Of a DNA stretch of 32,799 nucleotides, positions 1 to 32,799 are shown piece by piece. The translations under genes were made by a program, and so were the position numbers. The notes under the pieces were generated by a model. It did not search any database, was not told where the DNA came from, and saw nothing but the letters and a program-made list of their open reading frames with translations. Location of the stretch: positions 1 through 32,799 of the forward strand of contig JAJUFW010000001.1 in assembly GCA_029263555.1 (NCBI GenBank). The letters run 5' to 3'. Every line of letters begins with the position of its first letter. Within the stretch, counting starts at the first letter, position 1. The stretch is from Alphaproteobacteria bacterium (lineage in GTDB: Bacteria; Pseudomonadota; Alphaproteobacteria; DSM-16000; Inquilinaceae).

Positions 1-95
1 ACGTGCTCGCGGCGTTCGTGGTCGCCTGCCAGGTGCTCCGGAACTTCGCAACCCTCCTGATCGCACCGTTCGTCTATCGGGCGCTGCCCAAATGA
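1..95 (+). CDS. 3' end of an unidentified gene (hydrophobic C-terminal fragment VLAAFVVACQVLRNFATLLIAPFVYRALPK*), cut by the window edge
   Basis: Frame 3 is open from the window edge to TGA at 93-95. Third codon positions are almost all G/C, as in the confident genes. The fragment is too short to assign a family. Confidence 0.3.
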   Translation, partial: VLAAFVVACQVLRNFATLLIAPFVYRALPK

Positions 96-99
96 GGCG

Positions 100-828
100 T
101 CACGCCACGTCGGCGCCGAGCCGGCCGGAAATGTCGCGGCTGGCCTTGAGCATGATCTCGATGAAGCGGTCGAGCTGCGGGTCGAACCGGAAGCTGGGGC
201 CCGTGAGGGTCAGGCAGTAGTGGACCTCGCCGTTGTGGTTGCGCAGCGGCACGGAAATCGCCTCCACGCCTTCCAGGCGCTCGCCGCGGGTATGGGCATA
301 GCCCTGGCGCCGAACCGCCTCGAGCTTTTCGCTCAGTTCCTTGCGGTCGATCGGCTCGTCGCTGGCGGCGATCACCTCGGCAAGAAGCTTCGGCTCGTTA
401 TAGGCGAGGAGTAGCTTGCCCGTCGCGCCGGCGGTGAGCGGCACGGTCTCGCCCGGGCTGATGATGCTTTTCAGCGGATGCGGGCTTTCCAGCACATCGA
501 CGCAGACGCGCTGGATGCCGCTGAGAACGCTGAGGTCCACCGTCTCTCCGGTGGCGGCGACCGTCTCGAGCATCACCGGGCGGGCGACGTCGCGGATGCT
601 GAAGGTGCGCTGCGCGACCGCCGCAAGCCGCATCAGGCGGTGTGACAGACAATAGTCCTGGTTCGAGAGCTGCACGACATAGCCGGCGTCGACGAGCGTG
701 GACAGCAGCCGGAAGGCGGTCGGCTTCGGCAGGCCCGCCCGTGCGGCGATCTCCTGAAGCGGCAGGGAAGGCCGCTTCTCGTCGAAGCATTCCATCAGTG
801 CGAGCACGCGGTGGACTACACGCGTCAT
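100..828 (-). CDS. IclR-family transcriptional regulator (paralog 1), 242 aa
   Basis: ORF 100-921. It has an N-terminal wHTH (LQEIAARAGLPKPTAFRLLSTLVDAGYV) and a C-terminal IclR effector domain. I moved the start to ATG 826-828 (MTRVVHRVLALME...). That start matches the N-terminus of the paralog at 3817-4566 and has AAGGAG 6 nt upstream. Confidence 0.85.
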   Translation of the reverse strand: MTRVVHRVLALMECFDEKRPSLPLQEIAARAGLPKPTAFRLLSTLVDAGYVVQLSNQDYCLSHRLMRLAAVAQRTFSIRDVARPVMLETVAATGETVDLSVLSGIQRVCVDVLESPHPLKSIISPGETVPLTAGATGKLLLAYNEPKLLAEVIAASDEPIDRKELSEKLEAVRRQGYAHTRGERLEGVEAISVPLRNHNGEVHYCLTLTGPSFRFDPQLDRFIEIMLKASRDISGRLGADVA

Positions 829-1093
829 CCTCATCTCCTTGTCGGCGAAACGACCGCCCGACCCGATTCCAGCGGCAATTGCGCTGGGCAGAAGACGGAC
901 CGCCCAGCGCTTGGCATACAAGATGCCGGAAAAAAATGGAATCGGCTCCTCGCCGGGTCCCCGCGTCGGTCCGGGTCATCCGCCGCATGCGCGGTCGAGC
1001 CGGCCGGCACCCGGCGGCGAGGCTTCCGTTGCTGCGAAAGCGCGCCCACCGGACCGCCGGGCGGGGCCCGCATGGAGGCCGCGTCCCGCCGCT

Positions 1094-2116
1094 TCAGGCA
1101 GTCGCGTAACGATGAACGCCGTCCGCGCCAGTTTCGCGGGTCAGGCGTCCGGTCACGACCGCGTGGTTCAGATGCGCGACGGTTTCGGAAATGGCGAGCC
1201 GTTCGTGGGCGCCGCCCATCGCGCGGGGGAACAGCACGCGGGCGACGTCGTATCCCGTCCGTGGGCGGGAGATTTCGGCTTCGATGGCGGCAAGGCGCCG
1301 TTCATGATGCAGGCGGGTTTCCGCGGCACGAGAGGCCGGCCCCTCAAAGGGCATGCCGTGGCCCGGCAGGACCAGCGTGCCGTCGTCGATCGCGGCGAAC
1401 CGGTCGAGGGCGGCAAAATAGCTGCCGAGCGGATCGGCGAACGGGTCCGACGGATCGACGCCGATGAAGGGCGTGATGCGCGGCAGGAGCTGATCCCCCG
1501 TCACCAGGATTCCGTCCGCCATGCAATGGAGCACGACATGTTCCGGCGAATGCCCGCCGCCGGTCATGACCCGCCACGGCCTTCCCGCAAGCCGGATCTC
1601 CTCGCCTTCGCCCAGCAGGATGCAGTCTTCCGGCAGGTCGGTCATGTTGCGGGTGCCGGTGGCGCGCGTCTCGATATAGCCGCGCGCATCGGCCTCCGTG
1701 CAGCCAAGGCTGCGGTAATAGGCAAGAACGCCGTCATGCCCGGCGGTCGATTCCTGCCGCCTGCGAAGGGCCGCCTGCCACTCGGCGCCGCTCGTCCACA
1801 CCGCTACGCCCAGGCGGCGGGCGAGCGGGCCCGCCAGCCCGATATGGTCATGATGGGCATGGCTCACGATGATCCGGGCGAAACGCTCCCCGCCGAGCGG
1901 GCCGGCAAGAAGGGCGTCCCAGGCCGCCCGTCCGGCGGGCGTGTCCGACCCGCAGTCGAGCACGGTCCAGCCGTCATCGTCCTCGAACAGCCAGGCATTG
2001 ACGGTCCGGAGCATTCCCGGGATCGGGATCTGCGTCCAGTGAATGCCGGGCGCGACGGCGACCAATTCCCCGGGCCCCGGGGCGGTGGCGCAAGGTCCAC
2101 CGGCCCCGGCGCTCAT
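1094..2116 (-). CDS. MBL-fold metallo-hydrolase, 340 aa
   Basis: Contains the HxHxDH motif (VSHAHHDHIGLAG) plus downstream His/Asp ligand regions (GGGHSPEH, LPGHG). Its ATG overlaps the upstream gene's stop as ATGA at 2113-2116. Confidence 0.85.
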   Translation of the reverse strand: MSAGAGGPCATAPGPGELVAVAPGIHWTQIPIPGMLRTVNAWLFEDDDGWTVLDCGSDTPAGRAAWDALLAGPLGGERFARIIVSHAHHDHIGLAGPLARRLGVAVWTSGAEWQAALRRRQESTAGHDGVLAYYRSLGCTEADARGYIETRATGTRNMTDLPEDCILLGEGEEIRLAGRPWRVMTGGGHSPEHVVLHCMADGILVTGDQLLPRITPFIGVDPSDPFADPLGSYFAALDRFAAIDDGTLVLPGHGMPFEGPASRAAETRLHHERRLAAIEAEISRPRTGYDVARVLFPRAMGGAHERLAISETVAHLNHAVVTGRLTRETGADGVHRYATA

Positions 2117-2577
2117 TTTCCCGCGTCTCCGTCGGGCGCCTGGCCCGCATGCGCCCAGGCGGCGGGAACGGACCGCGGTACCGCGCGGGGCACGCCAATA
2201 TTGTCGGCCATCACCTCGAAGGTGATGTCGACCTCATGGCCGACGAGATCGGTCTCGACATAGATCTTGTCCGGATCGATCACGTCGAGGAACAGCCGCG
2301 GTCCTTCCTCGAGCTGGACCATCACGACGCTGTACGGCACCTCTTCGCGCCAGTCGGCGGAGTAGCCGCGATGGAAGACCAGGTGGGACAGGACCTTGCC
2401 GTGGCGGCTCACCGGCACCCATTCGGCATCGGGCGAGAGGCAGCATGTGCAGACCGGGCCGATCGGGAAGCGGATGTGGCCGCAGGCGAGGCACCGCTGC
2501 ATCCGCAGCTCGCCATTCGCTCCGGCCTGCCAGAAGGGCTGTGATAGGGGCGTCGGAACCGGGGTGGGCTTTGTCAT
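2113..2577 (-). CDS. DUF35-type Zn-ribbon/OB-fold protein (thiolase-associated small subunit), 154 aa
   Basis: This is the C-terminal part of ORF 2113-2973. Start is ATG 2575-2577 (MTKPTPV...). A four-Cys rubredoxin-like ribbon (CLACGHIRFPIGPVCTCC) is followed by an OB-like segment. ATGA overlaps occur at both ends (2574-2577 and 2113-2116). Confidence 0.8.
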   Translation of the reverse strand: MTKPTPVPTPLSQPFWQAGANGELRMQRCLACGHIRFPIGPVCTCCLSPDAEWVPVSRHGKVLSHLVFHRGYSADWREEVPYSVVMVQLEEGPRLFLDVIDPDKIYVETDLVGHEVDITFEVMADNIGVPRAVPRSVPAAWAHAGQAPDGDAGK

Positions 2578-3722
2578 CGCTGGTCCTTCCGGAGGATCAT
2601 GGCGTTCGAGCAGTTGAGGATCATGCCGCGGCCGGTGACGAGGCAGTGTTCGACATTCGGAACCTGGCGCGGGCCGCACTCGCCCCGTACCTGGCGAACG
2701 CCCTCGACGATGTGCAGCCAGCCTTCCATGTAGCTTTCCGACAGGTTGCCGCCGGCAGTATTGACGGGCAGCTCGCCGCCCAGGCGGATGCGCCCGTTCT
2801 CGACGAAGGCGCCGCTTTCGCCCGGCTTGCAGAAGCCGGCATGCTCCAGCCACAGCAACACCGAGATGGTGAAATTGTCGTAGAGCTGAGCGACCTGGAT
2901 GTCCTTCGGGGTACAGCCGGCCATCCTGAAGGCGTCGGCAAGGGCGCGCTTCTGGTGCGGCACGTACCACCAATCCTCCTGCTCGAGATTCATGGTCGTG
3001 TGCGCCTGTCCGAAACCGGCGATGAGCACCGGCGGCTTGCGCAGGTCGCGTGCGCGTTCCGCAGACGTGACGATCACGCAGACCGCGCCGTCCGATATCA
3101 GGCAGCAGTCGAGCAGGTGCAGCGGCCGCACGATCCAGGGCGAATTCTGATGGTCCTCGATCGTGATCGGCTCGCGCATCACCGCATGCGGGTTGAGCGA
3201 GGCGTGATACCGGCAGGCAACCGCGACTTCGGCCAGCTGGCGGCTGGTCGTCCCGTAGAGGTGCATGTGCCGGTCGGCGGCGATGCCGCTGTTCGCGGCG
3301 GCGCTCATCATGCCCCAGGTGCCCCAGCTGGTCTCGCCGCCGCTCGCCCGGTCGAACCGGCTGCCCCCGGTCTTCGCCGTATCACCGAAGACGCAGGCGA
3401 CCGTGTTGGCGAGCCCGGCTGCGACGGCGAGGATGGCCATCTGGACGAGACAGCCGGCGGTTGCCCCGCCCATGGTCATGCTGCCCGTGTATCGGGGGTT
3501 GATGCCGACGGCCTCGCCGAAGCGCAGGTAATGAAGGCTCCCCTCGGGCGAGGTGGTACCGGGCATGGTGAGGATGCCGTCGACGTCGTCCTTCTTCAGG
3601 CCGGCGTCGTCGAGAGCCGCACGGAATGCCTCGATGCCGAGATCAAGCGGCGTGCGCCCGGGCAGCTTCCCTTGCGGCGTGGCGCCGACGCCGGCAATCG
3701 CGATTTTATCGGAAAGTGTCAA
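2574..3722 (-). CDS. Thiolase-like protein of the SCP2/Ltp (non-canonical thiolase) type, 382 aa
   Basis: ORF 2574-3800. N-terminus (KIAIAGVGATPQGKLPGRTPLDLGIEAFRAALDDAGL) and C-terminus (NTAGGNLSESYMEGWLHIVEGVRQVRGE) are typical of DUF35-partnered thiolase-like proteins. Start set at TTG 3720-3722, with AAGAGGA 6 nt upstream. The ATG at 3800 would add a Pro/Arg-rich tail with no homolog-like sequence. Confidence 0.8.
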   Translation of the reverse strand: MTLSDKIAIAGVGATPQGKLPGRTPLDLGIEAFRAALDDAGLKKDDVDGILTMPGTTSPEGSLHYLRFGEAVGINPRYTGSMTMGGATAGCLVQMAILAVAAGLANTVACVFGDTAKTGGSRFDRASGGETSWGTWGMMSAAANSGIAADRHMHLYGTTSRQLAEVAVACRYHASLNPHAVMREPITIEDHQNSPWIVRPLHLLDCCLISDGAVCVIVTSAERARDLRKPPVLIAGFGQAHTTMNLEQEDWWYVPHQKRALADAFRMAGCTPKDIQVAQLYDNFTISVLLWLEHAGFCKPGESGAFVENGRIRLGGELPVNTAGGNLSESYMEGWLHIVEGVRQVRGECGPRQVPNVEHCLVTGRGMILNCSNAMILRKDQR

Positions 3723-3816
3723 GATCGGTCCTCTTGCTGGTGAAGGCTGACGAAAGGGCGACGGGATCCCCGGGCGGCGCTGCTGCCGCCAGGGGCACAT
3801 GTCCTGGGCTGGCGGC

Positions 3817-4566
3817 TCAGGCGCCGCATGCGACCCCTCGGGCCTGCGGCGCGCCGAGCTGTTCGGAGATGCGGTTGCCGGCGCTGCGCATCACCTCGAC
3901 GAAATGCTCATGCTTGCCTGCGAAGCGGAATGCCGGGCCGGTCAGCGTCAGGCAGTAGCGCACCGCACCCAGGTGATCGCGCAACGGCACCGCGATCGCC
4001 TCCACGCCCTCGACACGCTCGCCCGCGGAATGGGCGAAGCCCTGCCGACGGATGGCGGCAAGATCGGCCATTAGCGCTTCGCGGTCGCGCATCAGCTTGC
4101 CCTGGGCGATCACCTGGTCGAGCAATTGCCGCTCGTTGTAGGCGAGCAGCAGCTTGCCGGTGGCACCCGCGCCGAGCTGGACGGTTTCGCCGGGGCTGAT
4201 GATGCTCTTCAGGGGCTGCGGACTTTCCAGCACATCGACGCACACCCGGTTGATTCCGCTCAGAACGCTGAGATCCACCGTCTCTCCGGTGGCTTCGACC
4301 GTCTCCAGCATGACTGGCCGGGCGACGTCCCGGATGCTGAAGGTCCGCTGGGCGATCGAGGCCAGCCGCATCACCTTGTGAGAGAGGCAATAGTTCTGGT
4401 TCTCGACCTGAATCACGTAGCCGGCGTCGACCAGGGCGGAGAGCAGACGGAACGCGCTGGTCTTCGGCAGCCCGGCGCGCGACGCGATCTCGTGCAGCGG
4501 CGCTGACGGCCGCTGCTCGTCAAATGACTCCATCAGCGCCAGAACGCGCTCGACGACCCGTGTCAT
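3817..4566 (-). CDS. IclR-family transcriptional regulator (paralog 2), 249 aa
   Basis: MTRVVERVLALMESFDEQRPSAPLHEIASRAGLPKTSAFRLLSALVDAGYV, followed by an IclR effector domain. By eye it is about 70% identical to the protein at 100-828. Confidence 0.9.
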   Translation of the reverse strand: MTRVVERVLALMESFDEQRPSAPLHEIASRAGLPKTSAFRLLSALVDAGYVIQVENQNYCLSHKVMRLASIAQRTFSIRDVARPVMLETVEATGETVDLSVLSGINRVCVDVLESPQPLKSIISPGETVQLGAGATGKLLLAYNERQLLDQVIAQGKLMRDREALMADLAAIRRQGFAHSAGERVEGVEAIAVPLRDHLGAVRYCLTLTGPAFRFAGKHEHFVEVMRSAGNRISEQLGAPQARGVACGA

Positions 4567-4597
4567 GGCAACTCCATTCGGCTTGGGGAGCGACGTT

Positions 4598-4651
4598 AAA
4601 CGAAACGCAGTTCATAGTCCACTGTACAAAACGCGTTTCGTTTTCTACGAT
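4598..4651 (+). promoter_or_regulatory. Promoter/operator element, copy 1
   Basis: AAACGAAACGCA (4598-4609), then ACTGTACAAAACGCGTTTC (4621-4639). It reads as TGTACA (4623-4628), a 17 nt spacer, then TACGAT (4646-4651). The perfect palindrome AAACGCGTTT (4629-4638) lies in the spacer. GAAACGC (4602-4608) and GCGTTTC (4633-4639) form a distal inverted repeat. The same architecture recurs at 6055-6107. It lies 32 nt upstream of the divergent IclR paralog 2 start. Confidence 0.6.
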
Positions 4652-4927
4652 CCCAAGCTGAAGGGGATGCCAGGCCAGCAAAAGAAGGGAACCGGGTGGT
4701 CAGCGATAAGGCACGCTCGCACCTGCCGGCACGGCCCAGGGAGCTGCTGCGGGATCGCCGGCCGACGAGGGTCGGTACCCTGCCGCGGATCGGCGGAGTC
4801 CGCGCTGTCCGCTGCGGGTCTCCTCGACAGCTTTCCAAAAGCAGCCCCGGCATGTCTCTTGTAGGGCCTCACGGCCCATTCCCCGCGAACGCCGACCCCC
4901 ATGACCTTTGCCCGTGGATCTGGAGAA

Positions 4928-5911
4928 ATGCGCCTCGCAATCCTTGACGATTACCAGAACGTCGCGCTCGGCCTCGCCGATTGGTCGAGACTCGAGGGGC
5001 GCTGCTCGGTGACCGTGTTCCGCCGGCCGTTCCGGGACGTCGAGGATGCGGCCGAGGCGCTGCAGCCGTTCGACATCCTGTGCTCGATGCGCGAGCGGAC
5101 GGCGTTCCCCCGCGAACTGCTCGAGCGGCTGCCCAATCTGAAGCTGATCACCATCACCGGCGGGCAGCATCGCACCCTCGACATCGAGGCCGCCACGCAA
5201 CTGGGCATCGCGGTGTCGGGAACGACCCGGCGGGGCACCGGGCATCATGCGACGCCGGAGCTGGCCTGGGGACTCATCCTCTCGCTCGCCCGGCACATCC
5301 CGCTCGAGGCGACCAAGATGCGGTCCGGCGGATGGCAGGAAACGCTCGGCACGGTGCTGTCCGGCAAGACGCTGGGCCTCCTGGGCCTGGGGCGCCTCGG
5401 CTCGCGCATGGTGCCGATCGGCCGGGCGTTCGGTATGGAGGTGATCGCCTGGAGCCCGAATCTCACGGATGCGCGGGCCGAAGAGCTGGGCGCGACACGC
5501 GTGGAGCGCAACGAGCTGTTCGCCCGCAGCGACGTTCTGAGCCTCCATGTCGTGCTGAGCGAGCGCAGCCGCGGCATGGTGGGGCGGCAGGAACTCGCCC
5601 TGATGAAGCCGGGCGCCTTCCTGATCAATACCGCGCGTGGGCCCATCGTCGACGAGGAGGCGCTGATCGAGGCCCTTGCCGAGGGGCGAATCGCCGCCGG
5701 GCTCGACGTCTTCGCGATTGAGCCTCTGCCCGACGACCACCCGTTGCGCCGTCTGCCGAACGTGGTCCTGACACCTCATCTCGGCTACACGGTGAAGGAG
5801 CTGTTCCAGGTGTTCTACGAGGACACGGTCGAGAACGTGGAAGCCTTCCTGGACGGAAACCCGATCCGGCTGGTCGACCCGGCCGTTATTCCCCGCTTGG
5901 CGCGAAGCTGA
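4928..5911 (+). CDS. D-isomer-specific 2-hydroxyacid dehydrogenase family, NAD-binding, 327 aa
   Basis: ORF 4901-5911. Contains the GxGxxG motif (GLLGLGRLG), NTARGPIVDEEAL, and DVF..EPLP...LTPHLGY (catalytic His region). Start is probably ATG 4928 (MRLAILDDYQ, GGAG just upstream). ATG 4901 cannot be excluded. Confidence 0.8.
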   Translation: MRLAILDDYQNVALGLADWSRLEGRCSVTVFRRPFRDVEDAAEALQPFDILCSMRERTAFPRELLERLPNLKLITITGGQHRTLDIEAATQLGIAVSGTTRRGTGHHATPELAWGLILSLARHIPLEATKMRSGGWQETLGTVLSGKTLGLLGLGRLGSRMVPIGRAFGMEVIAWSPNLTDARAEELGATRVERNELFARSDVLSLHVVLSERSRGMVGRQELALMKPGAFLINTARGPIVDEEALIEALAEGRIAAGLDVFAIEPLPDDHPLRRLPNVVLTPHLGYTVKELFQVFYEDTVENVEAFLDGNPIRLVDPAVIPRLARS

Positions 5912-6054
5912 GACCGTCGCGGCCGAGGAACAGGCGTTGCCCTTCCCGTTCGGACGGCCCCAATGCGCGCCGCAGTTTCCCGCCCTCGGGCGGCGGCTCT
6001 CGTTCCTCACCCCGCCATCTACCCCCGTCGCCCGCTCGTCGGCATTGGACCAAA

Positions 6055-6107
6055 AAACGAAACGCATTTCAAAACTACTGTACAAAACGCGTTTCACTTT
6101 CTAGCAT
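6055..6107 (+). promoter_or_regulatory. Promoter/operator element, copy 2, in front of the 12-gene operon
   Basis: AAACGAAACGCA (6055-6066), then ACTGTACAAAACGCGTTTC (6077-6095). It reads as TGTACA (6079-6084), a 17 nt spacer, then TAGCAT (6102-6107). The palindrome AAACGCGTTT (6085-6094) lies in the spacer. The element ends about 45 nt upstream of the first binding-protein ATG. Confidence 0.6.
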
Positions 6108-6153
6108 CGTCCCACGAAGATCGATGGAAAAATCGACTAACCAGGGGAGGAAG

Positions 6154-7194
6154 ATGATGATCACCACCGATACGCGTCCCGGTCCAGGCATTCGGGACGT
6201 TTCGCGCCGCCGCTGCATGACGAGCTGCCTTGCACTCGCCGCGGCCCTTTCCCTGGCCGGCACGCCGTCGATCGGCTTGGCGCAGGATGCGGGGACTTTC
6301 CCCGACCGGGCGGTGCGGATCATCGTGCCGCTGGCGCCCGGGGGCAGCGTCGACCTGACGGCGCGCATCGTCGCCGAGGGCATGACGGAACTCCTGGGCC
6401 AGAGCGTCATCATCGAGAATCTTCCCGGCGGCGGCGGATCGGTGGGGGCGGGTGCCGCGGCGCAGGCGGAGCCAGACGGCTACACGATGGTGATGGGCAG
6501 CTCCAGCACCTTCGGCGTCAATCCGAGCCTCATGAAGGATCTGCCCTACGATGCGGTGAATGACTTCGAGCCGGTCTCGTTCGTTTCCTACGCCCCGAAC
6601 GTGCTGGTGGTCACGGCGGACCTGCCGGTCTCGACCGTGGAAGAACTGATCGCGCTCGCGAAGGAGAAGCCGGGCGAACTGACCTTCGCCTCCTCGGGCA
6701 CGGGCGGCTCGCCCCATCTTGCCGGCGAGCTGTTCAAGCGCGAGGCCGGCATCGACATCCTGCACATTCCCTACAAGGGAAGCGGGCAGGCGATGGCGGA
6801 CCTGCTTGCCGGCCGCGTCGACATGTCGTTCGCGACCGCGATCTCGACCCGTGAGCACATCGAATCCGGAGGTCTGAAGGCGCTGGCGGTGACGACGCCC
6901 GAGCGGGTCGACACCCTGCCCGACGTCCCGACCATGGCAGAGGTCGGCCTGCCGGAGGTCCAGATCACGGCCTGGAATGGCCTGCTCGTGCCTGCGGGCA
7001 CGCCGCCGGAAATCGTCGAAAAGCTCAGCGCCGTGGTCCAGGAGGTCATGCGCATGCCCGCGATCGTGGAAAGGCTCAAGAGCGAGGGATCCACGCCCGT
7101 CGGCAGCACCGCGGCCGAGTTCAAGGATCACATCGCCCACGAGATCGCGAAATGGGCCGAGATCATCGAGGCCGCGAACATCTCGATCGAATGA
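6154..7194 (+). CDS. Bug-family (TctC-like) tripartite tricarboxylate transporter substrate-binding protein 1
   Basis: ORF 6124-7194. GGGGAGG precedes ATG 6154/6157. A twin-arginine-like signal (SRRRCMTSCLALAAALSLAGTPSIGLAQD) is followed by the Bug-type mature N-terminus (FPDRAVRIIVPLAPGGSVDLTARIVAEGM). Confidence 0.9.
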   Translation: MMITTDTRPGPGIRDVSRRRCMTSCLALAAALSLAGTPSIGLAQDAGTFPDRAVRIIVPLAPGGSVDLTARIVAEGMTELLGQSVIIENLPGGGGSVGAGAAAQAEPDGYTMVMGSSSTFGVNPSLMKDLPYDAVNDFEPVSFVSYAPNVLVVTADLPVSTVEELIALAKEKPGELTFASSGTGGSPHLAGELFKREAGIDILHIPYKGSGQAMADLLAGRVDMSFATAISTREHIESGGLKALAVTTPERVDTLPDVPTMAEVGLPEVQITAWNGLLVPAGTPPEIVEKLSAVVQEVMRMPAIVERLKSEGSTPVGSTAAEFKDHIAHEIAKWAEIIEAANISIE

Positions 7195-7308
7195 CATGAA
7201 CAAGGTCCGGCAATCCTGAAAAGAACCGGACTCTGCCCAGCGGGCGCGGGATCCGGAGCGATCTCGCGCCCGGCCATAAGCCCATAAACAATCGGGAAGG
7301 ATGAGGAA

Positions 7309-8310
7309 ATGAACATGAAGGCCCTGTTCGGCGCGGGCGCCGGACTGCTTGTCGCGACGGCCGTCGCAACCGTAGGCCTCGTTGGCGCGGCCAGTGCCCA
7401 GGACGCGGCGGCAGACTATCCGAACAAGCCGATCCGCCTGATCGTGCCTTTCGCGCCGGGCGGCGGCACCGATCTGGTCGCGCGCCTTGTCGCCGAGGCG
7501 ATGTCGAAGAACATCGGCCAGCAGATCGTGGTCGAGAACTTCGGCGGCGGCGGCACGGTGATCGGCACCGAACTGGCGGTGAATGCACCGGCCGACGGCT
7601 ACACCATGATGCTCGGATCGACGACTCTGTCGATCAATCCGGGCCTGCGCGACGATCTTCCTTACGACACGCTGGCCGATCTCGAGCCGGTCAGCATGCT
7701 CTCCCGGATCCCCTACATTCTCGTGGCCAACCCGAACGCCGGCTTCAAGACGGTCGAGGAGCTGCTCGCCAAGGCGAAGGCCGAGCCGGGGTCGGTGAAT
7801 GTCGGCTCTCCGGGTGTCGGCAGCGGCGGTCACCTCGCCTCCGAACTGTTCGAATCGCTCGCCGGCGTCGATTTCACCCACATTCCCTACAAGGGCACCG
7901 GCCCGGCGCTGACGGATCTGCTGGGCGGGCAGATCGACATCCTGTTCGGCACGGCGGTATCGGTTGCGTCCCATATCGAGTCGGGCGCGCTGATCCCGAT
8001 CGCCGTATCAGTCGGCGAACGGACGAGTTCGCTGCCCGATGTCCCGACCATCGGCGAGGCCGGGGTCCCCGGATATGAGGCCTCGTCGTGGAACAGCCTG
8101 CTTGTGCCGGCCGGGACGCCGAAGCCGATCATCGATCGGCTCAATGCCGAAGTCCGCAAGGCGCTTGAAAGCGAGAGCGTGAGAGCGGCCCTGCAGCAGG
8201 ACGGCGCCGAGCCCTATCCGACCACTCCCGAACAGTTCAAGGCCTTCCTGACGGCCGAGATCGAGAAGTGGCGGCTGGTGATCGAGGCCGCCGGGATCCA
8301 GCCCGAATAA
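7309..8310 (+). CDS. Bug-family (TctC-like) substrate-binding protein 2
   Basis: A Sec-type signal (MNMKALFGAGAGLLVATAVATVGLVGAASAQD) is followed by YPNKPIRLIVPFAPGGGTDLVARLVAEAM. It is collinear with the upstream paralog throughout. Confidence 0.9.
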   Translation: MNMKALFGAGAGLLVATAVATVGLVGAASAQDAAADYPNKPIRLIVPFAPGGGTDLVARLVAEAMSKNIGQQIVVENFGGGGTVIGTELAVNAPADGYTMMLGSTTLSINPGLRDDLPYDTLADLEPVSMLSRIPYILVANPNAGFKTVEELLAKAKAEPGSVNVGSPGVGSGGHLASELFESLAGVDFTHIPYKGTGPALTDLLGGQIDILFGTAVSVASHIESGALIPIAVSVGERTSSLPDVPTIGEAGVPGYEASSWNSLLVPAGTPKPIIDRLNAEVRKALESESVRAALQQDGAEPYPTTPEQFKAFLTAEIEKWRLVIEAAGIQPE

Positions 8311-8393
8311 TCCGACCGTCGCATCAGCGAACGGCCGGCGCCGGGCAACCGGCGCCGGCCCCTTCCCCCCTTCTCCTACCCCGATGGACTCCC

Positions 8394-9536
8394 ATGAATT
8401 TCGACCTGACCGAAGAGCAGCGCAGCTTCCAGCATGAAGCACGCCGGCTGGCGCGTACCGAACTCGCACCGAAGGCAGCGCGATGGGATACCGAGGCAGA
8501 GGTGCCTTGGGAGAATATCCGCCTCCTGGCCGAGCACGGCTATATGGGCCTGATTCTCCCCGAGGAATACGGCGGGGCGGGGGCCAATCTTCTCGATCTC
8601 GTGATCGTGCTGGAAGAACTGGCCTGGGGCTGCGTGAACACCAGCCTGTTCGTCTTCAGCGCCAATGCGCAGGGAAACCGGATCGTCCAGCTGGGCACCC
8701 CGGAACATAAGGAACGATATGTGCCGCGCATCGCCCGCGGCGAGTTGCATGCCTCGCACGCCATGAGCGAGCCCGGCGCGGGCTCCGACGCCCGACGCCT
8801 GAGAACGAAGGCCGAGCGCGACGGCGACCACTATGTCGTCAACGGCAACAAGTGCTGGATATCGCGCGGCAGCGTCGCCGGCCTGTTCATCACCAACGTC
8901 ACCTTTACCGACGAGAACAAGAAGGGCCTGCTGCTGATCGAGCGCGACACGCCAGGCGTCGAGATCGGCAAGATTGAACCCTTGATGGGCCACCGCGGCA
9001 GCCCGTCGACCGAGCTGCTGTTCCGCGACTGCCGGGTTCCGGTCGAGCAGCGCATGTCGGAAGGCGACCTCAACGCCTCGCTGTTCTCCATGAGCTTCTC
9101 GCGCTGCTGCAATGCCGCGATGGGGATCGGCGCCGCCCAGCGCGCCTTCGACGAGGCAGTCGAATACATCAAGACCCGGGAAGCCTATTCGAAGAAGCTC
9201 TCCGATCTTCAGGGCCTGCGCTGGATGGTCGCCGACATGAAGGTCCGGCTCGACGCGGCGCGGCTGCTCATCTATCGCGCGGCGGCCTCGGCGGCGAGCG
9301 GCTTCCCCTCGGAATCCCAGGCGGCGGTCGCCAAGACCTTCGCCAACGAGGCGGCCCTGCAGGTCATCTCGGACGCCATGCAGCTCATGGGTGCGAACGG
9401 CTATTCGCGCGAATACCCGCTCGAGCGGATCTATCGCGACGTGCGCGGCTTCGCCATCGCCGGCGGCACCACCCAGATCCAGCGCAACCTGATCGCCCGC
9501 GCCGTGCTCGGCAAGCGCGATCACTCCGGGAACTGA
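8394..9536 (+). CDS. Acyl-CoA dehydrogenase family protein, 380 aa
   Basis: ORF 8268-9536, trimmed to ATG 8394 (MNFDLTEEQRSFQHEARRLARTELAP...). ACAD N-terminal, middle (MSEPGAGSD) and C-terminal (GGTTQIQRNLIARAVLG) signatures are present. Confidence 0.9.
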   Translation: MNFDLTEEQRSFQHEARRLARTELAPKAARWDTEAEVPWENIRLLAEHGYMGLILPEEYGGAGANLLDLVIVLEELAWGCVNTSLFVFSANAQGNRIVQLGTPEHKERYVPRIARGELHASHAMSEPGAGSDARRLRTKAERDGDHYVVNGNKCWISRGSVAGLFITNVTFTDENKKGLLLIERDTPGVEIGKIEPLMGHRGSPSTELLFRDCRVPVEQRMSEGDLNASLFSMSFSRCCNAAMGIGAAQRAFDEAVEYIKTREAYSKKLSDLQGLRWMVADMKVRLDAARLLIYRAAASAASGFPSESQAAVAKTFANEAALQVISDAMQLMGANGYSREYPLERIYRDVRGFAIAGGTTQIQRNLIARAVLGKRDHSGN

Positions 9537-9541
9537 CGCAA

Positions 9542-10915
9542 ATGCTGACAGGCAAGCTTGCCGCTTTCGCCACGACCGGCGCCGACGCGCTGCCGGCCCC
9601 CATTCTCGCCGCGGCCCGGGACGCCATAACGGACACGATCGGGGTGACGCTTGCAGGCGTTTCCGAGGAAACGGCGGCGATCGCCCGACGCTGGGCCTGC
9701 GAGGCCGGGGCGCGCCCGGTTTCCAGCATCCTCGGGACGGATGCCGGCTCCTCTCCGTCCGAAGCGGCCTTCGCCAACGGCGTCGCGGCGCATGTCCTCG
9801 ACTTCGACGACAGCCTGCCGAGCATGCGCGGCCATCCGAGCGCGACCCTCGTGCCGGTGGTCCTCGCCGTCGGAGAGGCGGAAGGCGCATCCGGACGGGA
9901 CGTGCTCGCGGCCTACGCCGTGGCGCTGGAGATCGGCGGCAAGCTCGGCCGGGCCATCGGCCATCACCATTATTTGCGGGGCTGGCATTCGACGGCGACG
10001 ATCGGCGCCTTCACCGCAACGGCGGCCGCGGCCCGGTTGTGGCGACTGGACGCCGATGCCGTCGCCACGGCTTGGGGCATCGCGGCCTCGATGGCCTCCG
10101 GCCTCGTCCGGAATTTCGGCACGATGACGAAGTCGTTCCACACCGGCCACGCCGCACGGGTCGGCATCACGGCCGCCTGGATGGCGCGCAACGGCTTTTC
10201 CGCGGACCCGGCCATCTTCGACGGCGACAACGGCTTTCTCCAGACCTACGGCTTCGGCGACGGCGAGGACCTCGCAACCCTCGTCGATGAGCTGGGCTCG
10301 AAGTGGGAGGCCGAACGGCCGGGCATTTTCGTCAAGGGCTGGCCCTGCTGCTACTGCAACCACCGGGCAATCGGCGGCCTGCTGCAGTTGATGGCGGCGA
10401 ACGGTTTCGGCGCCGACGACATCGAGGAGATCGCGGTCGGCTTCGCCCCCGGCTCGGACCGGGCGCTGATCAAGAGCGATCCGCAGACCGGTCTCGAAGC
10501 GAAGTTCAGCATCGAATATGCCGCAGCGGCGACCGTGCTGGACGGAACCCTGACGCTCGACAGCTTCACGGACGAGGCCGTGCATCGTCCGGCGGTGCGT
10601 GCGCTGATGAAGCGCGTCCGCCGCTACCAGGTGCCGGCCGAAGGTGTCTTCTCGGGCGTGGTCGGCTTCACCGACGTGACGGTGAAGGCGGGCGGATCGA
10701 CCTTCGAGATGAGGGTCGACCGTGTTCCGGGATCGCCGGACTGGAAGCTGTCCGACGACGAGCGCCGGGCGAAGTTTCTGGACTGCGCGGGACGCGCCCT
10801 CGGAGAGGACCGGGCCCGGGATCTTTTCGGCCTTGCGCGGGATCTGGATGCGCTGCCCCATGTCGCCGAGCTGATCCGGGCCACGAGGCCGGCGGGCGGC
10901 CGGAGCGAGGCATGA
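9542..10915 (+). CDS. MmgE/PrpD-family protein, paralog 1, 457 aa
   Basis: Motifs LDFDD, RGHPS, GWHSTAT, NFGTMTKSFHTGHAAR and GWPCCYCNHR. Starts 5 nt after the ACAD stop. Confidence 0.9.
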   Translation: MLTGKLAAFATTGADALPAPILAAARDAITDTIGVTLAGVSEETAAIARRWACEAGARPVSSILGTDAGSSPSEAAFANGVAAHVLDFDDSLPSMRGHPSATLVPVVLAVGEAEGASGRDVLAAYAVALEIGGKLGRAIGHHHYLRGWHSTATIGAFTATAAAARLWRLDADAVATAWGIAASMASGLVRNFGTMTKSFHTGHAARVGITAAWMARNGFSADPAIFDGDNGFLQTYGFGDGEDLATLVDELGSKWEAERPGIFVKGWPCCYCNHRAIGGLLQLMAANGFGADDIEEIAVGFAPGSDRALIKSDPQTGLEAKFSIEYAAAATVLDGTLTLDSFTDEAVHRPAVRALMKRVRRYQVPAEGVFSGVVGFTDVTVKAGGSTFEMRVDRVPGSPDWKLSDDERRAKFLDCAGRALGEDRARDLFGLARDLDALPHVAELIRATRPAGGRSEA

Positions 10916-12300
10916 TTACCGGGCGGCTCGCCGAATTCGCGACCGGTTTCGCGGATGACGCCGTGCCCGGTGCGGCGATCGCCCGGGCCGGCGACGCCCT
11001 GGTCGACACGCTGGGCGTCGCGCTCGCCGGCAGCCGGCATCCCGTCTCAGCCCTGGCCCGGACGATCGTCCCGGCGATCGGAGAGCACGAAGCCTCCGTC
11101 TGGGGCGGGGATGGGGCGAAGGTCAGGGCAGGCGACGCCGCGTTCCTGAACGCGGTCCATACCCATGCCCTGGATTTCGACGACTCCTCGCCGGCGCTCC
11201 GGGGACATCCGAGCTGCACCCTGATGCCGGTCGCGGTCGCCATCGGCGAAGCGACCGGCGCCAGCGGCCGCAGCGTGCTTGCCTCCTATGCGATCGGGCT
11301 GGAGGTGGCAAGCCGGATATCGTCGGCGCTCGGACCCGGTCATTATCTCCATGGCTGGCACACCACCGTCACCGCCGGGATTTTCGGCGCGACCGCGATC
11401 GCCGGCCGGCTCCTGGGCCTCGATCGAGAGGCGCTTTGCCGCGCCTTCGGCCTTGCGGCGAGCCGGGCGAGCGGCCTCACGCGCAATTTCGGCACGATGG
11501 CGAAGCCCCTCCATGCCGGAGATGGCGCCCGCGCCGCGATCGAGGCCGTGCATCTCGCCAGATGCGGCTTCACCGCCGATGCCGCCATTCTCGACGGACC
11601 GCAGAACTTCATTGCCGTCTACGGCCGGGGTGGAAGCCCGCTTACCCAGGACTCGCTCGAGAGCCTGGGAGAGCGCTGGACCATCGTCGCCGACGGCATT
11701 TTCGTGAAGCGTTGGCCGTGCTGCTACGCCGTGCATCGCCCGGTCGCCGCGCTGCAGGCGCTGATCGATGAGACGGGCCTCAAGAAGGACGAGATCGTCT
11801 CGGTCGAGGTCGGATTCCTGCCGGGCGTCGAGCATCCGCTGAAGCACCGGGCTCCGACGACCGGCTCGGAAGCGCGGTTCAGCATCGAATATGCGATCGC
11901 CGCCACCCTTCTCGACGGCGATCTTTCGCTGGCGTCCTTTGCCGACGACCAGGTGCGCAGGCCGGAAGCCCAGGCGCTGATGGCGCGGGTCCGCCGCTTC
12001 TCGATACCGCATGAGGGCATGTTCAACGGGCTCACCGGCTTCACCGAGCTGGTGGTCGAGACCACGGCCGGGACGATCAGGCGACGCTACGAGCGCACGC
12101 CGGGTTCGCCCGAATGGCCGCTCTCCCCGGACGAACAGGCCGCCAAGTTCCTGGGCTGCGCCGCTCTCGCCCTCGACGACCGGGAGGCGCACGACCTGCT
12201 CGGCCGCGCCCGCTCCGTCGCCGGACTGGCCGACATCCGGGCGCTGTACGATCCGGTCACGACGCCCGCCTCGTCGCCTGAACCCCTTGCTTGGAACTGA
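10912..12300 (+). CDS. MmgE/PrpD-family protein, paralog 2, 462 aa
   Basis: ORF 10303-12300, trimmed to ATG 10912 (MITGRLAEFATGF...), which overlaps the upstream stop as ATGA. Same motif set: LDFDD, RGHPS, GWHTTVT, NFGTMAKPLHAG, RWPCCYAVHR. Confidence 0.9.
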   Translation: MITGRLAEFATGFADDAVPGAAIARAGDALVDTLGVALAGSRHPVSALARTIVPAIGEHEASVWGGDGAKVRAGDAAFLNAVHTHALDFDDSSPALRGHPSCTLMPVAVAIGEATGASGRSVLASYAIGLEVASRISSALGPGHYLHGWHTTVTAGIFGATAIAGRLLGLDREALCRAFGLAASRASGLTRNFGTMAKPLHAGDGARAAIEAVHLARCGFTADAAILDGPQNFIAVYGRGGSPLTQDSLESLGERWTIVADGIFVKRWPCCYAVHRPVAALQALIDETGLKKDEIVSVEVGFLPGVEHPLKHRAPTTGSEARFSIEYAIAATLLDGDLSLASFADDQVRRPEAQALMARVRRFSIPHEGMFNGLTGFTELVVETTAGTIRRRYERTPGSPEWPLSPDEQAAKFLGCAALALDDREAHDLLGRARSVAGLADIRALYDPVTTPASSPEPLAWN

Positions 12301-12310
12301 GGAAAGCATC

Positions 12311-13531
12311 ATGTCGCGTGCATTAGCCGGGCTGCGAGTACTGGATCTGTCCGGTCCGCTTGGCAATTACTGCGGAAAACTCTTCGGCGACCTCGGTGCG
12401 GACGTCATTCTGATCGAGCCGCCGGAAGGAACGGCACTCCGCCGCGAACCCCCCTTCGTCGACGACAAGGTCGACATCGAGGCAAGCTTGCCCTTCGCCT
12501 ACGCGAATACCAGCAAGCGGGGGATCGTTCTCGATCTTGAGCAGGAGAGGGACCGGGAGGTCTTCCGGCGGCTTGCCGATACCGCCGATCTCGTGATCGA
12601 GACGTTCCGGCCGGGGACGATGAGCGCCTGGGGACTCGATTACGCCACGCTTTCGGCCAGGAATCCCCGCCTGGTCATGACGAGCATCACGCCCTTCGGC
12701 CAGACCGGCCCCTACGCGCAATACGTTGCCGAGGACATCATCGGCATGGCGATGGGAGGGCTGCTCTATCTCGGCGGCTACCCGGATACCCCTCCCATCA
12801 CCAGCTACGGCAATCAGGCCTATGCCGCGGCCAATCTCTACGGCGCGACCGCCTCTATGATGGCGCTGCTTGCCGCCGAGCAGACCGGAACCGGCGAGCA
12901 TGTCGACGTCTCCATGCAGGAGAGCGTGGTGATGGCGCTGGAAACGGCCGCCCAGTTCTATGACCTGGAGGGCACGGTGAAGAAGCGCTGGGGCGGCAAG
13001 CAGCGCCACGCCGGCACCGGCGTCTTTCCCTGCAAGGACGGCTACATCTACTTCATGGCCGGCGGCGTCGGCGGAAACCGCTTCTGGCGGCTGAGCTGCG
13101 ACTGGTTCGAGGAGGAGGGCGTTCCCGGCGCCGAACAGTTCCGCGAGGAGCGTTGGTTCACGCACGAGTTCCTGGGCACGGACGAGGCCAAGAAGATCTT
13201 CGCCGACATCTTCATCCCCTTCGCCCGCCGCTACACCATGGAGGAGCTGTACCGGAAGGGGCAGGAGAAGCACGTGCCGATCGCGCCCGTCAGCACGCCG
13301 GCCGATCTCCTGACCAATCCGCAGCTCCGCCATCGGGGCTTCTTCACCGAAATGACCCACCCGCTGCGGGCGGAGCCGTTCCTGGCGCCCGGCGCCCCCT
13401 ATCAGCTCAGCACGACGCCGTGGGCGATCGCCCGACCGGCGCCGAAGCTCGGCGAACATACGGCCGAGGTACTGGCGGAACTTGACCTTCATGCCGGCGG
13501 CCGGCCCGCCGCCGGAGCAGGAGTACGATGA
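12311..13531 (+). CDS. Family III (CaiB/BaiF) CoA-transferase 1, 406 aa
   Basis: ORF 12011-13531, trimmed to ATG 12311 with GAGGAA upstream. N-terminus LRVLDLSGPLGNYCGKLFGDLGADVILIEPPEG. The active-site region ITPFGQTGPYAQYVAEDIIGMAMGG carries Asp142 (GAC 12734-12736). Confidence 0.9.
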   Translation: MSRALAGLRVLDLSGPLGNYCGKLFGDLGADVILIEPPEGTALRREPPFVDDKVDIEASLPFAYANTSKRGIVLDLEQERDREVFRRLADTADLVIETFRPGTMSAWGLDYATLSARNPRLVMTSITPFGQTGPYAQYVAEDIIGMAMGGLLYLGGYPDTPPITSYGNQAYAAANLYGATASMMALLAAEQTGTGEHVDVSMQESVVMALETAAQFYDLEGTVKKRWGGKQRHAGTGVFPCKDGYIYFMAGGVGGNRFWRLSCDWFEEEGVPGAEQFREERWFTHEFLGTDEAKKIFADIFIPFARRYTMEELYRKGQEKHVPIAPVSTPADLLTNPQLRHRGFFTEMTHPLRAEPFLAPGAPYQLSTTPWAIARPAPKLGEHTAEVLAELDLHAGGRPAAGAGVR

Positions 13532-14754
13532 TGGCTGGACGCAGACCGCTCGAGGGGATTCGCGTCACCGATTTCACCTGGATCGGTGCCGGTTCCTTCG
13601 CAACGAAGATGCTGGCCGATGCCGGCGCCGACGTGATCAAGATCGAGAGCAGCGAGAGGCTCGACAGCCTTCGCGTCGCCCCGCCCTTCAAGGACAAGAT
13701 CAAGGGCGTCAACCGCAGCGGCTACTTCTCCGACCGCAACACCAGCAAGCGCAGCTTCGCGCTGAACCTGAAGAACCCGCGGTCCAGGGACATCGTGCTG
13801 AAGCTCGTGGAGAAGAGCGATGTCGTCGCCAACAACTTCACGCCGGGCGTGATGGAGCGGCTTGGCCTCGACTACGCCAGCATCCGCGAGGTCAAGCCGG
13901 ACATCGTGTATCTTTCGATGTCGATGCAGGGATCGACTGGCCCGCACAGCCGATATCTCGGCTATGGGCTCACGATCGGCGCGCTGTCCGGATTGCACCA
14001 TCTGTCGGGTTTGCCGGACCGTCTTCCGGCCGGCACCGGCACCAACTATCCGGACCACATGCCGAACCCGTGCCATGCGGTCTTTGCGGTGCTTGCCGCC
14101 CTGCGCCATCGGCGCCGGACCGGCGAGGGCCAGTACATCGACATCGCCCAGACCGAACCGACGATCGCCCTCCTCGCGCCGGCAGTGCTGGACTATACGG
14201 TGAACGGCCGGGTCGCGACCCGCAGCGGCAACGACCGGCCCGGCGTCGCGCCGCATGGCGTCTATCCGGTGGCGGGAAGCGACCGCTGGATCGCGATCGC
14301 GGTCACCGACGACCGGCAATGGGCCGCTCTCGTCAACGTGCTCGGGCAGCCGGACTGGGCCCGATCCGACCGTTGGAGCACGGCTGCCGACCGGTATCGG
14401 GACCGGAGCGATCTCGACCGGCTGCTTGGCCAGGAGACGGCCAGGCGCGACGGCGAGGAGCTGATGTCCGCCCTGCAGAGCGCGGGCGTTCCGGCCGGGC
14501 TGGTGCGCGACGCGGCGGACCTGATCGACCGTGATCCGCAACTGGCGCATCGCGGTCACTGGGTGAAGCTCAATCACGCCGAGATGGGCGAGACGATCTA
14601 CAACGCGCCCCCCTACCGCTTCTCCAAGTCCCGGGTGGAGCTGCGCACGCCGGCGCCCTTGCTGGGCGAGCACACCCGCGAAGTGCTGCAGGAGCTGCTG
14701 GGGATCGGCGCGGAGGAGGGCGAGGCGTTGATCCGCGAGGGGGTGCTGGTCTGA
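13528..14754 (+). CDS. Family III (CaiB/BaiF) CoA-transferase-like protein 2, 408 aa, Gly at the catalytic Asp position
   Basis: ATGA overlap with the upstream gene at 13528-13531. N-terminus IRVTDFTWIGAGSFATKMLADAGADVIKIE. The region equivalent to the active site reads GSTGPHSRYLGYGLTIGALSG (Gly147, GGG 13966-13968). Confidence 0.85.
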   Translation: MMAGRRPLEGIRVTDFTWIGAGSFATKMLADAGADVIKIESSERLDSLRVAPPFKDKIKGVNRSGYFSDRNTSKRSFALNLKNPRSRDIVLKLVEKSDVVANNFTPGVMERLGLDYASIREVKPDIVYLSMSMQGSTGPHSRYLGYGLTIGALSGLHHLSGLPDRLPAGTGTNYPDHMPNPCHAVFAVLAALRHRRRTGEGQYIDIAQTEPTIALLAPAVLDYTVNGRVATRSGNDRPGVAPHGVYPVAGSDRWIAIAVTDDRQWAALVNVLGQPDWARSDRWSTAADRYRDRSDLDRLLGQETARRDGEELMSALQSAGVPAGLVRDAADLIDRDPQLAHRGHWVKLNHAEMGETIYNAPPYRFSKSRVELRTPAPLLGEHTREVLQELLGIGAEEGEALIREGVLV

Positions 14755-16172
14755 TGCATGGACGGCCTCATCCGGACGCCTCCGACGGCGTGACGGCGAA
14801 ACTTGCCGCCTTCGTGGTCGGTCTGCCGGCGGAGGCTATCCCGGCCGCCGCCTTCGAGAAGGCGGCGAAGTGTCTGGTCGATACCGCGGCCTGCATGCTG
14901 GCCGGGGCGGCAAGCGAGGAAGCCGAGCCCCTGAAGCGGTTTCTGGCCGCGCGGGCGCCCGGCACGGCGCCGATCGTCGGCACGTCCCTTTCCGCGGATC
15001 CGGTGGTGGCCGCGCTGGTGAACGGCACCTTCGGCCATGCACTCGATTTCGACGACGTGCTGTCGATCATGCCCGCCCATCCGAGCACGGTGATCCTTCC
15101 CGCCCTGCTTGCGACGGCGCCGGCCGGCACGCCGGGAGGCGCGCTGATGGAGGCCTATGTGATCGGCCTGGAGGTCGGCGCGAAGATCGGCATTGCCATC
15201 GGCAATGGCCATTACCGCCGTGGCTGGCACGCGACCGGCACGCTGGCCATCTTCTCTGCTGTGGCGGCCCTGGGCCGGCTCCTTGGCGTCGACGAGCGCG
15301 AGATGCGCACCGCCTTCGGCATCGTCGCGTCGATGAGCAGCGGTCTGCAGTGCAACTTCGGCACGATGACGAAGCCGTTCCACGCCGGCTGGGCGTCGCA
15401 CAATGCCGTGACCGCGATCACGCTTGCCAAAGCCGGCATGACCGCCGCCACGGCGGCCTTCGAGGCGCCGTCCGGCTTCTTCTCGACCTACGGGACGGAA
15501 CGCTCGGACGTCGCGCGGATCACGGAAGGGCTGGGCGCCCCCTTCGCCCTTCTCGAGCCGGGCCTGGCGCTGAAGAAGTACCCCTGCTGCTACGCGCTTC
15601 ATCGGGCGATCGACGGGATGCTGGAGATACGCCGCCGGCGCCCCGTGTCCCCCGAGACGGTGAAGAGCGTGGTCTGCCGTGTCGCGCCCGGCGCGCTGCG
15701 GCCGCTGATCCACGACGATCCCAGGACCGGGCTCGAAGCGAAGTTCAGCATGGACTACACGCTCGCCGCCGGCATCCTCGACGGCCGCTTCGATCTCACC
15801 GCCTTCAGCGACGAGGGGCCGAACCGGCCGGGGATTCGCGCCCTGCTGCCGCGCGTTTCCAAGATCGAGGATCCCCGCTGCTTCGGCGACGACCCCGATC
15901 CCGCCATCCGCAGCGCCGGTACGGTCGGCTTCGTGGAGGTGACCGTGGAGTTCCATGACGGGACCAGCGAGACGGTGCGCATCGATCGTCCGTCCGGCTC
16001 GCCGCAGAAGGAGCTGTCCTGGGACGATCTCTCGGAAAAATTCAGCGACTGCGCCCGGGAGGCCGGCCTGTCCCAGGATGCCGCGCGCGACGCCTTCCGG
16101 ACCTGGCGCAATCTCGCCGCCGCGGCGGACGTCCAATCAGCGATAAGGGTTCTCACGAGGAGTGAAGCATGA
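14754..16172 (+). CDS. MmgE/PrpD-family protein, paralog 3, 472 aa
   Basis: TGATG junction at 14752-14756. Motifs LDFDD, AHPS, GWHATGT, NFGTMTKPFHAG and KYPCCYALHR. Confidence 0.9.
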   Translation: MHGRPHPDASDGVTAKLAAFVVGLPAEAIPAAAFEKAAKCLVDTAACMLAGAASEEAEPLKRFLAARAPGTAPIVGTSLSADPVVAALVNGTFGHALDFDDVLSIMPAHPSTVILPALLATAPAGTPGGALMEAYVIGLEVGAKIGIAIGNGHYRRGWHATGTLAIFSAVAALGRLLGVDEREMRTAFGIVASMSSGLQCNFGTMTKPFHAGWASHNAVTAITLAKAGMTAATAAFEAPSGFFSTYGTERSDVARITEGLGAPFALLEPGLALKKYPCCYALHRAIDGMLEIRRRRPVSPETVKSVVCRVAPGALRPLIHDDPRTGLEAKFSMDYTLAAGILDGRFDLTAFSDEGPNRPGIRALLPRVSKIEDPRCFGDDPDPAIRSAGTVGFVEVTVEFHDGTSETVRIDRPSGSPQKELSWDDLSEKFSDCAREAGLSQDAARDAFRTWRNLAAAADVQSAIRVLTRSEA

Positions 16173-16948
16173 GCGTCGCCATCACCAAGAAGGACCATGT
16201 CCTCACGATCACGCTGGATCGGCCCGACCAGCTGAACGCGATCGATCCGGAGACGAGGGCGGGGCTAGTCGAGGCGTGGCGGTCGTTCCGGGAGGACGAC
16301 GACGCGTGGGTCGCCATTCTGACCGGGCGCGGCGAGAAGGCGTTCTGCGTCGGCTCCGACCTAAAGAAGACGATGCCGCCGGACGGCAGCTTCGCGGCGA
16401 CGCATTTCAGCGCAGCCGGCGGCGACGAGCTGTGGCGGCCGCTGCAGAACCTTTGGAAGCCGGTGATCGCGGCGATCAACGGCTATGCCTTCGGGGGCGG
16501 CCTGGAACTGGCGCTCGCCTGCGATCTCAGGATCGCCTCGACCAATGCGGTCTTCGCGCAGTCTGAGGTGCGGGTCGGCTCGATGGTCGGCGCCGGGGGC
16601 GCCATCCGGCTGATGCGCGTGGCGCCGCCGGCGGTGGCGATGAAGATGCTGCTCACCGGCGACCGGGTCAGCGCGGAAGAGGCCTATCGCATCGGCCTCG
16701 TCAGCGATCTGTGCCAGCCGCACGAGCTGATGGCCAAGGCCGAGGAGATCGCCGAGCAGATCTGCCGGAACGCGCCGCTGGCGGTGCGTGCGACGAAGAT
16801 GGCCGCCGTTCTCGGCCAGTCGATGCCGGTCGACCAGGGGCTCGAGGTCGAGCGGCTGCTCTGGGGCCTGCTGCGCAATACCGAGGACCGCATCGAGGGA
16901 CGCCGGGCCTTCGCCGAGAAGCGTGCGCCGAACTGGCGGGGCGCGTGA
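16169..16948 (+). CDS. Enoyl-CoA hydratase/isomerase (crotonase) family protein, 259 aa
   Basis: ATGA overlap at 16169-16172. Crotonase motifs ILTGRGEKAFCVGSDL and INGYAFGGGLELALACDLRIAS. Confidence 0.9.
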   Translation: MSVAITKKDHVLTITLDRPDQLNAIDPETRAGLVEAWRSFREDDDAWVAILTGRGEKAFCVGSDLKKTMPPDGSFAATHFSAAGGDELWRPLQNLWKPVIAAINGYAFGGGLELALACDLRIASTNAVFAQSEVRVGSMVGAGGAIRLMRVAPPAVAMKMLLTGDRVSAEEAYRIGLVSDLCQPHELMAKAEEIAEQICRNAPLAVRATKMAAVLGQSMPVDQGLEVERLLWGLLRNTEDRIEGRRAFAEKRAPNWRGA

Positions 16949-18105
16949 TGGCGGGCCATCTGCTGGACGAGCAGATCCGGGTCCCCTGCGTCATCATGCG
17001 GGGAGGCACGAGCAAGGGCGTCTTCTTCGACGAAGCCGACCTCCCGGCCGATCCCGAAGATCGCGCCGCCTTGATCCTCGCGGCGATGGGAAGCCCGGAT
17101 CCGCGCCAGATCGACGGCCTCGGCGGCGCCGATCCGCTGACGAGCAAGGTCTGCATCATCGGGCCCGGCGAAGCCTTCGGAGCGCACTGCACCTATACCT
17201 TCGCCCAGGTCGGCATCGACGAGCCCTATGTCGCGCTTTCCGGCAACTGCGGCAATCTGTCGGCCGCGGTCGGCGTCTACGCGATCGAGCGGGGGCTGGC
17301 CCCGGCGCAGGAGCCGGAAACGGAGGTGCGGATATACAACACCAATGCGCGCCAGATCCTGATCGCGCGGGTCCCGGTCCGGAACGGCCGGCCGGCGGTG
17401 GCAGGCGACTACGCCATCGCCGGGGTTCCGGGCACGGCGGCCGAGATCCGGATGGACTACTCGCAGACCGCCGGAGCCACGACCGGCCGGGTGCTGCCGA
17501 CCGGACAGCCGCGCGACAGCCTCTACATCCCGGAATTCGGCCGGTCGATCGAGATTTCGATCGTCGATATCGCCAAGGCGACCTGCTTCTTTCATGCCGC
17601 CGAGGCGGGCATCGCCGGGACGGAGGGACCGGAGGCGTTCACCGAGGAAATCCTCAACCGCTTCTGGGCGATCCGGAACGCGGCCGCCCGGCATATCGGC
17701 CTGGCGCCGGGTTCGCGGCTGCCGACACCCGTCGCCGTCGCCCGGCCGGCCGGCTATGTCAACTACATGACCAAGCAGCCCGTCCACGCCGAGGACGTCA
17801 GCTTCGTCGCGCGCCGGGTGATCGGGCCGCCGCCCCGCCTGCACAAGGCCTTCGCCTCGACGGGCGCGGTGTGCACGGCTTCGGCCGCGCGGATTCCGGG
17901 CACCATCGTCAACGAGGTCTGCCGGACGGACACGGACGACATCGTGCGGATCGGCCACCCGAGCGGGATTTTCCCGGTAAAGATCACCTTCGACGCCGAA
18001 GGTCGGTTGTCGGAGGCTTCCTATTCCCGCACGGCCCGTCGCATTCTCCAGGGCGAGGTCCTGATTCCCCGTCACCGCCTCGCGACCGGTTCGAAACGCC
18101 CCTGA
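16948..18105 (+). CDS. PrpF-family protein (2-methylaconitate isomerase / 4-oxalomesaconate tautomerase family), 385 aa
   Basis: ORF 16711-18105, trimmed to ATG 16948 (TGATG junction). N-terminus VPCVIMRGGTSKGVFFDEADLP, then GSPDPRQIDGLGGADPLTSKVCII. Confidence 0.85.
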   Translation: MAGHLLDEQIRVPCVIMRGGTSKGVFFDEADLPADPEDRAALILAAMGSPDPRQIDGLGGADPLTSKVCIIGPGEAFGAHCTYTFAQVGIDEPYVALSGNCGNLSAAVGVYAIERGLAPAQEPETEVRIYNTNARQILIARVPVRNGRPAVAGDYAIAGVPGTAAEIRMDYSQTAGATTGRVLPTGQPRDSLYIPEFGRSIEISIVDIAKATCFFHAAEAGIAGTEGPEAFTEEILNRFWAIRNAAARHIGLAPGSRLPTPVAVARPAGYVNYMTKQPVHAEDVSFVARRVIGPPPRLHKAFASTGAVCTASAARIPGTIVNEVCRTDTDDIVRIGHPSGIFPVKITFDAEGRLSEASYSRTARRILQGEVLIPRHRLATGSKRP

Positions 18106-18125
18106 AGAACAGCAGAAAGAAGGCC

Positions 18126-18572
18126 ATGACCATAAAGATACCTAGATCCAGGGATTTTTGGGCCGGCGTGACATTCATGCTTGTCGGGGCCCTTGCGATC
18201 TATTTCGGCTCGGATCTCGCGATGGGCGACGTGCGCCGCATGGGGCCACGCTACTTCCCGACCCTTGCGGCCGGCGGCCTGTTGGTGATCGGCGCGATCG
18301 TGGCCTTCCGGGGACTGGGCACCGAAACCGACCCGGGCAAAGCGGGCGCAGTGACGCCGGTGCTGATCCTGCTCTCCGTGCTGCTGTTCGGGCTGCTGCT
18401 CCGGCCGTTCGGCTTCGTCATCGCAACCGTGACGATGATCGCCGTGGCGAGCCTTGCCGGTCCGCGGATGCGTCTGGTCGAGCTCGTCGCCCTGGCGGCG
18501 GCGCTCACGGCGTTCTCCTGGCTCATCTTCGTATGGGCGCTTGGTCTTCCCCTGCAAACCTGGCCGGCGTGA
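18126..18572 (+). CDS. tctB: Tripartite tricarboxylate transporter small membrane subunit TctB, 148 aa
   Basis: This is the tail of ORF 16788-18572, from ATG 18126 (MTIKIPRSRDFWAGVTFMLVGALAIYFG...). It has four hydrophobic segments and sits immediately upstream of tctA. Confidence 0.8.
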   Translation: MTIKIPRSRDFWAGVTFMLVGALAIYFGSDLAMGDVRRMGPRYFPTLAAGGLLVIGAIVAFRGLGTETDPGKAGAVTPVLILLSVLLFGLLLRPFGFVIATVTMIAVASLAGPRMRLVELVALAAALTAFSWLIFVWALGLPLQTWPA

Positions 18573-18573
18573 G

Positions 18574-20082
18574 ATGGAACTTCTGGACAATCTGGCTCTC
18601 GGCCTCAGCGTCGCGCTGTCGGCCGAACATATGCTCGAGTGCCTGCTGGGCACGCTGCTCGGCACCCTGATCGGTGTGCTGCCGGGGCTCGGCCCGACCG
18701 CGACCATCGCGATCCTGTTGCCGATCACCTTCGGCCTGCCGCCTGCGGCTTCGCTGATCATGCTGGCCGGCATCTATTACGGCGCGCAGTATGGCGGGTC
18801 GACGACGTCGATCCTTGTGAACTTGCCCGGCGAGGCCTCGTCGGTCGTCACCTGTCTCGACGGCTACCAGATGGCGAGGCAGGGCAGGGCGGGGCCGGCG
18901 CTGACCGTCGCGGCGCTCGGATCGCTGTTCGCGGGCTGCATCGGCACGCTGTGCCTCGCCCTGTTCGGGCCGCCGCTCGCCAAGGCCGCGCTTTCCTTCG
19001 GACCTGCGGAGTATTTTTCCCTGATGGTCCTCGGGCTGGTGGCAGCGGTCGTGCTTTCGAGCGGGTCGCTCATCAAGGCGATCGGGATGATCTTTATGGG
19101 CCTCATGCTCGGTTGCGTCGGCACGGACGTGAACACCGGCGTGGCGCGCTACACCTTCGGATTTCACGAGCTGGGCGACGGCATCGACTTCATCGTCGTG
19201 GCGATGGGTGTCTTCGCCCTGGCCGAAATCATGCGCAACCTGGAGAAGCCGCAGGATCGCAGCGTGCTGAGCCGGCCGATCGGCCAGCTGCGGCCGAGCC
19301 GGGAAGAGATGCGGCGTTCGGTCGGACCGATCCTCCGCGGCACCACGCTCGGATCCCTGGTCGGCGCGCTCCCGGGGGCGGGCGCTGTGATCTCGTCCTT
19401 CATGTCCTATGCCCTGGAAAAGCGCATCTCGAAGCATCCGGAGCGTTTCGGCAATGGCGCGATCGAGGGTGTGGCCGGCCCGGAATCTGCCAACAACGCC
19501 TGTGCCCAGACCGCGTTCATCCCGCTCCTGACGCTGGGCATTCCGGGCGGCGCCGTCACGGCGCTGATGCTGGGTGCGCTGATGATCCACGGGATCGCGC
19601 CCGGCCCGCAGGTGATGACGCGCAATCCGGACGTGTTCTGGGGGCTCATTGCCAGCATGTGGGTCGGCAACGTGTTCCTGGTCATCCTGAACCTGCCGAT
19701 GATCGGCATCTGGGTCCGGCTGCTCCACCTGCCCTACCGGGTCCTTTTCCCGGCAATCCTCATGTTCTGCTGCATCGGAGTCTTCAGCCTCAACAACAGC
19801 ACCTTCGATGTGATGCTGATGGTCATCTTCGGTGCCTTCGGATACCTGCTGCTGAAGTTCGGGTGCGAGCCGGCGCCGATGCTGCTCGGGTTCATTCTCG
19901 GGCCGATGATGGAAGAGAACCTGCGGCGGGCCCTGCTGCTGTCCCGCGGTGACGCATCCGTGTTCGTCACGCGGCCGATCAGCCTCGTCATGCTGTCGGT
20001 CGCCGTCCTTCTGGTGCTGACCATCGTCCTGCCGGCAATGAAGAAGAGGCGCAACGAGATCCTCGTCGAGGCGGAGGACTGA
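18574..20082 (+). CDS. tctA: Tripartite tricarboxylate transporter large permease TctA, 502 aa
   Basis: ORF 18454-20082, trimmed to ATG 18574, 1 nt after the tctB stop. Starts MELLDNLALGLSVALSAEHMLECLLGTLLGTLIGVLPGLGPTATIAILLP. It is polytopic throughout. Confidence 0.9.
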   Translation: MELLDNLALGLSVALSAEHMLECLLGTLLGTLIGVLPGLGPTATIAILLPITFGLPPAASLIMLAGIYYGAQYGGSTTSILVNLPGEASSVVTCLDGYQMARQGRAGPALTVAALGSLFAGCIGTLCLALFGPPLAKAALSFGPAEYFSLMVLGLVAAVVLSSGSLIKAIGMIFMGLMLGCVGTDVNTGVARYTFGFHELGDGIDFIVVAMGVFALAEIMRNLEKPQDRSVLSRPIGQLRPSREEMRRSVGPILRGTTLGSLVGALPGAGAVISSFMSYALEKRISKHPERFGNGAIEGVAGPESANNACAQTAFIPLLTLGIPGGAVTALMLGALMIHGIAPGPQVMTRNPDVFWGLIASMWVGNVFLVILNLPMIGIWVRLLHLPYRVLFPAILMFCCIGVFSLNNSTFDVMLMVIFGAFGYLLLKFGCEPAPMLLGFILGPMMEENLRRALLLSRGDASVFVTRPISLVMLSVAVLLVLTIVLPAMKKRRNEILVEAED

Positions 20083-20091
20083 CGCCTCCGC
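20071..20091 (+). terminator. Weak GC hairpin spanning the tctA stop codon
   Basis: GCGGAGG (20071-20077), a 7 nt loop, then CCTCCGC (20085-20091). There is no U-tract, so it may act as an attenuator or stabiliser rather than a full terminator. Confidence 0.25.
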
Positions 20092-20161
20092 TGGGCGAGA
20101 AGACGCGGGGGAAAGAAGCAAGCCCGATCGCCGGGCACAACCATCTAGGGGGAGTTTTCGC

Positions 20162-20773
20162 GTGCCACAGCAACTGACCCAATCGGACATCGAGGAGATC
20201 TTTCCGGAAATCCTCGAGATTTCCGACGAGAAGCTGCGCCTGGGCGTCGGCAGGATCTGGTGCGAGGTCGCCGCGGAGATGGCCTGGTCCGATCTCCACG
20301 ACATCCCGAAGAACACCAGCGCGGAGAAGCACCGGTCACTGGTCGGGCATGTTCGCGGCGTGACGCAGATGGCGATCCAGATCTGCGAGATCGCGCGGAC
20401 GATGCACGGGCGAAGCTACGACCGCGACCTTCTGGTCGACGCCTGCCTGCTTCACGACGTGAGCAAGGCGGTGGAATCGGAGCCGCTGCCCGACAGCGGG
20501 GTCGATAGCGCGGGCGAGGCGAAGCCGCTGCCCGGACAGTCGAGCGCGCTCGGCCGGAACGTGCCGCATGCGGTCTATGCGACCCACAAGATCTTCGCCC
20601 ATGGGCTGCCGGTGGAGCTTGCGCATCTGGTCGCGACGCATACGCATTCGAGCAACGTCCGCGGCCGTACCTGGGAAGCGTCGGCCCTGTTCTATGCCGA
20701 TTTCGCCGATTCGGACGCTGCGCGCAGCATGGTCGGCGGCAAGATGTTCTCCGAGCGCTGGCATCTGGGCTGA
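20162..20773 (+). CDS. HD-domain protein (putative metal-dependent phosphohydrolase), 203 aa
   Basis: GTG start with GGGGGAG 7 nt upstream. Shows an H...HD pattern (GHVRGV...ACLLHDVSK...ATHTH). It lies 79 nt downstream of tctA on the same strand. Confidence 0.65.
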   Translation: MPQQLTQSDIEEIFPEILEISDEKLRLGVGRIWCEVAAEMAWSDLHDIPKNTSAEKHRSLVGHVRGVTQMAIQICEIARTMHGRSYDRDLLVDACLLHDVSKAVESEPLPDSGVDSAGEAKPLPGQSSALGRNVPHAVYATHKIFAHGLPVELAHLVATHTHSSNVRGRTWEASALFYADFADSDAARSMVGGKMFSERWHLG

Positions 20774-20863
20774 CCGCCGTCCGGACGATCCCGTTCGGAA
20801 CGCGGCACCGACGGATCGGCCTGCGCGCGACAGCAGGACGCCGGCGCCTCGAGTGTCCGGGAC

Positions 20864-20884
20864 GGCGCGGCCCCTGGCCGCGCC
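20864..20884. terminator. Strong GC hairpin between convergent genes, a candidate bidirectional terminator
   Basis: GGCGCGGCC (20864-20872), loop cct, then GGCCGCGCC (20876-20884). This is a perfect 9 bp stem between the HD gene stop (20773) and the Rrf2 gene stop (20893). No U-tract. Confidence 0.4.
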
Positions 20885-20892
20885 ATGCCCGC

Positions 20893-21345
20893 TCAGCCGG
20901 CCCTGCCGCCGTTCACCGATTCGACCGGCGCGTCGCGCCGGCGGGCCCGTTCGGCATTGTTGATGATGGTCTGGATGGTGACCGACCGAAGGGTGGCGCA
21001 GGTGATCCGGTCGATTTCGCCGAGAACCCTGGACACCTCGTCGGCGACGGTCGTCCCCCGGGATTCGCCGGCCGTCTCGTTGCTCCACCAGTCGTTCTCG
21101 AACAGGCGGACGATGTCGTACAGCGTGATGCGCCTGGCATCGCCGACGAACATGCACCCGCCGGCCGGGCCGCGGATGGAGCTCACGATCTTGGCATGGG
21201 CAAGCGTCCGCAGCACCTTGGCGAGGTGATGCTGCGACACGCCATATTTCGCGGCCAGGTCCGCGGCCGAAACCAGTTCGCCCTTTCGGGACGCGGTTTC
21301 GACAACGGCCCAGATCGCGTACCGGGTCGCCTGCTGTAGTTTCAT
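20893..21345 (-). CDS. Rrf2-family transcriptional regulator, 150 aa
   Basis: MKLQQATRYAIWAVVETASRKGELVSAADLAAKYGVSQHHLAKVLRTLAHAKIVSSIRGPAGG is a typical Rrf2 wHTH. I saw no three-Cys cluster motif. Confidence 0.85.
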   Translation of the reverse strand: MKLQQATRYAIWAVVETASRKGELVSAADLAAKYGVSQHHLAKVLRTLAHAKIVSSIRGPAGGCMFVGDARRITLYDIVRLFENDWWSNETAGESRGTTVADEVSRVLGEIDRITCATLRSVTIQTIINNAERARRRDAPVESVNGGRAG

Positions 21346-21388
21346 CGGCCCTGTCCTTGCCCCTGATCGGGACTCATCTGGCGGATCG

Positions 21389-21877
21389 TCATGATTCGTC
21401 GGCCGACATTTCCAGTTCTATGTACGGGCCCGCGGCCATTCCATGCATCCGGAAGAACGACATCAGCACATGATCGTCGATGTGCAGCATCGTGCGGATC
21501 GTATCCGCACCGGATTCCCGCAGGAAGGCGACCATTTCCCGGAACAGCATCGTGCCCGTCCCGTGCTTGCGGGCGGACGGGTCGACGCCGATCGCGTGAA
21601 TCCAGCCGGCGGGCGGCGAGCCGAATTCCCAGGCGCGAACCGTCCCAATGATGTAGCCGACGACGACATTGTCGCGCCGCGCCACCAGGAAGGCGCTCTT
21701 GGGATTCGTCCCCTGGCTGCTGAAGAACGAGTACCAGAATTCCGCTTTCGGGTGTCCCGTGATCGCGACATCGATGTCGACCACCCGGGGAATATCCGCG
21801 AGGGATGCCGGACCAACGGTTACAAGCTCGCTCGGGAACTGCTCCCGGGTTTCCAGGCCACGGTCGACGGAAGGCAC
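21389..21877 (-). CDS. GNAT-family N-acetyltransferase, 162 aa
   Basis: ORF 21389-21952. Acetyl-CoA binding region HAIGVDPSARKHGTGTMLFREMVAFLRE. Start moved to GTG 21875-21877, with GGAGAG 8 nt upstream. The 25 codons above it are AT-rich and use atypical third positions. The start remains uncertain. Confidence 0.7.
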   Translation of the reverse strand: MPSVDRGLETREQFPSELVTVGPASLADIPRVVDIDVAITGHPKAEFWYSFFSSQGTNPKSAFLVARRDNVVVGYIIGTVRAWEFGSPPAGWIHAIGVDPSARKHGTGTMLFREMVAFLRESGADTIRTMLHIDDHVLMSFFRMHGMAAGPYIELEMSADES

Positions 21878-22030
21878 GGATTTGTCTCTCCAACGGTCTA
21901 TTGTCGGCAGAACAGATAGTTCTGAATGCCTGCAATTTCCACGTATTTCCATTGTAAATAGAGCGGAGATCGGAGGGCCAGCAGAATTTCCGGCGGCGCT
22001 GCCGGCTGCGGCGGAGGCCGGCAGACGCCC

Positions 22031-22048
22031 CGGTCGGGCATCCGACCG
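22031..22048 (-). terminator. Hairpin immediately 3' of the TAXI binding-protein gene
   Basis: CGGTCGG (22031-22037), loop gcat, then CCGACCG (22042-22048). A second hairpin follows: CTGCCGGC (21999-22006) and GCCGGCAG (22017-22024). No U-tract. Confidence 0.3.
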
Positions 22049-22049
22049 C

Positions 22050-23060
22050 TCAGCCCATCAGCCCGGCTTCCCTGTATGCCCGCTCGGCCCCGGGGTGAAG
22101 CGGCGCGCCGCCGAGCGTTTCGGGCCGCCAGGCGATCTTGGGATCGAAGGGCGAAAGAGCCGCATTCTGCTCCTTCAGGGCATCGGCATTCTCGATGAGC
22201 GCCTTGGTCATCGCATAGGCGAGATCGTCGGACATGCCCGCGTTGACGATCAGCACCGTGGTCGCGCCGGGCAGGGTCAGGTCCTCCGTTATGCCGTCGA
22301 AGGAATTGGCGGGCAGGACCGCGCGCTGATAGCCGAGATCGACCATGGTCTGCAGCGCCTCGTCCGAGATGCTGACCCATTCGATGTCGTGGCTGAACGC
22401 GACTTCCTGGACCTTCGGATGCCCGGGGGTCACGGGCTGGACCCAGACATCGGCACGCCCTTCCACCAGCGCGTCGGCCGCGGCCTGCAGGGCACCGCGG
22501 TTGATCGAGCCGCCGTAACCGTTCAGCGTGGCCTCGTCGATGCCGTGGGCGCGCAGCAGAATCTGTGCGCTCACCTCGCCGATTGAACCCGGCTGGAGGC
22601 ACGAGATCCGGACCGGCTTCTTCGCCGCAAGCGCCTCCGACAGATTCTCGAATCCGGTGCCCTTCCGGGCCAGCATGACGATGTAGTACTGGTCCAGGCC
22701 GCCGGCGAGGGCGCGGACATTCTCCGCCGTCGCGTCCTGAATATCGGTCATGCCGGCAAGCGCCCAGCGCAGATTGGTGCTGAACGTCATGCCGAGCTGG
22801 ATGCGCTGGTTCTCGTTGATCAGCTTGATGTTCCCGACCGCGGCCGCGTAGGGGCGGACGTTCACCGTGCCGCCGCCCGGAAGCACCGGCTGAAGGAACT
22901 GGGCGATCTGAATGCCGTACTGGTACCAGGCACTGCCCGCCGCCATGGTGCCCATGTCGATGTCCTGGGCCTGGGCGAAGGACCGCCCGCCGGCCAGCAT
23001 GACCGAAGCGGCCAGCGATCCGGCAATCACGTCCCGGCGCGACGGCTTGTATGCACTCAT
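22050..23060 (-). CDS. TAXI-family TRAP transporter solute-binding protein, 336 aa
   Basis: Tat-like signal (SRRDVIAGSLAASVMLAGGRSFAQAQD), then GTMAAGSAWYQYGIQIAQFL...VNVRPYAAAVGNIKLINENQ, which is typical of TAXI receptors. It is adjacent to a fused TRAP permease. Confidence 0.85.
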   Translation of the reverse strand: MSAYKPSRRDVIAGSLAASVMLAGGRSFAQAQDIDMGTMAAGSAWYQYGIQIAQFLQPVLPGGGTVNVRPYAAAVGNIKLINENQRIQLGMTFSTNLRWALAGMTDIQDATAENVRALAGGLDQYYIVMLARKGTGFENLSEALAAKKPVRISCLQPGSIGEVSAQILLRAHGIDEATLNGYGGSINRGALQAAADALVEGRADVWVQPVTPGHPKVQEVAFSHDIEWVSISDEALQTMVDLGYQRAVLPANSFDGITEDLTLPGATTVLIVNAGMSDDLAYAMTKALIENADALKEQNAALSPFDPKIAWRPETLGGAPLHPGAERAYREAGLMG

Positions 23061-23090
23061 GGTTACGCACTCCCTAACATTTGTCGTTGT

Positions 23091-25031
23091 TCAGCCGGGT
23101 TGGGTCCCGGACGTTGTTGCGCCGACGGGTTCGACGGACCGGGTCGCCCCCTGCCAGAGAAATATGGCGGCCAGGACGATCCCGCCTGCGGTGCTCACCC
23201 AGAGGGAGGGATAGATCAGCGCCACGGCCGCACCGATCAGCAGGACGCGTTCGACCGGCCGGTTCCTCCGCCGCATGTAGCCGACATTGGCCGCCGCCAG
23301 CGCGTAGACGCCGATCAGCGCCGTGGCGAAGGACACCATCGTCGGCACGGCGTCCCCTTCCATGATCAGGGCGGGCTCGACGACGAAGGCGAAGGGCACC
23401 AGATAGGCCGGAACGGCCAGCCGGACGGTCGTCCATCCGACCCTGGACGAGGAGGTCCCGGCGATCGAGGCCGCCGCGAAGCTGGCGAGCGCCACCGGCG
23501 GCGTAATCATGGACAGGCAGGAGAAGTAGAAGACGAACAGATGGGCGGCCATCTGGTTGACGCCCAGCTGCATGAGCGTCGGAACGAAAAGGGTCGCTCC
23601 CATGATGTAGGCGGCGGTCGTCGGCAGTCCCATCCCCATGACGATGCATCCGACGGATACGGCCACGAGACAGATCAGGAGATTGTCGCCGGACAGCGCC
23701 ACCAGCAGTTCGGTGAAACGCACGCCGATTCCGGTCTGGACGACGATCCCGACGACGATCCCCGCCGCCGCGCTGGGAATGGCGACCGTGATCGCCCGCG
23801 ATCCGCCCGCCGCCTGGGCCTTCCGGATCCGTCGCGGGCCCAGCCGCGACGCGGCCGAGAACAGGCTGACGGCGATGCTGATGCCGACCGCCTCTACCGC
23901 GCCCGCCATGAGCTGCCGGCCGCTCATGACCGCGTAGATGAGATAGGCCAGCGGCAGGAGCAGGTAGAGCTGAGGCAGGCTCTTTGCCAGCGGAACCCGG
24001 TCCTCCGGCGGGATCGGGCGGATGTCGCGGTATCGCGCCTCGAGATCGACCGCCAGGAAGACCGCAAGATAGTAGACGATGGCGGGCAGGACGGAGGCGA
24101 TGACGACCGCGCTGTAAGGCACACCCAGATTCTGGGCGATGATGAAGGCCGCGGCGCCCAGCATCGGCGGCATGAGCTGGCCGCCGGTAGACGAGAGCGC
24201 CTCCACGGCACCGGCGAAATGGGGCTTGTAGCCGGTCCGCTTCATGAGTGGGATCGTGAAGATGCCCGTCCCCATGACATTGGCGACGGCGCTGCCGCTT
24301 GTCATGCCGAGCAGGGCCGAACCCGTGGTGGCCGCTTTCGCCGCTCCTCCGCGATATTTGCCGGTCATGGCGATGGCCAGGTTGATGAAGAGCTGGCCGC
24401 CGCCCGTGGCTTCGAGGAACGCGCCGAAAAGGATGAAATAGAAGACGTATGTCGCCGAGACGCCGATCGGGGTTCCGAAGATGCCTTCCGTCGTCAGCAC
24501 CTGCAGATCCAGGAAGTCGGCCAGGGAGAGCCCGGAATGCCTGAGCGCCGTCGGCAGGCTGGGGCCGGCGAAGGCATAGGCGATGAAGACGAGCACCACG
24601 ATGGTCATGCCGAGCCCGGCGACCCGGCGACCCGCTTCGACGACCATGACGACGATCGCGAGGCCGACCGCCGTATCGACCGAGCTCAGGCTGTCGACCA
24701 GCGGGATCCGGAGCGCCAGCGCCTCGCGGTTCCAGAGATAGTAGGCGAGAACGAGGGCGGAGGCGGCGATGGCAAGGATGCTGATCGCGGCATCGACCGG
24801 GTTGCGGTCGCCGCCGGCCTCCCTCGCCTCGTCCGTCTTCCGGCTCTTCGAGACCGCCGGATAGAGGGCGAAGGTGACGGCAAGAGCGAAGGCCAGGTGC
24901 GCGGGCATGAGGACCAGTTCGTCATAGTTCCCCATGAACACGAACGAAACCTGGACGATCGACCAGAGCCCGGCGAGGAGCATGCCCGCCCAGGCGATCC
25001 TGCGCCCCAGGGCACCGTCGGGAACGGTCAT
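23091..25031 (-). CDS. TRAP transporter fused (small plus large) permease, TAXI-associated type, 646 aa
   Basis: A long polytopic membrane protein, 30 nt upstream of the TAXI receptor gene on the same strand. Confidence 0.85.
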   Translation of the reverse strand: MTVPDGALGRRIAWAGMLLAGLWSIVQVSFVFMGNYDELVLMPAHLAFALAVTFALYPAVSKSRKTDEAREAGGDRNPVDAAISILAIAASALVLAYYLWNREALALRIPLVDSLSSVDTAVGLAIVVMVVEAGRRVAGLGMTIVVLVFIAYAFAGPSLPTALRHSGLSLADFLDLQVLTTEGIFGTPIGVSATYVFYFILFGAFLEATGGGQLFINLAIAMTGKYRGGAAKAATTGSALLGMTSGSAVANVMGTGIFTIPLMKRTGYKPHFAGAVEALSSTGGQLMPPMLGAAAFIIAQNLGVPYSAVVIASVLPAIVYYLAVFLAVDLEARYRDIRPIPPEDRVPLAKSLPQLYLLLPLAYLIYAVMSGRQLMAGAVEAVGISIAVSLFSAASRLGPRRIRKAQAAGGSRAITVAIPSAAAGIVVGIVVQTGIGVRFTELLVALSGDNLLICLVAVSVGCIVMGMGLPTTAAYIMGATLFVPTLMQLGVNQMAAHLFVFYFSCLSMITPPVALASFAAASIAGTSSSRVGWTTVRLAVPAYLVPFAFVVEPALIMEGDAVPTMVSFATALIGVYALAAANVGYMRRRNRPVERVLLIGAAVALIYPSLWVSTAGGIVLAAIFLWQGATRSVEPVGATTSGTQPG

Positions 25032-25413
25032 CGGCCCTCTCCGGGACGGCGCGCACGAGCGCGGGGCCGGTTGGGACGCCTCCTCCGCTCCGCCGTTCCG
25101 TGATCCCGGGACCGATCTGCCGATCTGCGCAGCATCGAAGGGCCTCCCATGATCGTTTTTCTGGTTCGTACCGCCAATGCATCACCCTGCATTTCGACTG
25201 TCAAGTACGAAAATGCCGAATTTACAGCCTGCGAACATCCGAATCTTGCAGCGACGGCTCTGGTGCGCGAGTTTTATATTGGTATTCTGGTATTACGATG
25301 CTCTCATTAACGGCAGCGACGCCAGCGTACGCTCATGGACCATCAACGGGAGGGAGAGCCCGGCAGCCCATCCGGGATCTGCCGCGGACGACGCACAGTG
25401 GAGTGAGCAGCAG

Positions 25414-27051
25414 ATGACAGCGCGGACCGAGATGCGTTTCGACGACCGGATCTATTCGCAGGCCTGGCGGGAATGGCAGGATCCCGCCGTTCCGGAGTTC
25501 TTCAACGCGGCTGAAATGCTCCTCGGCCGTCATGCCGGCACGGCGACCGACGACAAGCCGGCCATCCTGGTGGACGGAAGCGCGGTCAGCTATCGCGAGC
25601 TCCGCGACCTGGTCAGGCGGACGTCGAGGGGCTTGCGCGATCTGGGGCTGCGGACCGGCGACCGGATCCTACTCTTCGGAACGGACAGCCTGGAATATAT
25701 CGCGATCTGGCTGGGCGCTGTCAGGGCCGGGATCGTGCCGGCCGCCGTCTCCGATCTCTATAAGACGAAGGATCTTCTCTATTTCCTCCGGGACACGGAT
25801 GCCCGGGGCCTGTTCATCGACTCCGAACAGCTTCCGAAGCTGGCCGAGATTGCGGACGACCTGCCGGAGGGGCTGGAGGCGATCGTGGTCCGCGGCGGAG
25901 CCGAAGCCCCTGCCGTCGGCTTCGGAGGCCGGACCGTGGTCGATGCCGGCCGGGTGCTGGCGGCCGAGGACAGCCTGCCGGCGCCGCTCCGCCACAGTGA
26001 CGACGTCTGCTACATGTTCTATTCCGGCGGGACGACGGGGACGGCGAAGGGCATTACCCATCTCTGCCACGACTTCTTCCTGGTGCCCGAGCGGCAGGGC
26101 CATTATTGGGAGTACAAGGCGGACGACGTCGTTTTCGCGACCTCCAAGAAATATTTCACCCACGGCCTCTGGCCGGGCATCCTGATTCCCCTCTACTGGG
26201 GCGCGACCGCCGTGCTGCAGCGCCGTCCCCCGACGCCGGAGGCCGTCATCGACGGCGTGACTACCGCCGGGGCGACCAAGTTGATCACCGTGCCGACGGT
26301 CATCAAGAACCTTCTGGAACATTGCCGCGTCAATGACCTGAAGCCCGATTTCGGCAGGCTGCAGTTGGTCGTGAGCGCGTCCGAGAAGATCCCGCCCGAG
26401 ATCTTCGACCGGTTCAGCGGGCTCTTCGGGCTGGAGATCCTGGATTCGATCGGCAGCTCCGAGGTGACCTATGAGTGGATCGCCAACCGGCCGAAGGAGT
26501 TCAAGCGCGGCAGCCTGGGCAAGCCCGTCTTCGGCTATGAAATCCGTCTGGTGGGCCCCGACGGCCAAGACATCGTGGAGCCCGGCGTCGCTGGCGAGGC
26601 CTGGGTGAAGAGCCGGACCGCGTGCTTCTTCTACTGGCGCAAGTTCGACAAGTCCCGGGAAACCTTCATCGGCCCGTGGACCAGGACGGGGGACAACCTC
26701 TATTTCGACGAGGACGGCTTCTTCTGGTTCGCCGGTCGCGAGAACGACGTCTTCAAGGTGAAGGGCCTGTGGGTCTCGCCGATCGAGATCGAGGCGGCGA
26801 TCACCGAGCATCCGGCCGTTCTCGAAGCGGCGGTGGTGGCCTATGAGGACAAGGACGGAATGACGAAGCCGCGAGCCTTCGTCGTCCTGCGCACCGACAC
26901 CCAAGCCGACGACGCCCTGGTGGAGGCGTTGAAGGAACGGGTTCGCGTGCTGGGCGGCTACAAGGTGCCGGAAGACTTCCGCTTCGTCGACCAGCTGCCG
27001 CGCACGACGCTCATGAAGATCGACCGCAGGGCGTTGCGGGCGCTTCCCTGA
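25414..27051 (+). CDS. AMP-forming aromatic-acid CoA ligase (benzoate-CoA ligase family), 545 aa
   Basis: ORF 25177-27051, trimmed to ATG 25414 (MTARTEMRFDD...). The upstream 79 codons are AT-rich and look non-coding. Motifs: AMP motif MFYSGGTTGTAKG, LDSIGSSEV, WTRTGDNLYFDEDGFFWFAGRENDVFKVKGLWVSPIEIE, and terminal MKIDRRALR. Confidence 0.85.
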   Translation: MTARTEMRFDDRIYSQAWREWQDPAVPEFFNAAEMLLGRHAGTATDDKPAILVDGSAVSYRELRDLVRRTSRGLRDLGLRTGDRILLFGTDSLEYIAIWLGAVRAGIVPAAVSDLYKTKDLLYFLRDTDARGLFIDSEQLPKLAEIADDLPEGLEAIVVRGGAEAPAVGFGGRTVVDAGRVLAAEDSLPAPLRHSDDVCYMFYSGGTTGTAKGITHLCHDFFLVPERQGHYWEYKADDVVFATSKKYFTHGLWPGILIPLYWGATAVLQRRPPTPEAVIDGVTTAGATKLITVPTVIKNLLEHCRVNDLKPDFGRLQLVVSASEKIPPEIFDRFSGLFGLEILDSIGSSEVTYEWIANRPKEFKRGSLGKPVFGYEIRLVGPDGQDIVEPGVAGEAWVKSRTACFFYWRKFDKSRETFIGPWTRTGDNLYFDEDGFFWFAGRENDVFKVKGLWVSPIEIEAAITEHPAVLEAAVVAYEDKDGMTKPRAFVVLRTDTQADDALVEALKERVRVLGGYKVPEDFRFVDQLPRTTLMKIDRRALRALP

Positions 27052-27171
27052 CGGGGGTCGCCTCCACGGCCCCTGCGCCACCGGGGCGGCCTGACCCGCC
27101 CGGGGTCATGGGGATGAAATGCGGGCGGCCGGCCATCTCGGCCAGCCGCCCAACGATCGGGGTCAGGAGAC

Positions 27172-27197
27172 GAGAGGACGGCGCACCGTCCCCTCTC
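27172..27197. terminator. Imperfect hairpin between the convergent ligase and UbiD-family genes
   Basis: GGACGG (27176-27181), loop cgca, then CCGTCC (27186-27191). GAGA/TCTC extends the stem across a 2 nt bulge. No U-tract. Confidence 0.25.
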
Positions 27198-27211
27198 CCC
27201 ATCCCGTTCGG

Positions 27212-28768
27212 TCACTCCGTCTTGAACCCGTATTCGGCCCAGCGTCGGGCGACGAGTTCCGCGTGCTCCGGCAGCGGACGGACGGTCGGCGGATAGCGGT
27301 CGCCCTTGTATTGTTCCTGCGGCTCGAAATCGAGGTTCCGGGTCGCGTCGATGAGGACGCGGCACCACTTGCCGGTGCCCCACTTGATGGGATCGCGGTA
27401 TTCCAGCCGGGTCGACGGATCGAGCAGCGAGCCGAAGGTGCCGGGGAAGAAGACGATGTCGTCCTCCGCGGCGTTGACGCGATAGGCGAACGCCCAGTCG
27501 AGCGCGCCATAGTCCCGGATGTCGATATCGTCGTCCACGACCCAGATGTGCTTGTAGCGCAGGTGCGAGGAGTTCGAGCCCCAGATTGCGGCTGCCGCCT
27601 GCTTGGCCTGGCCGCGATAGGTCTGCTTGAGTTGGATGATCAGCGTCGTGCCGTTGTTGGCGGCCGAGCAGTGGACGTCGGTGACACCCGGGACGCCCGC
27701 CGCCTTCAGCACGTTCCAGGCGACGCCGGCGCGCTGGACCGAGCTGGTGACCGAGTTCTCGTTCAGCATCTTCGGCAGCGTGCCCTCGAGCGTGCCGCGG
27801 AAGATCGGATTCCGGCGCATGGTGACGCAGGTGACCTTGGTCACGTGCTTCGGGCCCTGGTCGCCGCCGAAATAGCCCGTGTACTCGCCGAACGGGCCTT
27901 CCATCTCGAAGGTCGAGGGATCCGCATCGATATAGCCTTCGATGACCAGCTCGGCGCTGGCCGGCACCATAATGTCGCTGGTCTCGCACTTCACCAGCGG
28001 CACCGGCTCGCCGCGGATGGCGCCCATGACCTCGTATTCGGAGACGCCGGTCGGGATCGGGGCCGAGGCGCAATAGGGCAGCACCGGCTCCCAGCCATAG
28101 ACATGGGCGACCGGCATCTTCATGCCGCGTTCGGCCCATTTCTGGAAATGCTGGCCCCAGTGCTGCGCCTTCCAGAGAAGGACCGGGATCGTATCCTTCT
28201 GGCCCAGCATGCCGCGATAGATGCCGATATTGTGCTGCCCCGTATCGGGATCGATCGTGACCGTTCCCTGATAGGTGTTGATGTAGCGCCCGCCGTCCAG
28301 GCCGTGCCACCGGGGGACCGGCAGCTTGTAGACGTCGATCTCGTCCCCCTTGTAGATCACCTCCTTGACCGGACCGGTCTCGACCGTCGCCGGCTTCACC
28401 CGCTGGCTGAAATAGTGCTGCGTCGCCAGGATCAGATCCCGAACCGACGCCGTCTTCGGCAGGCCCAGCATCATGGCGATACGGCGGTAGCTGGAGAGCC
28501 CGCCGGTGAAGAGCTGCCGGGACCAGACGTCGTCGTTGGGCCCGTAATCCTTGATGTTCTTGAACAGCAGCGCGGGCCCGTCGCCCGTGCCGAAGGCCCG
28601 CCGGGCGATCGCCCCCAGCTCTCCGTCCCAGTTCACCTCGGCATCGATCTCGTGCAGCTCCCCCTCCTGGCGCAGCGCCTCGATCCATCCGCGAAGATCA
28701 CCGAAGGCGCGCGGCTTCAGCTTGCTCACGATCTCCGGATTCTCGGAGGCAGTATCGGTCATGGGCAT
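27212..28768 (-). CDS. UbiD-family (prFMN-dependent) decarboxylase, 518 aa
   Basis: Full-length UbiD architecture. The conserved E-x4-E acid motif is present (FEMEGPFGEYTGYFGG), along with IGIYRGM, KAQHWGQH and PASAELVIEGYI. The start could instead be the third codon, ATG 28760-28762. Confidence 0.9.
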   Translation of the reverse strand: MPMTDTASENPEIVSKLKPRAFGDLRGWIEALRQEGELHEIDAEVNWDGELGAIARRAFGTGDGPALLFKNIKDYGPNDDVWSRQLFTGGLSSYRRIAMMLGLPKTASVRDLILATQHYFSQRVKPATVETGPVKEVIYKGDEIDVYKLPVPRWHGLDGGRYINTYQGTVTIDPDTGQHNIGIYRGMLGQKDTIPVLLWKAQHWGQHFQKWAERGMKMPVAHVYGWEPVLPYCASAPIPTGVSEYEVMGAIRGEPVPLVKCETSDIMVPASAELVIEGYIDADPSTFEMEGPFGEYTGYFGGDQGPKHVTKVTCVTMRRNPIFRGTLEGTLPKMLNENSVTSSVQRAGVAWNVLKAAGVPGVTDVHCSAANNGTTLIIQLKQTYRGQAKQAAAAIWGSNSSHLRYKHIWVVDDDIDIRDYGALDWAFAYRVNAAEDDIVFFPGTFGSLLDPSTRLEYRDPIKWGTGKWCRVLIDATRNLDFEPQEQYKGDRYPPTVRPLPEHAELVARRWAEYGFKTE

Positions 28769-29153
28769 TTCCTTCCATTGGGCGCCGACCCGCTCACGCC
28801 CGGCTTCCGAGCTCAGAGCGATCGGCTGCGACGGGGACTGGCCTGATTGACTCAGGCTCGTTCCAGCTCGGGTGACGTCTGGCGAGCTGATAAACGCGTA
28901 TACCTATACCAGATAGTGATTTTGTGTCCACAAGAATGCGAAACGAAAGCGAATCTTGCGCAGCCCAGCGCCCCCTATGGGCGTCCCCGGCCGAGATCGT
29001 TCGTGGCATTACGTTACCAAAATGCCGCCCGGCGTTGCCGGGTGCGGTCCGGCGTACTAGACTGCCGTCGAAATGCCGAAGATAGAGCGTCCGGCGACCG
29101 GGGTCCCCGACCGAGTCCCCCGCGCCGGCAGCAACCTACCACCCCAAAGCGAT

Positions 29154-29693
29154 ATGGATCGTCCCATCGACCTGACCGGCCCGCACTGGGCCTTTTCCCT
29201 GGATGTCTACGGCCAGCCGACGGTCCCGGCATCCTGCCTGCTGCTGCAGGACCGCTGCGGCGTCGACGTGAACGTGCTGCTGCTGTGCCTCTTCGCCGCC
29301 TGCCGGGGCGCCCCGACGCCGTCCGAACAGGACATCGCCGCCCTGGACGGCGAGATCGAACGTCTGCGCCGGGAGGTGGTCGTGCCCCTGCGGCAGATCC
29401 GCCGCGCCATGAAGATCATGCCGGAAGCGGATCTGGGGCGCGAGTTCGACTCCGTACGCAATCGGGTGAAATCCGCCGAGCTGGCGGCCGAGCAGCTGCA
29501 GCAGGCCATGCTGGCGAGGCTGTTGCCGGACGGGAGCCCGCGCGGCGACTTCGACGCGCTAGCGACGGCAAGGGCGGTCGTCGGCTTCTATGCCGGGCGG
29601 ACCGGGTCCCGGGACGCGATGGGAGACGAGGACATCGAGCGCGCGATCGCATCCGTTGCCGACGCGGCGCAACGTGCCGGCGGCAGATCATGA
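29154..29693 (+). CDS. DUF2390 / TIGR02444-family protein of unknown function, 179 aa
   Basis: ORF 29073-29693, trimmed to ATG 29154 (MDRPIDLTGPHWAFSLDVYGQPTVPASCLLLQDRCGVDVNVLLLCLFAA). The family was recognised from memory of its N-terminal signature. Confidence 0.6.
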   Translation: MDRPIDLTGPHWAFSLDVYGQPTVPASCLLLQDRCGVDVNVLLLCLFAACRGAPTPSEQDIAALDGEIERLRREVVVPLRQIRRAMKIMPEADLGREFDSVRNRVKSAELAAEQLQQAMLARLLPDGSPRGDFDALATARAVVGFYAGRTGSRDAMGDEDIERAIASVADAAQRAGGRS

Positions 29694-30271
29694 CCCCAGC
29701 CGAGCGTTCCGTGCAGGTGTCGCTGCTCGATCCCGGAACCGATCGCGTCGTCGCGACCATGGACAAGCTGCAGGCGCATGTGGAGGGCCGCTACCATGCC
29801 GCCATCTCGGTCCTGCTGCACAGCCCGGACGGCGGGCAGCTCATACAGCAGAGGGCGGTCGCGAAGTATCACGGCGGCGGGCTGTGGAGCAATGCGTGCT
29901 GCAGCCATCCCCTTCCCGGGGAAAGCGCGGCGGCGGCCGCACAGCGGCGCCTGCACGAGGAGATGGGGATCACGACGCCTCTCACGCCGGTCGGCGTCGT
30001 CCGCTATCGGGCGGAGGTGCCGGTGGCCGGGGGCGGCTTCCTGATCGAGCACGAGCGCGTCGAGATCTTCGCCGGCGTCTATGACGGGCCGGTCGATCCC
30101 GATCCGGCGGAGGTGGCACAGACGCGCTGGCTTCCGCCCGGCCATGTCCCGGGCGGGCCGGACGTCCGGCTCACGCCCTGGTTCCGGCTTTACACGGAAA
30201 TCATCGATGCGCGCCCGGGCCGGCTGCCCCGAGCGCCCGTCGACTACGGGTATTTCGATCTGTCCTGCTGA
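29690..30271 (+). CDS. idi: Isopentenyl-diphosphate delta-isomerase, type 1 (Nudix fold), 193 aa
   Basis: This is the tail of ORF 28847-30271, from ATG 29690 (ATGA overlap with the DUF2390 stop). IDI-1 catalytic and metal residues are visible: HVEGRYHAAISV, WSNACCSHP (Cys/His) and IEHERVEIF (Glu-x-Glu). Confidence 0.85.
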   Translation: MTPAERSVQVSLLDPGTDRVVATMDKLQAHVEGRYHAAISVLLHSPDGGQLIQQRAVAKYHGGGLWSNACCSHPLPGESAAAAAQRRLHEEMGITTPLTPVGVVRYRAEVPVAGGGFLIEHERVEIFAGVYDGPVDPDPAEVAQTRWLPPGHVPGGPDVRLTPWFRLYTEIIDARPGRLPRAPVDYGYFDLSC

Positions 30272-30322
30272 ACCGGCCCGGGTCCGGACGTCGCCGACCC
30301 CGCCCTGCCGCAGCCCGGCCCT

Positions 30323-30931
30323 TCAGCCCGCGTCGTCCGGGAGAGGCGTCGCCCGGCCGCTCGCCGGCTCGTCCTCGCGCCAGCGCTTGACGATGCGCGC
30401 GTCGATGTCGAACAGGTCCAGCGCGCGCCCGACCGTCTGGTTCACAATGTCGTCGATCGTCTTCGGCCGGTGATAGAAAGCCGGCACCGGGGGCATGACG
30501 ATGGCGCCGGCGCGGGTCGCCTGGTCCATGAGCGAGATATGCCCGGCATGCAGCGGCGTCTCGCGAAGCAGGAGGACGACCCGCCGCCTCTCCTTCAGGC
30601 AGACATCGGCCGCCCGCACCACCAGTTCGTCGTTGTAGCAGTTGGCGATCCCGCTCAAGGTCTTGATCGAGCAGGGCGCGACCAGCATGCCTTCGACCCT
30701 GAACGACCCGGACGAGATCGCCGCGCCGATGTCGCGGTGGCTGTAGACCTTGTCCGCAAGGTCCCGCACCTCGTCGGCCGTGTGATCGGTTTCCTCGAGC
30801 AGCGTCCGCACGGCCGACGGCGTCATGACGAGATGCGTCTCCACGTCCGGCAGCTGCCGCAGGACCTGAAGCGCACGCACCCCGTAGATGACGCCGGAGG
30901 CGCCGGTCAGCGCGACGATGAGTCTTCTCAT
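30323..30931 (-). CDS. ubiX: UbiX flavin prenyltransferase (prFMN synthase), 202 aa
   Basis: RLIVALTGASGVIYGVRALQVL, MLVAPCSIKTLSGIANCYNDELVVRAADVCLKERRRVVLLLRETPL and MPPVPAFYHRPKTIDDIV. ATGA overlap with the upstream MaoC gene at 30928-30931. Confidence 0.9.
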   Translation of the reverse strand: MRRLIVALTGASGVIYGVRALQVLRQLPDVETHLVMTPSAVRTLLEETDHTADEVRDLADKVYSHRDIGAAISSGSFRVEGMLVAPCSIKTLSGIANCYNDELVVRAADVCLKERRRVVLLLRETPLHAGHISLMDQATRAGAIVMPPVPAFYHRPKTIDDIVNQTVGRALDLFDIDARIVKRWREDEPASGRATPLPDDAG

Positions 30932-31449
30932 GACATTTCCTTCCCCAAGGCCGATCCGGCATCCGCCGCGTCGTCCTGCCTCGGGACGACAAGCTGCGGG
31001 CGCATGATCTGCACGATTTCATCGTTCTGGTTGCGGGTTTCGACCCGGACGCCGGCGAGGCCGATATCCGGCCGTGAGCGGGATTCCCTCAAAGTCTCGA
31101 CCGTGACGACCACATGCAGCTCGTCATCGGGCACGACCGGGCGCGGCCAGCGGATCTCCCCCACGCCGGCGCCGATCAGCCCACCCGCGATCGGCACCGC
31201 CTCCACGAACAGGCGCATGGTCACGGCCGCAGTATGCCAGCCGCTGGCGACGAGCCTGCCGAACAGGGTCTGGGCCGCGCGTTCGGGGTCGACGTGAAAG
31301 ACCTGGGGATCGTAGACAGTGGCGAACGCGCGGATGTCCGCAAGCGTCATGCGATGGCTGCGGGAGCGGAAGCTGTCCCCGATCCGGAGCTGGCTGAAGG
31401 TGAGAAGATCCCGCCTATCGGGCGCGACGACGCTGGCGTTCCGGATCAT
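30928..31449 (-). CDS. MaoC-like (hotdog-fold) dehydratase family protein, 173 aa
   Basis: ORF 30928-31485, trimmed to ATG 31447-31449 (MIRNASV...), with GGAG 6 nt upstream. Contains FATVYDPQVFHVDPERAAQTLFGRLVASGWHTAAV, a hydratase-2/MaoC-type motif. Confidence 0.75.
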   Translation of the reverse strand: MIRNASVVAPDRRDLLTFSQLRIGDSFRSRSHRMTLADIRAFATVYDPQVFHVDPERAAQTLFGRLVASGWHTAAVTMRLFVEAVPIAGGLIGAGVGEIRWPRPVVPDDELHVVVTVETLRESRSRPDIGLAGVRVETRNQNDEIVQIMRPQLVVPRQDDAADAGSALGKEMS

Positions 31450-31724
31450 GACGTCTCCGTTGGCTGTCCGGCACCAGGCCGGCATGCGGCGGCACCGCGC
31501 CGATGCGCCTGCATCTCGACGACCTGCTCGGCGGCTTGATCACGGGGCCTTCTCATGCGATCCAATTCGGTATTCCGGTACAAGTTTATGACCATAATCC
31601 GCCCAAGGCAATCCGCGTCTTGCCCGCACGGGCCGGTTGGCGGCCGGCGGCCACTGCGATAGTGTCGACCGGCCGACACCGGCCGCGGACGGCCCCTGTC
31701 GACGGCTGCCGGAGGGCGAAGGCG

Positions 31725-32615
31725 ATGGACGCAGGCGATCTGCAGCGCGCCCATTACGAGCGCATCCATGATGCCTACACGGCACATTACTACGATGCGA
31801 CCGCGATCCGGTATCGCGAGCGGTTCATCTATGACTGGCTTTTCGACGGGCTGGACCTCGACGGGCGGAGCGTCGCCGACCTTGCCAGCGGATCCGGCCA
31901 CAACTCGCTCGCCCTCCTGCGCCGGTTCCCGCGCGCGGAGGTGACCGGGTTCGACGTCTCGCCCTCCGCCTGCCGGGACTACACGCGCCTTACCGGCCGC
32001 CCTTCGGTCGAGTGCGACCTGACGCAGCCGATGGATGTCCCCGCGCCCTTCGACTGCGCCCTTGTCGTGGGCGGGCTCCACCATTGCGTCGCGGACCTGG
32101 CCACGGCGCTTGCCAATGTGGAACGGCTGGTGAGGCCGGGCGGAACCTTCCTGCTGGTCGAACCGAATGCCGCCTGCTTCCTCGAGGGGCTGCGGCGGCT
32201 CTGGTACCGGGCCGACCCTCACTTCCAGGCCGAGACGGAGCGGGCCCTGACTCATGAGGAGCTGGCCGCGCTTGCCCCGGGATTCGCGCCCGCTCGCGTC
32301 CGCTATTTCGGCGGTCCCGGCTATTTCCTGCTGTGCAACAGCCTAGTCATGCGCGTGCCCCTGGCGCTGAAACCCGTGATCGAACGCCCGCTCGCAGGGC
32401 TGGAGGCGGCCTACAACGCCCTGCCCGGCCGCCGGCCCTTCCCAGCCTTCATGGCGCGCTGGCGCCGCCGGGAGGAGGATCCGCACGGGTCCGCCGGCGT
32501 CCGGCCGACAGGATTCGGACCGCGGCTTCCGCGTACCGGAGAAAGGCCGGCCGTAAGCCGCCGGACCTTTTCCGGGCTCTACCCCGAAACCTTCATGGGC
32601 GGGCCGGCGTTTTAG
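31725..32615 (+). CDS. Class I SAM-dependent methyltransferase, 296 aa
   Basis: ORF 31503-32615, trimmed to ATG 31725 with GGAGG 9 nt upstream. Motif I is VADLASGSGHNS. Also VTGFDVS, ALVVGGLHH and LVRPGGTFLLVEPN. The last ~50 residues are low complexity. Confidence 0.75.
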   Translation: MDAGDLQRAHYERIHDAYTAHYYDATAIRYRERFIYDWLFDGLDLDGRSVADLASGSGHNSLALLRRFPRAEVTGFDVSPSACRDYTRLTGRPSVECDLTQPMDVPAPFDCALVVGGLHHCVADLATALANVERLVRPGGTFLLVEPNAACFLEGLRRLWYRADPHFQAETERALTHEELAALAPGFAPARVRYFGGPGYFLLCNSLVMRVPLALKPVIERPLAGLEAAYNALPGRRPFPAFMARWRRREEDPHGSAGVRPTGFGPRLPRTGERPAVSRRTFSGLYPETFMGGPAF

Positions 32616-32704
32616 GGCGGCTGGAACTGGTGGAACAACGGCGATTATGGCGTGACGACGCCGAGGGGGACTTTGCCGCGCCGACAAGAGACGGGGGTCG
32701 GGGA

Positions 32705-32799
32705 ATGGAGCAGTCGCTGGCCACGATCGTCGACCGGAAACCCGGCTGGCCGTTCCGAGAGCTGCGCCTGCCCCTGGCCGGCGCCGTTCTGATCGTGCT
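32705..32799 (+). CDS. Possible 5' end of an unidentified gene (MEQSLATIVDRKPGWPFRELRLPLAGAVLIV...), cut by the window edge
   Basis: ATG 32705 begins a frame that stays open to the window end, with strongly G/C-biased third positions. The true start may lie further upstream. No family assignment is possible. Confidence 0.25.
   Translation, partial: MEQSLATIVDRKPGWPFRELRLPLAGAVLIV

Follow-up and report, generated by a model that had tools for sequence, protein, structure and literature searches.

The window, a 32,799-nt stretch of DNA, holds a dense run of twelve genes in which the parts of a TTT transporter are split around a set of enzymes. This locus raises the question of which compound is taken up by its transporter and by what chemistry that compound is degraded. 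The twelve genes are as follows.

6154-7194, + strand: bug1, TctC-family periplasmic binding protein 1 (Pfam TctC, E 7e-82)
7309-8310, + strand: bug2, TctC-family periplasmic binding protein 2 (Pfam TctC, E 9e-67)
8394-9536, + strand: ACAD-fold flavoprotein without either canonical catalytic glutamate (all ACAD Pfam domains present)
9542-10915, + strand: PrpD1, MmgE/PrpD family, iminodisuccinate-epimerase-like (383 bits, 43% identity to 2HP3)
10912-12300, + strand: PrpD2, MmgE/PrpD family, iminodisuccinate-epimerase-like (371 bits, 43% identity to 2HP3)
12311-13531, + strand: CoAT1, family III CoA-transferase subunit lacking the catalytic Asp (benzylsuccinate CoA-transferase chain A)
13528-14754, + strand: CoAT2, family III CoA-transferase catalytic subunit (benzylsuccinate CoA-transferase chain B)
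14754-16172, + strand: PrpD3, MmgE/PrpD family, more distant iminodisuccinate-epimerase-like paralog (267 bits, 36% identity to 2HP0)
16169-16948, + strand: ECH, crotonase-family enoyl-CoA hydratase (Pfam ECH_1, E 1e-64)
16948-18105, + strand: PrpF-family isomerase nearest to 3-methylitaconate delta-isomerase (323 bits to 3G7K)
18126-18572, + strand: TctB, small membrane subunit (Pfam TctB, E 1e-18)
18574-20082, + strand: TctA, large membrane subunit (Pfam TctA, E 3e-168)

All 12 ORFs were located on the + strand with exactly the junctions given in the first-pass annotation: successive gaps of 114, 83, 5, -4, 10, -4, -1, -4, -1, 20 and 1 nt, with ATGA overlaps at 10912, 13528 and 16169 and TGATG junctions at 14754 and 16948. 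Every family named there was also recovered by Pfam, with E-values from 1e-18 to 1e-168. GC3 is 0.82-0.91 in each operon gene; the long antisense ORFs, with a GC3 of ~0.65 and a GC1 of ~0.82, were therefore regarded as high-GC artefacts. A ribosome-binding site (GGGGAGGAAG) lies upstream of the bug1 ATG at 6154. The proposed check of neighbourhood conservation came out positively: in Microvirga antarctica (L001) and a JGI metagenome contig (L002) the genes run TctC-TctC-ACAD-PrpD(-PrpD)-CoAT-CoAT-PrpD-ECH-PrpF-TctB-TctA at 58-83% protein identity, L001 carrying one PrpD fewer (the PrpD2 gene is missing). As the same order recurs in both, the arrangement is not a matter of chance, and the tightly packed operon with its split transporter is, judged from these comparisons, real and conserved.

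Beyond the twelve genes, the following features were found in the window.

1094-2116, - strand: MBL-fold hydrolase gene, final gene of a divergent operon, membership tentative (Pfam Lactamase_B, E 7e-29)
2113-2577, - strand: DUF35 (Zn-ribbon and OB-fold) aldolase partner (Pfam zf-ChsH2, OB_ChsH2_C)
2574-3722, - strand: thiolase-fold retro-aldolase, Ltp2 type (by PDB matches and residue pattern)
3817-4566, - strand: IclR-family regulator, opening gene of the divergent operon (Pfam HTH_IclR and IclR_C)
4598-4652, no strand assigned: operator-like element copy A, AAACGAAACGC...ACTGTACAAAACGCGTTTC (direct repeat families D1, D2)
4901-5911, + strand: D-isomer-specific 2-hydroxyacid dehydrogenase (Pfam 2-Hacid_dh_C, E 2e-58)
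6055-6108, no strand assigned: operator-like element copy B, immediately 5' of bug1 (repeat of copy A)
7241-7272, + strand: 13-bp GC hairpin between bug1 and bug2 (folding energy of 7190-7308: -43.5 kcal/mol, z -2.25)
8333-8360, + strand: perfect 12-bp GC hairpin between bug2 and the ACAD-like gene (-37.9 kcal/mol, z -3.72)
20162-20773, + strand: HD-domain protein gene, 79 nt past tctA

The aldolase and DUF35 genes (2113-3722), the IclR gene, the 2-hydroxyacid dehydrogenase and the HD gene were all missing from the first-pass annotation.

The 55-nt operator-like element is duplicated, one copy lying ahead of the 2-hydroxyacid dehydrogenase gene and one ahead of bug1, with 88-94% identity between copies A and B in the two repeat families; L001 and L002 carry it as well, in the IclR-TctC interval. 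Common to both transcription units and kept in relatives, it is a predicted operator, through which the dehydrogenase may be co-regulated with the operon. A promoter had earlier been placed at 6079-6107; a sigma-70 consensus scan of that stretch gave no match, and it falls within copy B. In L001, L002 and L004/L009 the IclR gene is likewise present and points away from the transporter/enzyme operon. Neither of the two strong intergenic hairpins is followed by a T-run; for the one in the bug2-ACAD gap, none of 200 shuffles folded equally well. In the 79-nt tctA-HD gap no significant structure was found by folding, and in L001 and L002 an HD ortholog (69-72% identity) likewise comes after the transporter genes, which makes the HD gene a probable thirteenth member of the operon. 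The AF2 model of its product (pLDDT 92.7) matched generic HD folds only.

The gene for the C-C cleaving aldolase lies in the divergent operon, not among the twelve. The top PDB matches of the aldolase were 4u4e (252 bits) and 6ok1, the Ltp2 aldolase (238 bits). A thiolase identity was rejected, as the nucleophile Cys and the HDxF His are missing and the thiolase BbsB scored just 115 bits: Ala aligns to the BbsB nucleophile, YDNF (Ltp2 Tyr294) replaces HDxF, and Ltp2 Tyr344 is retained, a pattern that holds in 91 orthologs. The roles of the Ltp2 residues, including both tyrosines, have been described (PMC12329534), and by this pattern the protein is a cysteine-less Ltp2-type retro-aldolase. The DUF35 gene, whose product carries a Cys4 ribbon (CLAC...CTCC), shares 4 nt with the aldolase gene at its start and 4 nt with the MBL-fold gene at its stop; the MBL-fold gene is not kept at this position in L001, where an AbrB-family gene is found instead.

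The whole locus is kept in L001 and L002, and the PrpD-ECH-PrpF block also in L004/L009; L004/L009, L019 and L028 are rearranged versions with the same parts and other transporters. A core of two CoA-transferases, crotonase, aldolase and DUF35 was seen in about 40 of 48 related, aldolase-bearing loci, drawn from Alpha- and Betaproteobacteria and one actinomycete. Among the 48, CoAT was counted in 44, ECH in 41, aldolase in at least 41 (a minimum count, since some genes are lost to the ORF filter), TctC in 26, ACAD and IclR in 24 each, PrpD in 22 and PrpF in 14. The likely DUF35 cluster itself, assigned by a Zn-ribbon motif in a cluster representative that was not run through Pfam, was counted in 25, and Pfam-confirmed DUF35 genes come after the aldolase in several related loci. 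An ECH homolog stands immediately ahead of the aldolase in 37 of the 40 listed loci of at least 9 kb. Orthologs of the 2-hydroxyacid dehydrogenase (62-68% identity) lie within the cluster in L001, L002, L009, L019 and L028; its best NCBIfam families, PGDH and glyoxylate reductase, all fell under cutoff.

The beta-oxidation-like pairing of ACAD and crotonase suggested earlier is weakened by the residues of the first partner. In ECH the catalytic Glu pair (GGGLE, SEVRVG) is present, as it is across 76 orthologs. The ACAD-like protein reads IAGGT where MCAD Glu376 stands in IYEGT, with Gly in place of the Glu, and has Ser where MCAD has Thr255, the site of the LCAD/IVD base; with both canonical glutamates missing, dehydrogenation by this protein is doubtful, and the locus has no assured route from a saturated acid to an enoyl-CoA. 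The IAGGT motif, found also in the L001, L002 and L107 orthologs, is shared with 3-sulfinopropionyl-CoA desulfinase (5af7), and Arg84 of the desulfinase is Leu here. The protein would be either an atypical dehydrogenase, admitting saturated substrates, or a non-redox enzyme.

Dehydration of the PrpD/PrpF type, also suggested earlier, is unlikely. PrpD1-3 scored 267-383 bits against iminodisuccinate epimerase, whereas PrpD1 and PrpD3 reached just 31-54 bits (PrpD1, 31) against 2-methylcitrate dehydratase and PrpD2 gave no match to it at E<=1e-5. The His99/Tyr145 base pair of the epimerase is retained in all three; PrpD1 and PrpD2 retain H85, D88, H99, Y145, H150, K198 and K266, and PrpD3 the catalytic set. 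Proteins of this MmgE/PrpD type work as epimerases on free methylsuccinate or iminodisuccinate, and a C4 1,4-dicarboxylate backbone is common to the known substrates of the family (PMC12290011). As the catalytic residues are largely common to epimerases, decarboxylases and dehydratases, epimerase activity is a prediction, and the presence of PrpD-like genes in variants without ACAD (L009, L019, L028) means that the proteins may do more than epimerise saturated acids. The family name PrpF was borne out by Pfam, but the nearest relative is 3-methylitaconate isomerase (323 bits, against ~200 for PrpF and LigU), and its NCBIfam scores for PrpF and OMA tautomerase lie under cutoff. Across all 23 aligned sequences the Lys of GGTSKG and the Cys of NCGN are retained, save for one Lys-to-Arg change.

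The two CoA-transferase genes were confirmed as genes; as enzymes they are better read as one heteromer of the BbsEF type. CoAT1 and CoAT2 pair one-to-one with the two benzylsuccinate CoA-transferase subunits (330 bits to 9fn0_A, runner-up 169; 393 bits to 9fn0_B, runner-up 214). CoAT1 has Ala at the catalytic Asp site, where none of 52 orthologs has Asp, and CoAT2 retains Asp176 (NYPDH), as do 55 of 55 orthologs. Activation of a carboxylate by CoA transfer, as proposed earlier, is supported.

Since the nearest characterised relatives of PrpD1-3, PrpF and CoAT1/CoAT2 act on substituted C4-dicarboxylates, such an acid is favoured over the other half of the earlier "tri- or dicarboxylate" proposal. 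A tricarboxylate is a possible substrate but is not indicated by these relatives. The candidates comprise 2-substituted succinates, alkylidene-succinates and disubstituted maleates, any of which may bear a third carboxylate.

We lean towards a reading in which a substituted C4-dicarboxylate is catabolised by a conserved locus under IclR control (~2113-20773), the twelve genes being its larger half, and infer the step order, CoA donor, cleavage products and substrate class as follows. The acid would be taken up by the dedicated TTT transporter with its two binding proteins. The three epimerase-like MmgE/PrpD proteins would act on the free acid and, with PrpF, interconvert stereo- and double-bond isomers, funnelling all to the form accepted by the transferase. 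The heteromeric transferase, with CoAT2 catalytic and CoAT1 lacking the Asp, would then form the thioester, probably from succinyl-CoA. The enoyl-CoA would be hydrated by the crotonase, and the 3-hydroxyacyl-CoA cleaved by the Ltp2-type retro-aldolase with DUF35 to a carbonyl compound and an acyl-CoA. As the latter is probably recycled as CoA donor, no ATP would be spent; by analogy with BbsEF, succinyl-CoA may be both donor and product, and the bbs pathway follows the same recycling logic (PMC10818641). The D-2-hydroxyacid dehydrogenase may take the carbonyl/2-oxoacid product or a 2-hydroxy precursor. The accessory redox enzyme differs by locus (2HADH, Fe-ADH, Ldh_2, SDR or aldehyde dehydrogenase), which fits a carbonyl product.

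The earlier statement that the gene set corresponds to no described pathway stood: no paper describing such a pathway was found in the literature search, and no enzyme of the locus reached an NCBIfam equivalog cutoff. Judged by the literature searched, the locus would encode a so far undescribed route, in which the twelve genes and the aldolase operon most likely serve to import an acid of the substituted succinate or maleate type and to degrade it via CoA esters.

The first-pass annotation had described a twelve-gene operon on the (+) strand (6154-20082), and its genes were recovered at the same coordinates, in the order bug1 and bug2 (both TctC type), ACAD-like, PrpD1, PrpD2, CoAT1, CoAT2, PrpD3, ECH (crotonase), PrpF, TctB and TctA, with the gaps that it had claimed (114, 83, 5, -4, 10, -4, -1, -4, -1, 20 and 1 nt). 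Nine of the junctions measure 20 nt or less and five of these overlap; the tctB frame is hidden inside a longer spurious ORF of the ORF list. All family assignments were confirmed by Pfam (TctC twice, the ACAD domains, MmgE/PrpD three times, CoA_transf_3 twice, ECH_1, PrpF, TctB and TctA), and the TTT transporter is complete and split across the operon (TctA, E 3e-168; TctB, E 1e-18; TctC twice). The G+C content of the window is approximately 67%, and GC3 is 0.81-0.91 in all called genes, with a mirror pattern in long antisense ORFs, which gave no Pfam match where tested. Strong GC hairpins without a T-run were found in both larger gaps (7241-7272 and 8333-8360, the latter with a z of -3.7); such hairpins are common after binding-protein genes, and these two may adjust how much binding protein is made relative to the enzymes rather than mark a transcript end. 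The single sigma-70-like site returned by a promoter scan lies on the wrong strand, and terminator-like sites were no more frequent than expected by chance.

The locus extends beyond these twelve genes and includes the following:

Genes of the locus outside the twelve-gene operon
1094-2116, (-) strand: MBL-fold hydrolase, tentative member of the divergent operon
2113-2577, (-) strand: DUF35 Zn-ribbon/OB-fold protein, divergent operon
2574-3722, (-) strand: thiolase-fold protein, divergent operon
3817-4566, (-) strand: IclR regulator, upstream, divergent operon
4901-5911, (+) strand: D-2-hydroxyacid dehydrogenase, between IclR and bug1
20162-20773, (+) strand: HD-domain gene, downstream of tctA after a 79-nt gap without significant structure

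The thiolase-fold, DUF35 and MBL genes are joined by 4-nt overlaps. A second IclR-family regulator (100-921, (-) strand), 73% identical to the first by BLASTP, adjoins the MBL-fold gene. At the other end an Rrf2-family regulator (20893-21345, (-) strand) and a GNAT acetyltransferase (21389-21952, (-) strand) converge on the operon; related loci show no link of either to it.

Conservation of the arrangement, which the first-pass annotation had proposed as a check, was borne out: the same gene order, including the split TTT system, was found in a Microvirga antarctica locus (L001) and a JGI metagenome contig (L002, with a Logan copy, L003) at 58-83% protein identity, PrpD2 being missing from L001. 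In both L001 and L002 the IclR, thiolase-fold, DUF35, dehydrogenase and HD genes all surround the operon, the HD and dehydrogenase genes coming after tctA. A 55-nt element (AAACGAAACGC..ACTGTACAAAACGCGTTTC) with an internal palindrome, AAACGCGTTTC, is present twice in the window, beside the IclR start (4598-4652) and before bug1 (6055-6108); the copies lie 1457 nt apart and flank the 2-hydroxyacid dehydrogenase gene. It is single-copy between IclR and TctC in L001 and L002, which suggests that the dehydrogenase gene moved here with a promoter copy. We consider the element a putative IclR operator and promoter region, probably duplicated when the dehydrogenase gene came between the two units.

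Further downstream lies a separate gene set (22050-31485):

Genes of the separate downstream set
22050-25031, (-) strand: TAXI-type TRAP transporter
25177-27051, (+) strand: AMP-binding CoA ligase
27212-28768, (-) strand: UbiD-family decarboxylase
within 22050-31485: DUF2390 gene
30323-30931, (-) strand: Pfam Flavoprotein-family gene of UbiX-like size
30928-31485, (-) strand: MaoC hydratase, part of this set and not of the twelve-gene locus

This set has the appearance of a cluster for prenyl-FMN-dependent (de)carboxylation, with an aromatic or unsaturated acid as substrate.

Scans of all enzymes of the locus placed none at any NCBIfam equivalog cutoff, and the closest solved relatives tell more than the family names. 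CoAT1 scored 330 bits against chain A of benzylsuccinate CoA-transferase (9fn0_A; next match, 169) and CoAT2 393 bits against chain B (9fn0_B; next, 214), about twice the score of either with any other structure. The two genes are adjacent with a 4-nt overlap, in keeping with a two-subunit enzyme of the BbsEF type. The catalytic Asp of family III is present in CoAT2 (D176), where it is kept in 55 of 55 orthologs, whereas CoAT1 has Ala and the Asp is absent from all 52 of its orthologs, which points to one heteromeric enzyme with a single type of catalytic subunit. The two family III genes listed earlier as a pair of CoA-transferases are real, but their chain-by-chain match to 9fn0 favors one heteromer over two separate enzymes. 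By analogy, the donor would be succinyl-CoA and the acceptor a 2-substituted succinate.

A PrpD/PrpF-type dehydration or isomerisation had been proposed, and dehydration is made unlikely by the closest relatives of the three MmgE/PrpD proteins. PrpD1, PrpD2 and PrpD3 scored 383, 371 and 267 bits (43, 43 and 36% identity) against iminodisuccinate (IDS) epimerase, while 2-methylcitrate dehydratase structures scored only 31-54 bits with PrpD1 and PrpD3 and did not match PrpD2; the NCBIfam PrpD equivalogs were likewise not reached (PrpD1, 54.9 against a cutoff of 950; PrpD3, 50.2 against 575; PrpD2, no match). In alignments to IDS epimerase all three keep H85, D88, H99, Y145, H150, K198 and K266, and with them the carboxylate ligands and the His99/Tyr145 pair, the two bases of the epimerases (Gonner et al. 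2025, PMC12290011). The same work assigns (S)-(R)-methylsuccinate isomerase activity to the MmgE/PrpD member encoded in the itaconate cluster, with the free acid rather than the CoA ester as its substrate. It describes a C4 1,4-dicarboxylate backbone as common to every known substrate of the family, and about 19% of species have at least one, mostly uncharacterised, member (PMC12290011). The active-site residues are mostly common to the epimerases, decarboxylases and dehydratases of the family; on overall similarity PrpD1-3 are probably epimerases rather than dehydratases. PrpD3-like proteins (49-62% identity) also occur in ten loci (L005-L008, L010 and L012-L016) without the other enzymes, mostly beside an orphan TctC gene, so the PrpD3 clade is not restricted to this pathway.

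The assignment of the PrpF-family protein as an aconitate-type isomerase was similarly revised. Its best solved relative is 3-methylitaconate delta-isomerase (Mii, 3G7K; 323 bits, compared to approximately 200 for PrpF and LigU), and it reached neither TIGR02334 (233.5 against 440.55) nor the NCBIfam OMA_tautomer model (307 against 440). The GGTSKG and NCGN motifs are present, with Lys in 22 of 23 aligned sequences (one has Arg) and Cys in all 23; these we take to be the catalytic pair, as in Mii and PrpF. An itaconate-type isomerase appears the more probable function. The characterised enzymes nearest to PrpD1-3, to the PrpF-family protein and to CoAT1 and CoAT2 all use substituted C4-dicarboxylates, so that the substrate is likely to be a 2-substituted succinate, an itaconate-like alkylidene-succinate or a disubstituted maleate, perhaps bearing a third carboxyl group.

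Cleavage of the C-C bond, the key reaction, would fall to the thiolase-fold protein, which lies outside the operon first described and appears to be an Ltp2-type retro-aldolase. It scored 238 bits against Ltp2 and 115 against the thiolase BbsB; Ala stands where BbsB has its nucleophilic Cys, YDNF stands where a thiolase has HDxF, Ltp2 Tyr344 is conserved, and Ltp2 His296 is replaced by Asn. Ltp2 uses Tyr294, in its YDHF motif, as catalytic base, and Tyr344 serves as the acid (PMC12329534). Among 91 orthologs the Cys is never present, the motif is LYDNF in 89 and FYDNF in two (Tyr in all 91), and the Tyr of SESY is kept in 88. The YDxF tyrosine, the second tyrosine and a translationally coupled DUF35 gene are all as in Ltp2-type aldolases; a true SCP2-type thiolase was ruled out by the active-site residues, which include neither a nucleophilic Cys nor an HDCF motif. 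The DUF35 protein matched the NCBIfam model of BbsA weakly.

A beta-oxidation-like role had been proposed for the ACAD and crotonase genes. The crotonase part of this stands, as ECH has the catalytic Glu pair (GGGLE, SEVRVG), both residues being kept in 76 orthologs; dehydrogenation is doubtful, since the ACAD-like protein lacks the catalytic Glu. The latter (8394-9536) has the fold and all four ACAD Pfam domains, but carries Gly (in IAGGT) at the position of MCAD Glu376 and Ser at the LCAD/IVD position (MCAD Thr255), and the same replacement is seen in its orthologs in L001 (4919-6061), L002 (3634-4776) and the related locus L107 (4033-5169). IAGGT is also found in 3-sulfinopropionyl-CoA desulfinase (5af7), and the desulfinase family is its top NCBIfam match; membership was ruled out by a score below the cutoff (336 against 600) and the replacement of desulfinase Arg84, presumably essential for desulfination, by Leu, while the shared IAGGT stands. 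With no recognisable base, the protein could be either an atypical dehydrogenase or an enzyme of non-redox chemistry. Three other loci (L092, L093 and L096) contain another base-less ACAD lineage (MIAGGS), which there adjoins a CoA-transferase gene and a PrpD-like one.

The core enzymes are also found well outside this circle; the aldolase remains highly conserved (67-91% identity) in groups ranging from Hyphomicrobiales through Bordetella, Achromobacter and Rhodobacterales to an actinomycete, Acrocarpospora. Among 48 loci of at least 9 kb, a family III CoA-transferase was found in 44, ECH in 41, the aldolase in 41, TctC in 26, a probable DUF35 cluster in 25, ACAD and IclR in 24 each, PrpD in 22 and PrpF in 14; these counts are lower bounds, as the ORF filter drops some genes. 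Per-locus gene orders place the ECH homolog immediately before the aldolase in 37 of 40 loci. The order in Achromobacter deleyi is CoAT-CoAT-PrpD-ECH-aldolase-DUF35-ACAD-TctC-PrpF-FeADH-TctC, and the module is also present in Primorskyibacter flagellatus, Neoaquamicrobium, Rhodoligotrophos and plasmid 3 of Variovorax sp. SRS16. This plasmid, generically annotated, gave the only aldolase match in the plasmid collection, where matches to the ACAD-like protein did not exceed 43% identity and were uninformative. The ACADs of the widespread module are about 30% identical to the one in the window and keep the catalytic Glu (IVEG). No ACAD was found in the variants nearest in enzyme content, from an Acetobacteraceae MAG (L004/L009), Paucibacter (L019) and Bordetella sp. 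(L028), one of which uses an ABC transporter in place of TTT. The persistence of PrpD-like genes in these ACAD-free variants suggests that their role may exceed the racemisation of saturated acids. The accessory redox enzyme differs between loci, being a 2-hydroxyacid dehydrogenase, Fe-ADH, Ldh_2, SDR or aldehyde dehydrogenase.

In Acrocarpospora pleiomorpha (L088, 1-15000), ECH-aldolase-DUF35-CoAT-CoAT stands beside an itaconate-type set made up of an ACAD, an HpcH lyase, a CoA-transferase and a MaoC-like hydratase; ETF genes, a PrpD-like gene and an FAD_binding_2 flavoprotein gene lie there too, a context hinting at a place for the module in the metabolism of branched dicarboxylates. An ornithine cyclodeaminase/mu-crystallin gene was observed beside the module in the unrelated variants L004/L009 (81-1061) and L028 (Bordetella sp. 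BOR01, 4250-5488), and genes of the Ldh_2 family are shared by L089 and L171. As imine reductases occur in both families, the substrate of these variants could conceivably be nitrogen-containing and opine-like. The HD family gave 153 matches at E<=1e-10, the few named ones being from Alphaproteobacteria. Homologs with 54-56% identity (L173 and L174, both at 10001-10603) lie directly beside TRAP genes in Agaricicola and within ~3 kb of them in Aquabacter, with none of the enzymes of this locus nearby; the neighboring TTT and TRAP genes suggest a link of the family to carboxylate uptake. A Foldseek search of PDB with the AF2 model of the HD protein (pLDDT 92.7) returned generic HD folds only (YhaM, TM 0.68; the rest weak).

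From the gene content, conservation and residue patterns observed, we tentatively favor the following candidate substrate class, donor, order of steps and set of products. The TTT system would import the free acid, the epimerase-like proteins and the isomerase would bring its stereoisomers and double-bond isomers to one form, the BbsEF-type enzyme would convert this to a thioester, and the crotonase would hydrate it. The aldolase with DUF35 would then split the 3-hydroxyacyl-CoA into a carbonyl compound, to be handled by the variable dehydrogenases, and an acyl-CoA, which probably primes the next round, as in the bbs pathway, where activation takes its CoA from the succinyl-CoA set free by the final cleavage (PMC10818641). 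Such recycling would explain why transferase, hydratase and aldolase form a self-sufficient core, with or without an ACAD. On paper, an alkylidene-succinyl-CoA would give an aldehyde and succinyl-CoA, 2,3-dimethylmaleyl-CoA would give pyruvate and propionyl-CoA, and aconityl-CoA would give glyoxylate and succinyl-CoA. A more far-reaching and less likely reading is that the window contains the fullest version of a widespread uncharacterised module of Alpha- and Betaproteobacteria and an actinomycete, in which transferase, crotonase and aldolase would form a self-priming, ATP-free cycle that takes a carbonyl fragment off substituted succinates or maleates.

One possible alternative is a pathway whose substrate resembles citrate, aconitate, methylcitrate or tricarballylate, in which the PrpD proteins dehydrate, PrpF isomerises aconitate types, and ACAD and crotonase act as in beta-oxidation. 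The TTT transporter and the Pfam family names fit such a pathway, and aconitate isomerases are found within the PrpF family (PMC11495376); conversion of tricarballylate by way of aconityl-CoA and isocitryl-CoA to glyoxylate and succinyl-CoA would, on paper, also employ the transferase, the hydratase, the aldolase and the dehydrogenase, which is glyoxylate-reductase-like. Nevertheless, we consider it unlikely. The dehydratase is a weak match (NCBIfam PrpD, 55 against 950 and 50 against 575), the ACAD-like protein lacks its catalytic Glu, and no paper found in the literature search links tricarballylate to a CoA-transferase, ACAD and ECH. Trans-aconitate and tricarballylate rank low because the known trans-aconitate system requires an isomerase and an importer only (PMC11495376), and because neither acid has a stereocenter on which three proteins with the epimerase Tyr could act. 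By curated family scores, the locus also does not belong to the methylcitrate cycle, nor is it of the tricarballylate (Tcu) or carnitine (Cai) type.

The genes could also belong to several independent catabolic units lying side by side, as Bug and CoA-transferase genes often do in genomes of this kind. The hairpins in the two larger gaps, the PrpD3-like genes in unrelated contexts (50-62% identity; L005-L008 and L010) and the HD homologs beside other transporters are in line with this, but the closely packed junctions (nine of at most 20 nt, five overlapping), the conservation of the whole set as a block in L001 and L002, its reshuffled yet joint occurrence in L009, L019 and L028, and the putative operator shared by both units make it improbable.

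The proposed cycle resembles a hybrid of the bbs, itaconate/methylsuccinate and steroid hydratase-aldolase systems, and the locus is a member of none. With the bbs system of anaerobic toluene degraders (BbsEF, BbsG, BbsH, BbsCD, BbsAB) it shares a two-subunit family III CoA-transferase with chains matching one-to-one, a hydratase of the crotonase family, the pairing of a thiolase-fold and a DUF35 Zn-ribbon protein, and a regenerated CoA donor. In contrast to bbs, it has no BbsCD-type SDR, its thiolase-fold protein has the aldolase tyrosines and no nucleophilic Cys, its ACAD-like protein lacks the catalytic Glu, and it adds free-acid epimerases, an isomerase and a TTT importer. The complete beta-oxidation set of BbsG, BbsH, BbsCD and Cys-dependent BbsAB is therefore not found in it, nor is a benzylsuccinate synthase gene among the Pfam-annotated ORFs of the window; the carriers Microvirga, Achromobacter, Bordetella and Primorskyibacter are, as far as is known, aerobes. 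A full thiolytic beta-oxidation of the bbs type, with ACAD, hydratase and the 2-hydroxyacid dehydrogenase leading to a 3-oxoacyl-CoA that the thiolase-like protein and DUF35 cleave with CoA, is suggested by the BbsEF-like transferase and by the likeness of that pair to BbsAB (115 bits to BbsB, the weak BbsA match), and the dehydrogenase could conceivably oxidise a hydroxyl alpha to a free carboxylate. It is very improbable given the loss of the nucleophilic Cys here and in 91 of 91 orthologs, the Ltp2 tyrosine in place of the HDxF His, a similarity to Ltp2 about twice that to BbsB, and the missing SDR and ACAD base.

The itaconate-methylsuccinate cluster of pseudomonads and Cupriavidus (Ict, Ich, Ccl, Mcd, Msi; PMC12290011) likewise combines a free-acid MmgE/PrpD epimerase with an ACAD and a family III CoA-transferase, and turns a hydrated CoA ester into a carbonyl compound and an acyl-CoA. 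It differs in that the locus has a crotonase and an Ltp2-type aldolase in place of MaoC-type Ich and HpcH-type Ccl (by Pfam, neither family occurs in 1094-20773), a heteromeric transferase, three epimerase-like paralogs with a PrpF isomerase, and a base-less ACAD-like protein. With the steroid systems ChsH1-ChsH2-Ltp2 and Shy-Sal (PMC12329534) the locus has in common YDxF with a second catalytic tyrosine, an obligatory DUF35 partner, and an aldolase that follows directly on the hydratase without a 3-hydroxyacyl-CoA dehydrogenase; by comparison, its hydratase is a crotonase and not MaoC, its DUF35 is free-standing and Ltp2 His296 is Asn. No steroid genes were found near the locus, and the carboxylate transporters and C4-dicarboxylate enzymes around the aldolase argue for a small acid as substrate. 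The closest solved relative of PrpD1-3, the IDS epimerase of Agrobacterium tumefaciens BY6 (2HP0/2HP3; 36-43% identity), is known to work with a C-N lyase rather than with CoA enzymes, and no aspartase/fumarase-type lyase is present in the locus. Mii, whose Lys and Cys motifs are conserved in the PrpF-family protein, serves in nicotinate fermentation, on an anaerobic, CoA-independent route that continues with an aconitase-type hydratase and dimethylmalate lyase, both absent from the locus.

The least probable reading, in which the ACAD-like protein is of the desulfinase type and the substrate is a succinate analogue with a sulfinate or thioether group, draws on the shared IAGGT, the top NCBIfam match and the fact that 3-sulfinopropionate is an isostere of succinate, but meets the low score (336 against 600), the change of Arg84 to Leu, the lack of a thiol dioxygenase or sulfite exporter in the window and its relatives, and the ordinary Glu-containing ACAD of most related loci.

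Orphan gene clusters for the CoA-dependent catabolism of acids are frequent in genomes of this kind, but this one is widespread and internally coherent, and two of its enzymes occur where they would not be expected. The first-pass view that this gene set is undescribed held in literature searches on PrpD/PrpF/CoA-transferase combinations, BbsEF, DUF35 aldolases and tricarballylate-CoA, which turned up no description of it; nor is it treated in two papers on itaconate and one on C. necator. If the self-priming cycle is real, it would be the first role for an Ltp2-type aldolase outside steroid catabolism and for a BbsEF-type transferase outside anaerobic hydrocarbon catabolism, extending both to small-acid metabolism in presumed aerobes. 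The substrate could be an abundant overlooked natural acid, such as the alkyl- and carboxyalkyl-itaconates of fungi, tetrapyrrole-derived disubstituted maleates of the hematinic acid type, or succinate-bearing chelators. Should the model prove right, substituted C4-dicarboxylates, among them relatives of itaconate, alkylsuccinates and disubstituted maleates, whose turnover in the environment is poorly known, would gain a new CoA-dependent route, and three unassigned MmgE/PrpD proteins would gain testable functions. It also brings to attention an ACAD-fold protein without a catalytic base, which might carry out new non-redox chemistry, and the enzymes could run in reverse, forming C-C bonds onto succinyl-CoA. 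As the aldolase, conserved at 67-91% identity across phyla, marks the module in metagenomes, a single solved substrate would annotate many genomes.

Follow-up and report, generated by a model that had tools for sequence, protein, structure and literature searches.

The window analysed here, a stretch of 32,799 nucleotides, carries a real, partly conserved gene cluster. All eight genes described in a sequence-only reading of this DNA were found where it had placed them, and gene calls on the near-identical public contigs L085 and L086 give identical boundaries, apart from a UbiD call shorter by two codons. Family profile scores bear out the gene identities, and coordinates and strands confirm the alternating divergent and convergent layout. 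A TAXI-type TRAP solute receptor (22050-23060, minus strand; TIGR02122, 138 bits against a cut-off of 84) neighbours a fused TRAP permease of the DctQM type (23091-25031, minus; TIGR02123, 590 bits against 321). An aryl-CoA ligase of the benzoate-CoA ligase family (25414-27051, plus; TIGR02262, 412 bits against 375) converges, across 160 bp, on a predicted UbiD-family prFMN-dependent decarboxylase (27212-28768, minus; UbiD_N/UbiD/UbiD_C; TIGR00148, 308 bits against 245). The gene for a DUF2390/TIGR02444 protein (29154-29693, plus; above cut-offs, Pfam 97 bits) ends in a stop codon overlapping the start codon of idi, which encodes a divergent type 1 isopentenyl-diphosphate isomerase (29690-30271, plus; Nudix, IDI-like; NF002995, 116 bits against 127). 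On the opposite strand, ubiX, encoding a DMAPP-type flavin prenyltransferase (30323-30931, minus; PRK06029, 263 bits against 188), overlaps start to stop with maoC, encoding a MaoC-type hotdog protein (30928-31449, minus; Pfam MaoC_dehydratas, 59 bits against 27).

The left edge of the module had been set at 22050, but a GNAT-Rrf2 pair (20893-21952) is part of it as well. The pair comprises a GNAT acetyltransferase-family protein (21389-21952, minus; Pfam Acetyltransf_1), whose start is put by gene callers at 21877, yielding 162 amino acids (gene call in L085), and an Rrf2-family regulator (20893-21345, minus; Pfam Rrf2, 84 bits; TIGR00738, 90 bits against 73). In every relative carrying the pair, the GNAT gene immediately precedes the Rrf2 gene, and the pair adjoins orthologous UbiD in L007, L067, L068, L073 and L087. 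Rrf2 is probably the last gene of a TRAP-TAXI-GNAT-Rrf2 transcription unit; its translation has just two cysteines and misses the three-cysteine cluster motif.

Three divergent spacers separate the units. The permease/ligase spacer (25032-25413) holds the conserved boxes GCATTTCGAC (25189), GGCATTTTCGTA (25208-25219, minus) and GGTATTCTGGTA (25281); the UbiD/DUF2390 spacer (28769-29153) holds GGCATTTTGGTA (29015-29026, minus) and again GCATTTCGAC (29067-29076, minus); and the maoC/methyltransferase spacer (31450-31724; methyltransferase gene start at 31725 in the L085 call) holds GCATCTCGAC (31511) and GGTATTCCGGTA (31569). Both GGYATTYYGGTA and GCATYTCGAC are confined to these three spacers, and their shuffle statistics are not independent because the boxes were defined after viewing these spacers. 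L001 and L002 conserve two blocks of the permease/ligase spacer in their orthologous spacers, and GGYATTYYGGTA is also present there between ligase and TRAP. The cluster-less Rrf2, together with the GNAT protein, probably controls the units via the shared boxes.

The E-x4-E motif of UbiD, earlier described as intact, corresponds to E290-GPFG-E295. N180, R185, E244, E290 and E295 are invariant across 81 UbiD orthologues, and the catalytic and cofactor residues are intact in the window enzyme and invariant across its clade. The suggestion that the protein may have an uncharacterised specificity found support: judged by sequence, it belongs to a large uncharacterised clade, and identity with ubiquinone-biosynthesis UbiD was ruled out (PRK10922, 172 bits against a cut-off of 788). 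It is remote from ubiquinone UbiD, VdcC and HmfF, and most of all from phthaloyl-CoA decarboxylase. Among solved UbiD enzymes PhdA, HudA and HmfF score 179-224 bits, and phthaloyl-CoA decarboxylase is the weakest and most distant match (64 bits, E 1e-16). Gene contexts differ widely within the clade. A ligase within 10 kb is missing from the majority of the 80 orthologous loci, and many of them have TAXI-TRAP or TTT importers (L005, for example, is ordered LysR|UbiD-TAXI-TRAP); orthologues as close as 75-81% identity sit in loci with importers and without a ligase.

The ligase carries the motifs previously noted, SIGSSEV (345-351), WTRTGD (422-427) and KVKGLWVSPIEIE (448-460), and its top solved relatives are anthranilate-CoA and benzoate-CoA ligases. 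Its orthologues (57-78% identity) adjoin orthologous UbiD in 15-16 loci, and the permease's protein cluster does so in 15. The conserved core of the cluster is made up of importer, benzoate-CoA-ligase-family ligase and UbiD; Propylenella binzhouense, Xanthobacter and several MAGs have it too. The UbiD-ligase-TRAP-TAXI synteny is kept in L001 and L002 (the latter Propylenella), with identities of 87% for UbiD, 78% for the ligase, 70-71% for the permease and 73-74% for the TAXI receptor; L087 and Xanthobacter hold the core in rearranged form, and the fuller versions of the cluster are found in L087 and Xanthobacter tagetidis. The pairing of UbiD with a ligase and with an importer of carboxylates is conserved, in support of the earlier reading. 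The ligase is missing from most orthologous loci, and therefore its coupling to UbiD could be specific to a subset; a Rhodoplanes ligase orthologue sits among folate genes without UbiD.

In relatives, UbiD and the ligase are coupled with a molybdenum hydroxylase that is HmfABC-like, as well as with hydrolases or amidohydrolases. Ligase, XDH-type Mo hydroxylase and UbiD occur together in seven loci (L024, L030, L060, L067, L068, L073 and L087), and the hydroxylase, aligned over its full length, shares 52-56% identity with the HmfA-like subunit from an hmf-type cluster in Bosea. Likewise, UbiD, Mo hydroxylase and amidohydrolase reappear in two of the three neighbourhoods examined from the ligase side. 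No Mo hydroxylase was found in the window or in the 10 kb past its right end.

The cofactor genes suggest a local source of prFMN. The nearest solved structure to UbiX is A. niger PadA1 (AnUbiX), which is DMAPP-specific and whose Q203 is the DMAPP-type glutamine (PMC6541611); Gln165 of the window UbiX aligns with it. By alignment, IDI keeps all metal and catalytic residues of E. coli IDI (H25, H32, C67, H69, Y104, E114, E116 and W161). Since UbiX has the DMAPP-type glutamine, the IDI encoded alongside, whose catalytic residues are intact, plausibly supplies it, in keeping with the in-cluster cofactor supply proposed earlier. Outside the source organism IDI occurs, among the loci examined, only in L088, as a DUF2390-Nudix operon. 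MaoC retains an Asp-x4-His hydratase motif and is co-transcribed with ubiX, and its pathway membership is uncertain; a counterpart was found in none of the related loci examined. The count of seven functionally linkable genes was too strong, because MaoC is confined to the source organism among these loci.

DUF2390 is no bystander: it regularly travels with UbiX, the enzyme that makes prFMN. It adjoins UbiX in 19 of 24 well-flanked metagenome loci, is found close to UbiX or UbiD on five annotated plasmids, and is the most consistently UbiX-linked of the genes examined. Its AlphaFold model is all-helical (pLDDT 95) and matches no PDB fold. DUF2390 probably serves the UbiX/prFMN system as an accessory that had gone unrecognised. 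By analogy with LpdD/VdcD-type partners, which are likewise small proteins encoded beside UbiX/UbiD genes, it may assist cofactor loading; no sequence or fold kinship to these partners was found, and DUF2390 differs from them in being tied to UbiX and not to one UbiD subfamily.

Together, with moderate confidence, we read the cluster as a catabolic upper-pathway module with its own cofactor supply, following the logic of the furandicarboxylate branch of the hmf pathway with different enzymes. The TAXI-TRAP system would import an organic acid, most likely an aromatic or heteroaromatic one with two carboxyl groups, probably heteroaromatic and possibly an N-heterocycle. UbiD, to judge from family and context, would take one carboxyl off the free acid via prFMN, and the ligase would turn the remaining mono-acid into its CoA thioester. 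In relatives the HmfABC-like enzyme would then hydroxylate the thioester and the hydrolases open it; this lower pathway is absent from the window. IDI would provide DMAPP, with which UbiX would prenylate reduced FMN, assisted by DUF2390. This order is preferred because relatives add the HmfABC-like hydroxylase and hydrolases, and many orthologues have an importer without a ligase. MaoC does not fit the scheme.

The importer had been said to favour either CoA ligation before decarboxylation or the reverse; the evidence favours the second order over the first. If the di-acid were ligated first and UbiD decarboxylated the thioester, as in phthalate and isophthalate pathways, the importer and the ligase and UbiD kept together as convergent neighbours would be explained, and the isophthalate pathway uses exactly a ligase plus UbiD (PMC9516798). 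We consider this order unlikely, given the distance to phthaloyl-CoA decarboxylase, the close UbiD orthologues in ligase-free importer loci, and the occurrence, alongside the ligase, of a furoyl-CoA-dehydrogenase-like enzyme whose substrate would be the mono-acid thioester. Aliphatic chemistry, with Fdc1-like decarboxylation of an alpha,beta-unsaturated dicarboxylate, activation of the enoic acid by the ligase and hydration of the enoyl-CoA by MaoC, would use the hydratase motif of the ubiX-linked MaoC and may connect to an upstream PrpD/CoA-transferase/PrpF island; a large C5/C6 acid metabolism island is located at 4.9-20 kb. Some orthologous loci again contain members of the acyl-CoA dehydrogenase, enoyl-CoA hydratase, PrpF and 2-hydroxyacid dehydrogenase families, which is weak evidence because families were clustered at only at least 30% identity. 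This aliphatic route seems improbable, as the ligase passes the curated benzoate-CoA ligase family threshold, MaoC is missing from all related loci examined, and the relatives' partners, Mo hydroxylases and (amido)hydrolases, are enzymes characteristic of ring catabolism. Nor is it probable that UbiD and UbiX alone are functionally tied, with ligase, importer, IDI and MaoC as unrelated neighbours: the scarcity of IDI and MaoC elsewhere and the highly variable contexts would fit, but synteny at 70-87% protein identity in two genomes, its rearranged form in two others and the boxes shared among the module spacers speak against it. UbiD enzymes are reversible, and the ligase could in principle pull an unfavourable carboxylation of a neutral (hetero)aromatic by trapping the acid as its CoA ester. 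Proposed benzene and naphthalene carboxylase clusters show a similar pairing of UbiD with a ligase (PMC12016498), but carboxylation is very improbable here, since orthologous contexts carry receptor-dependent organic-anion importers (TAXI-TRAP, TTT, NMT1-type ABC) that a neutral substrate does not need, and the partner subunits typical of carboxylase candidates were not seen.

Known systems resemble the hmf-like module in different respects. The phthaloyl-CoA decarboxylase (Pcd) and IPCL/IPCD systems likewise cluster the genes for a UbiD-family enzyme with those for UbiX, CoA activation and carboxylate import, but Pcd is the most distant solved homologue and the order of steps is probably reversed. 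PhdA, the phenazine-1-carboxylate decarboxylase of Mycolicibacterium fortuitum (PDB 7PDA), is the top-scoring solved UbiD (224 bits, 35% identity over 424 residues, far too low for common specificity) and acts on a free N-heteroaromatic acid; unlike the window enzyme it has no partner ligase, and phenazine-related neighbours are missing around the window UbiD. HudA (PA0254), the pyrrole-2-carboxylate decarboxylase of Pseudomonas aeruginosa, scores similarly (190 bits) at low identity. Its E317-N318, of which N318 hydrogen-bonds the ring nitrogen, aligns with the clade-invariant E337-N338 of the window UbiD, next to a 3-residue gap; HudA, in contrast, needs neither a ligase nor a dedicated importer. 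As for the hmf pathway, whose clusters use TAXI-type, TauA-type and TctC-type importers (PMC8091172), the window UbiD is just 31% identical to that of the Bosea hmf cluster, matches solved HmfF with a lower score than PhdA, and carries Asn at the position of the His that specifies furan in HmfF. The window ligase belongs to the benzoate-CoA ligase family and shares 23% identity with its hmf-cluster counterpart, and the window carries neither HmfABC nor HmfE. The upper enzymes of the module are not orthologous to the hmf ones. What the two would share is the logic, with UbiD/UbiX acting on a di-acid, CoA ligation of the mono-acid and Mo-dependent hydroxylation of the thioester, and relatives of the module carry the HmfA-like hydroxylase for the last step.

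Pfam and NCBIfam scans bore out every gene that the sequence-only reading had named, and its placement. A TAXI receptor (22050-23060; TIGR02122, 138 bits vs a cut-off of 84) and a fused TRAP (DctQM) permease (23091-25031; TIGR02123, 589.5 bits vs 320.65) lie on the reverse strand, and both exceed the curated cut-offs for TAXI-TRAP membership. Beyond them are a benzoate-CoA ligase family protein (25414-27051, forward; TIGR02262, 411.9 bits vs 375.25), a UbiD protein with all three domains (27212-28768, reverse; TIGR00148, 307.5 bits vs 244.85; UbiD_N, UbiD and UbiD_C at 71, 218 and 89 bits in Pfam), a DUF2390/TIGR02444 protein that exceeds its cut-offs (29154-29693, forward), a Nudix protein resembling type 1 IDI (29690-30271, forward), UbiX (30323-30931, reverse; PRK06029, 263 bits vs 188) and a MaoC hotdog protein (30928-31449, reverse; Pfam, 59 bits vs 27). 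The ligase motifs quoted in that reading and the UbiD E290-x4-E295 are present, and the ligase carries all of the adenylate-forming motifs SGGTTG, SIGSSEV, WTRTGD and KVKG. The left edge of the module was drawn too short, as a GNAT-Rrf2 pair (20893-21952, reverse) that had not been listed immediately follows the TAXI gene in the same orientation. This pair resembles regulator-enzyme pairs such as CymR-CysK, and the translated Rrf2 protein has two cysteines only, without the usual three-cysteine motif. Two near-identical public contigs (L085 and L086) carry this gene set, and gene calling places its boundaries alike; past the window's right end they carry a methyltransferase, a P-type ATPase and MerR, all unrelated to the module. 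Megablast of the 9.4-kb module against plasmids gave zero matches.

The observation stands, and the core of the module is conserved. We mapped the window proteins onto a sample of 80 genomic loci encoding UbiD relatives, and clustered all ORFs. The orthologous UbiD group shares 68-87% identity with the window protein. Two loci, L001 and L002 (Propylenella binzhouense L72), have UbiD, ligase (78%), fused permease (70-71%) and TAXI receptor (73-74%) in the window's order. Ligase orthologues (57-78% identity) adjoin orthologous UbiD in 15-16 loci and TAXI-TRAP permeases of the window's cluster adjoin UbiD in 15, the remaining importer types beside orthologous UbiD being TTT or NMT1-type ABC. The GNAT-Rrf2 pair, conserved next to the UbiD clade in six genomes, accompanies orthologous UbiD in L007, the locus L087 and three genomes of Xanthobacter; in L087, DUF2390 is the third gene alongside the pair. 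UbiX is next to UbiD in four related loci only, the single counterpart of IDI among the other loci is in L088, and MaoC has none among the clustered ORFs of related loci.

Several neighbours outside this core were also observed. A TauE/SafE-family anion exporter gene, not found in the window, lies between UbiD and ligase in L001 (~1827-2570), L002 (~11627-12370) and L087 (13208-13969). The exporter, together with the host Xanthobacter tagetidis, a thiophene-degrading bacterium (PMC6624754), points to a possibly sulfur-containing substrate. A 79-kb scaffold of Propylenella binzhouense (L081) has at least four UbiD paralogues within 20 kb, several of them paired with TTT transporters and ornithine cyclodeaminase/mu-crystallin family genes. 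In the window, an island at 4901-20082 encodes a 2-hydroxyacid dehydrogenase, TctC, an acyl-CoA dehydrogenase, three MmgE/PrpD proteins, two family III CoA-transferases, an enoyl-CoA hydratase, PrpF and TctA. These families partly recur in UbiD-clade loci, but the clustering was at >=30% identity only, which leaves the link unproven.

Judged by HMMER scores, the best solved relative of the window UbiD is PhdA (PDB 7PDA; 224 bits, 35% identity over 424 aligned residues), a phenazine-1-carboxylate decarboxylase. HudA scores 190 bits, solved HmfF 179 (less than PhdA), the E. coli UbiD structures 161, VdcC 144 and AroY 118. Phthaloyl-CoA decarboxylase (Pcd) is the weakest among 40 solved UbiD sequences (64 bits, E 1e-16), and we rejected a Pcd/IPCD-type acyl-CoA-decarboxylating UbiD on account of this distance. 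Tight clustering with ubiquinone-biosynthesis UbiD, which the sequence-only reading had regarded as incompatible with its proposal, was not found: the NF008175 equivalog gave 171.5 bits vs a cut-off of 788. Likewise rejected were VdcC/hydroxyarylic acid decarboxylase (NF041204, 273 bits vs 650, with no VdcD-like gene among the window ORFs scanned) and HmfF, given its score, 31% identity to the UbiD of an hmf-type cluster of Bosea vestrisii and Asn338 at the furan-recognition position. At E <= 1e-30 the database yielded 3331 homologues; among the matches listed, more than 100 clusters share at least 57% identity, with generic names throughout and mostly from alphaproteobacterial MAGs. In tblastn against plasmids the best UbiD match reached at most 33% identity, so there is no annotated close relative there.

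Residues N168, R173, H191, E233, E277 and E282 of Fdc1, comprising the catalytic Arg, the Glu-x4-Glu, and the metal and phosphate ligands, align with N180, R185, H203, E244, E290 and E295 of the window protein. Apart from H203, none of these varies among 81 orthologues and 47 tandem paralogues. Residue 203 (codon ~28160-28162), aligned with the Fdc1 Mn ligand H191, is His in the window and Asn in 63 of the 81 orthologues. E337-N338 is invariant across the UbiD clade. In the HMMER alignment N338 pairs with HudA N318, which forms a hydrogen bond to the ring nitrogen; at the equivalent position HmfF has H297, the furan-specifying histidine. N338 may thus hint at an N-H heteroaromatic substrate, a hint that is only weak because a 3-residue gap adjoins the site. 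The UbiX gene lies 1.5 kb from the UbiD gene, and the window UbiD is predicted from its family to depend on prFMN.

The tandem paralogue (54-59% identity) precedes the orthologue in ~47 loci (L008-L058 and others, at ~8300-11550 in each), mostly in MAGs of Rhodospirillaceae and other Alphaproteobacteria, several of them clearly marine. Its catalytic motif has Y-A-E-F in place of F-G-E-Y. The arrangement suggests that the two proteins may act together, either as a heteromer or in two steps. The conserved genes that follow the marine pairs were rejected as pathway partners; they are housekeeping genes (TadA-like deaminase, pseudouridine synthase, RsmD, MutL, PGI), and therefore reflect chromosomal synteny and not a pathway. 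At 6094-8574 of the metagenome contig L083, an unusually long protein of 826 residues with UbiD domains is encoded next to a UbiD 82% identical to the window's.

Short boxes recur in the module's three divergent spacers (permease/ligase, UbiD/DUF2390 and maoC/methyltransferase). GGYATTYYGGTA occurs in the window in exactly three copies (25281, 29015, 31569), one in each spacer, and GCATYTCGAC also in exactly three (25189, 29067, 31511) in the same spacers, forming pairs at 25189-25292, 29015-29076 and 31511-31580. GCATYTCGAC is 50-92 bp upstream of GGYATTYYGGTA each time, with constant relative order and orientation. Shuffle counts are not independent, since the patterns were defined after inspection of the spacers. 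Some independent support comes from 6 of 169 scanned loci that contain GGYATTYYGGTA, including the orthologous ligase/permease spacers of L001 (4364-4375) and L002 (14207-14218). The two boxes may represent a shared operator or promoter element, and GGYATTYYSGTA boxes are putative Rrf2 targets. Scans for sigma-70 promoters and terminators were uninformative.

The window UbiX most resembles the A. niger UbiX, which is DMAPP-specific (196 bits), and the window Gln165 aligns with AnUbiX Q203 and O157 UbiX H164 (PMC6541611). The DMAP-specific Pseudomonas UbiX has a blocking F181 at the position of AnUbiX Q203 (PMC6541611). With Gln or His, not Phe, at PaUbiX position 181 as the mark of the DMAPP type, the window UbiX is predicted to be DMAPP-using. 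The IDI-like protein falls under its equivalog cut-offs (NF002995, 115.9 bits vs 127; TIGR02150, 88.9 vs 105.8); aligned to the E. coli IDI structures 1I9A/1NFS, it conserves all metal and catalytic residues (H25, H32, C67, H69, Y104, E114, E116, W161). Gln165 and the intact IDI residues uphold the earlier proposal that UbiX and IDI supply the cofactor within the module. A DMAPP-making isomerase beside a DMAPP-type UbiX would form a plausible, consistent supply line, although few related loci have IDI.

To our knowledge, the prFMN cofactor pathway is thought to require UbiX alone, and DUF2390 could add a component to it. A UbiX or UbiD-family gene was present in all DUF2390 contexts examined (L087, L088, L089, Xanthobacter and Bosea). 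An alignment of 23 family members, run against metagenome contigs, retrieved 80 loci, all from the subfamily that a single peptide pattern could reach; the association is seen in genome context only. Co-oriented UbiX lies within 1 kb of DUF2390 in 53 of these 80. Where at least 1.5 kb flanks the gene on both sides (n=24), UbiX is within 1 kb in 19, always on the same strand, and UbiX or UbiD is present in 21. The commonest operon is DUF2390-UbiX-CMD-UbiD, whose UbiD is divergent and not the ubiquinone enzyme. Five annotated plasmids (Bosea and four more; L170, L172-L175) place DUF2390 near UbiX or UbiD, the four further ones linking it to different UbiD subfamilies, VdcCD included. In the window and L088, the IDI-like Nudix gene stands downstream of DUF2390 in place of UbiX.

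The DUF2390 family has invariant W12, Y19, C28, Q32, D38, N40, R80, R83, K87, R102, K106, E109, E113 and Q117, and its AlphaFold model is all-helical (pLDDT 95). Foldseek found no match to the model in the PDB at E <= 0.001 (TM-scores < 0.3), and a literature search on DUF2390/TIGR02444 function found nothing relevant. Co-transcription with UbiX in most sampled loci and with IDI in the window and L088, and the company of at least four UbiD subfamilies (the window clade, HmfF-like, VdcC-like and CMD-linked divergent), led us to the tentative reading, to which we give slightly less than an even chance, that DUF2390 is an unrecognised third UbiX-UbiD component, a small all-helical protein of new fold that would aid the making, delivery or maturation of prFMN or the handling of dimethylallyl phosphate. 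A role as DMAPP-to-DMAP phosphatase is less attractive, since at the DMAPP-excluding position the linked UbiX proteins have either His or Gln and in no case Phe. Many UbiD enzymes are difficult to obtain in active form when expressed heterologously, and co-expression of DUF2390 could be practically useful if it aids prFMN supply or loading.

Many UbiD orthologues have an importer without a ligase, as in L005 (LysR|UbiD-TAXI-TRAP), and phthaloyl-CoA decarboxylase is the only thioester-decarboxylating UbiD that we know of. Such loci, and the remoteness of the window UbiD from that enzyme, make a free acid the simplest reading of the UbiD substrate. The imported free acid would be decarboxylated by UbiD, and the ligase, where present, would most likely activate the product for an HmfABC-like hydroxylase. 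Our best guess for the substrate class is a heteroaromatic di-acid, possibly an N-heterocycle. The sequence-only reading had favoured either CoA ligation followed by decarboxylation of the thioester, or decarboxylation followed by ligation of the mono-acid. The second fits the free-acid reading and the ligase-less loci; the first, with Pcd at only 64 bits, lost ground, and these same two lines of evidence make the CoA-first route unlikely. An aliphatic route employing MaoC is quite unlikely, as MaoC is without counterpart in related loci, and we rate equally low a merely loose neighbourhood, given the gene order shared with L001 and L002. Operation in the carboxylation direction is very unlikely.

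Relatives of the module suggest where the decarboxylated product would go. One 20-kb stretch of L087 encodes an XDH-type Mo hydroxylase (large subunit fused to a CoxG domain, FAD subunit, 2Fe-2S subunit), an MBL-fold hydrolase, a cupin, a PcaD-like enol-lactonase, GNAT-Rrf2-DUF2390, LysR, UbiD (~80% identical), TauE, ligase, two TAXI receptors and a permease. The gene order in Xanthobacter tagetidis is Mo hydroxylase, GNAT, Rrf2, ABC importer, UbiD, UbiX, ligase and DUF2390. The hydroxylase trio is beside orthologous UbiD in 12 loci, 7 of which also have the ligase there. Look-ups from the ligase side found UbiD, Mo hydroxylase and amidohydrolase together in 2 of 3 cases. In the third, Rhodoplanes sp. 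Z2-YC6860 (L176, 7155-10638), the ligase orthologue (64% identity) directly follows folP-folB-folK, with no UbiD nearby. Amidases or amidohydrolases also occur in L060, L062 and L088. The window has an MBL-fold hydrolase with a B_lactamase-like_C domain (1094-2116), whose architecture matches the one inside the L087 Mo-hydroxylase operon. The Mo hydroxylase found in relatives' clusters is absent from the window: no molybdopterin-binding domain of a complete hmf-type pathway was detected in the scanned window ORFs or 10 kb past the right edge. The window lacks a lower pathway for the CoA ester. Searches of the literature for gene clusters of Xanthobacter tagetidis, for sequence networks of UbiD and for UbiD paired with TAXI yielded nothing relevant.

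UbiD enzymes attract interest as reversible (de)carboxylases, and we know of only a handful of specificities. The present clade is large, spans soil and marine Alphaproteobacteria, and includes two hosts in culture, Propylenella binzhouense and Xanthobacter tagetidis, in which its substrate could be traced; identifying that substrate would define a new route of heteroaromatic acid breakdown. The main value of the module lies in this uncharacterised UbiD specificity with cultured hosts, and in a potential new partner for the prFMN machinery, DUF2390.

The module is not a new kind of system. The hmf-type cluster on the Bosea vestrisii plasmid comprises Mo, FAD and FeS subunits, ligase, enoyl-CoA hydratase, thioesterase, a LivK-type ABC system, aldehyde dehydrogenase, UbiX, TIGR02444 and UbiD. 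The relatives' hydroxylases are close to it (large subunits 52-56% identical over their full length, FAD 45%, FeS 59%), whereas the window UbiD shares 31% identity and the window ligase 23% with their Bosea counterparts. We rejected orthology of the ligase to HmfD at this 23%, for which the reference was the Bosea cluster ligase and not C. basilensis HmfD itself. There is, we estimate, an even chance that the scheme follows hmf logic with non-orthologous upper enzymes, in which free-acid decarboxylation would precede CoA ligation.

Follow-up and report, generated by a model that had tools for sequence, protein, structure and literature searches.

The locus described here raises the question of why a small protein of the family DUF2390 (TIGR02444) and a type-1 IPP isomerase-like protein (IDI) are encoded as a coupled pair next to ubiX, the gene of the flavin prenyltransferase, and with which of these two neighbors the DUF2390 protein works. 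UbiX prenylates reduced FMN, and the bacterial enzyme uses the monophosphate prenyl donor DMAP. IDI makes DMAPP from IPP and is dispensable where IspH is present. UbiD-family decarboxylases are widely sought as (de)carboxylation catalysts, and many of them, the canonical ubiquinone enzyme included, are not obtained in active form by co-expression of UbiX alone. Here we present an analysis of the window, a stretch of 32,799 nucleotides from an alphaproteobacterial assembly (family Inquilinaceae), together with a comparison of DUF2390 loci from other genomes. The features around the pair are as follows.

20893..21952, minus strand: Rrf2 regulator (20893-21345) and GNAT acetyltransferase (21389-21952)
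22050..25031, minus strand: TAXI-type TRAP transporter, with binding protein (22050-23060) and fused permease (23091-25031)
25177..27051, plus strand: benzoate-CoA ligase family protein (TIGR02262, 411 bits, cut-off 375)
27212..28768, minus strand: UbiD-family prFMN-dependent decarboxylase, divergent from DUF2390
28769..29153: intergenic region between the divergent UbiD gene and the DUF2390-idi pair, 385 nt, read from the sequence
29154..29693, plus strand: DUF2390/TIGR02444 protein, 179 aa, predicted all-helical, conserved partner of UbiX
29690..30271, plus strand: type-1 IPP isomerase-like NUDIX protein (idi), 193 aa, translationally coupled to DUF2390 through the overlapping ATGA
30272..30322: spacer of 51 nt separating the convergent stop codons of idi and ubiX, read from the sequence
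30323..30931, minus strand: UbiX flavin prenyltransferase, 202 aa, assigned by family scores
30928..31485, minus strand: MaoC-like dehydratase, its stop codon overlapping the start codon of ubiX in a minus-strand ATGA

The coordinates, the coupling ATGA at 29690-29693 and the gap to ubiX given in the original prediction were all borne out when re-checked on the sequence. The TGA stop of DUF2390 (29691-29693) shares bases with the ATG of idi (29690-29692), and the stop codons of idi (30269-30271) and ubiX (30323-30325, minus strand) delimit the 51-nt gap. The DUF2390 open reading frame extends from 29073 or 29154 to 29693 on the plus strand; both the alignment of homologues and the gene calls in four further assemblies of this organism favor the ATG at 29154. 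Gene callers place the start of the MaoC-like gene at 31449 and prefer 25414 as the start of the benzoate-CoA ligase family gene, whose product is likely the partner of the neighboring UbiD enzyme. The 385-nt intergenic region is presumed to be a control region common to UbiD and DUF2390-idi. A 71-aa open reading frame at 28794-29009 (minus strand) was considered as a small D-type subunit and discarded, as it matches no family and is uncalled in the other assemblies.

The UbiX assignment is supported by NF004685 (263.3 bits, cut-off 188) and TIGR00421 (240.1 bits, cut-off 108.9). The gene appears to be single copy, with no second UbiX found in the 85%-complete genome, and its product is 73-79% identical to the UbiX proteins adjoining DUF2390 in loci L017, L023 and L067. 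The UbiD protein matches PF20695, PF01977 and PF20696, and TIGR00148 with 307.5 bits against a cut-off of 244.85; none of the substrate-specific family models was reached. It has three paralogues in the genome, making four UbiD proteins in all, and shares 80% identity with the UbiD adjoining the DUF2390 gene of L016. In Faunimonas, Propylenella and L016 the Rrf2 and GNAT genes immediately precede DUF2390.

The original prediction called the second gene of the pair a bona fide type-1 IPP isomerase, which is upheld by the residues and not by the equivalog scores. A phmmer search aligned the protein with the E. coli Idi structures (1NFS, 1HZT and others; E 3e-13), with which it has the NUDIX fold and the catalytic and ligand residues in common. 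The aligned matches (window/E. coli) are K26/K21, H30/H25, H36/H32, R55/R51, K59/K55, C71/C67, H73/H69, R87/R83, E91/E87, Y106/Y104, E120/E114, E122/E116 and W164/W161. They include the positions that we take to be catalytic (Cys67, Glu116) and metal-binding (His25, His32, His69, Glu114, Glu116) in the E. coli enzyme, as well as Tyr104 and Trp161. All residues expected of a type-1 isomerase are thus present, and the same residues are kept in the DUF2390-coupled orthologues. Both NCBIfam equivalog cut-offs are missed (NF002995, 115.9 versus 127 bits; TIGR02150, 88.9 versus 105.8 bits), with an equivalog E-value that is still strong (1.7e-33), and the closest named relatives are annotated as IDI. 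We read the protein as a diverged type-1 isomerase whose activity is predicted rather than proven.

The membership in the NUDIX superfamily and the scores below both cut-offs also fit a Nudix-type hydrolase that would make DMAP from DMAPP for UbiX, with DUF2390 as a helper in some other way. The DMAP sources known in vitro are Nudix enzymes (PMC12359138), and in our own reading the box remnant RRLHEEMGI is nearer to the hydrolase consensus than that of E. coli Idi. Retention of C71, E122, Y106, W164 and the His/Glu metal site, coupled orthologues included, and the annotation of the nearest named relatives make such a hydrolase very improbable. The gene is the sole match to type-1 IDI in the genome. 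IspH is also encoded there, so idi is an accessory or extra gene in this organism, in agreement with the original prediction. The protein differs from E. coli-type Idi in its coupling to DUF2390, its position next to ubiX and its lack of a carotenoid or general isoprenoid context.

The occurrence of idi after DUF2390 is confined to one clade of the DUF2390 tree (99% SH-aLRT), in which five contexts retain an intact idi, two have a decayed copy and two lack the gene. This shows that idi was captured once, in a single DUF2390 clade. Orthologues follow DUF2390 in L013, L015, L023 and L024; translational coupling of the two genes is seen in the window, L015, L023 and L024, with 4-nt overlaps recurring in the relatives. 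L023 is a UbiD-UbiX-DUF2390-IDI operon with 4-nt overlaps and L017 has the order UbiX-DUF2390-IDI. No ubiX is present in the available sequence around the pairs of L015 and L024 or around the idi remnant of L018. Faunimonas and Propylenella carry the order GNAT-Rrf2-DUF2390-IDI, and ubiX is absent from the available 12 to 16.5 kb. A wide occurrence of pairs without ubiX nearby and not co-regulated with it had been named in advance as speaking against a dedicated prenyl-donor supply; such pairs exist to this extent, in these two cases and over the sequence available.

Elsewhere, idi was on the same contig as DUF2390 in none of the 96 other loci of the class sample and in none of the 11 relatives from genome contigs, so that DUF2390-idi is not a general unit. 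The proposal that idi was placed with ubiX and ubiD holds as far as the recruitment into the UbiX operons of L023 and L017 is concerned, but concerns this single clade. Since the capture is one historical event, the order of the genes inside the clade carries little weight. In the window, DUF2390, idi and ubiX look like a dedicated prFMN supply unit.

The conserved link is that of DUF2390 with UbiX, not with idi. The original prediction had suggested a co-occurrence check, and this favored the link clearly: in the class sample of 301 genomes DUF2390 is found in 95, UbiX in 140 and both in 94. Almost half of the DUF2390 loci (43/97, from 29 GTDB families) lie within 10 kb of ubiX, 33 of them within 400 bp. 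Caulobacter vibrioides has a single DUF2390 gene and a single ubiX. The near pairs are mostly convergent (36), with six in the order UbiX then DUF2390 and one divergent. The stops of convergent DUF2390/ubiX pairs usually overlap by 4-18 nt, as against the 51-nt spacer between idi and ubiX in the window. DUF2390 and UbiX are jointly gained or lost in the window's own family, where among 24 other genomes UbiX occurs only in G003 and G016, DUF2390 only in the same two, in each case next to UbiX. Beyond the class, adjacent genes were observed in Mycobacteriaceae, in MAGs of Actinomycetes and in one MAG of Betaproteobacteria. DUF2390 adjoins UbiX in the Mycolicibacterium locus L071, where a scan of the flanking open reading frames gave no match to a flavin-reductase family.

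Some of the alphaproteobacterial pairs are embedded in an extended conserved gene block (COQ9 > < purK < purE DUF2390 > < ubiX), so the adjacency could be inherited gene order. Of 23 DUF2390 genes with a listed UbiX position from the phylum's other classes, probably Gammaproteobacteria, not one was near ubiX; the neighbors of DUF2390 there encode an ABC-F ATPase and an isomerase of the FKBP type. The block, with its purE, purK and COQ9-like genes, and the distance in other classes would suit an arrangement without any link between the proteins, be it inherited order or cis-regulation by overlapping convergent transcripts, which overlapping stops enforce, with idi present by chance. We consider this unlikely, because three different orientations and unrelated catabolic clusters, Actinomycetes included, all preserve the adjacency, because the two genes come and go together in the window's own family, and because UbiX accompanies DUF2390 in all but one of the genomes of the class sample that have it. 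Antisense effects are moreover impossible for co-directional pairs with 4-nt overlaps such as that of L023. Taken in general terms, DUF2390 probably works with UbiX in prFMN biogenesis.

A search for fusions yielded four over-length DUF2390 proteins. One of them, P0220, combines DUF2390 and UbiX and was examined as a Rosetta-stone fusion; the UbiD and Mo-hydroxylase genes of its contig are fragmented, and the fusion is probably an indel artefact.

The DUF2390 protein of the window matches PF09523 with 96.8 bits (cut-off 25) and TIGR02444 with 85.7 bits (cut-off 48.3). It has the form typical of the family (COG5589), a single domain of about 170-190 aa with a Q, an R-x2-R and an E-x3-E motif. 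Residues Q32, R80, R83, E109 and E113 are invariant among 64 diverse members; the invariant set comprises two Arg, two Glu (i, i+4 on one helix), Gln, Tyr and Trp. Clustered at 50% identity, the family comprises about 6,100 groups, with representatives nearly all 170-190 aa long, and is found mainly in Pseudomonadota and in some Actinomycetes. DUF2390, TIGR02444, PF09523 and COG5589 appear in the literature as incidental table entries only.

The predicted structure is all-helical (pLDDT 95.8, pTM 0.91). Foldseek gave no usable match in the PDB (best E 1.1), VIA-align against 48,161 chains returned helical-hairpin matches only (Z ≤5), and a profile built from 69 DUF2390 sequences, run against the sequences of PDB chains, gave nothing up to E 10. 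A shape search of the ESM Atlas recovered DUF2390 alone, and a feature search there brought up no usable match. The model thus appears to be a confidently folded protein without a known structural relative. A prediction of the UbiX-DUF2390 complex, with both proteins supplied as alignments, scored 0.00 and gave no verdict.

The published helpers of UbiX/UbiD systems are small prFMN-binding proteins, LpdD (PMC10865409) and PhdC/YclD (PMC13040415), without which canonical UbiD enzymes are not activated (PMC10865409, PMC13040415). LpdD, the chaperone of the gallate decarboxylase of Lactiplantibacillus plantarum, binds only reduced prFMN, and a crystal structure of it is reported (PMC10865409). 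PhdC/YclD is a prFMN oxidative maturase with an HpaC-like flavin-reductase fold, reported only from Actinomycetota (PMC13040415). PhdC/YclD, too, is small and encoded next to UbiX/UbiD genes, and it boosts UbiD enzymes that are unable to mature the cofactor themselves; no likeness to DUF2390 was found in sequence or fold. The gene lpdD adjoins the UbiX gene lpdB and is far from lpdC. LpdD resembles DUF2390 in being a small accessory protein encoded with UbiX/UbiD and required for neither chemistry itself, and by this analogy DUF2390 may work like LpdD. LpdD forms a dimer and has a Pba3/4-like fold, whereas DUF2390 is predicted to be all-helical and, given that the crystal structure reported for LpdD should place it among the PDB chains searched, does not belong to the LpdD family by sequence. 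No LpdD or Pba3/4 entry was among the Foldseek and VIA-align matches of DUF2390, although an absent match does not exclude the fold.

The reading to which we lean, tentatively and by analogy with LpdD, is that DUF2390 handles the flavin product of UbiX. The locus would then be a self-contained prFMN supply for the adjoining UbiD-family decarboxylase and its three paralogues. UbiX would prenylate reduced FMN with DUF2390 as its conserved partner, and the coupled type-1 IPP isomerase, added in one lineage, would enlarge the DMAPP pool from which the prenyl donor is drawn. DUF2390 itself would be a small helical helper at UbiX that holds the oxygen-sensitive reduced prenyl-flavin and hands it to the UbiD enzymes, and its face of Arg80/Arg83 and Glu109/Glu113 would bind phosphate and a metal. 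The lack of likeness to LpdD and PhdC in sequence or fold counts against this handling of the product, as does the distance of DUF2390 from ubiX in other classes.

The Faunimonas and Propylenella pairs, with no ubiX in the available sequence, fit a role on the prenyl-donor side at least as well. DUF2390 would here convert DMAPP to DMAP, or hold or deliver DMAP, for the bacterial UbiX, as the original prediction had speculated. DUF2390 and IDI would form a two-step feed line from IPP via DMAPP to DMAP, the second step carried by a helical fold without known relative. In E. coli, DMAP is provided by NudJ, NudI, NudB, NudF and ThiM (PMC12359138). These are promiscuous enzymes with housekeeping functions, and their genes do not accompany ubiX; DUF2390, unlike them, belongs neither to the Nudix proteins nor to the kinases. 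It would be a dedicated enzyme where only promiscuous Nudix hydrolases, or ThiM acting on prenol, have been proposed; no dedicated DMAP-forming enzyme is described in that work (PMC12359138). Such a role is consistent with the translational coupling to idi in four loci and with the retention of the pair, or of an idi remnant, where ubiX is absent from the available sequence; a dimethylallyl phosphate species is, moreover, the sole metabolite that joins the product of IDI to the substrate of UbiX. The invariant Arg, Glu, Gln, Tyr and Trp residues could suit a Mg-diphosphate and an allyl group. However, no hydrolase motif or fold was recognized in DUF2390, nearly all DUF2390 loci are without idi, and every coupling to idi goes back to the one clade. 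A prenyl-donor role, and the two-step feed line with it, is regarded as less likely than not, but as nearly on a par with product handling.

With product handling by DUF2390 as the slightly preferred reading, the family is a concrete and cheap candidate for filling the gap in UbiD activation or, on the other reading, in the source of the prenyl donor. The capture of idi and the UbiD-UbiX-DUF2390-IDI operon show that for some bacteria these genes form a single unit, which offers a ready-made gene set for co-expression. If DUF2390 is a helper, it would fill in a part of ubiquinone biosynthesis for many Alphaproteobacteria.

A scan of 28700-31700 detected no promoter-like site, with no sigma-70 consensus in 28769..29153, and no terminator-like site was found in the idi-ubiX spacer. 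The one terminator-like hairpin in the scanned region lies inside the DUF2390 coding region and is no more than shuffled sequence gives. Four metatranscriptome contigs cross the DUF2390/IDI junction and one crosses the idi-ubiX spacer, all without strand or level and possibly from DNA carry-over. Together, the contigs of four runs span UbiD, DUF2390, IDI, UbiX and MaoC.

The right end of the window encodes a UbiX/UbiD cofactor system with accessory genes. UbiX, UbiD and type-1 isopentenyl diphosphate isomerase (IDI-1) are textbook families; UbiX makes the prenylated flavin cofactor (prFMN) that UbiD-family decarboxylases use. The genes are arranged as follows:

20893-21345, minus strand, Rrf2 regulator
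21389-21952, minus strand, GNAT acetyltransferase
22050-25031, minus strand, TAXI-TRAP binding protein and fused permease
25177-27051, plus strand, benzoate-CoA-ligase-family protein
27212-28768, minus strand, UbiD-family decarboxylase
29154-29693, plus strand, DUF2390/TIGR02444 protein
29690-30271, plus strand, IDI-like NUDIX protein
30323-30931, minus strand, UbiX
30928-31485, minus strand, MaoC-like dehydratase
beyond the MaoC-like gene at the right end of the window, plus strand, methyltransferase

The ATGA overlap between DUF2390 and idi (29690-29693) and the 51-nt stop-to-stop spacer between idi and ubiX stand as originally read from the sequence. A further ATGA, at 30928-30931 on the minus strand, couples the MaoC-like gene and ubiX; a MaoC-like gene is also located about 1.4 kb downstream of a UbiX-DUF2390 pair in a betaproteobacterial locus (L074). 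Four further assemblies of the window organism (bioreactor, sludge and other metagenomes) show the identical gene arrangement. Contigs from RNA libraries cover the module genes and span the DUF2390/IDI junction, which is not proof of transcription, strand or level. The genome, a metagenome-assembled genome (MAG) of 729 contigs and 85% completeness, contains one UbiX, one DUF2390, one IDI-1, four UbiD paralogues and IspH; the other UbiD-family genes lie on contigs C194, C421 and C523 (loci L020-L022). With four UbiD paralogues against the single UbiX found in this 85%-complete assembly, the UbiX-DUF2390-IDI unit would need to serve several decarboxylases.

For comparison, 301 genomes spread evenly over the class were searched for DUF2390, IDI-1 and UbiX, and the gene places were compared. 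Of these, 95 carry DUF2390, 140 carry UbiX and 94 carry both; the sole DUF2390 genome lacking UbiX is 90% complete. The co-occurrence has p = 2e-41 by Fisher's exact test, a figure overstated by the non-independence of relatives. The tallies include one unpublished genome (G058, with IDI and UbiX but no DUF2390), on which alone no claim rests. At 43 of 97 DUF2390 loci, spanning 29 GTDB families, ubiX lies within 10 kb on the same contig, and at 33 of the 97 the distance between matched parts is below 400 bp. The 43 pairs are mostly convergent (36), with six co-directional, UbiX first, and one divergent. Among 20 loci retrieved, the genes of convergent pairs mostly overlap by 4-18 nt from stop to stop (L031-L043, e.g. 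L032:3986-5037, L036:3406-4523 and L041:4020-5158), so that both transcripts must overlap. This tail-to-tail overlap is a new observation as a habit in Alphaproteobacteria. The surrounding genes usually run COQ9-like > < purK < purE DUF2390 > < ubiX.

A more independent test than the class tally is offered by the window's own family, where UbiX occurs in two of 24 other genomes (G003 and G016) and DUF2390 in the same two, adjacent in both; with the window's genome included, three genomes have both genes and 22 have neither. The window DUF2390 is not closest to the G003 and G016 copies in the tree; the module was probably acquired separately. A similarity scan reaching beyond the class, with one genome per species, returned 11 loci, eight of them with ubiX within 4.5 kb and six of these directly adjacent. 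Among the ubiX-near loci are those of Chelativorans sp. J32, of one MAG from the Betaproteobacteria and of three MAGs from Mycobacteriaceae or Actinomycetes; in a Mycolicibacterium locus two UbiD genes flank an SRPBCC gene on one strand, and DUF2390 and UbiX occupy the opposite strand. The chief finding against the idea that the two genes simply always go together comes from a phylum-wide sample of other classes (probably Gammaproteobacteria), with DUF2390 in 26 genomes: in none of the 23 with a listed UbiX place are the two genes closer than 64 kb. There, DUF2390 is far from ubiX and has a conserved place next to genes for a 640-aa ABC-F ATPase and an FKBP-type peptidyl-prolyl isomerase (L047-L057), a context that no explanation ties to prFMN.

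Because the two genes co-occur, adjoin each other in three orientations and in four taxonomic groups, and are gained and lost jointly, DUF2390 probably acts with UbiX in prFMN biogenesis; the quantified, cross-phylum link is new. That the two genes keep company without any link at the protein level is improbable. The family comprises about 6,100 representatives at 50% identity, and no paper on its function was found in the literature searched. The predicted model is confidently all-helical (pLDDT 95.8, pTM 0.91, 69-sequence alignment). Foldseek, an exhaustive VIA-align pass and profile search found no likeness in the PDB, and a search of the ESM Atlas returned only the family itself. Q32, R80, R83, E109 and E113 do not vary among 64 distinct members drawn from four taxonomic groups; conservation exceeds 90% for Y19 and W12 and is about 85% for C28, D38 and R102. 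In the model, R80 and R83 lie on helix 5 and E109 and E113 share one face of helix 6, a placement that suggests a candidate site for a phosphorylated ligand and metal.

Two specific roles fit, the first being slightly preferred. On the product side, DUF2390 might do the prenyl-flavin-binding, UbiD-activating job of LpdD and PhdC/YclD, although it is not homologous to them; this analogy is put forward tentatively. LpdD and PhdC/YclD are small prenyl-flavin binders that aid UbiD activation; canonical UbiD requires accessory help of this kind, as the authors emphasize (PMC10865409, PMC13040415). On the donor side, DUF2390 would act between the dimethylallyl diphosphate (DMAPP) of IDI and the monophosphate (DMAP) of UbiX, a somewhat doubtful reading favored by the position of DUF2390 between IDI and UbiX in the operon and by the retention of the DUF2390-IDI pair where no ubiX is nearby. 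DMAPP is the product of IDI, and DMAP the substrate of bacterial UbiX. The remaining odds fall to different forms of help, for example in UbiX assembly or in keeping FMN reduced.

The original prediction saw in the DUF2390-idi pair a possible dedicated prenyl-donor supply for prFMN. In the class sample DUF2390 does co-occur with ubiX, but DUF2390-idi does not hold as a general pair: IDI-1 and DUF2390 are both present in six genomes and share a contig solely in the window's genome, and none of the 11 relatives from the one-genome-per-species scan has idi near DUF2390. The nearest relatives of the window DUF2390 (42-58% identical, mostly metagenomic) have the following contexts:

L013, DUF2390-IDI, with UbiD 5 kb and a UbiX-like gene 8 kb off
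L015 (Faunimonas sp. B44), GNAT-Rrf2-DUF2390-IDI, no ubiX in the available sequence
L024 (Propylenella binzhouense), GNAT-Rrf2-DUF2390-IDI, no ubiX in the available sequence
L023, UbiD-UbiX-DUF2390-IDI, 4-nt overlaps at both junctions
L017, UbiX-DUF2390-IDI, IDI frame broken
L018, DUF2390 with a remnant of IDI downstream
L016, idi absent
L067 (Chelativorans), idi absent

These eight loci and the window form one clade (99% SH-aLRT) in a quick tree built from 66 sequences of DUF2390, so idi was captured a single time and later lost or decayed several times. Capture by a single DUF2390 clade is likewise new. Close IDI relatives are also found without DUF2390 (L025, L026).

The window protein, predicted to be a bona fide type-1 isomerase, aligns with E. 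coli Idi structures and matches all known catalytic, metal-binding and diphosphate-binding residues of that enzyme, which orthologues downstream of DUF2390 elsewhere retain, but scores under both NCBIfam equivalog cut-offs; it appears to be a diverged type-1 IDI, short of proven. That it is a hydrolase instead is very unlikely, and is kept in view because Nudix hydrolases are known in-vitro sources of DMAP (PMC12359138).

The UbiD, benzoate-CoA-ligase-family and TAXI-type TRAP transporter genes form a conserved module (window 22050-28768; L016:8001-16537; UbiD 80% and ligase 55% identical), an arrangement that resembles CoA-ligase and decarboxylase routes for aryl dicarboxylates (phthalate isomers). 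The best relative with a solved structure is only a generic UbiD-family decarboxylase (7pda, E 4e-65). GNAT and Rrf2 genes lie directly upstream of DUF2390 in L015:6993-8004, L016:7006-7989 and L024:2659-3760, the Rrf2 stop overlapping the DUF2390 start in L015. In the window they (20893-21952) lie 7-8 kb from DUF2390 on the opposite strand, as though insertion of the TRAP-ligase-UbiD block had separated them from it.

Next to DUF2390 of the window's clade, genes for molybdenum hydroxylases of the xanthine-dehydrogenase family are found repeatedly (L015:2398-6718; L016:2468-6797; L018:9170-13571; L024:1-2468; L078:2160-5914). Individual database entries in which DUF2390 is joined to a MoCoBD fragment or to a cupin (P0219, P0222) may be assembly artefacts; a DUF2390-UbiX fusion was discounted, its contig being error-prone. 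A DUF465/YdcH-like small coiled-coil gene adjoins DUF2390 in two relatives (L007:1360-2220; L008:1181-2026). The one further candidate phosphohydrolase in the vicinity of the module is an HD-domain protein (20162-20773) encoded next to the Rrf2 gene, and nothing links it to prenyl phosphate metabolism. Upstream, a separate organic-acid cluster (10303-20082) contains two MmgE/PrpD proteins, two family-III CoA transferases, an enoyl-CoA hydratase, PrpF and TctA.
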